Shown: positions 1 through 64,000 of the stretch, one piece after another
How positions within the stretch are numbered: position 1 is the first letter of the stretch
Layout of the letters: each line of letters starts with the position of its first letter
NCBI RefSeq assembly: GCF_964204645.1
Contig: NC_134031.1
Location: 868,001 to 932,000, forward strand
From: Tubulanus polymorphus
Lineage: Eukaryota; Animalia; Nemertea
Length of the DNA stretch: 64,000 nt
Direction: 5' to 3'
Notes under the pieces: generated by a model
What the model saw: only the letters and a program-made list of their open reading frames with translations
Databases searched by the model: none
What the model was told of the DNA's origin: nothing
Made by a program: the position numbers and the translations under genes

Positions 1-3000
1 GGAACGTACTGTCATCGAGGACCGAATTATGCTAAATGCTGTCGTGAAAGTATGTCATCATGTATGTGTCTAAATCAACCGCTGGTTTGTTGTTTTTTGT
101 TCAAAATTTTGTTTCATCAATTTCTTTAATCATTTTCGTCGTTTTATTTTTTCGAACGTTTTATTTCTCAAACAGGAAATCTCTTCATTGTATTACATAG
201 AATCCTTACACTAAGAATCATGAGTCTGAAGTGTTCCATCGAGTGAATTAATGCGGGTTGTAATTCGAGGAAAAATAAAAATATTAATATCAACGTTTTG
301 ACCAAATCTTGATACTCATCTTCAGGAATACATGTACTGTTTGTTGAAATAAAATAATAAGATAATTAGATCCAAAAGACATTATGTGCTTCATAATCTT
401 TTTGAAATTTTAATATTCCTGAAGAAGACTGTTAGGATAAAGTCGAAATGTTGAATTAGTCTAGTCTAGGTAATATTTCGGACTCTGTTTTATTCAAAGT
501 GTGCGATTTGATATCATCTTTAGACCACGGACTCAAATCGTTTCATCAATGTTTGCTCTTCATTCTGTGTCTTACGCCTTGTCTCCATCATTCATGTTAT
601 TTCACGTAGACTTTTAAAATCAAAAAATATTCGCATTATTTAATTAAAACACGCGACTATTTCTGTCACTTGTTTCACGGTTCGTGTATCATTTATTTCT
701 TCTGCATTTTTATGATTTTATTTTGATTGATATTGAATGAATTTTAATAATTTATTAATCCGAAATAATGTCACATTTTGCACATTCTCTTGCACTCGAC
801 CTTGAGTTTGTTAATGTTTGTGAAACCCTCGCGCACAAGTCTTAACCATTTATTGATGATGCACAGAAATAAATGTCATTGTGTGGTTTTAAAAATTAGA
901 CAAATCTCTTATGATATAATGATTATGTAAATCTAGTATACGAAAGCCTTTGGGTTTATTTGAATATCGATTCTACACGAAATTAGAATTAGAAATTTCA
1001 AAATGATAATCCGTTATTTCTAATTTTCAGACGAACCGACGAAGACTTGTGAAGACAGTAAATACGGCTGTTGTCCGGATAAACTAACCCCAGCGCCCGG
1101 AATAAACGGCGCCGGTTGCCCGAGTAAGTCTCACTTAATCCTGAAACAGCTCTCTCAGACCCTAAAAAATTAAATCTCGAGAGTTTAAGAACTAACGTTT
1201 CCGAGTAGGTATCTGGAAATGAATGAACTCGTCCGCTTACCTTTGAGGTCAAGGTCAAACTTATCCACATACATTTTCATTTTTCACCTATTTCAGGAAT
1301 GAATCGAATTGTTTTTTTTTCGCTTCGTGCAAATAGTTCTAGTTTTTTTGTTAAGATAAACAGGAGTGCTTTTTATTTTTAATGGATTTTATCCTATAAT
1401 ACATGCTGCATGTCAGTAATAGTTGCTGATTAGTTTATTTCATTTTCGTTTTATCAAATTATTGCTGCATCTTGCTCGATTATAACAAATATATTTCACC
1501 AACAATCACCAGAACTCAGTTCCCCATTTCTGGGTTGAATTTGACTCTGGAGTCGAATCCGAAAAACACAAGGCGAACATTTTAGATCCAGTTTTTGTTA
1601 TACAAAAAAATATTGTTGACATATTTTGGCGGTAATCCATGTTCCTTCATCAGAATAAATGATTGCCGTTTTGTTTACTATTGACACTCGTGACTTTTTC
1701 ATTGAATAAGTTAATTTTCAATAAGTTTGAGTCAAATTTAACCAGAAAATTGGGAACTGGGTCCCGGCTATATATAAGTATATCGATTTTTAATTATTTC
1801 TCTATGAACTATACAGACGTGTGCCATTGTAATAAACTTGGATCGTTAAGAAACGTGTGCGTCCCGAGCACGAGACAATGTCACTGTAAACCAGGTGTCG
1901 GCGGTAAACAGTGTAACCGATGTAAAGTGCAATATTGGGGCATGCATAAAATAGCCGAGGGCAACAGTGGATGTATCCGTAAGTATCAGTGACCTCTTCT
2001 CAATATATTGTATCTTTATCTTAAAACGTGTAAGCGCGTAGTGCTGTGTTATAGGTTAAGTTGATTAATCAGAAATCTCGAAGAATTTGAGAATCAGTTC
2101 AGACAATCAAACATGTTTAACACTCATTTAGCTGATGAAGCTACATGTACGAATAGCTTCCAGTAGCGAAAGCTCGTAATTTCTAGATAGAATCGTCAAC
2201 CTTTAAACTACAGCCAGTTTTTGATGTGATTTGATACCAGGTTATCCGGGCTCCTCTAAAGCTTTTCTCGATATCATTGATCTCTTCGGCTGAATTTTTT
2301 ATCTAGGCCAGTTTGAGTACTAACCTCGGTTCTTAAACAGTTAACTCGATATTTCCTCATTAATTAAGGTATTATGTTTTGCAGCCTGTAATTGTAACAT
2401 GTTCGGATCAGTTAGAGATGACTGTGAACAGATGACTGGTAGATGTATGTGCAAGAAGAACATACACGGAATGAAATGTAACCGTTGTCCGGACGGGACG
2501 ATTCTCGGTCCTGGAGGCTGCAGCTCTGGTATGTCATTTTTCCTTCGTAAAATTTTTCCCGGTTTGAATTTCTCCTGAAACATACAAAAAAAAGGCAAAA
2601 ATGAGAATAACCCGAGGTCTTGAAAATGCCTATAGGATTTGGACAGATATTTTCATACATGTATATAATACTTTTGTCAGATCTTCAGTCTAAACTCGGT
2701 AAGTTTAAATCGATTCACGGGGAATTATCATTAGCTTAATATCATATTACACGACTGTGTTAGAAACAGAAATATCACGAATCATTGACAGGATCTAGTT
2801 TCACAGTCACGAGTGAACACACTCGACGTCAATATTTCTTGTTATTGAATGTTTACGATAGATTCAGATATTTGTCATCCGAATCAGTTCCGCGAATGAA
2901 TAATTGGATCACGTGACTAAAGAGCGACCTCTATCGACGCTTTTTTGCATCAAAATAGGAAAAATGGATTTGAAAGATTTCAAGTTAATTGCTATACTGT

Positions 3001-6000
3001 GTAATTAGATCCTGATTCCTATCATTAGAGATATTACATAGAGTTTAATTTTTGACTAACGTATTCAATTTTTTTTTAAATGATCAACATAGATTCGTGT
3101 ATAGACCTCACATCTCATGCACTGACACAAAAACAGTCGTCTGTCTAAAGAGCACGATATTCCGAAAATGGTGTCGGTTGTTTTTAAGGTGGTGGAATAA
3201 TGAATATATTTGCAACTTGGCGATGCTCATAATTTCATTTTCAACGTTTTATTTTGAATTTTATAAGGATTCAATTTTCATCGATTAAGATATTTTCTGT
3301 AGCATCAGAAATGTGCATTTATATACGTATTGAATCTGATAGGTAAACGGAGTTTTGAAGTTGAGCCGTAACGAGAATGAATTCAACCGTACATAGAACA
3401 CCATGAATAAATTCACAATTCATTCAGAGTAATTTCAACTATCTACATATCTATATATTTGTTAATAGACAGATGTTTATTTGTAAAACCGCGATCACAT
3501 GCCAAGTGCTTGATCAAGTGTTTGACCTGAGCTAGGTATTTTGGACTGGGCCTAATTGTAGCACGGTCAAATTATTTCGACTGGTTCCGGAAGTGACTCG
3601 CCTCGCTTGCAACAGCACCGTTTTGATAGCATTTTAGCAAGGAGTGATTGTTACGTGTGAACACGCTCTTTTATAAAGTACAGGCTAAATTTGACTCAGG
3701 TCTGATCCGGGCAAAAACGTCTCCATGTGATCAATTTGACTTGGGTCCAAGTCCGGACCAGTTTGACCAGTTCACGTGTGATCGCGGTAAATTCATGTAC
3801 CTATGTTTCACGCACATTTCTGTGATCAGTGTTAGAGGAAAGATCACGCATTCTCCTTTCATTCTTTTCTTCCTCTTCATTTTTCTCACATCGTTTGTAG
3901 GTCCCTCACCTGTCACGTGCCATAAAGTACAGTGTTTCCATGGCAGCAAATGCCAAGTAGAAAACGGACGCGCCAAATGTTTATGTTTGTTTGAATGTGA
4001 TGACCGCGAGGGGGCGCTCGTTTGCGGGTCGAATAAGGAGACGTATGGCGGACTGTGTAGTCTCCAGTTCGAGGCTTGCCGTCTGCAAGAGGAGATAACC
4101 GTTGAGCATTATGGCGCTTGTTCAGGTAAATTTGAAAACAGCTCTAAAATGATTGTTTGGAGGTTTCGGTCATTCAGACCATAAAACTGTTAGGGAATTT
4201 ACCAGGGCTGTTCTTATAGACCGTTTATTGGAACCAGTTCTACAGTAGTTGATAAATTTGACTGTAGACTGTTGAGATCAATGTTTCAACCCGACGTCAA
4301 ATCTAAATCGAGAAACGTAGAGCTGGTTCCAGACCACCAGTGCCCATTCTCCCGAAACATCGAGTTGGGTTCGAATCCCCCGTAATGAGAATTTATTTTT
4401 GATGGAGTATTAATTACGAGCTGTCTGTTAAACCATGCTGGCTGTGTAGGTATGTTTACTATTTGGCGCAAACGTAAGTATAGAGAAGAAATGGTAGCAA
4501 TTTTTAAGTGAATTAGGTATATGTGTTCATTGATACTGGACCTAATAAATACATGAACTAACACAAAAATTAAATGAAAAACACGTAATTAAAAGTTGCT
4601 ATCGTAAACAGAAATATTCAAGAAAACTTTTTCATTCAATCGATGTTTTTCAGGATTATCATCACAACGCATCAATATAATAAATTCTCTATATGGTAAT
4701 TTTTGATATTTTTACAAATTAATGTATTTTATCATCATTTTATTCACCCGAAGTTCAATCAATTTCGAATCGCGAAGTGTGACAGTGTTTGAACGTATGG
4801 ATGAGAGTGAAGTGTGAATTCGGAATCTTGTTGCTACAAAATCTTAGCTTTACAACAAGATCATCACTCTGCTATTTTTCAATTTTCAATATTTCATTAT
4901 TTCATCGTTATTGAATTCTAATATAAACATTAGTCAAACAAAGGAAAGTTATAATCTTTTATTTCAGAAAATTTTCTTGAATCCAGGAAGCACTTCCTGC
5001 ATGTACACAAATATTTTGAATGATGTTTTTGTTCCGAAAAAAATCTATTACAAAAAATAAAAGTCTCCTCCATATCCAATTCAAAGGAATAAACTAGGAA
5101 ATAAGATTATACCAAAAACTCGAGGATTTCAACTTTTCATATACACTTAAAAGTAACTAGAATAGCAACTAGCAATTCTAATATCATTCTAGTAAAATCA
5201 ACAAAACCGTAAGCCGCAGCTTCTGTGTATTTCGAGTATTGAATGATGAACTTTTTGCACTTTACAGATAAATACTATGGACCGACTCCATCTCCGTCGA
5301 GATCGCGTAAAACAACCAGACATATTCATATATCAGCTCCTAAAACAACCCGACATGTCCTAACACCAACAGAAAAACCAAAATCGCGTAAGTGTCTTGA
5401 ATCTCTATTTCAAAAATATTCAATATAATTTACTTGTTAATTAGATATTTTGTTTTAAGAAGGTTTTTTTGCCCGCATGTTAATTTTACTTTTTGGGTTA
5501 ATCGAGAAATAGAATTTTAGGCGGATTCATTTTAGAGAATATATTTTTCATGTTGTCGTGAATCGTCATTTAAATGGATACGGATCCTTTTCTATAATTG
5601 AACGGCATGAGAAGCTGCTGTGCGGCGCATCTCTTCCAGCTCTTGTATTCGTAATGTTGTAATTTTCACTGATTTACAGCCGCCTGTCGCCTGCCGCCAC
5701 CAACCGTCGTTTCAGTTTAACCGAAAATATTTTCAAAATTTGAAAATTGCCTGCTGTATATGTATATGTTGTTGTGTTTGTCTTGTCGTAGATAAAAAAC
5801 GAAAATGGAAAGGTAAAAAGAAGAAAGGCGGTAAAGTAATTAGTGATCGGCTCCAGGGGGATGAGGGTATGTAAGGCGTTGAACGATTGATCACTAGCAC
5901 TGTAAACAGTAAACTGCCTTCTACCTCCACGCTTTCCTTAACCATCAACAACATTATGTATTCAGTTGAAAATTTCATAGCGTTTCGACGGCGAAAAAAT

Positions 6001-9000
6001 GCCTCATTTGCATATGCAAATGCGGCGAGAATTTTATCGATTGTGAGGTCTTTGTTTTTGCAACAAGTGCAGGAGGCTTGCAAAACATTACATAAAAGAT
6101 AGAGGGACCCGCGTCAAAATTTCTTGGTTAAATTTGACCATGCAAAAGTTTTAAATGCTGCAATAGCATTATCTTGACTCAGAGTCAACTCTTAACACGA
6201 TTAGGGAACCGGGTCCAGGAGAATTACATCAAATATGCCGTCGGTGACATGAAAAGGCACAGAGCTGCCAGACCTGGATAATATGTTTCAACGCTATCAA
6301 ATTTTCACGTACCTCTCAGTTTGGAGAAAACCTAGAAAACCAAATCGGGTTTCGTGTTTAGAACCGTGTGCATTTTTAACGAGGGAAATGGCTCGATTAT
6401 ATTCCGGTTAGCACCATTAGATACTAACGACATTTATTTCAGAACGAGGTGAGATAACACGCACTTCCAATGAAACATTCATGGACATTTTAATGGCCTA
6501 TGGGTGTAGTTTCGTGAAATGGTTTAATCAGGGGCGGATCCAGGGGCATGTTGTGACCATGTCGACCAATAAAAAGGGCATACATTCTTAATTTAGGGTG
6601 GAAAGGCATATCAGCAAAATTTTTGAAATTTTACTATCATTTTAGAGCTTTCTGAGCATCTATGAGAGGCATTTAGTCAAGAAACATAAGTTACATATTT
6701 AGGAAAAATAACTTATGTGTATCTCACGAGGTTACAACGGCTAATTTTCATACAGAGAAAAAATTAAAGGGCACTTTAAAATTCCGACCGTGTCGGGCGG
6801 CACGGTCGACACGGTCTGATCCGCCCCTGGTTTAATTGCGGCCGTCTCTGACAATATGAAGTACCAAAAAGCAATAAAATTTCGCGAAGCTTCACCCTGA
6901 GCGCCGTTTACTCGACTGTGGTCACAAATTGATAAAATTTGGTACAATAGTTACAACAAGGAGCACGGTATTTTGAGAAACTGGGCTGAACTTTCAAAGT
7001 CTTAAATTGGACCCGAAAACTGTTCCAGATTTTTGAAAATGCAGCCCAGGATTTCGTAGTACAATTCCCAAACCCTGTTGCCGGTAGCAACTCCCGATAA
7101 CCATCATTACTGTAGCAACTAACAACCACATGTTAGTTTTCCGTTTATAGAGGGCACTCTCTTTACAATCAGACTGGAATGAATTATTCAAAATGCGTTC
7201 GGTATTTCTTAAAGAAATTTGTGACGAAAACACGAAAAGCGCTTCTCTAAAAACGGTTTATGTTTTATTCCTTATTTTTATCCGGTGATTGGGAAAATTT
7301 ACATTCCTTACGTTAGAATGTAGTTTATATTAGCAATAAAACTTCATTTGCAACGTCAGAGTTATCGGAATCATTGTCATATCGTTGATGAGAATTAATT
7401 CCCTCTTTTCTGCGATCTCCGATCTTATTAACGGATTATTTCACATAAAGATCCCTGAATCTACCGAACTCTACAGTAAGAAATGCTCAATTTTTGGATA
7501 GCTGATGGGACAGAATCTGACCGTACGCTTTGAGAGCGATATCTCAGTTGACAAACATGTGCGAATGCAAAGTTGCAAATCGACATTTTTTGCGACAGAA
7601 AATAAGAGCGATTCGCGGTTGTCCAGCTGGTGGCGCCGCCGTTGAGCTCATTGGCAACCAACCAGTCAGAACCGTGGAGGCACCTCAGACATAAAGTTAA
7701 CATTCAACATCTAATCAGTTAATCTCCCTGAGTTAAACAGTTATCTCTTGGGACTTGGGCAGAGTCTACTGTATTTCGATAAGACGTAGGGTATTGATTG
7801 TGAATTATGACGATAAGATCAATGTCTACGATCGAAAAGTTTATTTCCGATAACTCACGCATGCAAGGCATCCAACCCTACCTACCCGACCCCGCATAAC
7901 ATCATGTATATAATATTACTCTTAAAAATCATGTTTAATTCTAACAGGAAAAGTTGGTGGCTCGTGTTTAGTCAACGACGATTGTTTAGCTCCAAATACT
8001 CATTGTAAATGGGGTCGTTGCGAATGTAACGGAGATTACTTCAAATCGACTGATTTAAGATTCTGCTATCCCGGTAAACATATCTGATCTCCTATCGTCA
8101 CTCGTGTCGATACCGAGCGGTCTCAACGCAGACTATTCTCTCTCCTGCGATATTGAGGCAGTAATTACAGGGCGTTTGAGGCCGCGATGTATCGAATGAA
8201 AACATCTACAATCAATATCGGTCGTAAAATCTTAATTCTGGCTCCCAGGTTATGATTTGATTCGAGAGCAGTTAGAAAACTGAAAATGAACTTCACACTT
8301 AAACTCGACTGAACTGGGAATTCCATATTTGCGGAACGGGACCCTAATTTTCATATCGGGTACTATTCAATTAGATTCACACAAATTGGCAGAATAGACA
8401 GCACGGTCTTGTGTCGTAATGATGATGTATTTACTATGTCGTGCAATGAAACGATAAATAGTGAATACAGTGGCGCTGACTGACAGACGGACAACAGACT
8501 GATCATTTTATTGCATGTTAAAACATCAAACAGTTTTTATGATCGATGATTTCTATTTGTATGATTTGAATGATATCTGTCTGTTATTTTTTACTGATAT
8601 GATTGACACCGACTTTGATTATTTAATCACGTGACGTTGAGATATCGAATATTTTGTCTGTGATCGATTTGATGAATTTCAACATCGCAAAAACATTGTT
8701 TCATAGTGTGTTACGAATTTATCAATCGTAAACATTGAGCCGGATGCGACTTTCTGATCTAACATTACAAATTACAGATCAAACACGTAGTCAACTTCAA
8801 ATATCACGTGGAAATAAAAGACTTAATTCGAAAGGCCTCAATAAATCACATTTTATGCCCCCCACGGCGCTTCCGTAGCGAAGGACCGATATTGATTGTA
8901 GATACTATTGGCTATTCCACGGAGATTCTTTGCTGCATCGTCAACTCCTAAAACGCTTTATTACTGACACATTATATTTTAGATGTTTAACACATTATTG

Positions 9001-12000
9001 TTATTGTATATTTACGGTTGCACTTTGTGTGAGTTTTCATTTTACATGTAATATATCATCATTTAACGTGTATTGGGTGTAAATTGTAAAAATGGTTGCT
9101 GTTTCAGTCGGCGTGTATCACATCTTAAAGTAAAAAAAAACTTCTTGAACTTGTTTTCTGATTTCCGTGTCACTGAGTATCACTATTTAAACATTGATGT
9201 GCCTTTTTTTGTTCTGCATACTGAATAAATCGACAAACGGTATAATCTGAATGTTGGGCAATCTACTCTGTGCGGGGGAGTTACGTTTGTCATAAATTCA
9301 ATGAAATGTGATTTCTAATTTTGATTTCTCTCTGCGCATGAGTTGTTTCTTTAGTCACGTGTATCTTGTTATCACAGCAACCTGACATGACTGATGTCAC
9401 TTCCGGTGTCCTTGACACTTCTATCCCATGACGTAACGCATGCATGAAGGTTTCCACTTATATTCTGTTTAAGAATTCTAATTAAGAAACATATTTTATA
9501 TTGTAGCTGCAGCGGTGAAAGTTCCTCAGTTCTCTGGCTCTAGTTTCATGGAGTTGACAATGATGCCGATGCCTAATCGTGACATCGAAGTTCAGATGGA
9601 ATTTCGCTCGTTGAATAACGATGGAATACTGTTATATTGCGGTAAAATGGCGAACGGTCGAGGAGATTTTATATCACTGGCAGTACGAAACGGTTATGTA
9701 GAATTCAGGTATAAACCGCCGTCCTTATCCGGACACTAGTGAAATTCCCTGCACTAAGCACATTACTTATATGTATATATCAGACCCTGTAGTTTATGTC
9801 AATTGATTCGTTGTATAATAATTCCTACATTCAAAGAAACACTTTGCTCTTATTTCTATGAGCCATTTACACATTAAAGGGAATGGCTCGTAGCATTTGA
9901 GTTAAAATCTCTAAATCCTCGTACAATTTTATTCTTCTACTAATAAAGACAGCCACGTCTTGTCAATGAAAACCAACAGAAGAGTTGTTTTCGTTGATTC
10001 GTTATGAAACTTGTTACATATATTACCTGGTATGATTATTTCAGATTCAATTTGGGAACAGGGGCAGCCGTGATAATCAGCCAAAATAGAATAATACTGA
10101 ATCACTATCATCGTATACTCGCAAAACGACACGGACAAACCGGAAGTTTACAGTTAGACGATGACCTTGAGAAGACGGGACAAAGTCAAGGCAGTGCCCT
10201 CTCGATGAACATCGAGGAACCATTTTATATGGGTTTCGTTCCTAACGCGACAGACAGGTATGTATGTATAAAAATTGATTTGGTCATTTAATTTTCGAAG
10301 AATCCGTTAAGATGTCAGTTTGTTTTCTGTTATTTTGATAGGATTATGGGCGATATTGGAGTCAGTGTTGGTTTAGTCGGATGTATACAGAGTTTAACGG
10401 TTTCAAGTCGTAAAGGATCGAAATCTTATAATTTCTACTATCCGGGATCCCCTGACGTCATTAAAGCCCATAAAATAGGTAGGTATCAGCGGTGGCGGCA
10501 CTAGTGAAGCTATGATATCCTCCTCACGTGTGCTGATTGGTATCACGTCATCTTAATCAGATAAAACCTGCAACAGAATTCAACATTTCCCTAATCCGTT
10601 AATAACCGAATACTGCTTATAACATCTCTTTTGATTGCTTCACTTTCCGACCTGTAACAACCTGTTATTAACTAATAACTACCTTTACCCGCTGATAATT
10701 CGGATAATATCCCCGCAAGTTAATTCTGGGTTGTAAAAATGCTGACACTTGCTGAAAGTCATTAATTTGTAACCAAGGATCCAGTTCTACAGTTTGAGTT
10801 TTAAGTTTAATTCTTAGGAGGGAAACTGCTTGGTATACTGGCACGACTATGGAACTGACTCAGTCGTACTGTCGAGATTTGACTCTAAAAGTGGTCTTAA
10901 AGTCTGGTCTTAAGTTGTCAGATAAGCTATAGAACTGAGTTGGTCCTAGACCGGTCTTAGACATTACTGTGTTACTGGATCCAGGTTTATTACCTGCACT
11001 GCTTTATTTCTCTCCTGCTGCGTTTCTAACCAATGAGTTATATATTAATGCATCTATGAATTCTATCGCGTTCAATAATTTACTAAATTTACGAATAAAG
11101 ATTGAGATAATCTCCTGATTGAGCCTAAAACGCGTTATTGGTCACGATAGATTATTTACGATTAGTCCGAATCCGGAGAATTACCGATAAGAATCCAGAG
11201 CTCAGATCCACGGTTATCAAACAGTTAGGATTTGACTCGAGGGTTTAAACATCTGTGGAACTGGGCCCTGAACCAACGCCCAAACTCGAACGCGATAGAA
11301 TACGTGAATTTATTTATATACTGATATCATCATTACTATTATCATCATAATAATCATTATGAAACCGAGCACGCATTAACCCTTTGCTCCTCACTCCCTC
11401 TCACGCAGCGGAATGTGGACATACTCCATGCAGTAGTTTACCCTGTCAAAATGGCGGACTATGTCTAGTTATTGATACTGATACATTTGAATGCATCTGC
11501 GATCAAAACTTCGAAGGTACGTGTATGTTATATGTGTGGACTACTATCACGTGACGTGGCGAGTTTTTGTCATGGTAAAGGTCGCCATTAAGTAACTTAA
11601 ATCGAATTTAGTGGAATTTCAGTGGAACTTAACAAAACTGGCTATACTCTAAATTCTAAATGAGTTCATATAGAGTCATGGTTTATCTGTAGATGGTAAA
11701 CACTGAAGACGGTAACTTCATCAGGTAATGACTCACTCATTTACCTGATGAATCTACCATCTTGGAGTAATCATTGTCAAATGATTACTCAAAGCTACTA
11801 TGAAGCTACAACGTACTATAAGCACGTGGTGCTTGTTATGTCTAAAACAAGTCAGTAAACCTGACTTCCAGGTCTTAATCGTGTTTACTGATTTGACACC
11901 TGGGTCTAGTTCCACAGTTCTGAGTTAAGATTTGACTCAAAGTTTACTCATTGAAAATGAACAAACTTTAACTCTAACTCGCAACCCGTGGATCTGGATC

Positions 12001-15000
12001 CTGGTTACTATGGCACATCTTCGACTATTTAGGCGTTTGAACATTTCTCCGGATGATATTAAAGAGTTTCCGTGTATGAATATTCCAGGTCCACTTTGCT
12101 CTAAAGGAGTTAATCCTTGTTCGACGAATCCGTGTCCAGTCGGCACAACGTGTGTCCTACAACCGAATAGTAAATTCGTTTGCAGACCAGGTAATAACAT
12201 AAAACACCGATTATAACGAGAAAATGAAGATAATCCAAGAAAAACTTGCCTCAAATCTTTTGTATGAATTTGTTTCTTCATTAGATAATTTGCAGTACGA
12301 TCGACATTTTATACCCGAATTTCACGGAGATTCCTACATCGAATATAAATATTCAGCCAGTGCCTATACGAATATCACTTTTGAAGTATGGTTCATATCT
12401 ACGCAACCAAATGGTAAGTATTATATAAAAACGAACAGATCTCGTGGAATGGAAACAAAAAATAGTTATTAGTAGAAGTCGATAATAGATCGATAAGATT
12501 AAAATCCACCATATGCAAAGTCAAAAGATTAAAAACGATATTCATTTTATCAGGAATCGAAATAGAAAATTAAACAGCACTATGTTTTGGGCTCTCTCCC
12601 TCTCCCTCTCTCTCTCTCTCTCTCTAGTTACCATCGTCAGGTGCGAAGAAAATAACGGGGTTTATAGTTAGACTGCCTCCAGAAGCAGTAACTAATATCC
12701 ACAAAATAAATAACATGGTTTGCGCCTGTTTTAACGAACCCCTTTTGGTTAGATAACTGACTATAATTTACTTTCAAAAGACTCGAAACGGAATGAAGTT
12801 GAAACGTATGATGTGCTGGTTTTGTTTTAGGTTTATTGTTATATAACGGTCAAGGAACAGAAGGAAGAGGAGATTTCATCTCATTAAACATCATTGATAG
12901 ATACATTCACTTTAGATTCAATTTAGGCAGTGGCGCGGCCGATATTGTGTAAGTACCCCCGCCGAATGGAATCAGTTGATATATCTAAAATGGGTTCAGT
13001 GGTTAGTATTAGTAGCAATTCATTTGCAAGGGAATCAAATTTGTTTTTTACATTAATTGTCATTCATTCCTCATAGTACAAACTCCTAGGTTTCATTAAG
13101 CATATAAAATATTTAAAAGGCAAAAAACCAAAATAACGTTGGAATTATTGGTTAAACTGAACCAAGTTCTGTTTAAAGTCGCCTGATTTCTTGTCCTAAT
13201 TTCGCACTCTATCTTTTAACAGGAGCGAAGAGAAAATCAAGTTAAATCACTGGTATAAAGTAACTGCTGAAAGACGTAGAAAGCACGGTTTCCTAATCAT
13301 CAATGGCGCCAACCCGATCAGGGGTAAAGCACCGGTACGTATATACACCAATAGGGGGCGATACTGTACGGCATTTCTATGACCTTCACCTCTAACGTAA
13401 CGGATATCTCTTCTATCTCTTTTATCGCTGGTCATACGTGTAAACGATATAAACCGTTATTTTCATCTAATAATTTGCATAATTTATGTGCGTTTCATAT
13501 TCAAATCTATATATGAGACTATGGTGTAATTCAATTTTAGGGTCATAAAATAAGACGTCATAGGGGCGCGTCTAAACGCAAGGTATCAATAAAATACTTG
13601 CTGCTTTGTATCTCCACCAATACGCTATACTGATTGATATCTATATAATCACGTGTCTTTCTTAAAAACCACCTCAGCTGCCAGAGTCGACTCTTCAACA
13701 AATCATCGTGCACCGATCAATTTCTATCTCGCCGCCATCTTTAAATTCTTCAGTTTTTGTCGTCATATTGATGTTGTTTTCATATAAACCGCCAGGGGTC
13801 ACTACGTTAGATACGGAAGCATCCCTGGGATTCTTTGATTGTTTAAAGAGATTTCAATATCTCAGAGTTACATTTGACTCTTGAGTTGAAATTGATTTGC
13901 AAATGTTTGAAATTTTCAGAACAAATCTCAGAATTTCTTGCTCTACCAATGAGTCCCTGGGGGAAGCTTCCATTGATATGTAAAAACCATCTTCTACTCC
14001 ACAAAACACATGTTAATTTCAGGTCGATTTTTGTTTTGACGATTCAAAGCTTGTCACACACCATATCTGCAAAATCCAATATGGAATTTTATTTAATTTT
14101 TCTAATTATACTATCGTACTAGGCACCGAGACAAGGCTTCATCTTAGATCGAAGTTTAGAGTATAGTTATTTCTGATATTATATTTTTTCAATGTTAGCA
14201 CACTACTTTATTATGTGTTTCACAATAGCTATTGTTTACATACGGGTGTGTGGACTGTATGCAAATCGGCGTTAAATTATGCAGAATACTATAGCAACAG
14301 TCACGCCCACCGCTAGTTCTAACAACTGAGCTCAGGTATTCGTGTACTATTTTGAAATTCCGGTCAGCCATTGATAAATATTTGGATATGAGAATTTAGT
14401 TATCTCTACCGGAGCCATCCCTCCCTCACTGGCGCTCACTCGCAATTATTCGGATGTTCGCTTGTTCGGATGTCCCCAGCTTGTGTATCTGCTATATTTC
14501 AGTTTTGGTTAAATTGATTGTTATTCTAATTTTTAGGGTGATTTGATCTCATTAAATCTCGATCAGCCGTTGTTGATTGGTGGATTCAGTGACGCTAGGA
14601 TCATTAACCCTTTGTCCGGTGTGACGACAGGCTTGCGAGGTGCTGTACAACGGGTAAGTTACAAAAACTTGGAGGGTCGTTTTATTCACTTCATAAGTGT
14701 TGGAAAACGCGGTGTACTAATATAGCGTAGTCAAGTCGAAAAAGCACTTTGCTCTCGAACCAAAAGGGCCAAATGAATGTTCTGAACGAGAGACTTATAT
14801 TAACATCTTATGCTCTTTATTTAAGTTGTTGATAAATGGTGAATATATCGAAAGATTGATGGAAACCGCTGTTTCCGTGCATAAGATAACGCCATACGAC
14901 GGTCCTCCCTGTGACAATAATCCTTGTCTTAATGGCGGAAAATGTTACGCAGTTTTCAACAGGGCCAAATGTGATTGTCCCCTGCAGTATGGTGGACGCC

Positions 15001-16904
15001 ATTGCGAGCGTTGTAAGTAGTTTCACGATTCATTCATCGTGCCCTGATAGTTGTTCTAACTTTGTCGATAATCCCGAAACTTATTTTGCAGATCTTCATG
15101 AAATGATGAGCTCTTCCAATAGTAAACCGGTCCACTGTGACGGCACAACTTATCTCCAGTATCTCAACAGGATACACATAGGGTACGTATATCTGAAGGT
15201 ATATGGAGCCTGGACCCTCTATTCCCTCTGACATCCAAAGACCGATCGTCCACACTTCACATGTGTTCAGAATTTGACCTGAGACATTCTTAATTAAAGA
15301 TTAAATACAATCACTAAACATGAGATATTTTATCAGCGCACTTTCGTGTTATCGTCCAGACTTTAAGAGTAAATTCTGGAGGGTTTAGGGGCTGCAGATT
15401 GGTACCTTTATTAATACAAAAACACGTTAACGATACCTATTGTAGTATATATACCATTTATGATACCTATTTCAGTGAAAAAGGCCAGAAAGTCAATGAT
15501 TTCCGGGTTCGCCTAAAGACAAACTCTTCCAATGGCTTAGTTTTGATTCAGCATCAAGGGAAAACCGTCAATCAAGATTATTTGAGTTTGGCGATTAGAG
15601 ACGGATTCGTAGAACTAAGTTACAACTTGGGTAAAAATACAGTCGACGCGTTGTTCGTTTTGAAGTCTTCAATGAAGGTTGACGATGGAGTCTGGCATAC
15701 TATAATAGCTAAAAGGTAATTAGATAGGTAGATTATAAGTGACATAGTTCTCTGACTCGGCGGTGATTTAAGCAATTTAAATAAACTCATTTTAATGATA
15801 TCTACTGCAAGCACCACACGGCCCTACAATCCTGTGAACTTATATAATACCGCAGGTGACCTTAACCCCCGATACATTGAACTTAGTCCGCTGAAACGAC
15901 GTATCTTGAGATTGGTGGCAGCACCGTACGGTAATACATGTAGTGATGTCGTTGTTTAATTCGATTGTTACAGAGAGAAAAGGAAAAGCACGTTACAGAT
16001 CGATAATACAGAACCAGTAACTGATAGATCTGCTAAAGGAGCTTCACAGTTAGACACTAACTCATTTCTATGGATCGGTAACTATTTGACACATTCTACC
16101 ATCACACAGGGGCCTGGCACATATTTAGTGACCCCATAGTATCCTAGGTACCAAATCAACTGGTTTGGGTGAAACAATTTTTGTCAGTTCCCTCTGTAGT
16201 GTACTACATAAATGAACCATTTGGATCCGGTTGCATAGTAGCAGTAACATATCCAGTTCCAGAGTTTTGTATAAGTTTGACTCGTCAGTTAAAATCAGTC
16301 GATTGCAAAATGTTCGAATTCTTGATACAAATTGAAATCAGAACTGTGGAACTTCAGAGCTTTGGAAGTCTTCCTCGTAATAATCCGTAAATTTAAATAT
16401 CACTATCCTAGGACAGTTTTTAGGGGGGGGGGGTGTTTACGGGGCACACACTACTGTCTCCATCAATAAGACGTACCAAGATTTTGAAACCGGCACATTT
16501 TTTATACTCATCCCTTCAGAAATTGTATTCCTTCAGAAACATCTAACACGAATAGAGAAACCCCAGTTGTTAGAGTGGCTAACTGTTTGGGCTTAGAGCT
16601 GCCTTTTCTTCCTCCCATCATTCTGATTTTCCTTGCTCCAAACCCCACTTGTGGCCTTAAGGTTATGAGTTGCCTTTTCTTCCTCCGAGCCTTTAGATTT
16701 TACTAGCTCCAGCCCCTGTGTTGGATCTAATTGTTTGTTTGTGTGTGTTTTAAAGGTGGTATGAAACATTTACCCAGTGGATTTCCTCGTCAATATTCTC
16801 ACGGTTTTAATGGATGTATCGTCGAGGTTTTCATCGATGGAGAACGACTGGACTTGGTCAATAATCGCCAGAACCAAGTCACACTGGCTTTCTGTGATAA
16901 ATAA
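1..16904 (+). CDS. AGRN: Agrin, 3' portion (5' end lies upstream of the window): Cys-rich linker, 2 laminin-EGF, follistatin/Kazal, S/T linker, EB-like module, LamG1, EGF, truncated EGF, LamG2, EGF, LamG3
   Basis: Phase-compatible GT-AG exons: <1-49, 1031-1123, 1817-1978, 2385-2528, 3901-4125, 5268-5387, 7948-8073, 9507-9708, 10045-10257, 10342-10478, 11409-11516, 12089-12190, 12285-12413, 12831-12948, 13223-13334, 14537-14653, 14826-15012, 15092-15182, 15476-15715, 15974-16077, 16756-16904 (stop TAA). Agrin hallmarks: [39 protein letters not shown], Kazal [12 protein letters not shown]...[10 protein letters not shown] in two LamG domains, [10 protein letters not shown]...[14 protein letters not shown]. 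Confidence 0.95.
415..456 (+). ncRNA. Penelope-type minimal type-I hammerhead ribozyme motif, partly decayed
   Basis: attc-CTGAAGA-a-gac...gtc-GAAA-tgtt-gaat: helix I attc/gaat, helix II gac/gtc. More decayed relatives lie at 287-330 (-) and 63247-63282 (+). Confidence 0.5.
2127..2180 (+). ncRNA. Minimal type-I hammerhead ribozyme motif in an agrin intron
   Basis: CTGATGA-a-gctac...gtagc-GAA-AGCT-C: intact core, 5-bp helix II, palindromic helix III (AGCT); helix I is imperfect. Confidence 0.5.
3488..3788. mobile_element. MITE-like element, ~300 bp
   Basis: Terminal inverted repeats accgcgatcaca...tgtgatcgcggt, internal ttgacc/ggtcaa sub-repeats, no coding capacity. Confidence 0.55.
6529..6829. 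mobile_element. MITE (non-autonomous DNA transposon) in an agrin intron
   Basis: Perfect 12-bp TIRs caggggcggatc/gatccgcccctg flanked by a 7-bp direct repeat gtttaat (6522-6528 and 6830-6836). Confidence 0.85.
11899..12004. mobile_element. Short dispersed MITE family with ends like GGATCCAGTTCCACAGTT
   Basis: Imperfect TIRs cctgggtctagttccacagtt / aacccgtggatctggatcctgg. Related ends recur near 1515, 1755, 6205, 10777-10985, 11255, 16251-16355, 52321 and 63918. Confidence 0.65.
13541..13582 (+). CDS. AGRN: Candidate alternative 42-nt agrin exon ([14 protein letters not shown]) at the LamG2 y/A site
   Basis: tcaattttag|GGTCAT...CGCAAG|gtatca. Phase 0-0, frame-preserving, no stop, 7 of 14 residues K/R. 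It lies in the intron between ...RGKAP and GDLISLNL... Confidence 0.7.
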
Positions 16905-18767
16905 CCTACAGCGACGCTCGGTGGCGATCGACCACACTATAATTTACCTGTATCCTGGAATAACTCTTCATCGTCAAAATGACCATTTCGATTATCGTGT
17001 CTTTTATAGAAGGCTAGAATGTGGTGTAAAATGCTTAATCAGTTTGAACCAGTAGATCAAATCGGTTAACGTTAACCATTTTTTGAGTAACTGGCCACTG
17101 ATTTCATTTCGTCATATTTGAAATACGTTGCTTGTATCTAACAGTTGAGTTTGTATGTAGTGTGTATAAGATATTATAATGAGATGTATATAATTCTGAG
17201 AAGCTGCCATCTAGCGGACAAACGTGGCACTAAAACAAATTGAAATAGATAAACCAATTGAAATGAACATACATAGTGTGACGTCATAATACACGTGTAC
17301 ATACCCATCATCAAATATCTTTATAATTACTGTAATTAACTAAAAACAAATGATGAATAAATATCGATTATTATTAAATCTATGTCTTCGTTTTCGGAGT
17401 CTAAATTCATGGAACCAGAAATGTTGAAGCAGTGCAACTATCGTACTAGTATTCCGGTCAATCCATCCTCGCTTGCCAGGGGTCCGGTATCGCTCCCGAA
17501 CTCGCTTCCACCAGCGAAACGGCTTTAGCAGAGTGGGTTCGAATCCCCTGACGGGTGAAGATGGGCCAATAGGGTACACCTTGAAACATAGCTAGCTCGG
17601 TGGCAGCATCTTACTGTACGTCCCCTGGCGGGCATTCTGTGAAGTAATTGTGTGATACCGAAGGCTGACGATAGTTGTCCTCAATTTTGCCTAGTTCACT
17701 TAAACAGCACGCGAATTTGACGATGGCAGCACCGTACGGTACCCTACCGGAATTTCTGTGAACTAATGTAATTGTAGACTGGTTACCGGTTTCTATCTTC
17801 AATTTAGACTGGTTGCCTGTCCCATTCAATATATATATTCTAATTGAAGATAGAGACCGGTAACCAGTCTATCTTCAATTATGAATGGCTGAGAGGCAAC
17901 CAGTCTGGTAATTTTGTGTTTTTTTAACAGACGCTATTGCGGGACAGCAATCAGCTGTTTTCGTATATAGTCAACTAGAACAATTTCCGGGATATAATTC
18001 TGACTAACTGACATTCGGTTTCACTAAGTTCGACAATAGATTCGATGTAGGTTAAAACCAGCAGTTCATTGTCGCTGATGCCGAGTGATGGTCCCGATAC
18101 TTATGCGATCGCTGGGACCGTACAGTGCTGCCACCAAGTCTCGTTAGAATCTGAGAAATATGATCGATTATTTCGTAAAAAAAGCTGCTGATGCGCAACA
18201 TGGCGCAACATATTATACTACAATTAGTATCATCTACCTCTGGCAATCGAGGATGATGGAGAATGGAGAATTATTGGCTGATAAAGAATATTTTTTATTA
18301 TAACTTAAAATGAATAATGATTGCAGTATGTACAGTAGTTCACCAAGAATCTTAGTGTCTGATGTACCACAGGTGGTTACCACAGGATCGTAGATACACT
18401 GTGGAGACAGCCACACTGCCAGCACTGGGTGAAGTACAGTAGAAGCCCGATACAAAAAGTCCTGTAATATTACCCGAAATCAGAACTTGAATTTACAACG
18501 CGGACAATCCTAAGATATATAGTCAACTCCTTCATTCAAAATATCTCTCAGGGTAGGAATTCAATTGTATATACGATAAAATGTATAAACACAATATTAG
18601 TACAACTTTAATCGATGCCGCTTGTCAATGTATGGAAGTCTTAGTTAATTGTGTTGTAGCGTTTAAACTGCTTGAAAAAAATGGATTGATTATTCATTGA
18701 ATGACACGAAAATGTTTATTTGTTTTTTTTTTCACAATCACATGAGACACTTAATCAGATTTCATTC

Positions 18768-18989
18768 CAGTGGCGGATTTAGCCTACCGCACTTGCCGCT
18801 AATGCGGTAGTCAACATTTTTCCTCTAACAACATTTTATTCATTTCATGGATGGACTTGACTTAGCTGATTCCTTGGAAAAAAGTACCCATATTAAAACA
18901 GGATTTTTCTCTTCCAAAACCCAGGAAATGTCATCTCAGCCCTTTAAATTTTTCAAAATTATCATATTATGCCTCTGGATCCGCCACTG
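18768..18989. mobile_element. MITE inserted into the 3' coding end of GPCR copy 1
   Basis: TIRs cagtggcggat / atccgccactg with a flanking direct repeat cattc (18763-18767 and 18990-18994). It is absent at the matching site of GPCR copy 2 (~21650). Confidence 0.9.
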
Positions 18990-20045
18990 CATTCTACATT
19001 TCTTACCACGATGACAACTAAAACACAAGTTTCTAATCGTATCTCTAAACACGGGTAATGTACGTAAGTATATAAAGAAATTAATTCGGTAAACAAATTG
19101 ACGCTGGCCGTATAACAAAACCGTGCATACAAGATTGAATAGTCTCAAGGCACCGCGGACAGATGCACTGCGCGCTACAGTAACGGAGAAACCGTATAAT
19201 TCGTATGGAAAAACAACGACTACAAATATAAGAATCGTATAAAACATGGTTTTATTTGCGCTATTTAAGATTGTAGTTCCAGTAGCTCTATTACGTATTC
19301 GGGCGGTTAAACCGATTAGTACTAGAACCACTAAACACGGCACCAAGCCTCGAAAAAAAGATACAAGGCCAAGTGAAAGGAGCCAAACTCTAAGACTTGT
19401 ATAATGAGAAGAATACACGAGGAGGCTTTCACAACAAATTGTGTCATTTCCACAATTTCTGATAACAACAAGAACACCGCCATTATTAAGACTGCAACTC
19501 ACAAGGAACATTAGAAACACTACTACCCGTCTCCTTGAGTTAGTGACATGTTTTCGGTGAAAGAATGGCCACGCTATTGACAAATACCTCTCTACGGCGA
19601 TAGCAACTACGATCCAATTTGAGAAACCCTCTGATAAATAGCGTGTAATATTTCCTAATATCATTATGCATCCTTTATCCGTGTTAATATTAATTAAACG
19701 TGCGATCGATGCAAATCTTTTCAAGGATATTGAACACTGGTTTCCCGTTAAGATTCCTTGATAATGAATTGTACAATCGATGTTTACTATGTACAAATAT
19801 AATCGAATAAAGAAAAGGGGAAATTGGGTCAAACTATTTAGCACATAGACACCGTCAGAAACAGCCATCGTAAATAGATAGATGAAAGTCGCTCGAACTG
19901 AACGAAAATATCGACATTTGATCAGTGCAATGATCGTCAGCAAATTGAGCGCCAAAAACAGAGGATCAAAACTACAGATTAACGCATCCATGGCATAAAA
20001 AATATCAAACAAAATAGTCGCTGCGTTCCGTTCGAAACCCATCAC
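18936..20045 (-). CDS. Intronless class-A (rhodopsin-like) orphan GPCR, peptide-receptor/chemoreceptor-like, copy 1 (369 aa)
   Basis: Seven hydrophobic segments; TM1 N, TM2 MAVSD, TM3 VERYLSIAWPF, TM5 VPC, TM6 FP, TM7 INFFIY, helix 8 FR. Confidence 0.9.
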   Translation of the reverse strand: MMGFERNAATILFDIFYAMDALICSFDPLFLALNLLTIIALIKCRYFRSVRATFIYLFTMAVSDGVYVLNSLTQFPLFFIRLYLYIVNIDCTIHYQGILTGNQCSISLKRFASIARLININTDKGCIMILGNITRYLSEGFSNWIVVAIAVERYLSIAWPFFHRKHVTNSRRRVVVFLMFLVSCSLNNGGVLVVIRNCGNDTICCESLLVYSSHYTSLRVWLLSLGLVSFFRGLVPCLVVLVLIGLTARIRNRATGTTILNSANKTMFYTILIFVVVVFPYELYGFSVTVARSASVRGALRLFNLVCTVLLYGQRQFVYRINFFIYLRTLPVFRDTIRNLCFSCHRGKKCRMQWRIQRHNMIILKNLKG

Positions 20046-20517
20046 AGTAATACCCGGTGATACGTAGTAATATTTTCGTGTGGTCAGTGGTAAATACCGT
20101 AGTTTAACTCATTTGGATTTACAATATATCTAGAAATACGATCAGACGAAAGTTGCGCGAACAAAACGGAAACGACGATGTTTGATCAGTGAAACGACGT
20201 AGAGAGGATATAAACTTATAACTAGTGCTTCCGAGGCAAAATAAACACGTATCAATATAATCTGCAGTTTCCGTTCAAAACCCATCCGAGCAGTAACACC
20301 ACCTAATGGTGTATGTACTACGTCAGACTAGCGAACGTTAAACTGTTCAAGACACGTATGTAATTAGTAACCGATACATCACAGATCTATGAAACCAATT
20401 TTATTTTTAATTTAGGGCGCTTGTTAAAATAGTCATGCTTATTTTTGTAACTGGAAAATCGTGATATATTTTCTATATCCATTCATCATGTTTGCATGGC
20501 ACATGTTAAACTGGCTG

Positions 20518-21035
20518 TAGTGGATTCCCTCAAGTTTGCATCGATGGAGAACGACTCGATTTGGTCAACAATCGCCAGAAACCAGTCACACTGGCTTTCT
20601 GTCAGGTCGGAATCACATTTGCGTGACGTCCTAGCGATACATAGAAATGATCCCTAAAAGTATGATCTTGATAAATAGCCTACAGCGACGCGCGGCGGCG
20701 ATCGACCACACTATAATTTACCTGTATCCTGGAATAACTCTTCATCGTCGAAATGACCATTTCGATTATCGTTTCTTTTATAGAACGCTTGAACGTGGTG
20801 TAAAATGCTCAATCAATTTGAACAATAAAACACCAAAATGTCGGTTGTTAAAAAGTCGTCTGTCAACCAGCGAGTCAAATTAAACACACACAACTGTTGA
20901 AGTGCATCCTCGTGGTTTACATCGACCAACGTTAGAGTAACTGGACACTTATTTCATTTCGTCGTATTTGAAATAAGTTGCTTGTATCTAACAGTTGATT
21001 TTGTACGCAGTGTGTATAAGATATTATAATGAGAT
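20518..21035 (+). pseudogene. Duplicated fragment of the agrin terminal exon and 3' UTR
   Basis: Aligns to ~16775-17186 ([13 protein letters not shown].. VTLAFC, then UTR). It has a ~36-nt deletion, a 67-nt insertion (20603-20669), and lacks the original splice acceptor. Confidence 0.85.
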
Positions 21036-21642
21036 GCACGAATACGAATATCATCTACCCCTGGCAGTCGAGGATGATGGAGAATGGGAAATAATTGGAA
21101 CTGATGAAATATTTGTGAGAATTGATTCTTCATTATACCTTCAATAATTAATGATTCTTATATAAACAGTGAGATGTTTGATGGAGAAAACACTAAAATA
21201 CTTCCGATAATAAGTATTCGATAAGAGAAACAAGAAACGAATAAAGACCAAAAACGATTACCAAATACCGAATTGAATATGGCCGATTTATATCGTCAAA
21301 CTTGAAACAAACTCTCACATTAAACGAATCTCTCGGGATGCATTTTGACATACGATAACACGAATACATGTTTAAAGAAATGTCACCAAGAACATATAGA
21401 ATGGTATTCGGAAATAATATTTTAAAACTCTGCAAAAAAGATCGTGAAGTGAAGTTGCATTTGTCTTGATAATGAATTCAATAATAGTACAACTTTAATC
21501 AATGCAGCTTGTAAATGTATGGACGTCTTTTAGTAAATTGTGTTGTAGCATTTGAACTGCTTGAAATGAAGGATTGATGATTCATTGAACGACACGAAAA
21601 TGTTTATTTGGTTTTTTTTTCACAATCACAGGAGACACTTAA

Positions 21643-22704
21643 TCAGATTTCATTCTCTACGTATTTCTTACCACGATGACAACTAAAACACAAGTTTCTA
21701 ATCGTATCTCTAAACACGGGTAATGTACGTAAGTATATAAAGAAATTTTTTCGGTAAACAAATTTACGCTGGCCGTATAACAAAACCGTGCATACAAAAT
21801 TGAATAGTCTCAAGCTACTATTGACAGATGCACTACGTGCAACAGTAACGAGGAAAGCGTATAATTCGTATGGAAAAACAACGACTACAAATATAAGGAT
21901 CGTATAAAACATGGTTTTATTTGCGCTATTTGAGATTGTAGTTCCAGTAGCTCTATTACGTATTCGGGCGGTTAGAGTCATTAGAACTAGAACCACTAAA
22001 CACGGCACCAAGCCTCGAAAAAAACTAATAATAGCACTAGAAAAAAGTCGAGCATCTCGACCTTTATTAGTATACGTGAGGAGGGTTTCACAACAAATTG
22101 TGTTATTTCCACATTTTCCGATAACAACAAGAACACCGCCATCGTTGAGACTGCAACTCACAAGGAACATTAGAAACACTACTACCCGTCTCCTTGAGTT
22201 AGTGACATGTTGTCGGTGAAAGAATGGCCACGCTATTGACAAATACCTCTCCACGGCGAGACCAACTACGATCCAATTTGAGAAACCCTCTGATAAATAG
22301 CGTGTAATATTTCCTAATATCATTATGCATCCTTTATCCGTGTTAATATTAATTATACGAGCGATCGATGCAATTTTTTTCAAAGGTATTGAACACTGGT
22401 TTCCCGTTAAATCTCCTCGATAATGAATTGTACAATCGATGTTTACTATGTTCAAATATAATCGAATAAAGGAAAGGGGAAATTGGGTCAAACTATTTAG
22501 CACATAGACACCGTCAGAAACAGCCATCGTAAATAGATACACGAAAGTCGCTCGAACTGAACGGAAATAACGACATTTGATCAGTGCAATGATCGTAAGA
22601 AAATTAAGCGCGAAAAACAGAGGATCAAAACTACACATTAACGCATCCATGGCATAATATATGTCCATCAAAATAGCAATTGCGTTCAGATTGGAATCCA
22701 TCAT
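21643..22704 (-). CDS. Intronless class-A orphan GPCR, copy 2 (353 aa)
   Basis: Close paralog of 18936-20045 with the same motifs (MAVSD, VERY, NFFIY). Upstream sequence 22776-23035 is nearly identical to 20145-20400. Confidence 0.88.
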   Translation of the reverse strand: MMDSNLNAIAILMDIYYAMDALMCSFDPLFFALNFLTIIALIKCRYFRSVRATFVYLFTMAVSDGVYVLNSLTQFPLSFIRLYLNIVNIDCTIHYRGDLTGNQCSIPLKKIASIARIININTDKGCIMILGNITRYLSEGFSNWIVVGLAVERYLSIAWPFFHRQHVTNSRRRVVVFLMFLVSCSLNDGGVLVVIGKCGNNTICCETLLTYTNKGRDARLFSSAIISFFRGLVPCLVVLVLMTLTARIRNRATGTTISNSANKTMFYTILIFVVVVFPYELYAFLVTVARSASVNSSLRLFNFVCTVLLYGQRKFVYRKNFFIYLRTLPVFRDTIRNLCFSCHRGKKYVENEI

Positions 22705-23239
22705 CAGATATTACGTGTGGTCTGTGGTAAACACCGTAGGTTTACCGATCGAGATTTAGATTACAAAGAAAATTAGACGAAAGTTGCGCGAACAAAACGG
22801 AAACGACGATGTTTGATCAGTGAAACGACGTAGAGAGGATATAAACTTATAACTAGTGCTTCCGAGGCAAAATAAACACGTATCAATATAATCTGCAGTT
22901 TCCGTTCAAAACCCATCCGAGCAGTAACACCACCTAATGGTGTATGTACTACGTGATAGTAGCGAACGTTAAACTGTTCAAGACACGTAATTCATGTAAT
23001 TAGTAATCGATACATCACAGATCTATGAAACCAATCCTCAATTTCTACGTTTTAATCGGCGCAAAAAAGTAAAGGTTATTTTTGTATCTAGAAAGTCACG
23101 ATATATTTTCTCTGTTTATCCGAATTCATCGTACATCATTTAATGAAAATAACAACCTATAATTCTTCATACATAACTCGTACATCATAAACATGTGACG
23201 ATATCTATATACAATCTAAACACGGTATTTAAAATGAGA

Positions 23240-23960
23240 GAATTATGGTATAAATGGTCAAAGGATCTTTACCCCGATTGAAACGGAATTGACTTGATTG
23301 ACCATAACGAACTATATAATATTATACAATCGAAATATTCATTCCCAACAAGACAGCTTACAATCTAAACTGACATTTGTCCACGGTCATTAAAGCTATG
23401 AACGAATTAATGATAAATTATGAATTAACTCAGTTCATTCTTTTTCAATCATCGAAATTCTTAATGAGAGAACTTTACACAGCAAAATACGAAAAAAATC
23501 ATATTTGTCGATCTTATATTGTTTGGACAACTGCGCAGTTCCTGTTTAAGATACCGGTCGAAAATTGATAGTGGGAAAATTGTTCTTCACTAGAATGCTT
23601 TAATCTATTTACTGCTGATCTTCCCTCAGGTGAGATCTTTACACAAGTAAATGCATGTATTGTACCAAATACATTTTCTAAAACCTACGATAAAAACTTT
23701 ACCAATCACAAATTAATATAACAATCGTAAGATCCGTGTCTTTCTTGTCAATCATATGTCAGTCTATTCATATGTCTTCCAAAATAGACACGTCTTCTGA
23801 AAGATTATTAAATTCATAGCAAGTATTAGATTCTAATGGTATTCACCTCTATAATATGTCCCATTTCATATTACGTAGGGTGACAATTTCTTTGATCTTC
23901 ACTTCATGCCATTTTTTCAATGTCTGCGTATTTAAACTATAGCAACAAGTAGAGAACGAA
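23240..23960 (-). pseudogene. Decayed third copy (5' remnant) of the mosaic lectin receptor gene
   Basis: 23240-23300 matches intron 2 of copy B (~49255-49312). 23320-23960 matches the signal-peptide exon and upstream flank (36530-37190; 49810-50285), but the exon carries stops and a frameshift. Confidence 0.7.
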
Positions 23961-24963
23961 CAAATATGCACTCGTATTTTTCAAAAAGTAGTTTTAATGT
24001 TTCTGTGACAAGCACATTCGGCGAAAATATTGAAGTCGCAACGCATTCAAACAGTCAACCACGAGTTTTACGAATTATTAATAGCTTTTGTCTACTAATT
24101 TAATAGTCGAAGTCACCGGAAGTCGGGATTGTTTTATAAGCACGTGCTTCCATTGGATGTCGTTTCTAATATACATGTAATATACATAGCCTAAGCACAG
24201 GGGAAGGATGAGGCGATCCTGGAGGACAAATCAGAAAAACAGCTCTACATTTCTGTAGATACCACAAACTAGCTTTCAGAAAAATCGGAGGAAATTTCTT
24301 GGACAACAAAATACATGTATCTTAACGACCATGTTATTACAAGCATTTTTATCGTATACACAGCGTCCCCATTCTCACCAACTTACAAAACTAAATTGAA
24401 GTCTTTCGCATGTTAAAAATTTATCAGAGAAAGTAACCATAAAATTGTTCATAAATCGGATATTTTAATGGTAAAAACTCATGTGATGATATGTGAATAC
24501 AACTTGAATACGGTGTTTGTGTCTTGGTAAAAAATTAAGAGCAAAAACAAAACAAGGGATAGGAAGCCAGTTTTAGGCAGATTTCGATTGAACGCGTCAT
24601 CACCGTGAAGAAATGTTGTAATGTCTATTGACACTGATGTCTTTCCCAATCGAGAAACGACTTTTATCTTTATAGTCCTTCTTTTACAAACACCGGACTG
24701 TTATCATCTTCATAACCTTTCTACAACTCTAATCATCTTTACAGTCCTTTTACGATACTAGACTCTTATCATCTTTATCGGACAAGCCTTAACTAACCTG
24801 TCTCAACGAGAGTCAAAAACCCACACGACGAGACATGGCTGAACGCGTCAAGATCCAAACAAAGACTGCTACGCTGATTACACGTGACCAGTGTGAAAAA
24901 AGAACAATTGAAACCTGCCTAATTATAAGCGTGCTTGCATGTAGATGTAAAAAGGCGACAATT

Positions 24964-27900
24964 CTATCCGGAAACGATGTTAGGATGAACGGCTGTTATT
25001 GAAGTAATCGACCGTGGAGTGGCTGAACCAAAATCCGATTCAGAATCGGACATGTCTTCTGAATTGTCTTCTGTTGTGAATTCGTGTACTTTAGTTTGTT
25101 GGAACGGAGGTTTTTTCAGCAATCTGATTATCAGAAATATCGGTCCGATCAGAAGAACCAGAGCACCCATAGCAGAACCAACTGCAACTGCTATTACAGG
25201 GAATGCATCTACCGGTGCATCAGTAGCGGCGAGTGTGGTGATCACTGAAATATGATTATAACATAGTTTATACCTAGATGAGGAGGCTTCATTAGCCTTG
25301 CATCATTCAATGTTTCCAGTTTGAGAGAAAGTACAACATGCAGCACAAACGTTTTTATCACAAATAATTTTCACAAATAATGTTCTAGTTTACCTTTGGA
25401 AGTTGTCTGTTTAGAAATTGTTTCTGATGCGGTTGTTGATAATGTCGTAGTTGGCATAAGTTGCTTCAGTGTCCCGTAAACCTGAACCTCACAGACAGTA
25501 AGAGGGCTCCCGATAGAGTTCTGTTTCATCAACACGACATACCGACCTACAGCACCAGGTGGACATTCTATCAGCATAATCTGACCTTCTTTTAATTGAG
25601 AAATTGTGCCACAACTTGTGAAATTTCCAGGTTTTCTAGGTGTTGTTGGTGCTACAGTTGATCCATCTGTTGTAGTGGTATCATCATTAACAGTAGATGT
25701 TGCGCTAGAAGTTCCAGACGTTTGACCGGTGTTAGGATCAGTAGACGTTGTGACAGATGAACTTGAACTTGCTGTCGAGGTTAGATCTGATGCTGATGAT
25801 GATGTTGATGCTTCTGACAATGTTGTATCTTGTATTGAAGTCGGGCTTTCTATAAGCAAAACATCAGTGTTGTTTTCATTTACCTATCATTTACGAAGGC
25901 CCAAACAATTTCGAATTTTACGTTCAGAATAGAAACTGATACAGCTTAAGTAATAAGTGTCAATTGATTTCAAGGAACTACGGAGTTCGTAGAAGATTAC
26001 AAATAACCTCTTATAAACATAGGCAAATAATTTCCAAAGAGGAACTTTTTTTGCATCCAGTGCAGGTCATTACTGATGTAAAGGAAAAATGATAAGGAGG
26101 ATTATATTTTCCTCCTCCATGAGGACCTACCAGGAGATGTTGACGCGGTCTCTTCATCTATTGGGTTTATGTTGTACAGATCACTTGGTAAAAATTCATC
26201 CACGACAAAGATAGTAACGTTCGAAAAATCTGATCCTGAAAATGTACAAACATTCGGAATCTTGAGGACTGAAATATGTCGTGCCATAACGAATTAACGG
26301 AGCCAAATTAGAATTTTTGATATGTGTACCATAATTATCTGCGACATTTGTAACGACGACTTTCTCAACTTGATAAACATTCACCAGAAACACGGCCCAC
26401 CATTCAGTTCTGTGGACACCAGCAGTGCGAGAACATTTGGTATATTTGGATTCGATATTTCCATCAGTGGCCAAATCACTTGTTAAATTCGACGTTGTTG
26501 AACTTTGAGATGTCGATTTATTCAATGCCAAATTTTCTACAGTATTCTCTGGAAATTAAGAAAATTTGATGTTTTACTTAGGTTTCATATTTTCATCTAA
26601 ATAGACATTTTCAAAACGAACTTTTGAGGCCGTCTAATAAAAATGTTTGACAACCAATCGTTACAGTTCTAATCGTTACCACATTGACCTGACAAACTTA
26701 CAAACCCAGTCAATCACTACGACTCCGTGGTCCAGTGGTAAACACGCTCACCTGGTTTGCTAGCGGTCCCTGGTTCGAGTCCAGCTGGAGAGCTATAGCA
26801 ATTCTTTTTTGTGAAAATGATTGGAGGGAAATTTCCATTTGGGAATTTAGAACTGCCCCTGAAGATGCCTTAGATGGAGCTACCTGGAATTTAGCAATAC
26901 CTTTTGTGGCATTGTACACATATCCCGCTACTTCCACTTCACACAATACGATAGGATTAATTCGACTCCGTTTTACTATTGATAAATATCGGCCCCAGAT
27001 ATTCGGTTGGCATCGTGTTTCCTGAACCTCAGTTGTTACGTAGTTAGTCGCGGTATCCTGTGTACAGTAAAAGCGAGAAGTTCGGTTTGTGTCAGAGTCG
27101 TGCCATTTCGGAGACAACCATATCTCATAATCCGTTAGCCATACATCTGTAGAAAATAAAAGGAACTTATGCAGACAAAGTATGAAGCTTTTCTTAAGAA
27201 CAGACATTCAAACTTACTTCCAATGCCATCCGTATTTATTATAACAACTTGTTTGACTTTATATTCAATCTCAAGATCGACGCTCCACCATATCGTCTGT
27301 TCGTCCTCGTTAACGGTTATCATGGTGCAGCGTGACATATCGTAAACGCCATCGGCTGCCAGGTTTGATAGTTCTCCGCCCTCAGCGTGATCAGATTGTT
27401 TACAGTTTTTACCAACTGCAGCGTTCAGTACGACATCTGTAATGCAAGTTTTGTCACGATTTCTTTTTCTAATTCTTCGTGGTCATTTTCATTGATGCTA
27501 CGATTGAACTGCATTTCATCTTTAAAAAAACGTTAAATAAAGACCTCATACCTTTAGAGCATTTATCGATAATACAGAATTCCCAGCGTGATCCCGTAGT
27601 TTGATAACACCAGGGGAAATTTTCATCCAAACGTCGGCAGTAATTCTTTGCCGCTATGTGTGACTGTTCAGGAAAATCTTTCGATTTTGTATCGAATGGA
27701 TGCGATTGCGGTTTCTGTCTATTCCAACGTTGACATTTGTTTCCTTTTTCTGTCTGGCTTTGTGTTCCGTGATATTCGACGCCTTCTGATGTCCATACAC
27801 ATTCTTCCCCTGTTACCAGATAGATATTATAAAATGTTTTAAATTTAACATTAAGTTTTCATTTCAATTTTCTATAAATTGAGATACATCGATACTCTCC

Positions 27901-30900
27901 AACACCAAATGTGATTGGCAGAGTCTATTTTGTCACTCGTTTGATGGGATGCAAGGAAGGCTGTAACTAAAAGCACCTCGGATGGCTTTAGAGGTTGGTA
28001 CCGCTGGTTCCAATTAGCTGAAAATTAGGAACCAACGTGGTGGATAATCTCACTGATAAGAACAAGCCTATACCATAAAAGATACGACAAAAGATTTTAC
28101 CGAATGCTTCTGTTCCATAGATGTCTATTTCACAGATAACCAGTGGACTGGGATGAACTGGTTTGTAGACGAAAACATGCGATGCCATCACTGGTTTTAT
28201 GCATTTCACCTCCGTAACCGAGTCTGTAGAGATTGTTACGTCATCTGCGCATAATTTCAACTTGCCGGATGCTCGACTGGACGACACCTTTGCAGGCGCC
28301 AAGTCAACGAAATCGACCGAAGTGTAAATATGAATATCTTCTTGGGCTTTAAGCGGAAAATATAGAATACAATTTTATTCCCACAATTAAAAAGTAGAGG
28401 GGTCCGAATTGTTACTTGAGCAAATATGTCTATCAGGAAACATTTCTGACTCTTTTTTCCATTTATTGAAGGATTTGATATCATATATCTTTCAACACCG
28501 ACTCATTTAACAACCGTTTTATTGAATAAAGCTTAGAATACAATACATTTACCTCACACATTATGTCAGGATGTAAACGCCGCACATAATGATTGATACT
28601 CACTACAACAGTTTTCAGGTCCGAAGAATCGGATTTTTCGTACAAAATAAACCGCATGGTACAGATCTATAAACCAATATCTATCATGGCTAGTATAACA
28701 AGAGACAGGCGGAGGTGCTTTAGTTAATTCTACGGTTGCAGCGCGTTCTTTACGTGGTACTATTCCATCCAGCGCGAGATGTCCGCCATTTCTAACTGCT
28801 CTGAACGGCTGAACGGCTATATTACCTAAATCAAGATAACACAAGTCAAATTTTCGATGTTCTCTTTTCACAAAATGGGGATGATGATAACATTAGCTAG
28901 AGGCTCATGTAATTCGGGAGTTTGTGTTGCGATACTGTGGAGGTGCTTCCTACAGCTGCTAAAAGTATGATATATGAAATCCCACACTTACGTGTGTAAT
29001 GAAAAATGTAGTCCAAAATGCTCGTAGTATTCTTCAGGAATACTTAAGTTATGATAAATCACTAAGCAATCCTTTTCGGACTCTTTTTTCTTTTTGTTAG
29101 GATTTCAGATTATAGTTATATAACATGGACAGTGATTTTCGTCAATGCTTATCATAATGATATTACATATTTGACGTAAAAAGGCACTGTTACTTTTTAC
29201 TTCAGTTAGCTGTGTGCTTTGATGTCAAATGTGACGCCAGGTGCATACGTACCCCTGTATTTAGACTTCACGGTATAAACGGAACGTTGGAATGACCGCC
29301 CCGCAAGATGAGTCGCATGCATGTGTATCAGAGCTACAGTTTTACTGATGAATTACCTGTGTGTTTTGCGCTGTATATCTTCACTTCTCTAAAGACGAGT
29401 GCACGAGTTCTTGGTTGTGTGATTTTGACAAATTTACCTCGACGTATCGGGTTACAGGGTACCTTCCTAGTTTCCAGCGACCTCACAATATTATTTCCCT
29501 TGTCATCGAAACATAACTCGTAGTTTGAATTATCTTCTGATACATCGATTGTCCATTCCCACGACATACACGGCGCTAGTTCTATACAAATATTAGATAT
29601 TAGAATATTAAACAACTATTTCATATTGAGGCGGCCATCCTGGTCCATGCGCTTGTACGGCGGCCATCTTAGGTTCATGAACAAATGCGGCCATGTTGAC
29701 TCAAGCTTGGCTTCTGGTCATTTTGGCAAAATGTCAGTAGTTAAAGTCAAAATCATTTCGATATCATTGCATACATTCATCAAAATCCAAGAAGATAGTA
29801 AAATATATGTTAACGATATGAATGTTTTTTGCGATGCATTAATTTCACTGTCTGTAGTTTGATTATCGATGACTTACGTATCGGTTTTTCACAGTAATAT
29901 ATATGATCGCTGCCTGTACATGAAATATCGTTCCATCTGCCTCTTGAGTCTCTATTCGTCACACAATCTTCACCAGATTTATCGTTCGGTTCATCGTCAT
30001 CCCAGTTTAAGAAGCGCGGCTGAAATATGAATCTCAGCATCAGCTTCGAAATGATTATATATATTATACCACTGATTATACTGTACCGGTTTCGTGTCGG
30101 AATTCCAAACAAACTTATTTTCATCCTTGATATCATTTAATCCTATGGTAAAGCTATTCGAATTATCAGCTGCAATGAAAAAAAAATTAAACATCTTGGG
30201 TGAAAAATGGAATGAACTCTCAGTGAGTGCATGTTTTTTACCCAGGAAGTCTAGAGTACATTTTGTCTATGACGCCTCAATAGAGTATGAATTCGATTTA
30301 GGATTTTAAACGATTTCATGTTTAATTTACGGAAAGTAGATATGCTATAAAAAGAAGCGGGCGCCGAATATCGAGTCAAGTATAACATACCCTGAAGCCA
30401 TTTCCACGTCTCCCAGTTTCTAATTGTTATAAGTTGGCCTCCTTTCTTCTCACATTCAGTCCTGGCCTCATTAGCATTCAACAACTTCTTCGAAAATGAA
30501 GCCAAACACTTTTTATTACTGGGATCTAGTTTCCAGTCCGGATCGTTACCACATGGATAGTTGTCCAATTCTGTATTGAAACGGTCGACATAAAATAAAT
30601 AAGTTTCTAAAATGAATTATTTAAATTTTCTCTCTGCATGACTCATCGAAATCTACCAAAAAGTACAGTAAAACTGACCGCGGTGACGACCAACTCTTTT
30701 GATTAATTCGGACAAAATATTTCAACTTTGTAAAACGTATAATTCGATCATTATCTCGGCCGGTGTCCGGTGATTGGCTGAGTTAGGCGAGGTTTACTGT
30801 AAAAATCTAGTTTAGCTATACATTATATGATATAAAGTAGATGACAATCTTAGCAGTCGATCCAACGGAATAAAGACTCCAAAGTTTAATCATTAGTGAA

Positions 30901-33900
30901 CAAAACGACATCCTAGGTACGTAGATATTATGTCAGTCCTTGCCCATTCTGACGATAACAAATTTCCTCAATGTTTTGTATTATGCAATGTTCAAAATAG
31001 AAATATCTCACCATTGTTTGTACATACAGGCATCTGTATAGAGACCCATGCGACATCTATTGTAAATGCCAATTCAACTTTCCACCAATTAGGACGTATT
31101 GTGACCGTTCGTAACGTCATCGAAAATCGTGATAGAAAGTCTGGATGCACATCACCATCGATAGCATTATCAGCCTGATAATGCGAGTAAGTCGTGAATT
31201 GAGATGCTTTTCCGGTTACCGCAAAATTACCTTTGGGAAAATGAGCCATGAGATGCTGATGAAAATTTACCGACAAAGACCACAACTCATTGAAATTTGT
31301 CGACTAAACATAGGAATAAGAAAGTTTACACTTTTTGATCAACGCCACATCAGTCTGGTGAATTCCTTTATTGGAAATGTCGCTATGATATTTTCCTACA
31401 TGTGAAAACTAAAGAACGTAGCTAAATGAATACCTACCATCAAATGGGAGGCCATATACCTCAAGCTCAGCAAGATTCAGTGCTGCAGTAGGACCACTGA
31501 TATCCTCTATATAAACATATACATATCTACCAAGATTTCCACGCGTACAGTGCAGGATTAAAGCGTGATTTTTAGCTATTACTGTCGCTTTTTTATTCTG
31601 GTAGCACATTCTACAGTGATTGAAGTCAACAGTATTGAGATCCGGATGTCGATAGCAAACTGCAACTTTTTGATGAACGCTTCCAGCTAAAAATGATGTC
31701 GAGAATATGGTTTGATTAAAAATAAATAGGGAGGTACTATATCATTCTAAACCCAGACATGATAGGATATGTTAACCTAGTATAAATCCTGTTAACACGA
31801 AAAGTAGTCGTATGTGTATGAGAAATTACGAGCTTTCGCTGTTAGTGTAAACAGTAGGCAGGTAATTTGGCAGGTAAACGGGTAGTACTGTGTAGATGAT
31901 GCGAGGACGCCTTTGGATACTTATGCCTCTCGTAGCTTGATAGGGTAAATGAATTTTTATGAAACGCCCAGACAGAAATAACGAAAGATTTCTAATAAAA
32001 TCAGTTAACCTACAAAATACTACCTCTGTTTTTCACGTTAAATGATTCTACATGAAGTTCAGTGATTGTTTGTTGGAAAATCTAATAAATAGTTAACCTG
32101 TTCCACCCGACATTAGTTTTCCAATACCATTCGATCCTGTTATCAGAACAACAGTTTTGATATTGAACCAGCCAGAAAGATCGACTACAATGAAATCCAC
32201 GTTGCTGCTGCTGGACCCTGTATATTCCGTATCCCTCCGGCCGTCCAGCATCGGACTGACAACTGTTCCCGATTCTGGTCCGTACCATTGATCACCACCG
32301 ACCATTATTCTACGACCTAACGCGAGGTTTTCTGGAACAAGCAAAATTAAAGCAATGTAACCAACTTTGCTACAAATGCAGAACATATCATTAGAGGTCA
32401 TTAATACACAATACTATTATATTACAATCCCCATTCTTATTTATTGTTGTTTGAGTCATTTTATTTCGTTTTCTTTCCGTTTGTTTCTGTTTGCGGTGTT
32501 TATGATATTCTATGCAAATAAAGATGACAGTTTTAAACGTACATCCGGCGGGCACCAACTACTCACAACGATACAGCAGACTTAATCAACAGCCGAAATA
32601 GCTCAGTTGGGAGAGCGTTAGACTGAAGATCTAAAGGTCCCTGGTTCGATCCCGGGTTTCGGCAAATTCTTTTCCAAAAAGATGACTTGAATTATTTTAT
32701 AAGCTTTAATCTATATTCTCTTACCACCGATTAACGGGTTCCCATACACCTCTACCTCACATAGAGCTAGTCGAATCGACGGCTGATCCAGACCCTGTTG
32801 GATGACTACGTGTCGACCGATTTCATTGGTTAATATCAGAAAATTTTCGCCGAATCCTATGAGACCAGTTTTTCGGAAAAGGAATTTCACATCGAAGTCT
32901 GTTGGTTTTATTAGCTGTCCGTGAAACTCAGTAGTCAAATAACCCTCTAGGTACGACATTCTGTAGTCTGCAGATAAACAACAACATTACAGATACAAAC
33001 ATTTCATGTGATAAACTTCCCAAAATTCAAGGAATCTGATAGAATACGAATTCATAGAAATATTTGTCTTTTTCGATTTGTAGGATACAGATCCTCTTGG
33101 TCTGGTATCGCAGAGTGGGTAGTCAAGAGTAAATCTTCGACCTCAGTGACAAACACAATAGAAATAATTAAAAAAACTGTCGTAAAACTGACAAATTATT
33201 CTCGGAGATTATTTGCCCCAATTTCAATGAAATTCCACTCATGTATAAAAACGATTTATCTTTATTGGAAATCATCTAAATGTTTTCTCTTCCCTGAATA
33301 ATCTATAAAACAGAAAACAACTAAACCTGCGAGTGGAGTGGCGCTTGCGACGACGATTACTTTACGAATGTGATGTAGTTTCGCTAAGTCAACGTGCCAC
33401 CAATTCTGTTTCGCGTTATCAGAAACTGCACAGATTGAGTAGAAACTGTTATAATACGAATCAGGTTCAGTTTGTCGACTCGAATCGACGGCTAATGCGG
33501 GCACTAAATTTGCTTCATTGCCATTAACTCGGAATTGTGCAGACTTTCGAGCTGCTAAGTTTTCTGAAAATGAAGAAAAATCACTGGTTCGGTTATCAGT
33601 TATCAGTTATCCGATTTTTAAACTTCCACTAACAATAGGTTTGAAGGATAACTATGTTTTCCATCGGTGAAAGTAGTTATGAAGTTATTGCAATGAGCGC
33701 AGTTGAGGTTCGTACAAAAAACGGTATAGAGATAACGAACAATCCCATGTAAAAATAACGTAAGAGACAATGAAAATCCCATCATCGATGATTATAGCAG
33801 AGATTGATTTAGTGAGATTGTTCATAAGCTTCTAAACTGCGAATACATCAGTTTATGAAATAATCAAAATAAACATGGCGCTGATTTACCGAAACTATTT

Positions 33901-36642
33901 CGCGAATAAACTTCAACTTCACAGATGGAAAATCCGTATTTTTGTTTCGTTATTCGTCGAATGATGACGTAACGACCGGAAGCTTCAGATGTACAGATAA
34001 ACCTCGTGACTCGTCCCGTCACTAGTTCACCGACGTCACACAACGTGTAATTATCTGGATTCGCTTCTAATGCGTTTTGAAATAGATCCGTAACGATCAC
34101 CTCGACGTATTCGTTACTGAACGCTGAAAAAAACGTGCAGAAATTATAATTATTACATACAGTTGATCTGTCGCACAGCGCGTCATATTGGACGTCACTC
34201 AACTAATTCCACCGCACGTGACGCGGGGAAACCCTCGGAAACATGTTTCTGTCTCCCGTTTCCATGTTCTACATGTGTCGTATGTGTTGAGCTTGCAGTA
34301 GTAACAAATTGACTGTCATGTCTGTGTTGACGGCAAACAATAAGTGTTTCATGAACCTCAAATAAGATCTTACTTCACTTATATATTTACCACCTCAGTT
34401 AGTGCATATGCGCAACATGAATAAATCTGTCTCAATTACTATCGCCAGTATCTAACCGAAAGGTGGCCTTACAAGTCACTCAGCGTACTTACAAAACTGA
34501 AATTCAGTTCGTTATTGCGATACAGTAATATTGGCCGTCAATATTGTGACTTCCTACTTACAATTAGTCGCTCGCACTTGAGGCCAATATGACGCACTGT
34601 GACATCATGTGCATACATAAAGAGGTCGAACAGATGACGTCACGGTTTGTTGGTGAAAACGTAACAACAAAAAATTTGATTCACAGATTTCGGAGGAACT
34701 GCCATGAAATCACCACCAATATGGCGTCGGTCACGTGATCAAAACACGTGAATGCACGACCTCAATACGGATATAAGAATTTACCATTCTGACGAGCTAA
34801 AACGAGCACTTCTCTGATATCATACGATTCGCCTAGATCCAGATACCACCAGGCCCAATCCCACCAATCAGGTTTAGCCTCAGAACACGAGTACGGTTTC
34901 GAGAACGCTTCCGGTTCGTGGCGACCATCGATTGCTAGTTCCGGTCCCATGTTCGATGTGGATAGAGGCGCCATGTACGCTTTTGTAAACAGATTTATGT
35001 TTTCTGAAATAATTCAATACATTTCAATAAGTATAGATATATTTAAAGGAATCGTGATAACCCGGTGTAACAGTTAACGTGAAAACTAGTAGTACTTTGT
35101 AAGTTTACTGAAATCATATAGTTTTCGTGTGCTAGTGCACAGAGTAGCTTTATCGGGTAAATGATGGGATTTTGATGAAGCTACTGCTATACACTGTATG
35201 ATGCTCGTTTCGTAATAAGGTCAGTTAACCTACACAGTTACCTTTTTTCAATCCTTATTACCTTATTATCTATTATTTATTATTAACGAAAAAAATTAAG
35301 CATATTTTAGAATTAATAGAATTAATAGAATTAAGCATATTTTTATACTGTATATAAAATTGTTTTTTCGTTAATATAGCTACTTATAACCTACACAGTT
35401 CTACCTGTCTGCTCGCTTATTGATTAGATCTAAATTTCTAACTATTCAATTGTCCGTTGATCGTTGAATAAATTACCTCCAATTTGTTTTGAATTGAGCT
35501 GCGGTGCTGAAATAGAGGACGCACAAACGAATTGAGATTCAAATTTCATACGAATAAAAATGAATGCGATTTTTTCTTAAAACTTACATTTCAATGTATA
35601 AAGCCAGTCCCACCAGACTCGTGTGTTAGTTGATGGAACGGGAAGTGATGGGTATAAGATACAACCGCCAGTTTTTGCATCAGTTTTAATTCCGGCCAGA
35701 AATGCTTTACACCTTGGAACCTCACTACATTTCTGTTCACATCGATCGAACGTCCAAGACCTATAACCCCCTAAATGGGCCACTCCAGTGTACGACTGAT
35801 GTGCGGTGTAGTTTGACCGTAACTCTTAAAAGAAGACAACTACATGAGACGAAAAGATACACAATATCCGTGTATGATGAATAACGGAAGAAATCCCGCA
35901 GTAAATTCATTGGCTGAATTTGTAGTGGGATTTCTCTCGTTAAGACAGCTAGATATAACCGACAAATAATCTTCACTCCGAGTGTAAGGAACGGCCTCAA
36001 TGGTTACCTCTTCTATTAAACAAAGTTCGATCATTTCGTATGGTTGATGTGCCGCATCTCGGGGCACTTTTAATATAACATTTACCGGTACTTGGGTGAA
36101 GGATAAATAGATCACACCGACTGTCAATATCGCAGTAATAACGACATTCGTCAGGAGTATGAATTGTTATCATATATAAATCTTTCGCGTAGCATTCACT
36201 TTTAACAAGTCGTGAGTATCCAGCAAAATAGTTAGCTGAAAAATAAACGAAATGTAATAATTTGTTTTTTTAGAAATCTACAAAGCAGGATCCAGTTTTA
36301 TAAAAATGATTAAAAACTCTAAAATCTAGATACGAATTAGACGTTTTTGTGACATTGTGGCCTACATTTTACACAATTACACTTCCATACTTACATCATC
36401 AATTAAATAATCAACTATAAACAAACAAACTTTATTTATGAGAGGTGCAGCTATCCAGTTCATAACTCAAAATGTATCGATTCATTATACTGTATGTACG
36501 GCTTACGAACATAAGATATACATATATACTACTATTATAATCGAAATATTCGACAGTAAGACAACTTACAATCTAAACTGACTCCATTTTCCACGATGAT
36601 TAACGCTATGAACGAATGAATCGCGAATAATAAGTTGTTCAT
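24964..36642 (-). CDS. Mosaic type-I membrane lectin receptor, copy A (~1694 aa): SP-PAN-PAN-FTLD x3-FTLD[nested C-type lectin]-FTLD-kringle-FTLD-FTLD[S/T insert]-TM-acidic tail
   Basis: 24 exons: 36570-36642 (MNNLLFAIHSFIALIIVENGVSLD), 36008-36235, 35588-35824, 35477-35506, 34785-35003, 33890-34123, 33327-33563, 32725-32967, 32098-32331, 31438-31686, 31012-31230, 30391-30570, 30087-30169, 29878-30019, 29357-29581, 28604-28825, 28101-28346, 27552-27809, 27218-27436, 26901-27146, 26330-26548, 26131-26235, 25394-25849, 24964-25244. They sum to 5085 nt in one open frame. FTLD motifs ENLA..K, A.DG, WW.VDL, GRYV, LCEVEVY; CTL IGLND..E, EPN, WND; kringle Y.G..S.T..G..CQRW, NYCR, PWCY, WEFC. Confidence 0.88.
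26721..26793 (+). mobile_element. tRNA-derived SINE head or tRNA pseudogene in an intron of copy A
   Basis: A-box tggtccagtgg and B-box ggttcgagtcc at tRNA spacing, poorly paired anticodon arm, downstream T run; not present in the matching intron of copy B. Confidence 0.55.
32592..32664 (+). tRNA. tRNA-Phe (GAA)
   Basis: GCCGAAATAGCTCAGTTGGGAGAGCGTTAGACTGAAGATCTAAAGGTCCCTGGTTCGATCCCGGGTTTCGGCA: canonical 73-nt metazoan cytosolic tRNA-Phe, followed by TTTT. Confidence 0.98.
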
Positions 36643-37775
36643 TTTTCATAAAGAAATCTTCGTGATCCTTGGTGGCAGAACTTCACATAGCAAAATACAA
36701 AAACCAAATGTGTCGATCTTATATCACTAGGGCGACTGCGCAGTTCCTTATTTGGAATACCGGTCGAAAATTGATAACAGGAAAAATTATTCTTACGTAT
36801 TTTTAAACTTGCCGATGGCCTCCACGAGCATATTCTAATCTCTTTACTGCTGATCCTCCCCGAGGTGAGATCTTTATTCAAATAAATGCATGTATTGCGG
36901 GCTGTATAAAGCAAATTATCATTTTCGACGAGGAACCAAATACATTTTCTAAAACCTACGTTAAAAAGTCTACCAATCACTAATAGTCTCTTCAATAATA
37001 GTCTTTTTTCCTCCCATAAACACTTCTGAAAGATTATCAAATGCATACTACTATTGAATTCTAATGGTAAATAGTTCTATAATCTTCCCGTTTCATATTA
37101 CAAGGGTGAACATTCTATTCTTTCAATCTTCATTTCATGCTAGTTTCTTTATGTCCACGAGTAAAAACGATAGCAACAAGAAGAGTTGCGCAAACTGTTC
37201 GAGACTCGTAATTCATGTAATTAGTAACCAATACATCACAGATCTATGAAACCAATCCTCAACTTTTACCTTTTAATTGGTGTAAAAAAAAGTAACGTAT
37301 ATTTTGTAGTAAGTCGTGATTATATTTCATCTCTTTTAATCCATCGTACATCATTTACAAAATTATAGTTGTTCATACACAACTCGTATATTTCAAAACT
37401 CAAAAACATGTTTTGATGGAAGTATCTTAGTACAAATTGAAGCCAGACCAAGGCAGGTCGCGATAACCGATTCCAGATAACTCTTTAACTACCGCTTATA
37501 TCAGGTTAATAAACTATAACGATAATAATGATGATAATAATAATTATAATAATTGTTATTATAATTATTCATTCTCTAAGGGCAATCAATACAAAAACTC
37601 CGAACGAATTTCAATCAGTGCACTGTTCTAGAAAAGATAGAGCTTATTCTGGTCGAAACGAACGTACGAGAGGAGATCGGTAGAAACCTGCCGTATTGTA
37701 TGTGTGCGAATACAAATGTGAGTCTTATAAACACTTTTACAGTTGCTAGTGCTAGACGTGATTTTGGTTTTTTTT

Positions 37776-40700
37776 CTATCCGGAAACGATGTTAGGATGA
37801 ACGGCTGTTATTGAAGTAATCGATCGTGGAGTGGCTGAACCAAAATCCGATTCAGAATCGGACCAGTCTTCTGAATTGTCTTCTGTTGTGAATTCGTGTA
37901 CTTTAGTTTGTTGGAACGGAGGTTTTTTCAGCAATCTGAGTATCAGAAATATCAGTCCGATCAGAAGAACTAGAGCACCCATAGCAGAACCAACTGCAAC
38001 TGCTATTACAGGGAATGCATCTACTGGTGCATCAGTAGCGGCGAGTGTGGTGATCACTGAAATATGATTATAACATAGCTTATACCTAGATGAGGAGGCT
38101 TCATTAGCCTTGCATCATTCAATGTTTCCAGTTTGAAAAGCACCATGAAGATTTTATTAATGATCATTTCATTCGTACTCAAGCGTATATCTAAATTATT
38201 ATTTATTATTTTGGTGAATCTAATTTTAAGAAAGCGCGAAGATTCAGCATTCTAATGAGTCCTGGTTCTACACTCAGCGTTCTAATGAGTCCCAGTTCTA
38301 CACTCAGCGTTCTAATGAGTCCCAGTTCTACTCTCAGCGTTCTAATGAGTCCCAGTTCTACACTCAGCGTTCTAATGAGTCCCAGTTCTACACTCAGCGT
38401 TCTAATGAGTCCCAGTTCTACACTCAGCGTTCTAATGAGTCCCAGTTCTACACTCAGCGTTCTAATGAGTCCCAGTTCTACACTCAGCGTTCTAATGAGT
38501 CCTAATCCTACACTGAATTAATGAAGTCTTTTTGATAGTCTTTTCATATAATCTTTTTAGATTTACCTGTGAAGGTTGATTCTGATGCGGTCGCTGATAA
38601 TGTCGTAGTTGGCACAATTTTCTTTAGTCTCGTGGTTGTTGATAATGTCGTAGTTGGCATAAGTTGCTTCAGTGTCCCGTAAACCTGAACCTCACAGACT
38701 GTAAGAGGGCTCCCGATAGCGTTCTGTTTCATCAACACGACATACCGACCTACAGCACCAGGTGGACATTCTATCAGCATAATCTGACCTTCTTTTAATT
38801 GTGAAATAGAGCCGCAAGTTGTAAAATTTCCAGGTTTTCTAGGTGTTGTTGGTGCAACAGTTGATCCATCTGTTGTCGTGGTATCAGCATCGTTAACAGT
38901 AGATGTTGCGCTAGAAGTTCCAGACGCTTGACCGGTGTTTGGATCAGTAGACGTTGTGACAGATGAACTTGAACTTACTGTCGAGGTTAGATCTGATGCT
39001 GATGATGATGTTGATGCTTCTGACAATGTTGCATCTTTTATTGAACTCGAGCTATCTATAAAAAAACATCAGTTTTGTATTTTGCGTCAAAGTTTGTTGC
39101 AGCTTAACCTTATACAAACATAACTGATTTTTAAGTGGATTATTTCCATAAGGAATTTGTTTGCGTAAAGTGCAGGTCAATATTGGTGTGAAGAAAAAAT
39201 AGTCAGAAAAAAAAGAAAAAAAAGCAGGATGACATTGTCCTCCTCGGGAGGACCTACCAGTAGATGTTGAAGTGGTCTCTTCGTCTATTGGGTACAAGTC
39301 GTACAGATCACTTGGTAGAAATACATCCACGACAGAAATAGTAACATTGAAAAAATCCGATCCTAAAAAAATGTACAAATATTCGAAATCTAAATTCTAC
39401 AAATATTCGATATTCAAATAACTGAACTACGAAGAGCCATAACGATCTTACGGAGGCACATTTGATTTAATTTTTGATATGTGTACCATAATTATCTGCG
39501 ACATTTGTAACGACGACTTTCTCAACTTGATAAACATTCACCAGAAACACGGCCCACCATTCAGTTCTGTGGACACCAGCAGTGCGAGAACATTTGGTAT
39601 ATTTGGATTCGATATTTCCATCAGTGGCCAAATCACTTGTTAAATTCGACGTTGTTGAACTTTGAGATGTCGATTTATTCAATGCCAAATTTTCTACAGT
39701 ATTCTCTGGAAATGAAGAAAATTTGATAGATAATCTACTTTTGACTAGTACTGCTATCTTAATAAGCTAGGGTTCTTTTGTGAAAATCTTTTGAGAGAAA
39801 TCCCCTGGCCTCTCCAGTCGTGAACTAAGAACTGCTCTTGAAGATCCCTTGGATGGAACCACCGAAAAAAGCAATACCTTTTGTGGCATTGTACACATAT
39901 CCCGCTACTTCCACTTCACACAATACGATAGGATCAATAATTTGACTCCGTTTTACTATTGATAAATATCGGCCCCAGATATTCGGTTGGCATCTTGTTT
40001 CCTGAACCTCAGTTGTTACATAGTTAGTCGCGGTATCCTGTGTACAGTAAAAGCGAGAAGTTCGGTCTGTGTCGGAGTCGTGCCATTTCGGAGACAACCA
40101 TATCTCATAATCCGTTAGCCATACATCTGTAGAAAATAAAAGGAACTTATGCAGACAAAGTATGAAGCTTTTCTTAAGAACAGACATTCAAACTTACTTC
40201 CAATGCCATCCGTATTTATTATAACAACTTGTTTGACTTTATATTCAATCTCAAGGTCGATGCTCCACCATATCGTCTGTTCGCCCTCGTTAACGGTTAT
40301 CATGGTGCAGCGTGACATATCGTAAACGCCATCGGCTGCCAGGTTTGATAGTTCTCCGTCCTCAGCGTGGTCAGATTGTTTACAGTTTTTACCAACTGCA
40401 GCGTTCAGTACGACATCTGTAATGAAAGTTTTGTCACAATTTCTTTTTCAAATTCTTCGTGGTCATTTTCAGTTATGCTACGATTGAACTGCATTTCATC
40501 TTTAGAAAACATTAAAGACCTCATACCTTTAGAGCATTTATCAATAATACAGAATTCCCAGCTAGATCCCGTAGTTTGATAACACCAGGGGAAATTTTCA
40601 TCCAAACGTCGGCAGTAATTCTTTGCAGCTATGTGTGACTGTTCAGGAAAATCTTTTGATTTTGTATCGAATGGATGCGATTGCGGTTTCTGTTTATTCC

Positions 40701-43700
40701 AACGTTGACATTTGTTTCCTTTTTCTGTATGGCTTTGTGTTCCGTGATATTCGACGCCTTCTGATGTCCATACACATTCTTCCCCTGTTACCAGATAGAT
40801 ATTATAAAATGTTTCAAGTTTAATATGATGTTTCCATTTCAATTTTCTGTACATCAAAGCCCTCCAACCCCAAATGTGATTGGCAGAGTCTATTTTGTCA
40901 CTCGTTGATGGGAAGGATGCCTGGAAGGCTGTATCTAAAAGCACCTAAGATGGCTTTAGGTTGTATGTCAAAGCTTCTGGGATGGTATTAGGTGTTAGTA
41001 CAATGCTCCAATCAGTGAAGAATTAGGAACCAACATGGCGCATATTCCCATTGATAGTAAATGATACGACAAAAGATTTTACCGAATGCTTCTGTTCCGT
41101 AGATGTCTATTTCACAGATAACCAGTGGACTGGGATGAACTGGTTTGTAGACGTAAACATGCGATGCCATCACTGGTTTTATGCATTTCACCTCCGTAAC
41201 CGAGTCTGTAGAGATTGTTACGTCATCTGCGCATAATTTCAGCTTGCCGGATGCTCGACTGGACGACACCTTTGCAGGCGCCAAGTCAACGAAATCGACC
41301 GAAGTGTAAATATGAATATCTTCTTGGGCTTAAAGCGAAAAGAAAACATTCGACCACAAAAACAAGTAGTGAGGTCCGAAATGTTTCTTTGAGCAAATAT
41401 GTCTACCAGGAAACATTTCGGAGTCGTTATATCATCATTAAAACATCGACACAGAACGTTTCATCGAATATAGGTTAAAATACGATGCGTTCAAATCACT
41501 TCAGGATGTAAACGCCGCACATAATGATTGATACTCACTACAACAGTTTTCAGGACCGAAGAATCGGATTTTTCGTACAAAATAAACCGCGTGGTACAGA
41601 TCTATAAACCAAAATCTATCATGGCTAGTATAACAAGAGACAGGCGGAGGAGCTTTAGTTAATTCTACGGTTGTAGCGCGTTCTTTACGTGGTACTATTC
41701 CATCCAGCGCGAGATGTCCGCCATTTCCAACTGCTCTGAACGGCTGAACGGCTATATTACCTAAATCAAGAAAGCACATGTCGAACTTTCATTATTTTTT
41801 TAACTACAGAATTAAAAGGAACTTAAGCAAGAGCATGGACGTAAAAGAGTCCGTGGCTAGAGGGACATGATGTAAGCATTTAAATGAAGAGGCTTCGTTG
41901 CGATAGTGCGGAACCCCAGTAGAGTGAGTTTGTGGCTCGACCAATGGCTTCCTGGAATAGACGTGAAATGGTTCCCAAATTGTGACGTTTTACTTCAGTT
42001 ATCCGCGTGCTTTGACGTCAAATATGACATATGACGTCAGTTGCACCGTCTTCCCGCAAGATGAGTCGCATGCATGTGTATCAGAGCTACAGTTCTACTG
42101 ATGAATTACCTGTATGTTTTGCGCTGTATATCTTTACTTCTCTAAAGACGAGTGCACGAGTTCTTGGTTGTGTGATTTTGACGAATTTACCTCGACGTAT
42201 CGGGTTACAGGGTACCTTCCTAGTTTCAAGTGACTTCACAGCATTATTTCCCTTGTCATCGAAACATAACTCGTAGTTTGAATTATCTTCTGATACATCG
42301 ATTGTCCATTCCCATGACATACACGGCGCTAGTTCTATACAAAATGAATTGGGTCATCTCGACCATCTTGCACTTGGCCATCTTGGGTTCATTCACGTAT
42401 GCGGCGATGTTGGTTTTAATCACATCATGCAAGAATTCGGCAATGTATCAGTGGCTAAGGCTCAAATGATTTTGCCGAGTTATTGCGTCTATTCTCAAAA
42501 ATCCAAGATGCCAGTTTTAATCCAAATCCGAAATCCAAGATGGCCATCCTGGTCCATGCGCATGTTAGGCGGCCATTTTGGGTTCATGAACAAATGCGGC
42601 CATGTTGATTCAAGCTTGGCTTCTGATCATTATGGCAAAATATCAGTAGTTAAAGTCCAAATCATTTCGCTATATCATTGCATACATTCATCAAAATCCA
42701 AGAAGGTGGCCAAATATATGTTAAAGATATGAATGTTTTTGCGAGGCATTAATTTCACTGTCTGCAGTATGTTATTATTAATGACTTACGTATTGGTTTT
42801 TCACAGTAATATACATGATCGCTGCCTGTACATGGAATATCGTTCCAACTGCCTCCTTGAAAATTCGTCACACAATCTTCATTATTTTTATCGTTCGGTT
42901 CACCGTTGTTCCAGTTAATGAATCGTGCCTGTAATGTGAATCTAAGCAAAACTATTCCTATCAGCTTAGTAAAGATTATATATGTATCGTTCATATTGTA
43001 CCGGTTTTGTTTCGGAATTCCAAACAAACTTATTTTCATCCTTGATATCATTTAATCCTATGAGATAGCTTCTCGAATTTTCGGCTGCAATGAAAAAATT
43101 ATACATCGTGGGTCAAACATGGAATACTCAGTGGATGCTGGTCGGTGAAATTGTTTACCTACAGCGGGCGCCACTTTATCTATGACGCCCCAATATTTGT
43201 GTTGAATTCGATACTGGATTTAAGACGACGCCTTGTTGAACCTTCGAAATTTCATGTTTATTTCACGGAAAGCAAATATCATAAATACAGTAAAAATCAA
43301 ATAGCGAGTCATTTAAATCATAAGTACCACATCTACATGTACAACATACCCTGAAGCCATTTCCACGTCTCCCAGTTTCTAATTGTTATAAGTTGGTTTC
43401 CTTTCTTCTCACATTCAGCCCTGGCCTTATTACCATTCAGCGCCCTCTTCAGAATAGAAACCAAACACTTTCTATTACCAGGATCTAGTTTCCAGTCCGG
43501 ACCTTTACCACATGGATAGTTATTCAATTCTGTATGGAAATGGTCGATATAATGTAAAGCTTTTAATTATTGCGATGTTCGTGTGTTTTCTGCCTTATTC
43601 ACTATGATTTGCCGAACAGTAGAATACAGTAAAGCTGAACTTTTAGTGATTCGGACAAAAATTGAATCATATTCTGACTTCCGATTGGATCGTCGGATAG

Positions 43701-46700
43701 TCGCTTATCTCAGACCCAATTTAATCGGTTTCCATTCGTTGGATGAGTTAGGTGAGGTTGACTGTAAATCTAGTTTAGAAGTCGGAAGTACTCTTAGCGT
43801 TCAACGTAATAAATATCTTAAAGATTTTAAAGGTAGAAATTCTGTGAACAAGAAAACAACCAGAAGCAGCTACTATGGATTTAATCACCATCAGATATCT
43901 CACCATTGTTTGTACATACAGGCATCTGTATAGAGACCCATGCGACATCTATTGTAAATGCCAATTCAACTTTCCACCAATTAGGACGTATTTTGACCGT
44001 TCGTAACGTCATCGAAAATCGTGATAGAAAGTCTGGATACGCATCACCATCGATAGCATTATCAGCCTGATAATGCGAGTAAGTCGTGAATTGAGATGCT
44101 TTTCCGGTTACCGCCAAATTACCTTTGGGAAAATGAACCATGGGATGCTGATGAAAATTTACCGACAAAGATTATAATGATTCGAAATGTATCGAGTACA
44201 ATGAGGACTTGGAAATAAAAAGATGACGCATTTTGATTGATGCGACATCATTAACGTTGATCTCTGTATAAGAAAAGTTGTAATGTTTTCTCCTACATAT
44301 AAAACTAAAGAATGTAACTAAATAAATACCAACCATCAAATGGGAGGCCATATACCTCAAGCTCAGCTAGATTCAGTGCTGCAGTAGGACCACTGTTATC
44401 CTCTATATAAACATATACATATCTTCCAAGATTTCCACGCGTACAGTGCAGGATTAAAGCGTGATTTTTAGCAATTACTGTCGCTTTTTTATTCTGGTAG
44501 CACATTCTACAGTGATTGAAGTCAACAAAGTAGAGATCCGGATGTCGATAGCAAACTGCAACTTTTAGATGAATACTTCCAGCTACAATAAAAAAACGAG
44601 GGGGTTTGATGTATATTGAATAAATACGGAAAAAAAGATAGTACATTCATATCAGGTAAACAATCGTACAAAACGCCAAAGCAGGTAATACTATGTAGAC
44701 TACTTAATGTTGTTGGATATAACGAGCTAGGGCAGTGTCCTTCCTGATACCAGGGAAAACTGTCTGGAGCTCCTCGATTCCTACGACCGCCGTGAATCCC
44801 AAAGTTCACGGCATTCCATTGACAAACGTGTTAGATGTTTTCCTACGCATGATTTGTGGAAAAGCGTATTTCTGTTGTGGGCACTCACCCGATGGTCTGT
44901 GATCGTCATACATACTCTTGGCCCAGTTTCCTGAGAAGTTATTGGTGGTCACTACATCATCACTCCACATAGTTGTACCATGCACTCTGCCTTGTCTCTG
45001 TACCTTACTGTATACGTGCGCTGTTTCATTGAACGCTTCACGCTTGGCAATTACTTCCACTTAGCCTTCTTCGAGAGCGTGTTAGCTTTACTGGCCTTAA
45101 GTTCTCTCACCTCAACTGTCATCCTATCAGCGTGCTTTATCCTGTTCCTAACCCTGGCATGTTTTACCGCTCTTCTGACCTTGGAGACTATATGTTTACT
45201 CCTGAATGAGTAGTTGAAACTCCCATACCTTTATTTGGTATTCTTCCCTGTGATTGAGGTAAGGGTCAGGCGTTGATCACTATCCATCACTTTTTCATCC
45301 ACTGTTGGCAACTAACATGCAACATTAGTTGGCCCATAGCTGGGGACAAGATTGGTGAGTGATTGGAATAATCAGACTGATCAAAGGTGAGTGCCAGGGC
45401 ATGCTGTCCAGTGCCAGTGGGCCATGCACATCACGGCTTTAGGTCTCAGCTTGCTCCGAAGGCAAATGAGTCCTTGATGGAGCTGTATTATATTTACTAA
45501 TAGCCAAATCTTGTAATTTCGAATAAAATCAGTTTAACCACAAAGTACTACCTGTTTTCACGTTTAAATGATTTGAAATGGAATCAATGGTTTTATTTTG
45601 GAATATCTGATTATCTAGATAGTTAACCTGTTCCACCCGACATTAGTTTTCCAATACCATTCGATCCTGTAATCAGAACAACAGTTTTGATATTGAACCA
45701 GCCAGAAAGATCGACTACAATGAAATCCACGTTGCTGCTGCTGGACCCTGTATATTCCGTATCCCTCCGGCCGTCCAGCATCGGACTGACAACTGTTCCC
45801 GATTCTGGTCCGTACCATTGATCACCACCGACCATTATTCTACGACCTAACGCAAGGTTTTCTGGAACAAGCAACATAAAGCAATGTTATAACCATTCTA
45901 ATTTCAATAACTTCTCGTCACGATCATTGTATGATTTATTGAATGAATATTATATGTGTGTAGTGGTCAGCGATTACTCACAACGATACGACATAGCAAT
46001 TCAATTCAAATATATTTAATCACCAGCCGAAATAGCTCAGTTGGGAGAGCGTTAGACTGAAGATCTAAAGGTCCCTGGTTCGATCCCGGGTTTCGGCAGG
46101 TGCGCATATTTTTTGTCATGTTGCCTTCTCTTTTGATACATGTAAATCGTGTTTCAAATTTTTTTCTGAATCGAAATACTGTCAAATGTCGGTATTCTCT
46201 TACCGCCGATTAACGGGTTCCCATATACCTCTACTTCACATAGAGCTAGTCGAATCGACGGCTGATCCAGACCCTGTTGGATGACTACGTGTCGACCGAT
46301 TTCATTGGTTAATATCAGAAAATGTTCGCCGAATCCTATGAGACCAGTTTTTCGGAATAGGAATTTCACACCGAAGTCTGTTGGTTTTATTAGCTGTCCG
46401 TGAAACTCAGTAGTCAAATAACCCTCTAGGTACGACATTCTGTAGTCTGCAGATAAAAATCGACATAGATACATTCATTTCATGTGATAATCTGATAGAA
46501 TTCTATTTCATAGAAATGCGTATCGTTCTATATACTCAAAAATGGCAACACACTTGTAAATTTCATCGACTCGGTATCATAGACATTAAAGTTACCCTAA
46601 ATACACCCCTGACCTCAACCTGGGCACGGTTTCATAGACAGGATACCAAAGTTACCCCGAGGGATACATCCTCAACCAGGGTGACAACCAATATAGTAAC

Positions 46701-49700
46701 AATGAGAAGCTATTGTAGTAATTGAGACGAATTTCCAAATTTCCCACTCATTAACATAACGCCTTCCACTCCTCCCTCCCATGTGAATGAAACACAGCCA
46801 AGGGACGCACGAAACCCTTTAGATGAAACCTAAAACTAATTGAAAAATAGATATATTCCCGTCGTACGTAATCTAAACGATTTCGTTACGTATTTGGATA
46901 TGTCCAAATTAACTCCAGAAAATCTACTAAACGAAAAACAACTAAACCTGCGAGTGGAGTGGCGCTTGCGACGACGATTACTTTACGAATGTGATGTAGT
47001 TTCGCTAAGTCAACGTGCCACCAATTCTGTTTCGCGTTATCAGAAACTGCACAGATTGAGTAGAAACTGTTATAATACGAATCAGGTTCAGTTTGTCGAC
47101 TCGAATCGACGGCTAATGCAGGCACTAAATTCGATTCATTGCCACCGACTCGGAATTGTGCAGACTTTCGAGCCGCTAAGTTTTCTGAAAATGAAGAAAA
47201 AATCACTGGTTCAGTTATCTGATTCTTAACCTTCCACTGAAAATAGGTTTAATGTATACTGATGACTATGTTTTCCATCATTGAAAGAATTTGCGAAATG
47301 ATTGCAATGAGCACAGTTGTGAGGGAGGTCGTGCAAAAACGGCATGGAAGATAATGAACGAACACAATCTGAAGTTCATTTTTGTCCGACAGTTTCGAGA
47401 TTTATTAAATCCCATTTTCACAGAAATCTTCAGAGAAAACAGTAATGAATATTGCTTTATAGAAATTCAAAAAGCGAAAATTGAAAAAAAAGCAAAAATT
47501 CGATTATTCCGTGATGAAACGAAGTCGCTTGGCTCAGTAGAAAATAAACATGGCGCTGATTTACCGAAACTATTTCGCGAATAAACTTCAACTTCACAGA
47601 TTGAAAATCCGTATTTTCGTTTCGTTATTCGTCGAATGATGACGTAACGACCGGAAGCTTCAGATGTACAGATAAACCTCGTGACTCGTCCCGTCACTAG
47701 TTCACCGACGTCACACAACGTGTAATTATCCGGATTCGCTTCTGCTGCGTTTTGAAATAGATCCGTAACAATCACCTCGACGTATTCGTTACTGAACGCT
47801 GAAACAAACGTGCGGAAATTATAATTATTACTTACCAGTTGATCTGTCGCACAGCGCGTCATATTGGACGTCACTCAACTAATTCCACCGCACGTGACGC
47901 AGGGAAACCCTCGGAAACATGTTTCTGTTTCCATGTTTCCATGCATCGTGTGCGTTGAGCTTTTAGAAAAATCAACAAGTCAGTGGGCAAAACAATAATT
48001 GTGACATGAATCACCGCAGTCAAACGTAATATTGGCCGTCACTTATTACTTGAATCAGTCACTCGTACTTAAGGCCATTGTGACAACACTATTGCATCAC
48101 GTGCATACAGGGTCAAGAACTTACCATTCTGACGAGCTAAAACGAGCACTTCTCTGATATCATACGATTCACCTAGATCCAGATACCACCAGGCCCAATC
48201 CCACCAATCAGGTTTAGCCTCAGAACACGAGTACGGTTTCGAGAACGCTTCCGGTTCGTGGCGACCATCGATTGCTAGTTCCGGTCCCATGTTCGATGTG
48301 GATACAGGCGCCATGTACGCTTTTGTAAACAAATTTATGTTTTCTGAAATAATTCAATACATTTCAATAAGTATAGATATATTTAAAGGAATCGTGATAA
48401 CCCGGTGTAACAGTAAACGTGAAAACTAGTAGTATTTTGTAAGTTTACTGAAAACATATAGTTTTCGTGTGCTAGTGCACAGAGTAGCTTTATCGGGTAA
48501 ATGATGGGATTTTGATGAACGAAAGAAGCTCGTATTTCTAATAAGGTCAGTTAACCTACACAGTTATCTTTTTTTCAATCCTTATTATCTGTTGTTTATC
48601 ATTAACGCAAATTATTAATATAGATTCATAGTTTAATATTACATTCAACTTTGTACTATTTCTTAAGTAACATTTTGTAAATTATTTTTAGTAGCAAATA
48701 AACTGTTTATGTACTTGCTAATAATGTCAAAAGACTTAAGCATATTTTTATACTGTATATAAAATTGTTTTTTCGTTAATATAGCTACTTATAACCTACA
48801 CAGTTCTACCTGTCTGCTCGCTTATTGATTAGATTTAAATTTCTAACTATTCAATTGTCTGTTGATCGTTGAATAAATTACCTCCAGTTTGTTTTGAATT
48901 GAGCTGCGGTGCTGAAATAGATGGCACACGAAGGAATTGAGAAAAACAAGAATTAATTCCATTTTACGAGTAAAAATGAATGCGATTTTCCTTTCCGCTT
49001 ACATTTCAATGTATAGATCCAGTTCCACCAGTTTCGTGAATCAGGAAATGCGATAGGAATGGATGGGTATAACAAACAAGAACCAGTTCTTGCATCATTT
49101 CTAATTGCAGACAGAAATGCTTTACACCTTGGAACCTCATTACATTTCAGTTCACACTTATCGAACGTCAAAGAGTTATATTTCCCTAGATGTCGCGAGT
49201 TAGTGTGCCTGCGATGTGCGGTGTAGTGTGATCTTAGCTCTAAATAGAAGAGAATGTATAGTAAAAATGGGCAAAGGATCTTTACCCCGAGTGAAACGGA
49301 ACTGACTTGATTGTAATTACCTCTTTTATTAAACAGCTTTAGATGATTTCGTAGATGGGGATTGCTGCATCTCGGCGCGCTTTTAATCAAACATTTCGTG
49401 TCGAAAGTAAGAAATAGATCGCATCGACTTTCAATATCGCAATAATAACGACATTGATCTGGAGTATCAACTATTTTCCTATATAAATCTTTCGCGAAGC
49501 AGTCACCTTTAACAAGTCGCGAGTATCCAGCAAAATAGTTAGCTAAATAGAAATACACGAAATTCATTCAGTTCGATTTTAAAGAAATCAACACAGTTTT
49601 GTCGAGATCTATAAAACTGATTAATAAATGTTCAATCGAGTTACGAATTAGACGTTTTTGTGACATTGTGGCCTACATTTTACACAATTACACTTCCATA

Positions 49701-49919
49701 CGTATATCATCAATTAAATAATCAACTATAAACAAACAAACTTTATTTATGTATCGATTCATTATACTGTATGTATGGCTTACGAACATAAGATATACAT
49801 ATACCACTACTATATAATCGAAATATTCGACAGTAAGACAACTTACAATCTAAACTGACTCCATTTTCCACGATGATTAAAGCTATGAACGAATGAATCG
49901 CGAATAATAAGTTGTTCAT
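37776..49919 (-). CDS. Mosaic type-I membrane lectin receptor, copy B (~1703 aa), same architecture as copy A
   Basis: 24 exons: 49847-49919, 49321-49542, 49003-49239, 48882-48911, 48125-48343, 47565-47798, 46948-47184, 46204-46446, 45628-45861, 44334-44582, 43904-44122, 43350-43529, 43002-43084, 42790-42928, 42110-42334, 41539-41760, 41083-41328, 40527-40784, 40198-40416, 39878-40126, 39487-39705, 39258-39362, 38567-39055, 37776-38056. All indels relative to copy A are multiples of 3. Confidence 0.88.
38243..38514. repeat. 30-bp minisatellite, ~9 copies (cactcagcgttctaatgagtcccagttcta)
   Basis: Near-perfect tandem array in the last intron of copy B only. Confidence 0.95.
46026..46098 (+). 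tRNA. tRNA-Phe (GAA)
   Basis: Identical to 32592-32664; T6 terminator ~11 nt downstream. Confidence 0.98.
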
Positions 49920-50684
49920 TTTTCATAAAGAAATCTTCGTGATCCTTGGTGGCAGAACTTCACATAGCAAAATACCAAAAAAAAACAAATGTGTCGATCT
50001 TATATCGCTAGGACAACTGCGCAGTTCCTTTATTGGAATACCGGTCGAACATTGACTGTGGGAAAATTGATAACAGGAAAAATTATTCTTACGTATTTTT
50101 AAACTTGCCGATGGCCTCCACGAGCATGTTCTTATCTCTTTACTGCTGATCCTCCCCGAGGTGAGATCTTTATTCAAATAAATGCATGTATTGTGGGCTG
50201 TATATTATAAAAATTATCATTTTCGACGAGGAACCAAATATATACACTCTCTAAAACCTACGTCCAAAAGTCAGCTAAACACTAATAGATATATCAAATT
50301 ACAGTTGTTTAGATATTGATATCATGGGTGTCTCCTAATGATATTCATCATGACTAGTCATAATCAATAGTCAATATTCATCATTAAATAGTCTCAACTA
50401 ACTATTTACAATCCCTGACATTCCCGTAATGTTTAACGAAGAAAGCTACTGGTAGCTGTAATTATTGAAACTGGTGTCAAGGTCTATATCCTGTGCTGCT
50501 GGTTGTTGGTTGAAAAGTGCAGGATTCAGTTCCACTCGGTAAGAAGAGTTCATTTTCATAAAATCGAGACCAGGAATTTGCACGCTTTCCAGTTGTGAAA
50601 TAGCTCAGGGATCAACACAATAGAAATGAACTAAATCTAGTTAAATGTAGAACCATGTATTACGTTGAAAATACATTGATTTAT

Positions 50685-53494
50685 TCAATGCTCAGATTTG
50701 AAACATGTTTCGACTTGTTTGAAATTTGAATCCGTTGCTTTAGATGTTATCCCCAATACGTGTGCCATTGCCTGGTAATCTGCTGTGATAGGAAAACCAT
50801 CGACCACTTTTCCTTTTTCGAAAGCTGAAATTTGAATGATGTCGTTAATAGAAAGCAACGTTTATTCTTCATCGAATTGGTCACGAGTTGATGATATACC
50901 GGGACCCATCGCGAGAAAGATGCCTCCCATATCGGGTAGATTGTTGTCATATCCATGGTTACCGATGTACGAAGCTGCTAACTCCAGAACTGATACAGTA
51001 AGTTTCATGATTGTATTCGAACCTACAAAACCACTATTCAATATCGTATCTACGACCTAGAATGAATGAAAGATGTTGATAATAGTCGGTCGAGATTTTG
51101 TTTGCATTTAAAAAAAAGATTCTTTCGCTGCTATTTAACAGTTCTCTAAATCGGCTGCGATTTGTCGCAAATTGGCGCTAAGGTCGACCGCATAGATGAA
51201 TGAAGAAGTCTCACAATTCAACCACAACGTTTCGGCTGTTGACGAACTACAGCCATCATCAGATAGAATGACCAGAAACAGAAGTGACAATGCGTATAAA
51301 CTCATAAAATTCTTCTATACACTGAATGATTACGTAGATAGGAAGTAACTAAGTAGAGTAGAAGGGGATGGAGATTACAGAGTGACACATAGTGACATTG
51401 ACGAAAATCAGTATGCGACTAGTCTATGTCAGTTGAAAGAGCAGCGTCTAGGTCGGCTGCGACTAGTTGCAAGTGGGGTCACTTGGCAATTACATTCTCA
51501 AGGCTTAACCTTTATTTATACTTACTGGCCAAACGCCTTTAATGAGAATATAACCAGGATCGGCGACTAACAGTATCGGTGGAACGCGAAGATTATTTCT
51601 GAAGTGCCATCGTTTCGGAATGCGGTTTTTGGAGTATATTTTCATGTGGTCCGCCCCCAGAACTGCTTGCTCCTTCCCTGCGACCAAACCCCTGTAAACC
51701 TTTAATAAATGTTTAACGAGTGTTAAAGTGTAAATGAACTACTTATTTCGTGGATTTTCTTTGTGTCTGTATGTTGAGAATAATAATACAAACCCGCTGT
51801 TCGTTTCCATCTTTCGGCCAAACTAAAAGGACCGACCCGACTCCCGGTACTTGATTCTCCAGCGAGCCGAGTATGAAATCGCATTCTTCCACAAGCGGCG
51901 GATAGAGGGCGCTAACATTGATGTACGCGTTGATGATTTTGCTGATATCATTAGCATACAATAGATTCGTCATACCATGATCAGAAACAACCATCACATT
52001 CAAACTGTCCGTCAAATTCGTGTTGCTTTCGATTTTGGTTAAAACGTTGCCGATTATTTTGTCGAATGATTCTAGATGTTCGGCATATTTGCTGGTGTGA
52101 CTTCCATCGTGGTGGCCGTCGTTATCAGTTTGAACCGTATAAACAACTACAAAATATCAATTCTTCATAAATATTTAAACTTATTCAACGCCTCGATCGA
52201 AATGGGACCTAAGAATCATTGTTTAATCGTGACCCTTGGCTAACACCAAGTCCCAAAAAGTCGTGAGTGAAAGTGAACTCTGAATGAAAATCAGTTCATT
52301 TCGGTCAAGTCTTCACTCACAATTGTGGAACTGGGTTCAACTGCATGAAGGTACGGTGTAATGCGAAACCCAGCCATTTTCAGGACTAGGCGAAGATGAT
52401 CCTTGTTACTTGATGTGCCTTGTGGTGGAACTTACTTACCCGCAAAGTCAGCCCGTCCTGTAGCCAAATTATCAACAGCCTCATCGGCGGCTTCGATAAA
52501 CTGTCCTTCAGCTATCGATCGATTTGCGTTGTTTAAACTGCTGTAAGGACGACAAAACGTTGGTCTTACACCGAATATCTTAGCTTCACAACCAGGCCAA
52601 TAATACATATACGATCGTTTACCCTGAATATATAATTCACAATTGCTTCAGCCATCTAGATTCGGTTAGACTGATAGTATTGTTCATATACTTGCTTTTG
52701 ATTCAGAAAAAAAATTTCCTGTATCACACGTAATATTCAGCGGTGTCATATTGGACGTAAAATGGTAGTGACCGCCGACTTTTTACTACTAGCCGCACAG
52801 CACTCTTAGACGTTAGGTGTTATAGTTCTATAGGCAACGGTCAGTTTAACCCAGAAATACCTGTTTTTCAGCAGTAATCCACACTGGTTCTGAATCCTCC
52901 CACCAGAACGATTCAGGCGCTGATTTTTCATTAAACATCGGACATGAGGACTTGTTGCAATGGTTTGGATCGACAAAAAAGTTACCGACAATTCCATGTT
53001 TATCAACATGGTTTCCTAGAATGAAACAGAATGCATTGAAATAAAACATTTTGGTGTAATCAGATATTTCGTAAAGTGTATAATGTAAAGAAGACTTTTT
53101 TAGCAATCATGCAACACAGTGCAGTACAAAATTGATATTTTAGTTCAACTACCCATCTGTACTGGTCATTTTGACACCTTACTGACTGGGTTATGGCAAC
53201 CTATGTCCATTCAATTAAGTTTGAATAGACATTACACTTACCTGTCATCATACTGTAAAAATTCGGCAACGATAAAGTAGGAAAATCAGGAGTTACATAT
53301 TTCGCCCAAACACCGTTCGCTCTTATTCTATCGAAACCCTGAGAGAGTGAAATCGATGGATTGTTGATCGCATAGTGTGGTATTCCATCTAAAACTATAG
53401 TCAGTAATTTACCGCCGCTAGCTCGAATCCCGTCGTATCTAAATCCAAAAAATACCATCCATATTGTTCCCAGTAAACTAAATCTAGGCAGCAT
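50685..53494 (-). CDS. ENPP6: ENPP6-like ectonucleotide pyrophosphatase/phosphodiesterase (alkaline phosphatase superfamily), ~471 aa
   Basis: Exons 53242-53494, 52861-53015, 52440-52623, 51794-52146, 51526-51699, 50900-51056, 50685-50824. Motifs LDG, FPTLSLPNFYSMMTG (Ser nucleophile as in ENPP6), HGIVGN, EPVWITA, YMYYWPGCE, DNDGH, SDHGM, GNHGYDN, FLAMGPAF. AATAAA overlaps the stop codon. One-to-one orthology is not established. Confidence 0.85.
51222..51266 (-). ncRNA. Minimal type-I hammerhead ribozyme motif in an ENPP intron (sense to the transcript)
   Basis: Minus strand: ctat-CTGATGA-t-ggctgt(agttcgtca)acagcc-GAA-ACGT-T-gtgg. Full core, 6-bp helix II, palindromic ACGT helix III. Confidence 0.65.
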
Positions 53495-56340
53495 TTTTAA
53501 ATGTCAGGATTTGTTGTTCAGGTCACTGCATGAAATACGGGTCAAGAGGAAAACAAATGTGAATTTTAACGCAACTAGCAGTTTGTCTATTGTTAACGAT
53601 AGAGTTGCAGTGTCCAGTATTTATCGGAGCTATTATTCCGCCGCAGGTGCACTGCATGATGCACTGCAGCTGGTGTCAGTGAACGCAGTGATAGTATGAC
53701 AATAGACATTAGGTATGTGGTACACGTTTTCAATAATCCCTAACTGTTAATACATACAAAAAATAAAGATTTACCCTCAGCGTCAGCTGGTGCCCGATAA
53801 AGCTGACACTTTCTCGAATTCATTTTAGATTGCAGCACAAGTTTCATCTACTCAAAATTGATTGAAATTATGAAATCAAATAATATTCCTGCCCTTCAGG
53901 TACAATCAATGATCTAAAACATGAATTTTTTGTTCCGAGTGTTGATCCAGCAAAAAGAAAATCGGCGAAAATCTAAATACAGCTTTTTTGGTTGTAAAAG
54001 TGAATTCGTATCATTAGATGGTCTATACTGATTTATAAAACCAATATGGTATAGTACGCGTGCGAAAAATGTGCCGAAAAAATTTTGTAATTGGTGAATA
54101 TTGCGCCGGGAGATGTTATGGCTCTTTCTGTCCTAGGAAAAAGATCGTAATTTTATCACCCTAGATAAAAATACCCTACTGAAACGTTCGTCGTTTCGGA
54201 TTTGCTGAGTAAGTTTGAGATTTATGTTAACACAGTCAGCGATAGCGAGAACATGGTCGAGCCGGCGACCGACTCCTGGTAGTCAGCGTTAGTAGAGTGC
54301 GCCGTATGGAGAATGTAGTAAACACTTTCGGTTCAGCGAGAAGCGATGTTTGGATAAACGGCGTTTTTTAATCATGATTCATAACTGGAACACGCGTAGT
54401 AAACTATAGGAATATTAACAGCGAGAAGATAGCTGTTTATTACAGACAGTATTTATTACAAACACGGCTGAATTCGTGTATTTAACGACTGAGGAAAAAA
54501 GAAAGGTAATCACGAGAAACAACAACCGGTTGATTAATTGAATTCAATTAATTGTTTATTTACGCTTATCAAACAACTAAACTATGACTCCTCGGTAATA
54601 TAAGAATATAGGAAGCATATAGTATATGTAGTATTTGTGCTGCTGAAAATTTTTGATTTATTTGGGCTATGCAGTTGACAGTTGAAAGTGGATAAACTAC
54701 AGGCATGACTGGGCCGGGGCCCTTCACACTTCAGCCTTGGCTTTAGGCCCTCCACTCATCAGGCAGGCAGGGGCAGATTCGCTCAGGTCTGCTGGTTGAA
54801 CTAAGTTTGTTTTAGTTATGTGACTCGGCAGGATACGTGTCCCTAAATCTTGGCTAACATGTGTTGGTATTGGTTTGGTAGGGCGGAGTCCCTTCCTGAA
54901 ATGAGTGCGGGGAGGGGGGTGACCCACAACCGAGTCCTGCTGGTGCTGGTAAAATGTCAAACTATTTCAATAATTCAGTAGAAGCCTGTAGGTGGTAGTT
55001 TCACTAGGCTTGACTTCAGAGTCAATTAGGCCTATTTAAACCAATGACTGTGAACTGTGAGTCCTGTCCTAAGTCTTGGTGTATTGAATCTTTATGTATT
55101 GATTATTGAAACTACTTCAACTTATTTCTAATGAACGGTCTATTATTTATTGTCCACCATCTGTTTATTAAGAACTGTTGAAATTGTATAGTTTTAATTT
55201 TTAAGTCATTCGAGTTTGTAGTTTAGTGTATGAATTGTTTTGTAGGCTGTTGTAGGGTAGGGTCTTATTGCGCTGTATTATTTCAAAGTAATGATAAATT
55301 GATAAGTTATTTGTACACCTGTCAACATTCCAGTGTTATCAAACAGAAATGCTTACCACCGACCGCTGCCAGTATAGTCAGTTTTACTGAGTCTTCAGTT
55401 ATAATCGCTACAAGATCATCATTATTTTCAATGAACGCCATAAATTTTATAGCAACCTTAATATTTTGAAAATCATATTTCAAAGTAACTTGAATGATAA
55501 ATATTCATAGAAAAAAATTACATTTGCTGTATTATATAAGTTGAGTGAATAATGAATTTGATACTATACCATCTGACGTATTGTTGTGCAGGGTTTGACA
55601 GACCTATATATGTGTGTTACTAGTTTCTATATGGTTAGATATCAATTTTACATCAGTTCTTCCAGCTGGTTAAATTATAGATCAAAAATAAAAACGCAAA
55701 GCGAGTATTTATTCAATATGTGAATGTAGGTTTTATATTTCAATAATTTCTACATATTTTATTGACTTTAACAGTCAATTTACAGTTTTATTTCATTTAC
55801 ACTGATATTTCATATTTCAATAATAGTTTTTTTTGGAATTTTTATCAAAATCAAATCTGGGTCAAATTAGATTCACTGAGAAATCACTCGCTCGTTACTG
55901 AAATGCTTCACACAGAATGATTGGAGGACCTGTGCTATAATTTGGCATGATGGACCTCCTCTGGCGTTTTTAGTTGGGCCAAATTTGGTTTGTGTCCCAT
56001 TTGGTACCTGCCTGACCAGTTGGCTCGGGTTTCGACTCGGAACTGTTGAACTGGTTACAGATCATTCTCCGAGGCTTATTATGTAAACCACACCTTTGAT
56101 TTCTATATCAATCTGTTTAGAATGTCAGAAATGAAGATCTAAATAAATCTATCGCGGAGTCACAGAAAAAGCCTCTTCGGCGTTGAATGAATGCAGCGTT
56201 AGCAAATATCCGCTAGAATTTATATCAATTATTAATTCCTGTTTCGGAACCTGTTGAAAATATTTGATGAAAATTTCCTGAATTTGTTAAATGGTTTTAG
56301 TTGTTAAATGTTAGTATTTTACATCTGACTATGAGCATCT

Positions 56341-56387
56341 CTCACAGTCTCTCCCCCTCTCTCTCTCTCTCTCCTCTCTCCTCTCTC

Positions 56388-56423
<36 letters not shown>

Positions 56424-56455
56424 CTCCTCTCTCTCTCTCTCCTCTCCTCTCTCCT
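56341..56455. repeat. Imperfect (CT)n microsatellite
   Basis: Directly visible; a shorter one lies at ~12593-12625. Confidence 0.95.
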
Positions 56456-57707
56456 TTCAATTTTAAGCACCTCCCTCTGCGTACTCAGAGGTGACTACAT
56501 TTATTGGAGTATTTTCAAACTGTCAGACAAGAGGGTAGCATTGTTCCGTGTTGTCATGGTGATTTCGGTCAATTGGTATGTTTGATACGTGTATTATTGG
56601 AAGTTTAAAATGTTTCTCTAATTGCTGCTGTCGTTGTTCCTTGCTGTAGTTAATGACAGGTGTCTGATGTCAAGATGTCTGACATTTTTTGGTGTATGTA
56701 CAGACTTATGTACAGGTCTATGTATATTCGAAAGGATCCATAACTTTTCCTTAAGTACTTCCTCCAGTCGTCCTTACAGTTATTTTACAGTTTTAAACTT
56801 TCCCCTTCCCTCTTGAATTAATGTTCATTTATGATTAATAGATTGACACCCTAGGTCAACTATATACTGAGTCGTTTGAAGCTATTTCATCAAGCACTTT
56901 TTAAACATCTTCCCTCTATTTCGTTATGTCCCTTGAGACCTCTCCCCCCTCTTCCTGTATTCATATATATGTATTATATATCTCCTCTTTCTCTCTCCTC
57001 TCTCTCTCCCAATATCTATCAATGATAACTTGTTAATATACATGTTAGTAATTGAAGTGTAATGTTAGTATGTTTTATATTGATAACACTGAGAGGAGGA
57101 TGTTCTGAACACTTGTATTCGAGTGATCATCGCTTAAAGCGATCAATTTAAAAAAAATACATCTCTGATGTCAAGTTGTTCTAAATCTAATTTCACTGGT
57201 AGCGATCGTGCAGTGATCAGGGTATATAGTTCTAGACCATTGAGCGAAACTGAGTTCCACACTCATAGCTTATCAACGTAGAGTTTGGGCGTCGCGACGG
57301 ATTCTGATGAAAAGTGCTATTTCTGGAAAGGATTTAGGAAAAGGCCTCGATGCTTGCTTTTATGTCATTACGGGAATGTTTTATCGCGGTCTATCATGAC
57401 TTTGTAGTTTTGCAGTTGTTACTTTCAAAATAGATTTTGAATTAGATGATAAATGCATTATTACTGAATTATTGACAATACAAGCTGAGCTAGTGTTTGT
57501 ATTGAGGATCAGTACTCTGAAATTATGGATACGTAGGATATTGTATGAGTTCCATTGTCTCAATTTAGACTTAAGACCAGTCTAAGAAAGAAAGACAATC
57601 GTAGTTCTACCATCAGCCGATGTAACAACGTAAGAAAAGCGTTAAGATTTAAAAACACTTTTTTCAATGAAGTCTCGATGGATGTTTTTTTTTCTATTTC
57701 AGATAAG

Positions 57708-60700
57708 ATGCTGATGTTAGCGGTATTATTCGTACTGATTCAGTCGATGAGCGCCACCTCCGTTCCTGTTTATTTCCCTTCGAACTCATCTAATTTACAA
57801 ATCTCGTCGTCGACTCTGGATTTACAAACTCTGACGTCGTTTAGTTTCCGTACATGCAGCACGTCTGGACTGATTCTCAGTCAGACCGGAACGAGCGGTG
57901 ATTACTTTCACGTTTACCTGACGCCCGTCGGTGGTTTAACGTTTGACTCACGAGGTGGCGCTAGCGTCTCTAGCGTAAACCTCGGGCGCGGGTTTAATGA
58001 TAATAACTGGTACGTGTTTCGGATGGAATCGTCGCTGGGGAATATTACGGCGAGCGTTAGTTCCGGTTCCGTGTCGCTAGGTAGCGCTGTTTTAGCTACG
58101 GGTACGCTGCGTCGGTATCTATGGAATATAAATCTATCCGGTGGACCGATGATTGTAGGTAACGGGTTCGTCGGTTGTCTAATAGAGGGCCCCGGTGTTC
58201 CGATCAGTTCATTTACCGCAAATAATGGCGTACAGATGAATCAATGTCCGCTCGAGAATCAAATCAGTTGTCGTGAGTATCTTTATTTTCCTTGAGGTAC
58301 CGGTACGATCCACCAGGTGTCGCTAGTGGTTACTCAATTTCAACTACATTTTGGTTACTTTCAAGCTGACTCTTCCAATGAGTAAAATCAGTATAACATT
58401 CAGTGGAAAAGTGAAAAGCTTCAATCACGACCTGTTTGTCGGATTTCTAAAAAAAACAGTCCAAATTTCAACGAAAATCGACCAATTTTCTATGCAAATA
58501 TCCCGGGGCTGGTTTTATAGACTGGTATTATCTTTAACCCGGGGGCTTAGTCGATTCATTTTCAATTAAGTTAGTCCCAGCTGTCTGCAAAACCGAAACC
58601 CTGTGTATTGTAACGCCATCTAGCGGGCGTCGCCAGTATCTCAAGAAATTAAATTCATCGATTTTTTATTTCAATACATACGATACACTGAACGTTCAAT
58701 CTTGTATTTTAATTGCAGCGAATTTGGATATAGTAAACGACTGCTGGAGCGCCCCCTGTAAGTTCGGCGGTACTTGTATCGATCGTTTCAGGTCGTTTAC
58801 GTGTAAATGTTTACCGTCGTATAACGGCACGACGTGTGAGACTTATATCGGTAAGAGACAGCGGTCGCGATCTAAACTATTAAACAATCAAACTCGGTTT
58901 AATCGCTGTAGTCTGATCACCTGATTGTCGACTGATCAAAATGATGCTAAATAAATCGAATTGGAATTACAAATTGAGACTTGACATAAAAACGACTTAC
59001 ACTTTGGGACTCAAATTAGAAATATGTGACGACTTATGGCGACTTCACCGAGTTTGACTGTTATCAGCAACTGCCTGTGCAACAGGTCTGAACTGCTATT
59101 TTTAAAATTGCATCTTGCTAGATTATTAAATATTATAATGATTAATATTTTTAAACGTAAGCGCATGGCTGGCGATCTGCATAATGTTTTCATAAAACTG
59201 CTGATATATCATACAACTGCTGATATATCATAAAACTGCTGATATATCATAAAACTGCTGATATATCATACAACTGCTGATATATCATAAAACTGTTGAT
59301 ATATCATACAACTGTTGATATATCATACAACTGTTGATATATCATACAACTGCTGATAGAGTCATTGTTTCAATTTAATAATTGTCTTTATTCATTAAAT
59401 TAACTGAATATGTATTATATATGCATGTAGGCTCGAATCCAATCAGTGGACCTAACGGTAATTATTACTCACTGCAACCATTAGGGGGCAGTGTTATATA
59501 CCTCAATTCCTCCTAGATATTTTCATCTAACAATCAATTTGTTTTTTTGTGTGTGTTCTAATCATCTATTCTGCTCAAATCGGGTCAAATATCTTATATG
59601 AAAAACTCAATTCTTGTGAGTTTTTTTTTGTTGATTATATAATCTCGGGACCCAAATGACTAGGAACTACAGTTGGCTACGCTGTCTCTCGCAACTAAAG
59701 CAATTCCCTGAGGCAGTTAATCAATCCGGGGGGCGAGTGGTGATGGGTCATTTATATTTTGTTCAGAGGGGCACGTGATAATCTGAGACTCCTTTAGCCA
59801 GCGCAGTCTAATGTTTGTAGAGGGTAGATATCAGTATTCATTGTATATCATCCTCCCTCTGCAGGGACTCGAACCTGATGGCATCGCTACACTCAGCCAC
59901 GGCACGAACCCCTGCATCAGTAGACCGGGTGCGCAGGTACATGGGCAGCTTTCCCAACGAAAACTTGCGGCACCAATCAGATTGCTCGTTGTATAATCGT
60001 TGAGGCAAATTTCAAGGAAGAACTATAAATGGGAAAACCCGGGCTAAAATAAATTGGGACTTCTGATTGGCTAAAAATCACATCACCTGAACTGCGCATG
60101 TATCTGCGCACACGGTCGATTATGGCAGGGTTTCGTGCCGTGGCAATCTCGATGCCATCAGGTTCGAATCCCTGCCGGGGGAGGATGATTGTATATAGAC
60201 TTCGATTGATGTATCATTCTACTCACACATGCATTCACCTCTACAGTTCAACTGACTTGAATATCATGCATTTGACACTTGATTTTGAACATGTTATTTT
60301 ATTCCTAGTGTCGAGTAAGAAAATTGCATAGAAATCAGTTTTATGATATAGCCTTTACACTTGACAAGTAATTGAGCAAAAATTGTATTTGAAATGGTTT
60401 TATTTTGATTATAGAAATAGCACTAACTCTATACATTAAAGTGAGCAGTCAGTTGAAATTATTAGTGGTCTTAGTAAACAAACTGACACATTCCTCAGTA
60501 GATAAAATCCATACTTGAGTAAATACAATCACTATTAGAAACACTACTGCCATATTTCAATAACTAACTCAGTGGTTTTCTTTACCTCAGGGAATTGATT
60601 CATTTTATTTTCATTATGCCGTGTATAGATTAGAAACTGACTGACCCTACTACCCGCTGATAATTCCTGTCATCTTAGAAAGCTAATGCTGATTTCCTAT

Positions 60701-63700
60701 TTCATATCTACTTCGTGTTTTATGTTTGGCTGATTTTTATTTAATGTATATATTCACATGTGCTTTAATTCGTTTGACTCTATATCAAGCTGCCATTATG
60801 TACACGTACATGTATTATGTTGTTTGTAGGTATCGTGTTTCACTAATTAACATCTAAATTAATTCAGCTCATTAATTGATTCTGTTTTCTGTGTGATTTT
60901 TCGGTAAAAGTCTTTCAGGTCTTTTCTTACCAATTCTGTGATAATTAATAAGCTATCAGGGGTTTGAGTCCTGTAGAAATGTATAGCTTTGGTGTATGTT
61001 CTTAAACCTCATCCTCCCTAGCTAACCCACTAATCCCCCCTCTTTTGTTTGATTTCTATGAAAGTGCTTTCGTGATTTTATTTCCAATGACCATACACAG
61101 GTTTCAATTTGATAACAAGAATCAATTCTTTCCCAGTCACAGGATATAAATCTGTAAAAATGACCCTCAAATAATCATTGTATATTGTCAAATAATTTGC
61201 TTCTCATGTTTATATTCAGTGCAATGAAATAAATACTGATATATACTACTGATGATTTTTCACTATGAGTTGTTTGTTATGAAAGCATCAGGGGCATGTT
61301 TTATAAGACCAGTTTCAAACTGATTAAAGCTATGATTTCTGGTCAGTTGAAGTAAACAAACAGTCACATGACTGGTCATAGAATGATCTGTTTGGTCTAA
61401 AGCTGTCTTGAATAATCAGGCCAACGCTAGGGTAAGTATGTTTACAAACCCTAGCTGTTATTGGTCTAGAGTTGGTCACCTGATGTAAACAAACAGCCCT
61501 CACTCTAACCCTAGCTGTGATTGGCTAGAACTGGTCACCTGATGTCAACAAACCATTGACCCTAGGGTTTTGATTGGTCTGTTATCGTCTAATTTGAATA
61601 ATGAGGCCAAAGCTAGGGTTAGTACGTTAAATAACCCTAGCTGTTATTGGTCTAGGACTGGTCACCTGATGTTAACAAACTGGCCACACCTGGGGTTAGT
61701 ATGGTTGATTGACCCTAGGGTTTTGATCGGTCTGCGATCATCTAATTTGAATAAACAGGCCAAAGCTAGGGTTAGCATGGTTTACTAACCCTAGTTCTAA
61801 TTGGTCTCGAGCTGGTCACCTGATGTATAGAAATAATGAATCAAACTGCAGAAGTTCAAAATCAAACTTCAGTAGTAACAAATCATGATTAGGCAACTAA
61901 TAAAATCGGACACAGTTATTTTCATAATCGACCATTTCTAACCGCTCTGATTGTTGTGTTATTAAACTGTAAAGTACCCGGTGAATGGTTCATGAAATTC
62001 CAACCTAAAAAGCTGTTTCATAAATACGTACATACTTCTACGAGAGACTATGTATAGAATAGACACGTTTGTGTGAGAATAAAGCTGTTAAGTGGCTGTT
62101 CATTGAAATATGTGTCGTCTCGCTATATTTGTACTTAGTGTCAAGATCATGCATGAACGACATAATATTCTCGAACAAAATAACTGGAAATGACGTCGTT
62201 TGAAACATTTTGATATCTACGATATATTTTGTAATATTCATAATTCCCCAAAATCTTATAGTAGTCCGGTCTATATTAGAGATATCAGGAAGTTCGGTCT
62301 GCAAAATTACATCATATCACAAAATATCTATCAACTTCTTTTTAACAGTTTCGAGTGTTCTGAAATGAGACATTTTTCTCTGATATTTTTTCCTGTTCAA
62401 AATGTCACTGGAATATGATGGTATATATATATATATATATATTGTGTTTGCAGGTCAACTTGGTTGTTCGATAAAACCGTGTCTGAACGGCGGAACCTGT
62501 AAACCTGACACTAATGTAGACTATGTATGTCAATGCACTGCAGGTAATGTTACATTCGCTATGAAATATAATCTGTGCGAATTCTTTCCAATCTTGAGTC
62601 AAATATTGATTAAATATTCCGCCTCTCGAGAGAAATCAATCTTCTCAAACAATATGTAACGTCTTATGAAATTTAAATGACTTCAGGAGCCGTTCATTTC
62701 AAGTACATAGGAATCCATGGGAGGAGAGGGATAAACAATGGGATACCTAAATGAATACTTATAACTAAGTACTTGCAGGAGTCTCCAAAATTTTCCATAC
62801 ATACTTCATGTAAAGCCCGCCTGAATATCTACTAGTGAATGAGATGCTCAAAAAAATTTTGGATTTGATTTTAAACTTTCATGACATTGTTTTATTATAT
62901 CTCGGTTGTCTTGGATACAACCTTAACTATGAAATACCTCGAATTTCGCTGGTTTCAGTTGAAGATAATGTTAATGAATTGTTTTGCAGCTTACAGCGGC
63001 AGAAATTGTCAAACAAAAATCAACTATTGCGGTTCGTCGCCGTGTAAGAACAGAGGAATCTGTTCCGATCAACCGAGTAACTATACGTGTAGCTGTGCTG
63101 GAACAGGTACAGTCAAACATCAATCCCTTCGCACTGTGAATAAAAAGAGTCTGAAATGTCTTCTTGAGTTCAGTGTTTCAATTATATTATTTCAATTATA
63201 GTTGTCGTCTTCGGTTAGATAATTCAGTTGTAACCTCAGTACCTGGTATTCCTGAAGATGACTATTAGGATAGTCAATGTTTAGTAAGCTACCTTTAGCT
63301 CGAGGAAACATTTTTGACTGTTATTTTTTTCATGTATTTCCTGTTTTAGCTTTGTACATGTTTTAATTATTGATGATTGCGTTTGCGTTTCAGGATACGG
63401 AGGATCGCAGTGCACTAATAACATCAATGAATGTTTGAACAATCCCTGCCAGAATCAAGCACCGTGCGTTGATATGCCTGGTACATATATATGTAATTGT
63501 CCTCCCGGATATACAGGACAGAATTGTGAAATGGTACGTCATTCTACCAAAAAATCATCATCAAGACTTATCTTTCATTATATTAACTTCCCGAGGACAT
63601 TGCTATAAAATGAAAACTGATGCAGGCTTTATTTATTCGGTAGAATGTGACTAAATGTATGTCGAGTCCATGTCGTAATGGAGGAGTATGTACAGACAGT

Positions 63701-63854
63701 GGAAACTCTTATAACTGCACATGTCCTAATGGATTTACGGGTAGAAACTGTGAGAATGATGTAAATGATTGTTTGGGCGTCACTTGTGCTGCTAATAGAG
63801 AATGCATCGATATGAATAACACTTATTCCTGTAACTGTAAAACAAACTTCACCG
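57708..63854 (+). CDS. crb: Crumbs, 5' portion (signal peptide, N-terminal LamG-like domain, EGF repeats); continues beyond the window
   Basis: Exons 57708-58272, 58719-58850, 62454-62543, 62990-63106, 63394-63533, 63644-63854. The N-terminal domain carries FSFRTC, NDNNWY, LGNI and [15 protein letters not shown]...CPL, matching the N-terminal domain I recall for invertebrate Crumbs, followed by tandem EGF repeats. Confidence 0.85.
59191..59358. repeat. 19-bp minisatellite, ~9 copies (cata[a/c]aactg[c/t]tgatatat)
   Basis: Directly visible tandem array in a crumbs intron; unit junctions form the palindrome tgatatatca. Confidence 0.95.
59845..60195. mobile_element. Long-TIR fold-back element, or two inverted SINE copies, in a crumbs intron
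   Basis: ~105-bp imperfect inverted repeat (59845-59950 vs 60090-60195), each arm with a B-box-like ggttcga(a/g)tccc; the spacer has ccaatcag/ctgattgg. Confidence 0.7.
61375..61830. repeat. Degenerate composite tandem repeat (~3 units of roughly 160 bp)
   Basis: Recurrent aggccaaagctagggttag...aaccctagctgttattggtctag...ggtcacctgatgt. Confidence 0.75.
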
Positions 63855-64000
63855 GTAAGTCCTTATAACTGACACCTTCTAACTGACAGTCACTGTGTCA
63901 GTGTTAACTCTGAACTCAGGATCCAGTTCCACAGTTGTGAGTTAGAGCTAACTCTGAACTCTGGATGCAGTAGTCCTTTACAGTTGTGAGAATTTGAGTT

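What the first reader, a model, noticed from the sequence alone, without database searches (positions are those of the whole stretch)
13541..13582. Basic cassette exon at the exact agrin y/A splice site in an invertebrate
Seen: inside the 1.2-kb phase-0 intron between ...NPIRGKAP and [12 protein letters not shown]... lies ttttag|42 nt|gtatca encoding [14 protein letters not shown]; the ORF track misses it. Established: vertebrate agrin has an alternative 12-nt exon (KSRK) at the homologous LamG2 position (GESP^VPHTVLNLKEPL) that confers heparin binding and is typical of neural isoforms. Inference: the y-site heparin-binding switch is either ancestral to bilaterians or arose convergently. The insert ends in SKRK.
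Basis: partly seen in the sequence, partly recalled or inferred. Interest (0 to 1): 0.8.

Follow-up and report, generated by a model that had tools for sequence, protein, structure and literature searches.

The report
Basic mini-exon in ribbon-worm agrin
A 42-base exon coding for a very basic 14-residue loop lies in a ribbon worm's agrin gene at exactly the place where vertebrate agrin takes its heparin-binding KSRK insert; it is already in a public gene model and its upstream splice junction is seen in RNA, but most transcripts skip it and its function is untested.

Summary
Window 13541-13582 is ttttag|42 nt|gtatca and encodes [14 protein letters not shown], inside a 1202-nt phase-0 intron of an agrin gene.

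The exons match verbatim the NCBI protein 'agrin-like [Tubulanus polymorphus]' (a nemertean). That public model already contains the 14 residues between ...GKAP and GDLISLNL....

Alignment with fish agrin isoforms (GEAP[KSRK]NLHVDLNLKE) puts the insert in the same columns as the vertebrate y/A insert. The domain's best structural match is mouse agrin G2.

RNA contigs from two studies show the skipped junction 13334>14537 as the main form. One contig joins 13334>13541, so the acceptor is used. That contig then runs on unspliced to 14495, and I did not see the donor junction 13582>14537.

By itself a basic frame-keeping AG..GT segment in this intron has roughly a 1-in-10 chance.

Gene models of amphioxus (GGPSNNVPE) and abalone (EPPRAQ) also carry optional, non-basic inserts at this site. 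Many other invertebrate models carry none.

Most likely this is a low-inclusion alternative exon at a recurrent splice site, with its basic charge evolved independently of vertebrates. Heparin binding is inferred only.

No conservation test in close relatives was possible.

The parts
12285..12413 (+). agrin LG2 exon (first of the domain)
   Evidence: RNA contig joints 12190>12285 and 12413>12831. Part of the public model P0233.
12831..12948 (+). agrin LG2 exon (…[28 protein letters not shown]…)
   Evidence: Pfam Laminin_G_1/2. RNA joints. Found verbatim in P0233.
13223..13334 (+). LG2 exon ending …NPIRGKAP, with donor CCG|gtacgt; the exon boundary is in phase 0
   Evidence: RNA joints 12948>13223 and 13334>14537. 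Found verbatim in P0233.
13335..13540 (+). upstream part of the y-site intron, spliced out when the cassette acceptor is used
   Evidence: Joint 13333>13540 (cut +1), GT..AG, in one contig of RNA run X2. X2 has no contig over 13336-13539.
13541..13582 (+). 42-nt cassette encoding [14 protein letters not shown] (net charge about +7, contains I-R-R-H-R-G = XBBXBX). Acceptor caattttag|GGT; weak donor AAG|gtatca.
   Evidence: sequence. (acceptor junction in RNA). (present in NCBI model P0233). (donor matches 5 of 9 U1-consensus positions, against 6-8 for neighbouring donors). (lies in a surface loop, in the same alignment columns as vertebrate KSRK).
13583..14536 (+). downstream part of the intron; retained up to 14495 in the only contig that uses the cassette acceptor. 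An in-frame stop lies 16 codons after the cassette.
   Evidence: X2 record 2 lies on 13540-14495 without a break. Translation. Single copy in the genome.
14537..14653 (+). LG2 exon starting [16 protein letters not shown]
   Evidence: RNA joints. Found verbatim in P0233.

Best explanation
The segment is a real, mostly skipped alternative exon of the agrin gene of the nemertean Tubulanus polymorphus. It lies in the ancient phase-0 intron that splits the LG2 domain at the vertebrate y/A splice position.

When included, it adds 14 residues (9 of them K, R or H, none acidic) to the flexible loop on the ligand-binding rim of LG2. By analogy with vertebrate KSRK, this should create a heparin/heparan-sulfate-binding patch and change how LG2 binds glycan ligands such as dystroglycan.

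Shown: the sequence, the homologous position, use of the acceptor, existence of the skipped form, and inclusion in a public gene model.

Inferred: use of the donor in mature mRNA, the charge-dependent function, any neural bias, and independent (convergent) origin of the basic character.
For: - Gene identity. Laminin-EGF, Kazal and LamG-EGF-EGF-LamG-EGF-LamG pieces lie on the + strand. The exons are identical to NCBI 'agrin-like [Tubulanus polymorphus]' P0233, whose Pfam list includes NtA.
- Position. In alignment A1 the 14 residues occupy the same columns as fish KSRK. The LG2 model has pLDDT 90.5 and its best PDB match is mouse agrin G2, 3pve, with TM 0.94 by target. The insert falls in a loop between strands, where pLDDT drops to 67-81.
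- RNA. The skipped joint 13334>14537 is in contigs of two studies. The joint 13334>13541, with GT..AG ends, is in one contig of X2.
- Public model. P0233 reads …[26 protein letters not shown]….
- The site is used elsewhere. Amphioxus isoforms occur with and without GGPSNNVPE, encoded by a 27-nt exon with AG/GT ends in the orthologous intron. Abalone isoforms occur with and without EPPRAQ in two species.
- Function of the vertebrate insert: PMC6450144.
Against: - The donor junction 13582>14537 was not seen in any of four runs. The one contig that uses the acceptor continues unspliced for 913 nt and would hit a stop after 16 more codons.
- That contig has only 26 letters on the upstream side, and its depth (10.9) is small beside the skipping contig (475.8).
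- The donor is weak.
- The public model is a computed prediction and may rest on the same reads.
- No relative closer than about 50% identity could be examined, so conservation is untested.
- No basic candidate exists in the Lingula or sea urchin introns.
- A basic AG..GT open segment is expected about once in ten such introns.
Confidence: 0.55

Rival explanations
1. A cryptic or unproductive alternative 3' splice site. A minority of transcripts splice from 13334 to the AG at 13540 and keep the rest of the intron, giving a premature stop (nonsense-mediated decay or a dead-end intermediate). The neat 42-nt exon in the public model would then be the annotation program's way of closing the reading frame, not a real mRNA.
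For: The only RNA record with the acceptor junction runs on unspliced to 14495. A stop follows 16 codons after the cassette. The donor is weak. Apparent abundance is low. No conservation evidence exists.
Against: A GT lies exactly where the frame can rejoin the next exon. The coded peptide is unusually basic. The same position carries optional exons in vertebrates, amphioxus and abalone. NCBI's model chose the exon although a strongly supported skipping intron was available. Contig assembly drops rare links, so the missing donor junction proves little.
Confidence: 0.3
2. The exon is real, but its role is not heparin binding. The multibasic stretch (R-R-H-R, K-R-K) in an exposed loop could be a cleavage site for a furin-type or other basic-residue protease, so inclusion would make LG2 cleavable.
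For: The sequence has R-x-x-R and K-R-K in a low-confidence surface loop. That agrin is processed by proteases is established knowledge (neurotrypsin in vertebrates), cited from memory, not from a tool.
Against: No evidence here. The known vertebrate cleavage sites are elsewhere in the protein. The direct precedent at this position is heparin binding.
Confidence: 0.07
3. A constitutive exon, as the single public model implies.
For: P0233 is the only listed product and it contains the insert.
Against: Contigs of two independent RNA studies join 13334 directly to 14537, and these are the deepest contigs.
Confidence: 0.03
4. A chance open AG..GT segment that is never used.
For: There are 47 frame-keeping segments in this intron. 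About 0.1 basic ones are expected.
Against: A GT..AG junction onto exactly this AG is present in RNA.
Confidence: 0.03

Closest known systems
Vertebrate agrin y (rat) / A (chick) splice insert KSRK in LG2
   Same: It has the same gene family, the same domain (LG2) and the same alignment columns, between G-x-[AS]-P and x-x-x-x-LNL. It is a phase-0 cassette inside the same intron, is optional, and is basic with no acidic residue, ending in S-K-R-K against K-S-R-K (PMC6450144).
   Different: It is 42 nt and 14 residues instead of 12 nt and 4. The host is a protostome (nemertean). There is no sequence homology beyond composition. Full inclusion, tissue bias and heparin binding are not shown. The literature I could search treats y and z sites as vertebrate- or chordate-specific (PMC1939731; PMC12445529).
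Optional inserts at the same LG2 position in amphioxus (GGPSNNVPE) and abalone (EPPRAQ) gene models
   Same: They occupy the same columns, and forms with and without the insert exist. In amphioxus it is a 27-nt exon with AG/GT ends in the orthologous phase-0 intron.
   Different: These inserts are neutral or mixed in charge and unrelated in sequence. They are known only as computed isoforms; I did not examine RNA for them.
Splice inserts in LNS/LG domains of neurexins (SS2, SS3, SS4) and agrin LG3 (z/B)
   Same: These are short optional inserts in loops on the rim of an LG fold that tune ligand binding. Neurexin LNS and agrin G3 structures are among the fold matches.
   Different: They involve different domains, loops and ligands. 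No alternative exon was seen in the z-equivalent intron 16080-16755 here.

Membership tests
Agrin (gene) | Domain order: NtA, Kazal/follistatin repeats, two laminin-EGF, then LG-EGF-EGF-LG-EGF-LG at the C-terminus | tested here: met
   Pfam on exon pieces. The identical public protein P0233 carries NtA, Kazal, laminin-EGF, EGF and Laminin_G families. Best matches are named agrin in many phyla. No SEA family is listed for P0233 or for the other invertebrate agrins, unlike the vertebrate ones.
Agrin (gene) | The domain holding the insert is LG2, not LG1 or LG3 | tested here: met
   It is the second of three LG domains along the gene. The AlphaFold model's best PDB match is mouse agrin G2, 3pve (E 8e-18, 33% identity, rmsd 1.7).
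Agrin y/A-site alternative exon | Insert between the G-x-[AS]-P turn and the x-x-x-x-LNL strand of LG2, in a phase-0 intron | tested here: met
   Same columns as fish KSRK in alignment A1. Intron phase and position are shared with amphioxus, Lingula and sea urchin.
Agrin y/A-site alternative exon | Both included and skipped mRNAs exist | tested here: inconclusive
   The skipped junction is in two studies. The upstream inclusion junction is in one contig. The downstream junction was not seen. The included form is present in the NCBI model.
Agrin y/A-site alternative exon | Basic insert that confers heparin binding and lowers dystroglycan binding | not testable with these tools
   Composition is met: 7 K/R plus 2 H of 14, an XBBXBX motif. 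Binding needs protein work. Precedent: PMC6450144.
Agrin y/A-site alternative exon | Inclusion enriched in neural tissue | not testable with these tools
   Run tissues are coded or unknown. Only contigs were available, not reads.
Agrin y/A-site alternative exon | Descent from the vertebrate exon (sequence or regulatory homology) | tested here: not met
   There is no similarity beyond charge. Inserts in amphioxus and abalone are unrelated. No basic candidate is in the Lingula or sea urchin introns. No GCAUG and no YCAY clustering around the exon.

The most novel reading that the evidence does not exclude
The LG2 y/A position of agrin is a bilaterian-wide alternative-splicing site rather than a vertebrate invention. 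It is used in a nemertean, a gastropod, amphioxus and vertebrates. The insert is free to change, and a heparin-binding (basic) version has arisen at least twice.
Probability: 0.35. Interest if true: 0.7.

Novelty: new member of a known kind. Interest (0 to 1): 0.55.

Why it matters
The papers I could search state that agrin's A/y and B/z splice sites are specific to vertebrates (C. elegans study, PMC1939731) or discuss only the z exons as a chordate feature (PMC12445529).

An optional, strongly basic insert at the y position in a nemertean would have two consequences, especially alongside optional inserts at the same place in abalone and amphioxus models. It would move the origin of splicing at this site much deeper, or show that it evolves repeatedly. 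It would also offer a natural experiment on how loop charge on an LG domain tunes binding to heparan sulfate and dystroglycan-type ligands outside the vertebrate neuromuscular junction.

The test is cheap: one RT-PCR and one heparin column.

Tried and rejected
1. Close-relative conservation could not be tested.
   - A word search with the stop-free frame around exon 13223-13334 found no candidate.
   - A search with the LG2 piece of P0233 found only distant fragments at 31-36% identity.
   - The nearest relative found, Lineus longissimus isoform X19, is about 50% identical and has no insert. Its gene DNA is not on record.
   - DNA for abalone, Ptychodera and Owenia agrin was also unavailable.
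2. RNA. Only one run search and one lay were allowed, and both returned contigs, not reads. Junction counts, inclusion level and tissue could not be measured. X3 and X4 look like DNA-type libraries (patchy, unspliced) and add nothing.
3. Regulatory motifs. There is no GCAUG in the intron, and YCAY density is near the window mean.
4. Recursive splicing was rejected. The acceptor is AG|GGT, not AG|GT, and the intron is short.
5. An intronic polyadenylated end was considered, because an AATAAA lies at 13588. It was rejected because the contig continues 900 nt further.
6. A repeat or transposon origin was rejected. The intron is single-copy in the 268-Mb genome.
7. I built no joined exon model of my own and sent none to any search or fold. 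Window exons were searched one by one by reference. For the joined protein I used the public protein P0233 by its id.

Full report
**1. The observation.** The 42 bases encode [14 protein letters not shown] and follow ttttag, and gtatca comes next. The upstream exon ends ...NPIRGKAP at 13334 (CCG|gtacgt). The downstream exon begins [12 protein letters not shown] at 14537. The intron is 1202 nt and in phase 0.

By itself this is weak. The intron holds 47 frame-keeping, stop-free AG..GT segments. Across both strands of the window, segments of at least 8 residues with at least half K/R occur at about 9 independent places. That is about 0.1 expected in an intron of this size.

**2. The gene.** Pieces of the + strand match laminin-EGF (two), Kazal, and LamG-EGF-EGF-LamG-EGF-LamG. 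A profile-free search of 1.8 billion representatives with the LG3 exon returned agrin-like proteins from many phyla at about 40-50% identity.

A word search seeded with the Lingula agrin C-terminus then returned P0233, NCBI 'agrin-like [Tubulanus polymorphus]', 1850 residues. Four window exons occur in it verbatim, and the rest of the C-terminus matches the RNA-defined exons. The window is therefore from this nemertean or something nearly identical. The genome is 268 Mb and the intron is single-copy in it.

**3. The exon is already in a public model.** P0233 reads ...[34 protein letters not shown].... The exon is thus not new to the databases. I found no paper that mentions it or any invertebrate y-site insert.

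**4. RNA.** No run is labelled RNA, but runs X2 (2024) and X5 (2014, another study) hold spliced contigs and are therefore RNA. They define these exons:
- 12285-12413
- 12831-12948
- 13223-13334
- 14537-14653
- 14826-15012
- 15092-15182
- 15476-15715
- 15974-16079
- 16756 onward

The skipped junction 13334>14537 is present in both runs. In X2 it lies in the deepest contig (475.8).

One X2 contig (981 nt, depth 10.9) joins 13334 to 13541 with GT..AG ends, so the cassette's acceptor is used. Three cautions apply to this contig:
- It has only 26 letters on the upstream side, about what a k=31 graph leaves at a branch.
- It continues without a break through 13582 to 14495.
- Read in frame, it meets a stop 16 codons after the cassette.

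No contig shows 13582>14537. X2 has nothing over 13336-13539, so molecules that carry the downstream intron part have mostly lost the upstream part.

Contig assembly removes weak links next to deep paths, so the missing donor junction is not evidence of absence. It does leave full inclusion unproven by my own data.

The donor AAG|gtatca matches 5 of 9 U1-consensus positions, against 6-8 for the neighbouring donors. That is weak, as is common for optional exons.

**5. Is it the y/A site?** Yes.
- Fish agrin isoforms in the search output read GEAP[KSRK]NLHVDLNLKE with and without the four residues. Rarer variants VRKS and VRDSEP also occur.
- In a 61-sequence alignment of LG2 domains, the 14 Tubulanus residues fall in the same columns.
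- An AlphaFold model of the Tubulanus LG2 piece, taken from the public protein by id, has mean pLDDT 90.5. The insert lies in a loop between strands, where confidence falls to 67-81.
- The model's best solved match is the G2 domain of mouse agrin (3pve, E 8e-18, rmsd 1.7 Å).
- PMC6450144 states that KSRK lies in the J-K loop next to the putative Ca2+ site, introduces a heparin-binding site and weakens alpha-dystroglycan binding.

**6. Other animals.** The intron position and phase are shared by amphioxus, Lingula and sea urchin.
- Amphioxus RefSeq isoforms differ by GGPSNNVPE (GGQSNNVPE in B. lanceolatum) at exactly this place. In B. floridae this is a 27-nt exon, aaaag|...|gtaatg, in the middle of the orthologous 2-kb intron.
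- Haliotis cracherodii and H. asinina isoforms differ by EPPRAQ at the same place.
- A Ciona model has four extra residues there.
- Models of Lingula, Owenia, Lineus (isoform X19), a chiton, oysters, mussels, clams, many arthropods and sea urchin have no insert.
- The Lingula and sea urchin introns hold no basic candidate.

Optional inserts at this loop are therefore not confined to vertebrates, at least in gene models. Their sequences are unrelated, and only vertebrates and Tubulanus have a basic one.

**7. Reading.** Most likely (about 0.55) this is a genuine, mostly skipped alternative exon. It adds a +7 loop containing an XBBXBX motif (I-R-R-H-R-G) to the ligand-binding rim of LG2. By analogy it should add heparin/heparan-sulfate binding and alter glycan-ligand binding.

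The main rival (about 0.3) is an unproductive alternative 3' splice site whose tidy 42-nt form exists only in the annotation.

A constitutive exon and a never-used chance segment are both contradicted. A protease-site role for the multibasic loop is possible but unsupported.

On evolution, the data fit a very old or repeatedly used splice position with independently evolved basic inserts. They do not support descent of this exon from the vertebrate one.

**8. Limits.**
- I had contigs only, from one lay. I have no read counts and no tissue information.
- No relative closer than about 50% identity was available.
- The gene models of other species were not checked against RNA.
- I made no joined exon model of my own. 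Window exons were searched singly by reference, and the joined protein was used only as the public record P0233.
Runs X2 and X5 do hold spliced agrin contigs.

**9. Verdict.** This is a new member of a known kind: y/A-type splicing of agrin LG2, here in a protostome. Interest is moderate to good, pending one RT-PCR.

Noticed in passing
L002:31374-31400 (Branchiostoma floridae agrin locus); proteins P0151-P0164: Amphioxus agrin isoforms differ by a 9-residue, non-basic insert (GGPSNNVPE) at the y/A position. It is encoded by a 27-nt exon with AG/GT ends in the orthologous phase-0 intron (L002 30589-32585).
   Followed up: partly
proteins P0197-P0200, P0202 versus P0194, P0195: Abalone (Haliotis cracherodii, H. 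asinina) agrin isoforms occur with and without EPPRAQ at the same LG2 position. This is a protostome case in gene models. The genomic DNA could not be fetched.
   Followed up: partly
window 20534-21036 (also 21564-22989 versus 18676-20358): A second, 88-94% identical copy of the end of agrin's last exon and its 3' flank lies about 3.7 kb downstream of the real one (16827-17186). Further 2.6-2.9 kb-spaced duplicated blocks lie beyond it. It reads as a partial tandem duplication of the gene's 3' end.
   Followed up: partly
window 15216-15379 (intron 15183-15475): Contig depth jumps to about 4,500-18,800 in three runs, with many loose ends and back-joints. This looks like a high-copy, transcribed repeat inside this agrin intron.
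   Followed up: no
window 16080-16755: This is the intron at the place equivalent to the vertebrate z/B site of LG3. The RNA contigs of X2 and X5 join 16079 to 16756 directly, and no alternative exon appears.
   Followed up: partly
window 13664: The X2 RNA contig lacks one A of an A5 run in the retained intron part. It is probably an allele or a difference between individuals.
   Followed up: no
window 12586-12633: A (CT/GA)n microsatellite lies in the intron between the first two LG2 exons. The reads tool skipped it as a repeat.
   Followed up: no

Follow-up and report, generated by a model that had tools for sequence, protein, structure and literature searches.

The question raised by this locus is what kind of protein is encoded by two large collinear genes on the minus strand of Tubulanus polymorphus contig NC_134031.1, and what such a protein might do. 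The window, the whole 64,000-nucleotide stretch of DNA that was analysed, contains copy A at positions 24964 to 36642 and copy B at 37776 to 49919, each measured from ATG to stop. A blastn comparison of 24000-37500 with 37500-51000 gave 16 collinear blocks of 73-98% identity that included the introns, marking the pair as a tandem duplicate. The limits of these blocks leave a spacer between the duplicated units at 36987 to 37773, which is unlike the flank downstream of A.

Exon models were derived from stop-free segments, splice-site scans and mapping of A onto B. Each copy has 23 coding exons, those of B mapped one by one from A, where the original prediction had counted 24. Every intron begins with GT and ends with AG, no exon of either copy contains a stop, and a frame of about 1,674 codons is open in each (in copy A, a coding sequence of 5025 nt or 1674 codons). 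Exon lengths differ between A and B by multiples of 3 only, and the introns are in phase 1 throughout, the sole exception being a phase 0 intron inside the C-type lectin. When the 5' ends were aligned, the ATG and the phase 1 GTAAGT donor were identical. RefSeq annotates at this locus only a 380-residue fragment of B (P0008, XP_074654561.1), which agrees exactly with the exon 4-8 junctions of the model and matched exons 4-8 of copy B at 91-100% in tblastn, with 100% in exon 4. The prediction of two intact tandem genes is thus upheld by collinearity, open frames and splice sites, and the domain order proposed for both copies was confirmed by profile matches and exon translations.

This order starts with a predicted signal peptide, a hydrophobic N-terminus encoded by exon 1 (A, 36570-36642; B, 49847-49919), followed by two PAN/apple modules on exons 2 and 3, identified with Pfam PAN_1 and a profile search against PDB (35588-36235 in A, with exon bounds 36008-36235 and 35588-35824; B, 49321-49542 and 49003-49239). 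Exons 4-9 encode three F-type lectin domains (FTLD1 to FTLD3; A, 31438-35003; B, 44334-48343), each with one exon for the N-half and one for the C-half. The N-half of FTLD4 on exon 10 (A, 31012-31230; B, 43904-44122) aligned with the other six N-halves, and its C-half on exon 14 (A, 29357-29581; B, 42110-42334) with the other C-halves. Between these two halves sit exons 11-13, which encode a complete C-type lectin domain (CTLD) recognized by Pfam Lectin_C (A, 29878-30570, with exon bounds 30391-30570, 30087-30169 and 29878-30019; B, 42790-43529). FTLD5, assigned by alignment of its halves, lies on exons 15-16 (A, 28101-28825; B, 41083-41760) and is followed by a kringle on a single phase 1-1 exon, exon 17 (A, 27552-27809; B, 40527-40784; Pfam Kringle), and by FTLD6 on exons 18-19 (A, 26901-27436; B, 39878-40416). 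Exons 20-22 (A, 25394-26548; B, 38567-39705) begin with the N-half of FTLD7 and a middle piece of 34 residues; a Ser/Thr-rich insertion separates these from the C-part of the domain, and a Ser/Thr mucin stalk follows. Exon 23 (A, 24964-25244; B, 37776-38056) encodes the membrane helix, an acidic, Ser-rich tail of 53 residues and the stop.

Each protein therefore has seven FTLDs divided into N-half and C-half. Profiles of the halves matched the structures 3cqo (E 8.6e-18 and 7.2e-14) and 1k12. An AlphaFold2 model of FTLD2 reached a pLDDT of 80 and a pTM of 0.81; its best 11 PDB neighbours in Foldseek were all F-lectin domains, with target-normalised scores (TMt) of up to 0.81. We therefore assign the modules to the F-type lectin family, with a true FTLD fold as predicted by profile and model. 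The fucose-binding motif of FTLDs is H-X24-R-X-D-X4-(R/K) (PMC5712786). Alignment to the reference triad of eel agglutinin, His52/Arg79/Asp81, gave no equivalent of His52 in any of the seven domains, an equivalent of Arg79 in FTLD1 only and one of Asp81 in FTLD7 only. The full motif was found in none of the seven, with the last basic residue falling at an exon junction and judged only roughly. This agrees with the absence of a full triad noted originally, and the motif strings given with it (CSEA/ARQN, CAVS/ASAT, CYTS/PENCC, CTMI/NTDG and CSRT/NVADN) were all found in the translations. The cation motif h2-D-G-x reads AIDG or ATDG in FTLD1, 4 and 7 and LDG in FTLD3 and 5, and is altered in FTLD2 (VDS) and FTLD6 (YDM). 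We infer that the triad was lost from all seven FTLDs and that these now act chiefly as a scaffold under constraint.

The nested CTLD gave a different picture from the FTLDs. Its Lectin_C matches on the three consecutive exons jointly span profile positions 3-107; exon 11 scored 25.6 bits (cut-off 22.6), and exons 12 and 13, as pieces of a domain, each stayed below the cut-off alone. Calcium site 2, consisting of EPN, an acidic residue before the conserved Cys, and WND, is kept in A, B and a third copy, C, the acidic residue being E in A and B and D in C. Because this full calcium-sugar site is retained, the CTLD is the likeliest sugar binder of the protein, and, judged from these residues, it should bind sugars of the mannose, GlcNAc or fucose type.

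The assignment of the other modules varied in strength. PAN1 scored 21.4 bits in Pfam PAN_1, exactly at the cut-off, and PAN2 scored 16.4-17.1 bits, below it. The family alignment contains four invariant Cys, and among the weak PDB matches of the profile (E 0.002-0.2) the top ones were mostly apple/PAN domains (kallikrein, plasminogen, HGF, MIC4 and factor XI), and those leading the ranking, at E 0.002-0.05, were exclusively of this type. The kringle was clear (Pfam E 3.7e-14, 53.3 bits with the cut-off at 34.3), with six Cys in the exon translation and kringles of plasminogen (E 1.8e-48) and HGF as top PDB matches. Assignment to the plasminogen/HGF family, in which kringles come straight after an N-terminal PAN and a serine-protease(-like) domain is present, was rejected: no trypsin-like match was obtained, and five FTLDs and the CTLD set the PAN modules apart from the kringle. 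The tail has neither a catalytic domain nor a tyrosine motif and carries a serine-rich acidic cluster, a composition more suggestive of sorting or endocytic cycling than of direct signalling.

The third intact paralogue, C, was located on contig 7 at 7.97-8.00 Mb, 7 Mb from A and B; exon 23 matches exactly three places genome-wide. The nearest relatives outside Tubulanus are membrane proteins of Lineus longissimus with multiple FTLDs, all uncharacterised, namely XP_064640789.1 (P0012, LOC135495796) and its paralogues P0026 and P0151-P0155. By exon-by-exon phmmer, nine of the Tubulanus exons could be aligned along P0012 and P0026, the last FTLD with its mucin sequence among them, and identity between Tubulanus and Lineus was 20-30% per domain. 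P0012, the most complete of these proteins, follows the same plan: after the signal peptide and a PAN-like cysteine module comes an array of FTLDs in which the fucose motifs are degenerate and the last domain carries a Ser/Thr-rich insertion, and a mucin stalk then leads to one membrane helix and a short, Ser-rich acidic tail. In sequence, the resemblance of the tails of P0012 and P0155 to those of Tubulanus is confined to a short motif similar to P-x-S-[IV]-[ST]-S, which in P0012 stands at the tail's end. In contrast to the two modules in Tubulanus, P0012 has one N-terminal PAN-like module, and neither precomputed Pfam annotation nor exon searches revealed a C-type lectin or kringle in the Lineus relatives. 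On these sequence likenesses we attribute A, B and C to a nemertean family of multi-FTLD membrane proteins. The family is small and lineage-restricted, with three paralogues in Tubulanus polymorphus and simpler relatives in Lineus longissimus. In a hydrophobicity scan, some Lineus paralogues showed no clear C-terminal membrane helix.

Searches of protein databases and the literature yielded neither a named or characterised protein nor a paper with the same domain order, and the original prediction had recognized no named protein of this kind either. Several known systems share parts of the architecture. Drosophila furrowed and CG9095 are likewise membrane-anchored mosaics joining CTLD and FTLD; two basic-triad residues are replaced in the FTLD of CG9095, and furrowed has the same domain mix (PMC5712786). 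Both have, however, one FTLD beside the CTLD and then many CCP/sushi repeats, whereas the Tubulanus genes have seven FTLDs, a CTLD inside one of them, and additional PAN and kringle modules. A scan of 20 exon segments, covering every coding exon but 1, 21 and 23, gave no Sushi/CCP match even at E up to 1, and this lack of a CCP array between lectin head and membrane sets the Tubulanus proteins apart from the selectin-like class of furrowed. The best sequence and structure matches were MsaFBP32, eel agglutinin and the Xenopus pentraxin fusion protein, which share the FTLD fold and its tandem repetition. These fish and amphibian tandem F-lectins are soluble, fucose-binding and retain the H-R-R triad, whereas the Tubulanus proteins are membrane-bound and have lost it in all seven domains. 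In its proposed logic the architecture resembles the mannose receptor family, in which lectin folds, few of them sugar-binding, repeat along a long type I ectodomain and the cytoplasmic tail is short and free of enzymatic domains. Architecturally the two are not homologous: the mannose receptor combines a ricin-type domain with FNII and 8-10 CTLDs, whereas in Tubulanus the CTLD is single and the repeats are FTLDs. Mosaic F-type lectins are already known; what appears to be new, in that no match was found, is the combination of two PAN modules, seven FTLDs that lack the triad, a whole CTLD nested in the sugar-binding loop of one of them, a kringle and a membrane anchor.

Comparison of A or B with C gave a dS of 0.30 and a dN/dS of 0.20-0.21 for the FTLDs, and dN/dS values of 0.16-0.18 for the kringle and 0.16-0.26 for the tail. 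The PAN modules had 0.53-0.65 and the CTLD 0.27-0.95, the A-B CTLD comparison being near 1 (0.95). The non-synonymous excess in PAN plus CTLD was significant in all three pairs (Fisher p 3e-5 or lower). The FTLD scaffold, kringle and tail are thus under purifying selection, and the PAN pair and the CTLD show faster protein evolution. Since the FTLDs are so strongly constrained, they may themselves bind something rather than act as a passive scaffold. The exons also differ in their genealogy: the PAN exons join B with C, 20 of the 21 other exons join A with B, and exon 21 is tied. In agreement with this, A-B dS was 0.056 in the FTLDs and 0.38 in PAN, and the PAN exons of the two copies are only 62-66% identical. 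The tandem copies are mosaic, with a separate history of their PAN exons.

We attribute a probability of roughly 0.6 to the reading that A, B and C are functional paralogues whose products, type I membrane glycoproteins of about 1,670 residues each, are predicted to act as multivalent glycan-binding surface receptors. Gene models, domain matches and family search sustain that part of the original prediction which described membrane-anchored, lectin-type mosaic proteins from intact, lineage-restricted genes; the roles it added, in self/non-self, gamete or particle recognition, are conjectural. Such a receptor could have arisen when exon shuffling brought a whole CTLD into FTLD4, at the phase-1 intron by which every FTLD is interrupted within its old sugar-binding loop. 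The two variable PAN modules at the distal N-terminal end may, together with the C-type lectin, set the specificity of each paralogue, the mucin stalk would keep the array off the membrane, and the short tail may direct sorting or endocytic cycling. The genes would present a clean case of phase-1 exon shuffling yielding a domain-within-domain lectin, and they show paralogues in which the scaffold remains alike and the likely ligand-binding modules diverge. To our knowledge hardly any work exists on immunity and cell recognition in nemerteans, and the family therefore offers a concrete candidate receptor; the public annotation of the Tubulanus polymorphus genome misses three large conserved genes. 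Lineage-specific mosaic receptors are common in invertebrates, and the present importance of the finding is therefore moderate.

Protein evolution in the terminal modules, PAN and CTLD, runs two to four times faster than elsewhere, and this would also suit gamete-recognition proteins, a ribbon-worm counterpart of oyster bindin or the sea-urchin egg-jelly receptors, present in gonad or gametes only and using PAN tip and CTLD for species-specific sperm-egg binding. F-lectin repeats do build oyster bindin (PMC5712786), and gonad-restricted expression would fit the absence of RNA for A, B and C in two small runs, which possibly are transcriptomes. We consider this role unlikely, however: dN/dS is below 1 in most comparisons, and oyster bindin is soluble and acrosomal with fucose-competent FTLDs, in contrast to the triad-less, membrane-anchored proteins found here. 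The loss of the fucose motif from all seven FTLDs, the long Ser/Thr stalk and the strongly conserved scaffold could instead point to membrane mucins for structural adhesion or mucus anchoring, with degenerate FTLDs, kringle and PAN binding matrix or mucus proteins and having no recognition role. The thick mucus layer on the nemertean epidermis (PMC6410017) would agree with this. The retention of all calcium and sugar ligands of the CTLD in three paralogues would be unexpected if sugar binding were irrelevant, and changing ligands explain the faster tip modules better than a fixed matrix partner, which makes a purely structural role improbable too.

An extension of the receptor reading, quite unlikely as it stands, is that A, B and C form a diversifying system for self/non-self or gamete recognition. 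Conversion between neighbours would keep the seven-FTLD scaffold uniform, selection would keep the PAN tip and C-type lectin distinct, and the CTLD would have been grafted exactly into the former fucose-pocket loop; if true, one lectin fold would have been naturally re-tooled as the pedestal for another.

Independent DNA reads fit A and B being two real loci. In Illumina run X5 the depth was about 6x in copy-specific bins, where a single-copy locus should give about 7.2x (1934 Mb of reads for a 268 Mb genome), and 11-15x in bins where A and B are near-identical, in line with two loci rather than one assembled twice. Artefact or dead DNA, either a single locus duplicated from divergent haplotypes or unexpressed pseudogenes, would accord with the fragmentary public annotation, with a search that found no transcript-derived protein of the receptors, and with the high heterozygosity indicated by an independent individual that differs from the assembly by 1-5%, but is very improbable in view of the read depth, the many indels between the copies, the synonymous divergence of their PAN exons, and the 69 exons of A, B and C, all open with conserved splice sites and a dN/dS of 0.2. 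A contig from another run, X1, also bridges 36868-37260, where the duplicated unit gives way to the spacer, and this spacer is itself covered by independent reads.

The stretches 24000-37500 and 37500-51000 of the window proved to be collinear duplicates of each other, aligning in 16 blastn blocks of 73-98% identity that covered introns as well as exons. Every long stop-free segment that carried a recognizable domain lay on the minus strand. An exon model built from these segments, from scans for splice sites and from mapping copy A base by base onto copy B has 23 coding exons in A (36642 to 24964) and the same 23 in B (49919 to 37776). All acceptors were AG and all donors GT, no exon of either copy contained a stop, and exons of the two copies differed in length only by 6, 3, 3 and 33 nt, so that the frame was kept. 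All introns were in phase 1 with the sole exception of a phase 0 intron within the C-type lectin domain. The original prediction of two intact genes, with their start and stop codon positions, is thus upheld by open frames and by AG and GT at every junction of both copies; its count of 24 exons per gene is not, and 23 is the number that the model justifies.

The coding sequence of A amounts to 5025 nt or 1674 codons, all on the minus strand. Exon 1 (36642-36570) encodes the signal peptide, exons 2 (36235-36008) and 3 (35824-35588) the modules PAN1 and PAN2, and the following pairs three F-type lectin domains (FTLDs): FTLD1 (exons 4 and 5, 35003-34785 and 34123-33890), FTLD2 (exons 6 and 7, 33563-33327 and 32967-32725) and FTLD3 (exons 8 and 9, 32331-32128 and 31686-31438). 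The N-terminal half of FTLD4 (exon 10, 31230-31012) is separated from its C-terminal half (exon 14, 29581-29357) by the C-type lectin domain on exons 11, 12 and 13 (30570-30391, 30169-30087 and 30019-29878). FTLD5 (exons 15 and 16, 28825-28604 and 28346-28101), the kringle (exon 17, 27809-27552) and FTLD6 (exons 18 and 19, 27436-27218 and 27146-26901) come next. FTLD7 starts with its N-terminal half in exon 20 (26548-26330) and a middle piece in exon 21 (26235-26131); exon 22 (25849-25394) then holds a Ser/Thr-rich insertion, the C-terminal part of FTLD7 and a Ser/Thr-rich stalk, and exon 23 (25244-24964) the membrane helix, the tail and the stop codon. The exon model and the domain matches accordingly reproduce the predicted order of two PAN modules, three FTLDs, an FTLD with nested C-type lectin, an FTLD, a kringle, an FTLD, an FTLD with mucin-like insertion, membrane helix and tail.

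The kringle is certain, the exon scoring 53.3 bits against a Pfam cut-off of 34.3 and matching plasminogen with an E-value of 2e-48. The C-type lectin domain was confirmed across its three exons by Lectin_C matches tiling profile positions 3-107. Exon profiles of the N-terminal (n = 7) and C-terminal (n = 7) FTLD halves matched striped-bass FBP32 with E-values of 9e-18 and 7e-14, and also found eel agglutinin and streptococcal fucose modules. A predicted model of FTLD2, folded as spliced in the RefSeq fragment described below and using 21 aligned domains of the family, reached a pLDDT of 80 and a pTM of 0.81; its 11 best neighbours in the PDB were all F-lectin domains, with target-normalised TM-scores of up to 0.81. 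The seven FTLDs are true F-type lectin domains. The assignment of the two N-terminal modules as PAN/apple domains is weaker: PAN1 scored exactly at the Pfam cut-off and PAN2 below it, and a consistent list of apple/PAN modules from the PDB (top matches mostly of this type, E-values 0.002-0.2) was returned by the family profile only, whereas of the single exons PAN1 had no PDB match and PAN2 a single weak one, to an apple domain. CCP repeats were absent from the exon segments that were searched.

The splicing is checked independently by a RefSeq protein, XP_074654561.1 ("uncharacterized protein LOC141908415", Tubulanus polymorphus, 380 residues), which was retrieved in an exhaustive profile search. 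By local tblastn it matched exons 4-8 of B (45626-48314), with 100% identity in exon 4 and 91-99% elsewhere, and had a single residue at each junction predicted by the exon model. Its start at an internal Met within exon 4 and its read-through past the exon 8 donor into intron 8 mark it as a fragment. A longer Tubulanus model was found neither in the exhaustive profile search nor in a word search among proteins of 745-2371 residues, so public annotation misses almost all of these genes, namely the remaining 18 coding exons of B and both other paralogues. One protein, P0059, has 1674 residues by coincidence and was rejected as a full-length model, being an EGF/PLAT/trefoil/FTLD protein.

One locus assembled twice would be the alternative to a tandem pair. 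Reads were mapped to window 34500-40499, a region that runs from the 5' part of A across the spacer into the 3' part of B. In X5, an Illumina DNA run from another sample, all 30 bins were covered, and most reads were 95-99% identical to the window. Mean depth was about 6.0x in bins specific to A and about 6.6x in those specific to B, against a single-copy expectation of about 7.2x (1934 Mb over 268 Mb); bins with about 97-98% identity between A and B reached 11-15x. Were the copies haplotypes of one locus, each should show about half of the single-copy depth; the observed values favour two loci. A contig of run X1 (36868-37260) bridges the limit of the duplication at 36986; the other limit, at 37774, adjoins a simple repeat and was crossed by no piece among the reads mapped on 34500-40499. 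Together these data give good but not final support for A and B as two real loci, the depth being low and noisy. At many positions of the same region (34596, 34676, 34965 and 36604 among them), every read of X1 and of X5 departs from the assembly in the same way, which places the assembled haplotype about 1-5% from both sampled individuals.

Probing the 268-Mb genome with the kringle, tail, PAN2 and last C-type lectin exons returned exactly three close places for each: A, B and a third paralogue, C, on contig 7, the same as that of the window (7,971,357-7,999,610, plus strand). All 23 exons are present in C, with no stops and with conserved splice dinucleotides. Its introns are much longer than those of A and B, up to 6.5 kb, so that C spans 28 kb. 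Protein identity between C and A was 81-94% in 12 of 13 FTLD exons and 73% in the N-half exon of FTLD6, and 64-79% in the PAN and C-type lectin exons.

Substitution rates differed between modules. Between A or B and C, the FTLD exons gave dS 0.30-0.31 and dN/dS 0.20-0.21, the kringle 0.31 and 0.16-0.18, the membrane helix and tail 0.32-0.38 and 0.16-0.26, PAN 0.29-0.48 and 0.53-0.55, and the C-type lectin 0.42-0.51 and 0.27-0.43. The corresponding values for A against B were 0.056 and 0.25 (FTLD), 0.090 and 0.16 (kringle), 0.043 and 0.47 (helix and tail), 0.38 and 0.65 (PAN), and 0.15 and 0.95 (C-type lectin). Amino-acid change in PAN and C-type lectin exceeded that in the rest in all three pairs (Fisher p 7e-7 to 3e-5). 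Proteins A and B are 94-100% identical in FTLD, kringle and tail exons, and 66% in PAN1, 62% in PAN2 and 72-81% in the C-type lectin exons. Exon trees conflict: both PAN exons join B with C, 20 of the 21 others pair A and B, with a tie for exon 21. The PAN exons of A are distant from B and C alike; a fourth paralogue as donor of this odd cassette was discarded, as PAN2, C-type lectin and tail exons match the three known loci only. The simplest account would be that gene conversion or recent duplication has kept A and B alike save where divergence was kept or tolerated. By local alignment, the alignable half of the introns was 87.9% identical and the exons 94.9%; global alignment gave apparent intron identities of 74-93%. 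These figures weakly suggest a homogenisation favouring exons. Its restriction to exons was not retained, as intron divergence in local alignment exceeds the exon dS of 0.056 only about two-fold, which is not decisive.

The gene structure also indicates how the mosaic may have been assembled. A phase-1 intron interrupts every FTLD at an identical position, directly after the residues aligned with N-R-G-D-C-C of eel agglutinin; in the alignment this site falls within the loop R-X-D-X4-R that belonged to the old sugar site, and in the predicted FTLD2 model it occupies a loop connecting two strands. In FTLD4 this intron is occupied by the three C-type lectin exons. The Ser/Thr-rich stretch of FTLD7 is inserted slightly beyond the common point, and one phase 1-1 exon between FTLD5 and FTLD6 holds the entire kringle. 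Judged from these phases, the insertions of C-type lectin and kringle show the pattern classically left by exon shuffling. In known structures the two ends of a C-type lectin domain lie close together, which makes an insertion into the FTLD4 loop plausible.

Fucose binding by F-type lectins is associated with the motif H-X24-R-X-D-X4-(R/K), and cation binding with h2-D-G-x (PMC5712786). Site residues were read from the alignment to eel agglutinin and the family alignment of the seven domains. The prediction that no FTLD carries the full fucose triad was borne out, with His absent from the His52 position in 7 of 7 domains, Arg79 kept in FTLD1 only and Asp81 in FTLD7 only; the cation motif is present in about half of the seven. 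In the C-type lectin fold, EPN, an acidic residue downstream and WND form calcium site 2 and select mannose-, GlcNAc- or fucose-type sugars. All three elements are present in A, B and C. As they are kept in three paralogues and the FTLD triad is lost, the nested C-type lectin, rather than the FTLDs, is the likeliest putative sugar binder.

The nearest proteins elsewhere were uncharacterised ones from Lineus longissimus (P0012, P0026, P0122 and P0151-P0155). P0012 (XP_064640789.1) resembles A and B in plan: a signal peptide is followed by one PAN-like cysteine module and an FTLD array (about eight domains) whose last member carries a Ser/Thr insertion, then by a mucin stalk, a membrane helix and a tail that is acidic, rich in Ser and similar to that of Tubulanus in its end residues. 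The Lineus proteins have neither C-type lectin nor kringle, whereas the Tubulanus genes have both. The scaffold is therefore common to two distant nemertean lineages, with the C-type lectin and kringle insertions so far seen in Tubulanus alone. Among the best 150 multi-FTLD representatives, none combined all four module types and only two contained a kringle, a 5602-residue protein and the metagenomic P0104. Apart from the Tubulanus genes, the latter (967 residues; two kringles, four FTLDs and EGF repeats) was the one compact kringle-plus-FTLD mosaic in this set of 150. Full-text literature searches found no paper describing the architecture. In the furrowed/CG9095 mosaics a C-type lectin is paired with an FTLD beside CCP repeats (PMC5712786), which the Tubulanus genes do not have. 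Within the mosaic F-type lectins, a known class, A, B and C represent a domain arrangement that is new.

Of the runs listed, none is recorded as RNA. In X6 and X7, small runs that may be transcriptomes, there were zero contigs on 34500-40499 and sampled words were absent, which is absence of evidence only; a word search of the protein collection (209-665 residues) found no near-identical transcript-derived protein to the RefSeq fragment, which is the sole hint of transcription. The case for function comes from 69 intact exons and purifying selection. The products would be type I membrane glycoproteins in which a constrained array of FTLDs and a mucin stalk hold the variable PAN pair and the EPN-type C-type lectin off the cell, where these modules might bind glycans or glycoproteins multivalently. 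The tail contains no enzyme domain and no tyrosine, and carries a serine-rich acidic cluster. In other receptors such clusters are casein-kinase-dependent sorting signals. Judged from tail composition alone, a receptor for capture or endocytosis seems likelier than one that signals directly. Rival accounts are gamete recognition, structural adhesion and an artefact. The observation of the original prediction is confirmed, the genes being real and conserved, and its interpretation as a candidate recognition system is partly supported.

The introns contained further elements. Rfam identified two tRNA genes alone and no ribozyme in window 24000-51000. These are intact tRNA-Phe(GAA) genes at 32592-32664 and 46026-46098 (plus strand, 69.8 bits, in agreement with ARAGORN), antisense within intron 7 of A and of B; as they do not occur at C, they were duplicated together with the host gene. 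Intron 2 of A holds a short element (35844-35945) with 28-nt inverted arms, about 20x the surrounding depth in two DNA runs and many loose ends. This MITE-like, high-copy repeat is absent from intron 2 of B (81 nt) and matched no Rfam family; a recognised hammerhead was dismissed on the Rfam result. A 30-bp unit repeated nine times with 96% identity (38244-38514) explains most of the excess length of intron 22 of B (510 nt against 149 nt in A).

Unrelated genes flank the pair: an agrin-like LamG/EGF gene near 14.7-15.7 kb (plus strand), an ENPP-type phosphodiesterase gene at 51.7-53.5 kb (minus strand) and a LamG/EGF gene from 57.5 kb (plus strand). Between the agrin-like gene and A lies a tandem receptor gene pair, equally unrelated, of two intronless, clearly paralogous rhodopsin-type reading frames on the minus strand (18939-20108 and 21646-22710; 390 and 355 codons), which matched the rhodopsin-family 7TM profile with 38.5-38.7 bits.

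Follow-up and report, generated by a model that had tools for sequence, protein, structure and literature searches.

On the reverse strand of a 64,000-nucleotide stretch of Tubulanus polymorphus DNA (NC_134031.1, positions 868,001 to 932,000; this whole stretch is the window, and all coordinates below refer to it), the exons of a C-type lectin domain are coded between the two halves of an F-type-lectin-like domain, the fourth of its kind (domain 4) in a long mosaic gene. The arrangement is probably best explained by linear splicing, which would give a composite module with the C-type lectin nested in the CDR4 loop of its F-type-like host, a reading drawn from the sequence and its alignments. 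What had been observed of domain 4, namely five exons from two lectin families and a second copy of the same layout, is confirmed here, and the broader lectin-in-lectin interpretation put forward in the earlier note is partly supported. The insert is coded between the two parent halves, on one strand and in compatible frames, in all three paralogues, and the nested reading is strengthened both by the like layout of the third paralogue and by purifying selection on the inserted cassette.

Gene architecture and the exons of domain 4

Gene A (24964..36642, minus strand), delimited by Pfam matches and exon placement with some exon borders approximate, opens with a signal-peptide exon (36642-36570, minus strand), followed by two PAN domains, F-type-like domains 1-3, and domain 4, between whose halves the C-type lectin exons lie. 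The order then continues with domain 5, a kringle (27809-27552, minus strand; Pfam Kringle, E 1.1e-14), domains 6-7, a Ser/Thr-rich stalk, and a transmembrane exon (25244-24964, minus strand), and Pfam further matched PAN_1 (E 1.5e-4) and, for the N-halves of domains 1 and 7, PF22633. Gene B (37776..49800, minus strand; 5' limit approximate) is a tandem duplicate of gene A at a period of about 12.9-13.6 kb, and a third paralogue, copy C, lies 7 Mb off along the chromosome and agrees with A and B in nested order, phases and splice sites. A genome-wide search gave these three copies only, each nested in identical order. Each of the three genes is predicted to encode a type I membrane protein with a signal peptide, 2 PAN domains, 7 PF22633-type domains, a kringle, a mucin-like stalk, a transmembrane helix and a short acidic tail. 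Pfam and homology searches were run exon by exon, and codon alignments, likewise made per exon, were pooled solely for counting substitutions. Of four sequencing runs, none of them recorded as RNA, two contained sampled words of the stretch at fractions of 0.38 and 0.35, near its exonic share of about 0.42; these two may represent RNA or thin DNA.

In gene A, domain 4 is spread over five exons, all on the minus strand. The N-half exon (exon 1; 31012..31230, phase 1-1) ends in the CDR4 loop after PVCTNN. Three cassette exons follow, of which the first (exon 2; 30391..30570, phase 1-1) encodes the long-form N-terminal Cys pair and helix 1, the second (exon 3; 30087..30169, phase 1-0) the IGLND...FVWN core, and the third (exon 4; 29878..30019, phase 0-1) the EPN, Glu and WND of the Ca2+/sugar site together with the last two Cys. 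The C-half exon (exon 5; 29357..29581, phase 1-1) begins with LAPC. This is the layout that the earlier note had drawn: AG acceptors and GT donors stand at all exons, the phases are as claimed, and the quoted motifs are in place: exon 1 encodes NAIDG and WWKVEL, the cassette carries EPN and WND along with its six Cys, and exon 5 has RGKFVKI...REVKIY. The claim of an identical copy B was equally sound, as gene B carries the five exons (42110..44122, minus strand; 44122-43904, 43529-43350, 43084-43002, 42928-42790 and 42334-42110) with all splice sites kept. In the two introns that flank the cassette (441 nt and 296 nt), none of the open frames looks like the absent part of either half-domain. 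We also considered, and rejected, a promoter or signal-peptide exon of the cassette's own just ahead of it; the sole candidate frame (30911-30816) was not among the blocks conserved with copy C.

The three middle exons had been claimed as an intact C-type lectin with EPN and WND motifs, and the Lectin_C ends and an alignment to rat mannose-binding protein A (MBP-A) agree on this. The first cassette exon matches Pfam Lectin_C (PF00059) at positions 3-32 (E 6e-4, 20.9 bits) and the third at positions 70-107 (E 2e-4, 22.5 bits), each just below the family cut-off of 22.6 bits when scanned singly. Against the PDB, the first exon found the CTLD of 9wyt_J (E 0.005), the second gave three weak matches, all of them C-type lectins (E 0.6-0.9), and the third aligned to MBP-A (1msb_A, E 2.6e-9) up to the C-terminus of the chain. 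All five Ca2+-site-2 ligands of MBP-A (EPN, Glu, WND) are kept in A and B, with Glu replaced by Asp in copy C, and six Cys, four of the core plus the long-form N-terminal pair, are invariant in the three copies. Because the insert keeps these ligands, it is predicted to bind sugars of the Man/GlcNAc/Fuc type in a Ca2+-dependent manner.

The two halves of the host domain

That the outer exons are two halves of one F-type lectin domain (FTLD) is upheld from both sides. Exon 1 has six matches in the PDB and all six are FTLDs (3cqo, 4gwi, 2j22, 3le0, 1k12 and 2j1r; best 3cqo_A, E 2.6e-8), the matches cover the N-terminal half of the domain, and the NAIDG and WW.V(D/E)L motifs are present; in Pfam it aligns to positions 1-41 of PF22633 (E 0.11). 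Exon 5 gave no direct match in Pfam or the PDB. Searched against 1.84 billion proteins, it found the C-halves of the PF22633/PF00754 proteins P0002 and P0003 (E 2.8e-5 and 3.4e-5), and it carries the FTLD C-half pattern C...C...GRYV...L.L.EV.VYG. That search returned four matches in all, with no close relative and no protein of nested layout among them, and the best match, P0001, was rejected as a low-complexity false positive. Together, the two halves span the domain colinearly, with no residues missing by comparison with uninterrupted relatives.

Whether the halves re-form a fold once they are joined is a separate matter, and one may suppose that the exons are spliced as read while the F-type fold is lost, leaving domain 4 as a degenerate linker round a normal C-type lectin. 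The weak Pfam results for the halves given above would fit such a linker, as would the disappearance of the fucose triad described below. Structure prediction bears on both sides of the question. With the exon 1 and exon 5 peptides supplied as two chains, the score was 0.49 against 0.02 for the best of three controls; this value lies in a low band, at or below 0.60, into which fall 5 of the 78 solved complexes and every one of the 4 mismatches (of 180) that passed, and it possibly reflects memory of solved F-type lectins. Of the solved complexes, 51 of 78 attain the mark itself, as do 2 of 108 mismatched pairs. Contacts agreed between runs to at least 93%, with a partner pLDDT of at least 64, and the prediction made no use of the supplied MSAs. 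The low band suits a degenerate linker, whereas the distance from the controls, read within the limits of that band, speaks weakly for a paired fold, as do the colinear full coverage of the domain and a dN/dS of 0.15-0.16 for the halves in comparison with copy C, which indicates strong purifying selection on them. We consider a degenerate linker quite improbable, and favor a host domain that would be rejoined around its insert.

The position of the split can be fixed in two ways. It had been claimed to fall in the fucose-binding loop, and ungapped extension of the exon 1 PDB alignment does place it in CDR4; domain 5, which terminates in a vicinal CC at the corresponding intron, provides a second support for this position. 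In eel agglutinin, the CDR4 loop bears Arg79...Arg86, with a role in fucose binding (PMC5712786). The host in domain 4 lacks both the fucose triad His52/Arg79/Arg86 and the R-x-D-x4-R pattern of CDR4: in the alignment, the His position is occupied by Arg, Arg79 is replaced by Pro (by ungapped extension), and the Arg86 region gives way to the insertion and LAPC. As judged from these alignments, the host domain is F-type-like in its predicted fold rather than a canonical fucolectin.

Selection on the cassette and its splicing

Within the tandem pair, divergence is greatest in the cassette. Between A and B, amino-acid identity is 94-97% in the halves and 70-81% in the cassette exons, with one in-frame 3-nt indel, and the cassette dN/dS of 0.92, which over this short interval is not distinguishable from neutral, contrasts with 0.32 in the flanking halves. 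Taken by themselves, these values are what might be expected of a dead or decaying intronic remnant whose C-type lectin exons go untranslated. The comparison with copy C argues otherwise: with a dN/dS of 0.29 for A-C (Fisher p 1.3e-5) and 0.49 for B-C (p 0.009), the cassette is under purifying selection. In addition, all 18 cassette splice sites are kept across the three copies, the frames are open, the four indels are without exception multiples of 3, and the six Cys, EPN and WND are retained; a cassette frame free of stops arose in 3-6% of neutral simulations. A dead remnant therefore deserves hardly any credence. In the same comparison with copy C, dS is much alike in the cassette (0.39-0.50) and in the flanking halves (0.43-0.45), which makes the insert older than the split between A/B and C. 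The junction linkers and the six Cys are invariant across copies save for one Val/Phe change, and both flanking Cys (PVC...APC) are kept in all three.

The C-type lectin exons could form an alternative cassette, present in some transcripts only, with a major or co-equal isoform (31012>29581) coding for an ordinary F-type-like domain without interruption, in which CDR4 would be a short loop bounded by Cys. The earlier note had pointed to the phase-1 ends of the cassette in this regard, and the measurements stand: the cassette is 405 nt long, both ends are phase 1, and the skipped product is in frame. The argument is less telling than it first appears, because most placed exon borders of gene A are phase 1-1 and the phase compatibility of the cassette is thus to be expected; phase 0 occurs at a pair of candidate borders, namely the acceptor of PAN2 and the donor of the C-half of domain 6, and frame is preserved on skipping most exons of the gene. 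These borders nonetheless permit skipping, and the F-type lectin repeats of oyster bindin are alternatively spliced (PMC5712786). Set against this, conservation of the introns on either side of the cassette is unremarkable (56-84% ungapped identity between A and B, with many indels) and shows no sign of the intronic regulators that typically accompany regulated cassette exons, and the splice sites are ordinary in look. Alternative inclusion is a real but lesser possibility. It overlaps with the best explanation, in that the nested form would still be made.

A more radical departure from linear splicing would be that the C-type lectin exons and the half exons never share an mRNA, for example through a mutually exclusive choice whose product has domain 4 in one case and a C-type lectin in ordinary tandem position in the other. 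With exons uniformly of phase 1-1, such combinations would keep the frame, and an FTLD and a CTLD in tandem are the known arrangement (P0002; PMC5712786). Two coordinated, non-adjacent skips would be required, however, and in each of the three copies, one of which has an intron grown to 6.5 kb, the cassette is confined to the space between the halves, with both junction linkers conserved. We regard such non-linear use as very improbable, and linear splicing into a nested module remains the preferred reading.

Origin, proposed function and relation to known systems

Each of the seven F-type-like domains is split into an N-half and a C-half exon by a phase-1 intron at the common CDR4 loop, and nearly all of the 125 PF22633 matches genome-wide end at profile positions 38-58 of 91. 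Because every F-type-like domain of the gene is interrupted by a phase-1 intron at this one loop, the nesting has the look of exons shuffled into an intron that was already there. The donor would have been a multi-exon C-type lectin gene, from which a three-exon, phase 1-1 cassette was moved, most likely by exon shuffling, and placed in the phase-1 CDR4 intron of domain 4. If so, this would be a clean natural example of domain insertion, in which a symmetric cassette enters a pre-existing intron of matching phase at a surface loop.

From the order of the exons we infer both the order of splicing and the fold of the composite. Linear splicing would produce a C-type lectin that stands out from CDR4, a loop at that end of the F-type-like beta-barrel where sugar is bound. 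In C-type lectin domains the two termini adjoin each other, and the base of the insert would be held by short conserved linkers (about 8-9 residues) and by one flanking Cys on each side, which may form a disulfide clamp. The host barrel, its fucose triad lost, would serve as the scaffold, and the insert as the sugar-binding part; the insert is also the fastest-changing module between paralogues, as a ligand-contacting part would be. This concentration of paralogue-specific change in the insert offers a testable case of receptor diversification. One can go further and envision a composite recognition unit, in which the Ca2+-dependent C-type lectin on its F-type-like barrel perhaps cooperates with CDR1-3 and 5, while gene conversion homogenises the paralogues except for the diversifying insert. 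We consider this extended proposal doubtful; if true, lectin-in-lectin nesting would have given rise to a small variable glycan-receptor system.

Among known proteins, the insertion logic finds an analogy in the integrin alpha I domain, which sits in a loop of the beta-propeller, on the face where ligand is bound, and assumes that function from its host. The two cases share neither fold nor lineage, and allosteric coupling is no part of the likeness. The nested module could be a natural template for showing one binding domain on another. The insert itself can be compared with the CRD of rat MBP-A (1msb), whose C-terminal 43 residues align to the last cassette exon, including EPN, Glu, WND and both Cys. 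The cassette differs from MBP-A in being of the long form, which has one more Cys pair at its N-terminus, and whereas the MBP-A domain sits free at the C-terminal end of a collagen stalk, the insert would be tethered at both ends in another domain.

For the host, a precedent is oyster bindin, where an intron in the middle of each F-type lectin domain is used to generate diversity (PMC5712786). The mid-domain intron is shared with the present gene, which has it in every F-type-like domain, but the bindin intron mediates recombination of half-domains, while the intron of domain 4 has taken in the three exons of a foreign domain. Drosophila furrowed/CG9095 exemplifies the mosaic lectins in which F-type domains and a CTLD stand in tandem, and in such mosaics the fucose triad is frequently absent from the F-type domains (PMC5712786). 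Like the genes described here, furrowed/CG9095 and the fish proteins with FTLD repeats and a CTLD (P0002) unite both families in one extracellular, often membrane-anchored protein. In these tandem mosaics the domains stand in succession, whereas in the present genes the C-type domain is coded within its F-type-like host, at the CDR4 loop. The open-access literature yielded no report of a nested FTLD/CTLD, and ours is probably a new domain architecture within the known mosaic lectins. Mosaics of F-type and C-type lectins being known only in tandem, the nesting, if true, would be an architecture new to both families.

Exon anatomy and domain content of the nested unit

The exon anatomy of the nested unit is real and conserved. 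In gene A, the five minus-strand exons that an earlier note proposed at domain 4 (31230-31012, 30570-30391, 30169-30087, 30019-29878 and 29581-29357, the first and last called exon 1 and exon 5 here) all have AG/GT borders and share a single reading frame with phases 1-1, 1-1, 1-0, 0-1 and 1-1. Every motif quoted in that note was found in these exons, and the counterpart it described in gene B (42110-44122, minus strand) has the same five exons, with no splice site lost. The three middle exons sum to a cassette of 405 nt.

The outer exons had been taken for the two halves of one F-type lectin domain, and our searches bear this out. All six distinct PDB matches to exon 1 (72 in-frame codons) are F-type lectin domains, the best being striped bass FBP32 (E 2.6e-8) and the others including Streptococcus mitis and S. 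pneumoniae fucolectin domains and eel agglutinin 1k12; each alignment runs from the domain start to the strand preceding CDR4, the fucose-binding loop, while Pfam returns PF22633 positions 1-41 alone (E 0.11). Exon 5 gave no match in Pfam or PDB. In a HMMER search of 1.84 billion proteins the regions to which it aligned in P0002 and P0003 (E 2.8e-5 and 3.4e-5) were C-terminal halves of PF22633/PF00754 domains; the top match, P0001, was rejected as a low-complexity artefact. Together, exons 1 and 5 are colinear with an uninterrupted relative, no part being absent (alignments A1 and A2). When the two peptides were folded as separate chains, a stand-in for the joined module, they scored 0.49 against 0.02 for the best of three controls, which counts as weak support; the result may reflect memory of solved F-type lectins and shows likeness, not proof. 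Of 78 solved complexes, 51 attained the mark for this test, as did 2 of 108 mismatched pairs; at scores of 0.60 or below it was attained by only 5 of those 78 complexes and by all four passing mismatches (of 180). Contacts agreed by at least 93% between runs, with partner pLDDT of at least 64.

The cassette likewise holds up as an intact C-type lectin with EPN and WND motifs. For its last exon the alignment covers the 43 C-terminal residues of rat mannose-binding protein A (E 2.6e-9), and EPN, the next Glu, WND and both Cys are shared; its first exon matches the N-terminal part of the domain (Pfam positions 3-32; PDB 9wyt_J), and the middle exon has weak matches, all of them C-type lectins. 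Because it carries six Cys, the cassette is a long-form domain.

Insertion point and gene architecture

Ungapped extension of the 1k12 alignment, which pairs residues 1-63 of exon 1 with residues 10-75 of the chain, places the end of exon 1 near eel agglutinin residue 84, past Arg79 and before Arg86, in agreement with the proposal that the split lies in the loop carrying the RxDxxxxR part of the fucose triad. The N-half exon of domain 5 in the same gene ends in a vicinal CC, comparable to Cys82-Cys83 of eel agglutinin, and thus the family intron lies at the same point. CDR4, which includes Arg79 and Asp81, is among the loops ringing the fucose cleft, and Cys82-Cys83 contact the sugar in eel agglutinin (PMC5712786). 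With its intron in a fucose-cleft loop, the F-type-like domain has received the cassette at its sugar-binding face. Domain 4 itself lacks the triad: Arg occupies the His position, Pro aligns with Arg79, and the stretch around Arg86 has been replaced.

Gene A extends from a signal-peptide exon (36642-36570, minus strand) to a transmembrane exon (25244-24964, minus strand), and between them encodes two PAN domains, F-type-like domains 1-3, domain 4 with its cassette, domain 5, a kringle (E 1.1e-14), domains 6-7 and a Ser/Thr-rich stalk; gene B is its tandem duplicate. In each of the seven F-type-like domains an intron at one common loop separates the N-half from the C-half, and nearly all of 125 genome-wide six-frame matches to PF22633 end at profile positions 38-58 of 91, so that a mid-domain intron is the rule in this genome. 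Placeable exon borders in gene A are mostly phase 1-1, with phase 0 at two candidate borders (the PAN2 acceptor and the domain 6 C-half donor), and the phase compatibility of the cassette is therefore expected. The phase-1 ends and in-frame skip noted earlier both stand, but the same is true of most other exons, and phase is unremarkable. Since skipping leaves the frame intact, it is possible that only some transcripts include the cassette. Overall, the most parsimonious product of these exons, and a probable one, is the nested protein.

The domain 7 C-half of gene A is itself interrupted (exons 26235-26150 and 25849-25394), as it is in copies B and C: the first exon supplies the first strand (..NVTIFVVDE..), and in the next some 75 Ser/Thr-rich residues come first, ahead of NFTSCG...EVQVYG. 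The same fold would here carry a second insertion, one of low complexity, in a different loop. The short cytoplasmic tail (24964-25130) carries an acidic Ser-rich cluster (..EDNSEDMSDSESDF..), kept in all three copies and a possible motif for sorting or phosphorylation.

A third copy, selection and origin of the cassette

With each exon as query, the whole assembly yielded exactly three loci, all of them nested. The third, copy C (G000:C7:7986803-7994922, plus strand), retains the exon order, phases and every splice site of A and B. The intron that leads from its last cassette exon to its C-half exon measures 6.5 kb (L002:2160-8700 in the copy C locus, G000:C7:7988160-7994700), against 296 nt in gene A, and presumably contains an inserted element. 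At G000:C7:7978129-7978207 there is a duplicated piece of the domain 2 N-half exon.

Against copy C, cassette dN/dS is 0.29 for A (dS 0.50, Fisher p 1.3e-5) and 0.49 for B (dS 0.39, p 0.009), and 0.15-0.16 in the flanking halves (dS 0.43-0.45, p 1.7e-10 and 3.8e-10). The four indels that distinguish the three copies all have lengths divisible by three, the six cassette Cys and both linkers are conserved, and neutral simulations run to the observed divergence came out stop-free in just 3-6% of cases. Taken together, these observations argue that the cassette is translated in the frame in which we read it. Cassette dS against copy C is similar to that of the flanking halves, which, with the selection seen in the same comparison, indicates that the cassette is older than the separation of the copies.

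Between A and B the pattern is different: protein identity is 70-81% in the cassette exons versus 94-100% in the other half-exons compared, and the cassette has dS 0.154 and dN/dS 0.92 (Fisher p 0.85) against 0.065 and 0.32 in the flanking halves. The contrast in protein identity is compatible either with relaxed constraint on the insert or with its diversification while the remainder is homogenised. Nucleotide identity between the two genes (24960-36500 versus 37770-49775) is a mosaic of 78-98%, a pattern suggestive of patchy gene conversion sparing the cassette.

As to origin, no close donor of the cassette was found in the assembly, the best other match being 47% identical. C-type lectin genes elsewhere in this genome share with the cassette an intron directly before the P.F.NW segment, consistent with shuffling, at the DNA level, of a lectin unit made of several exons. 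The same intron position occurs at L005 (G000:C9:13934001-13942000), where C-type lectin units bearing EPN or related motifs are arrayed in tandem. The nested architecture is probably new among mosaic lectins.
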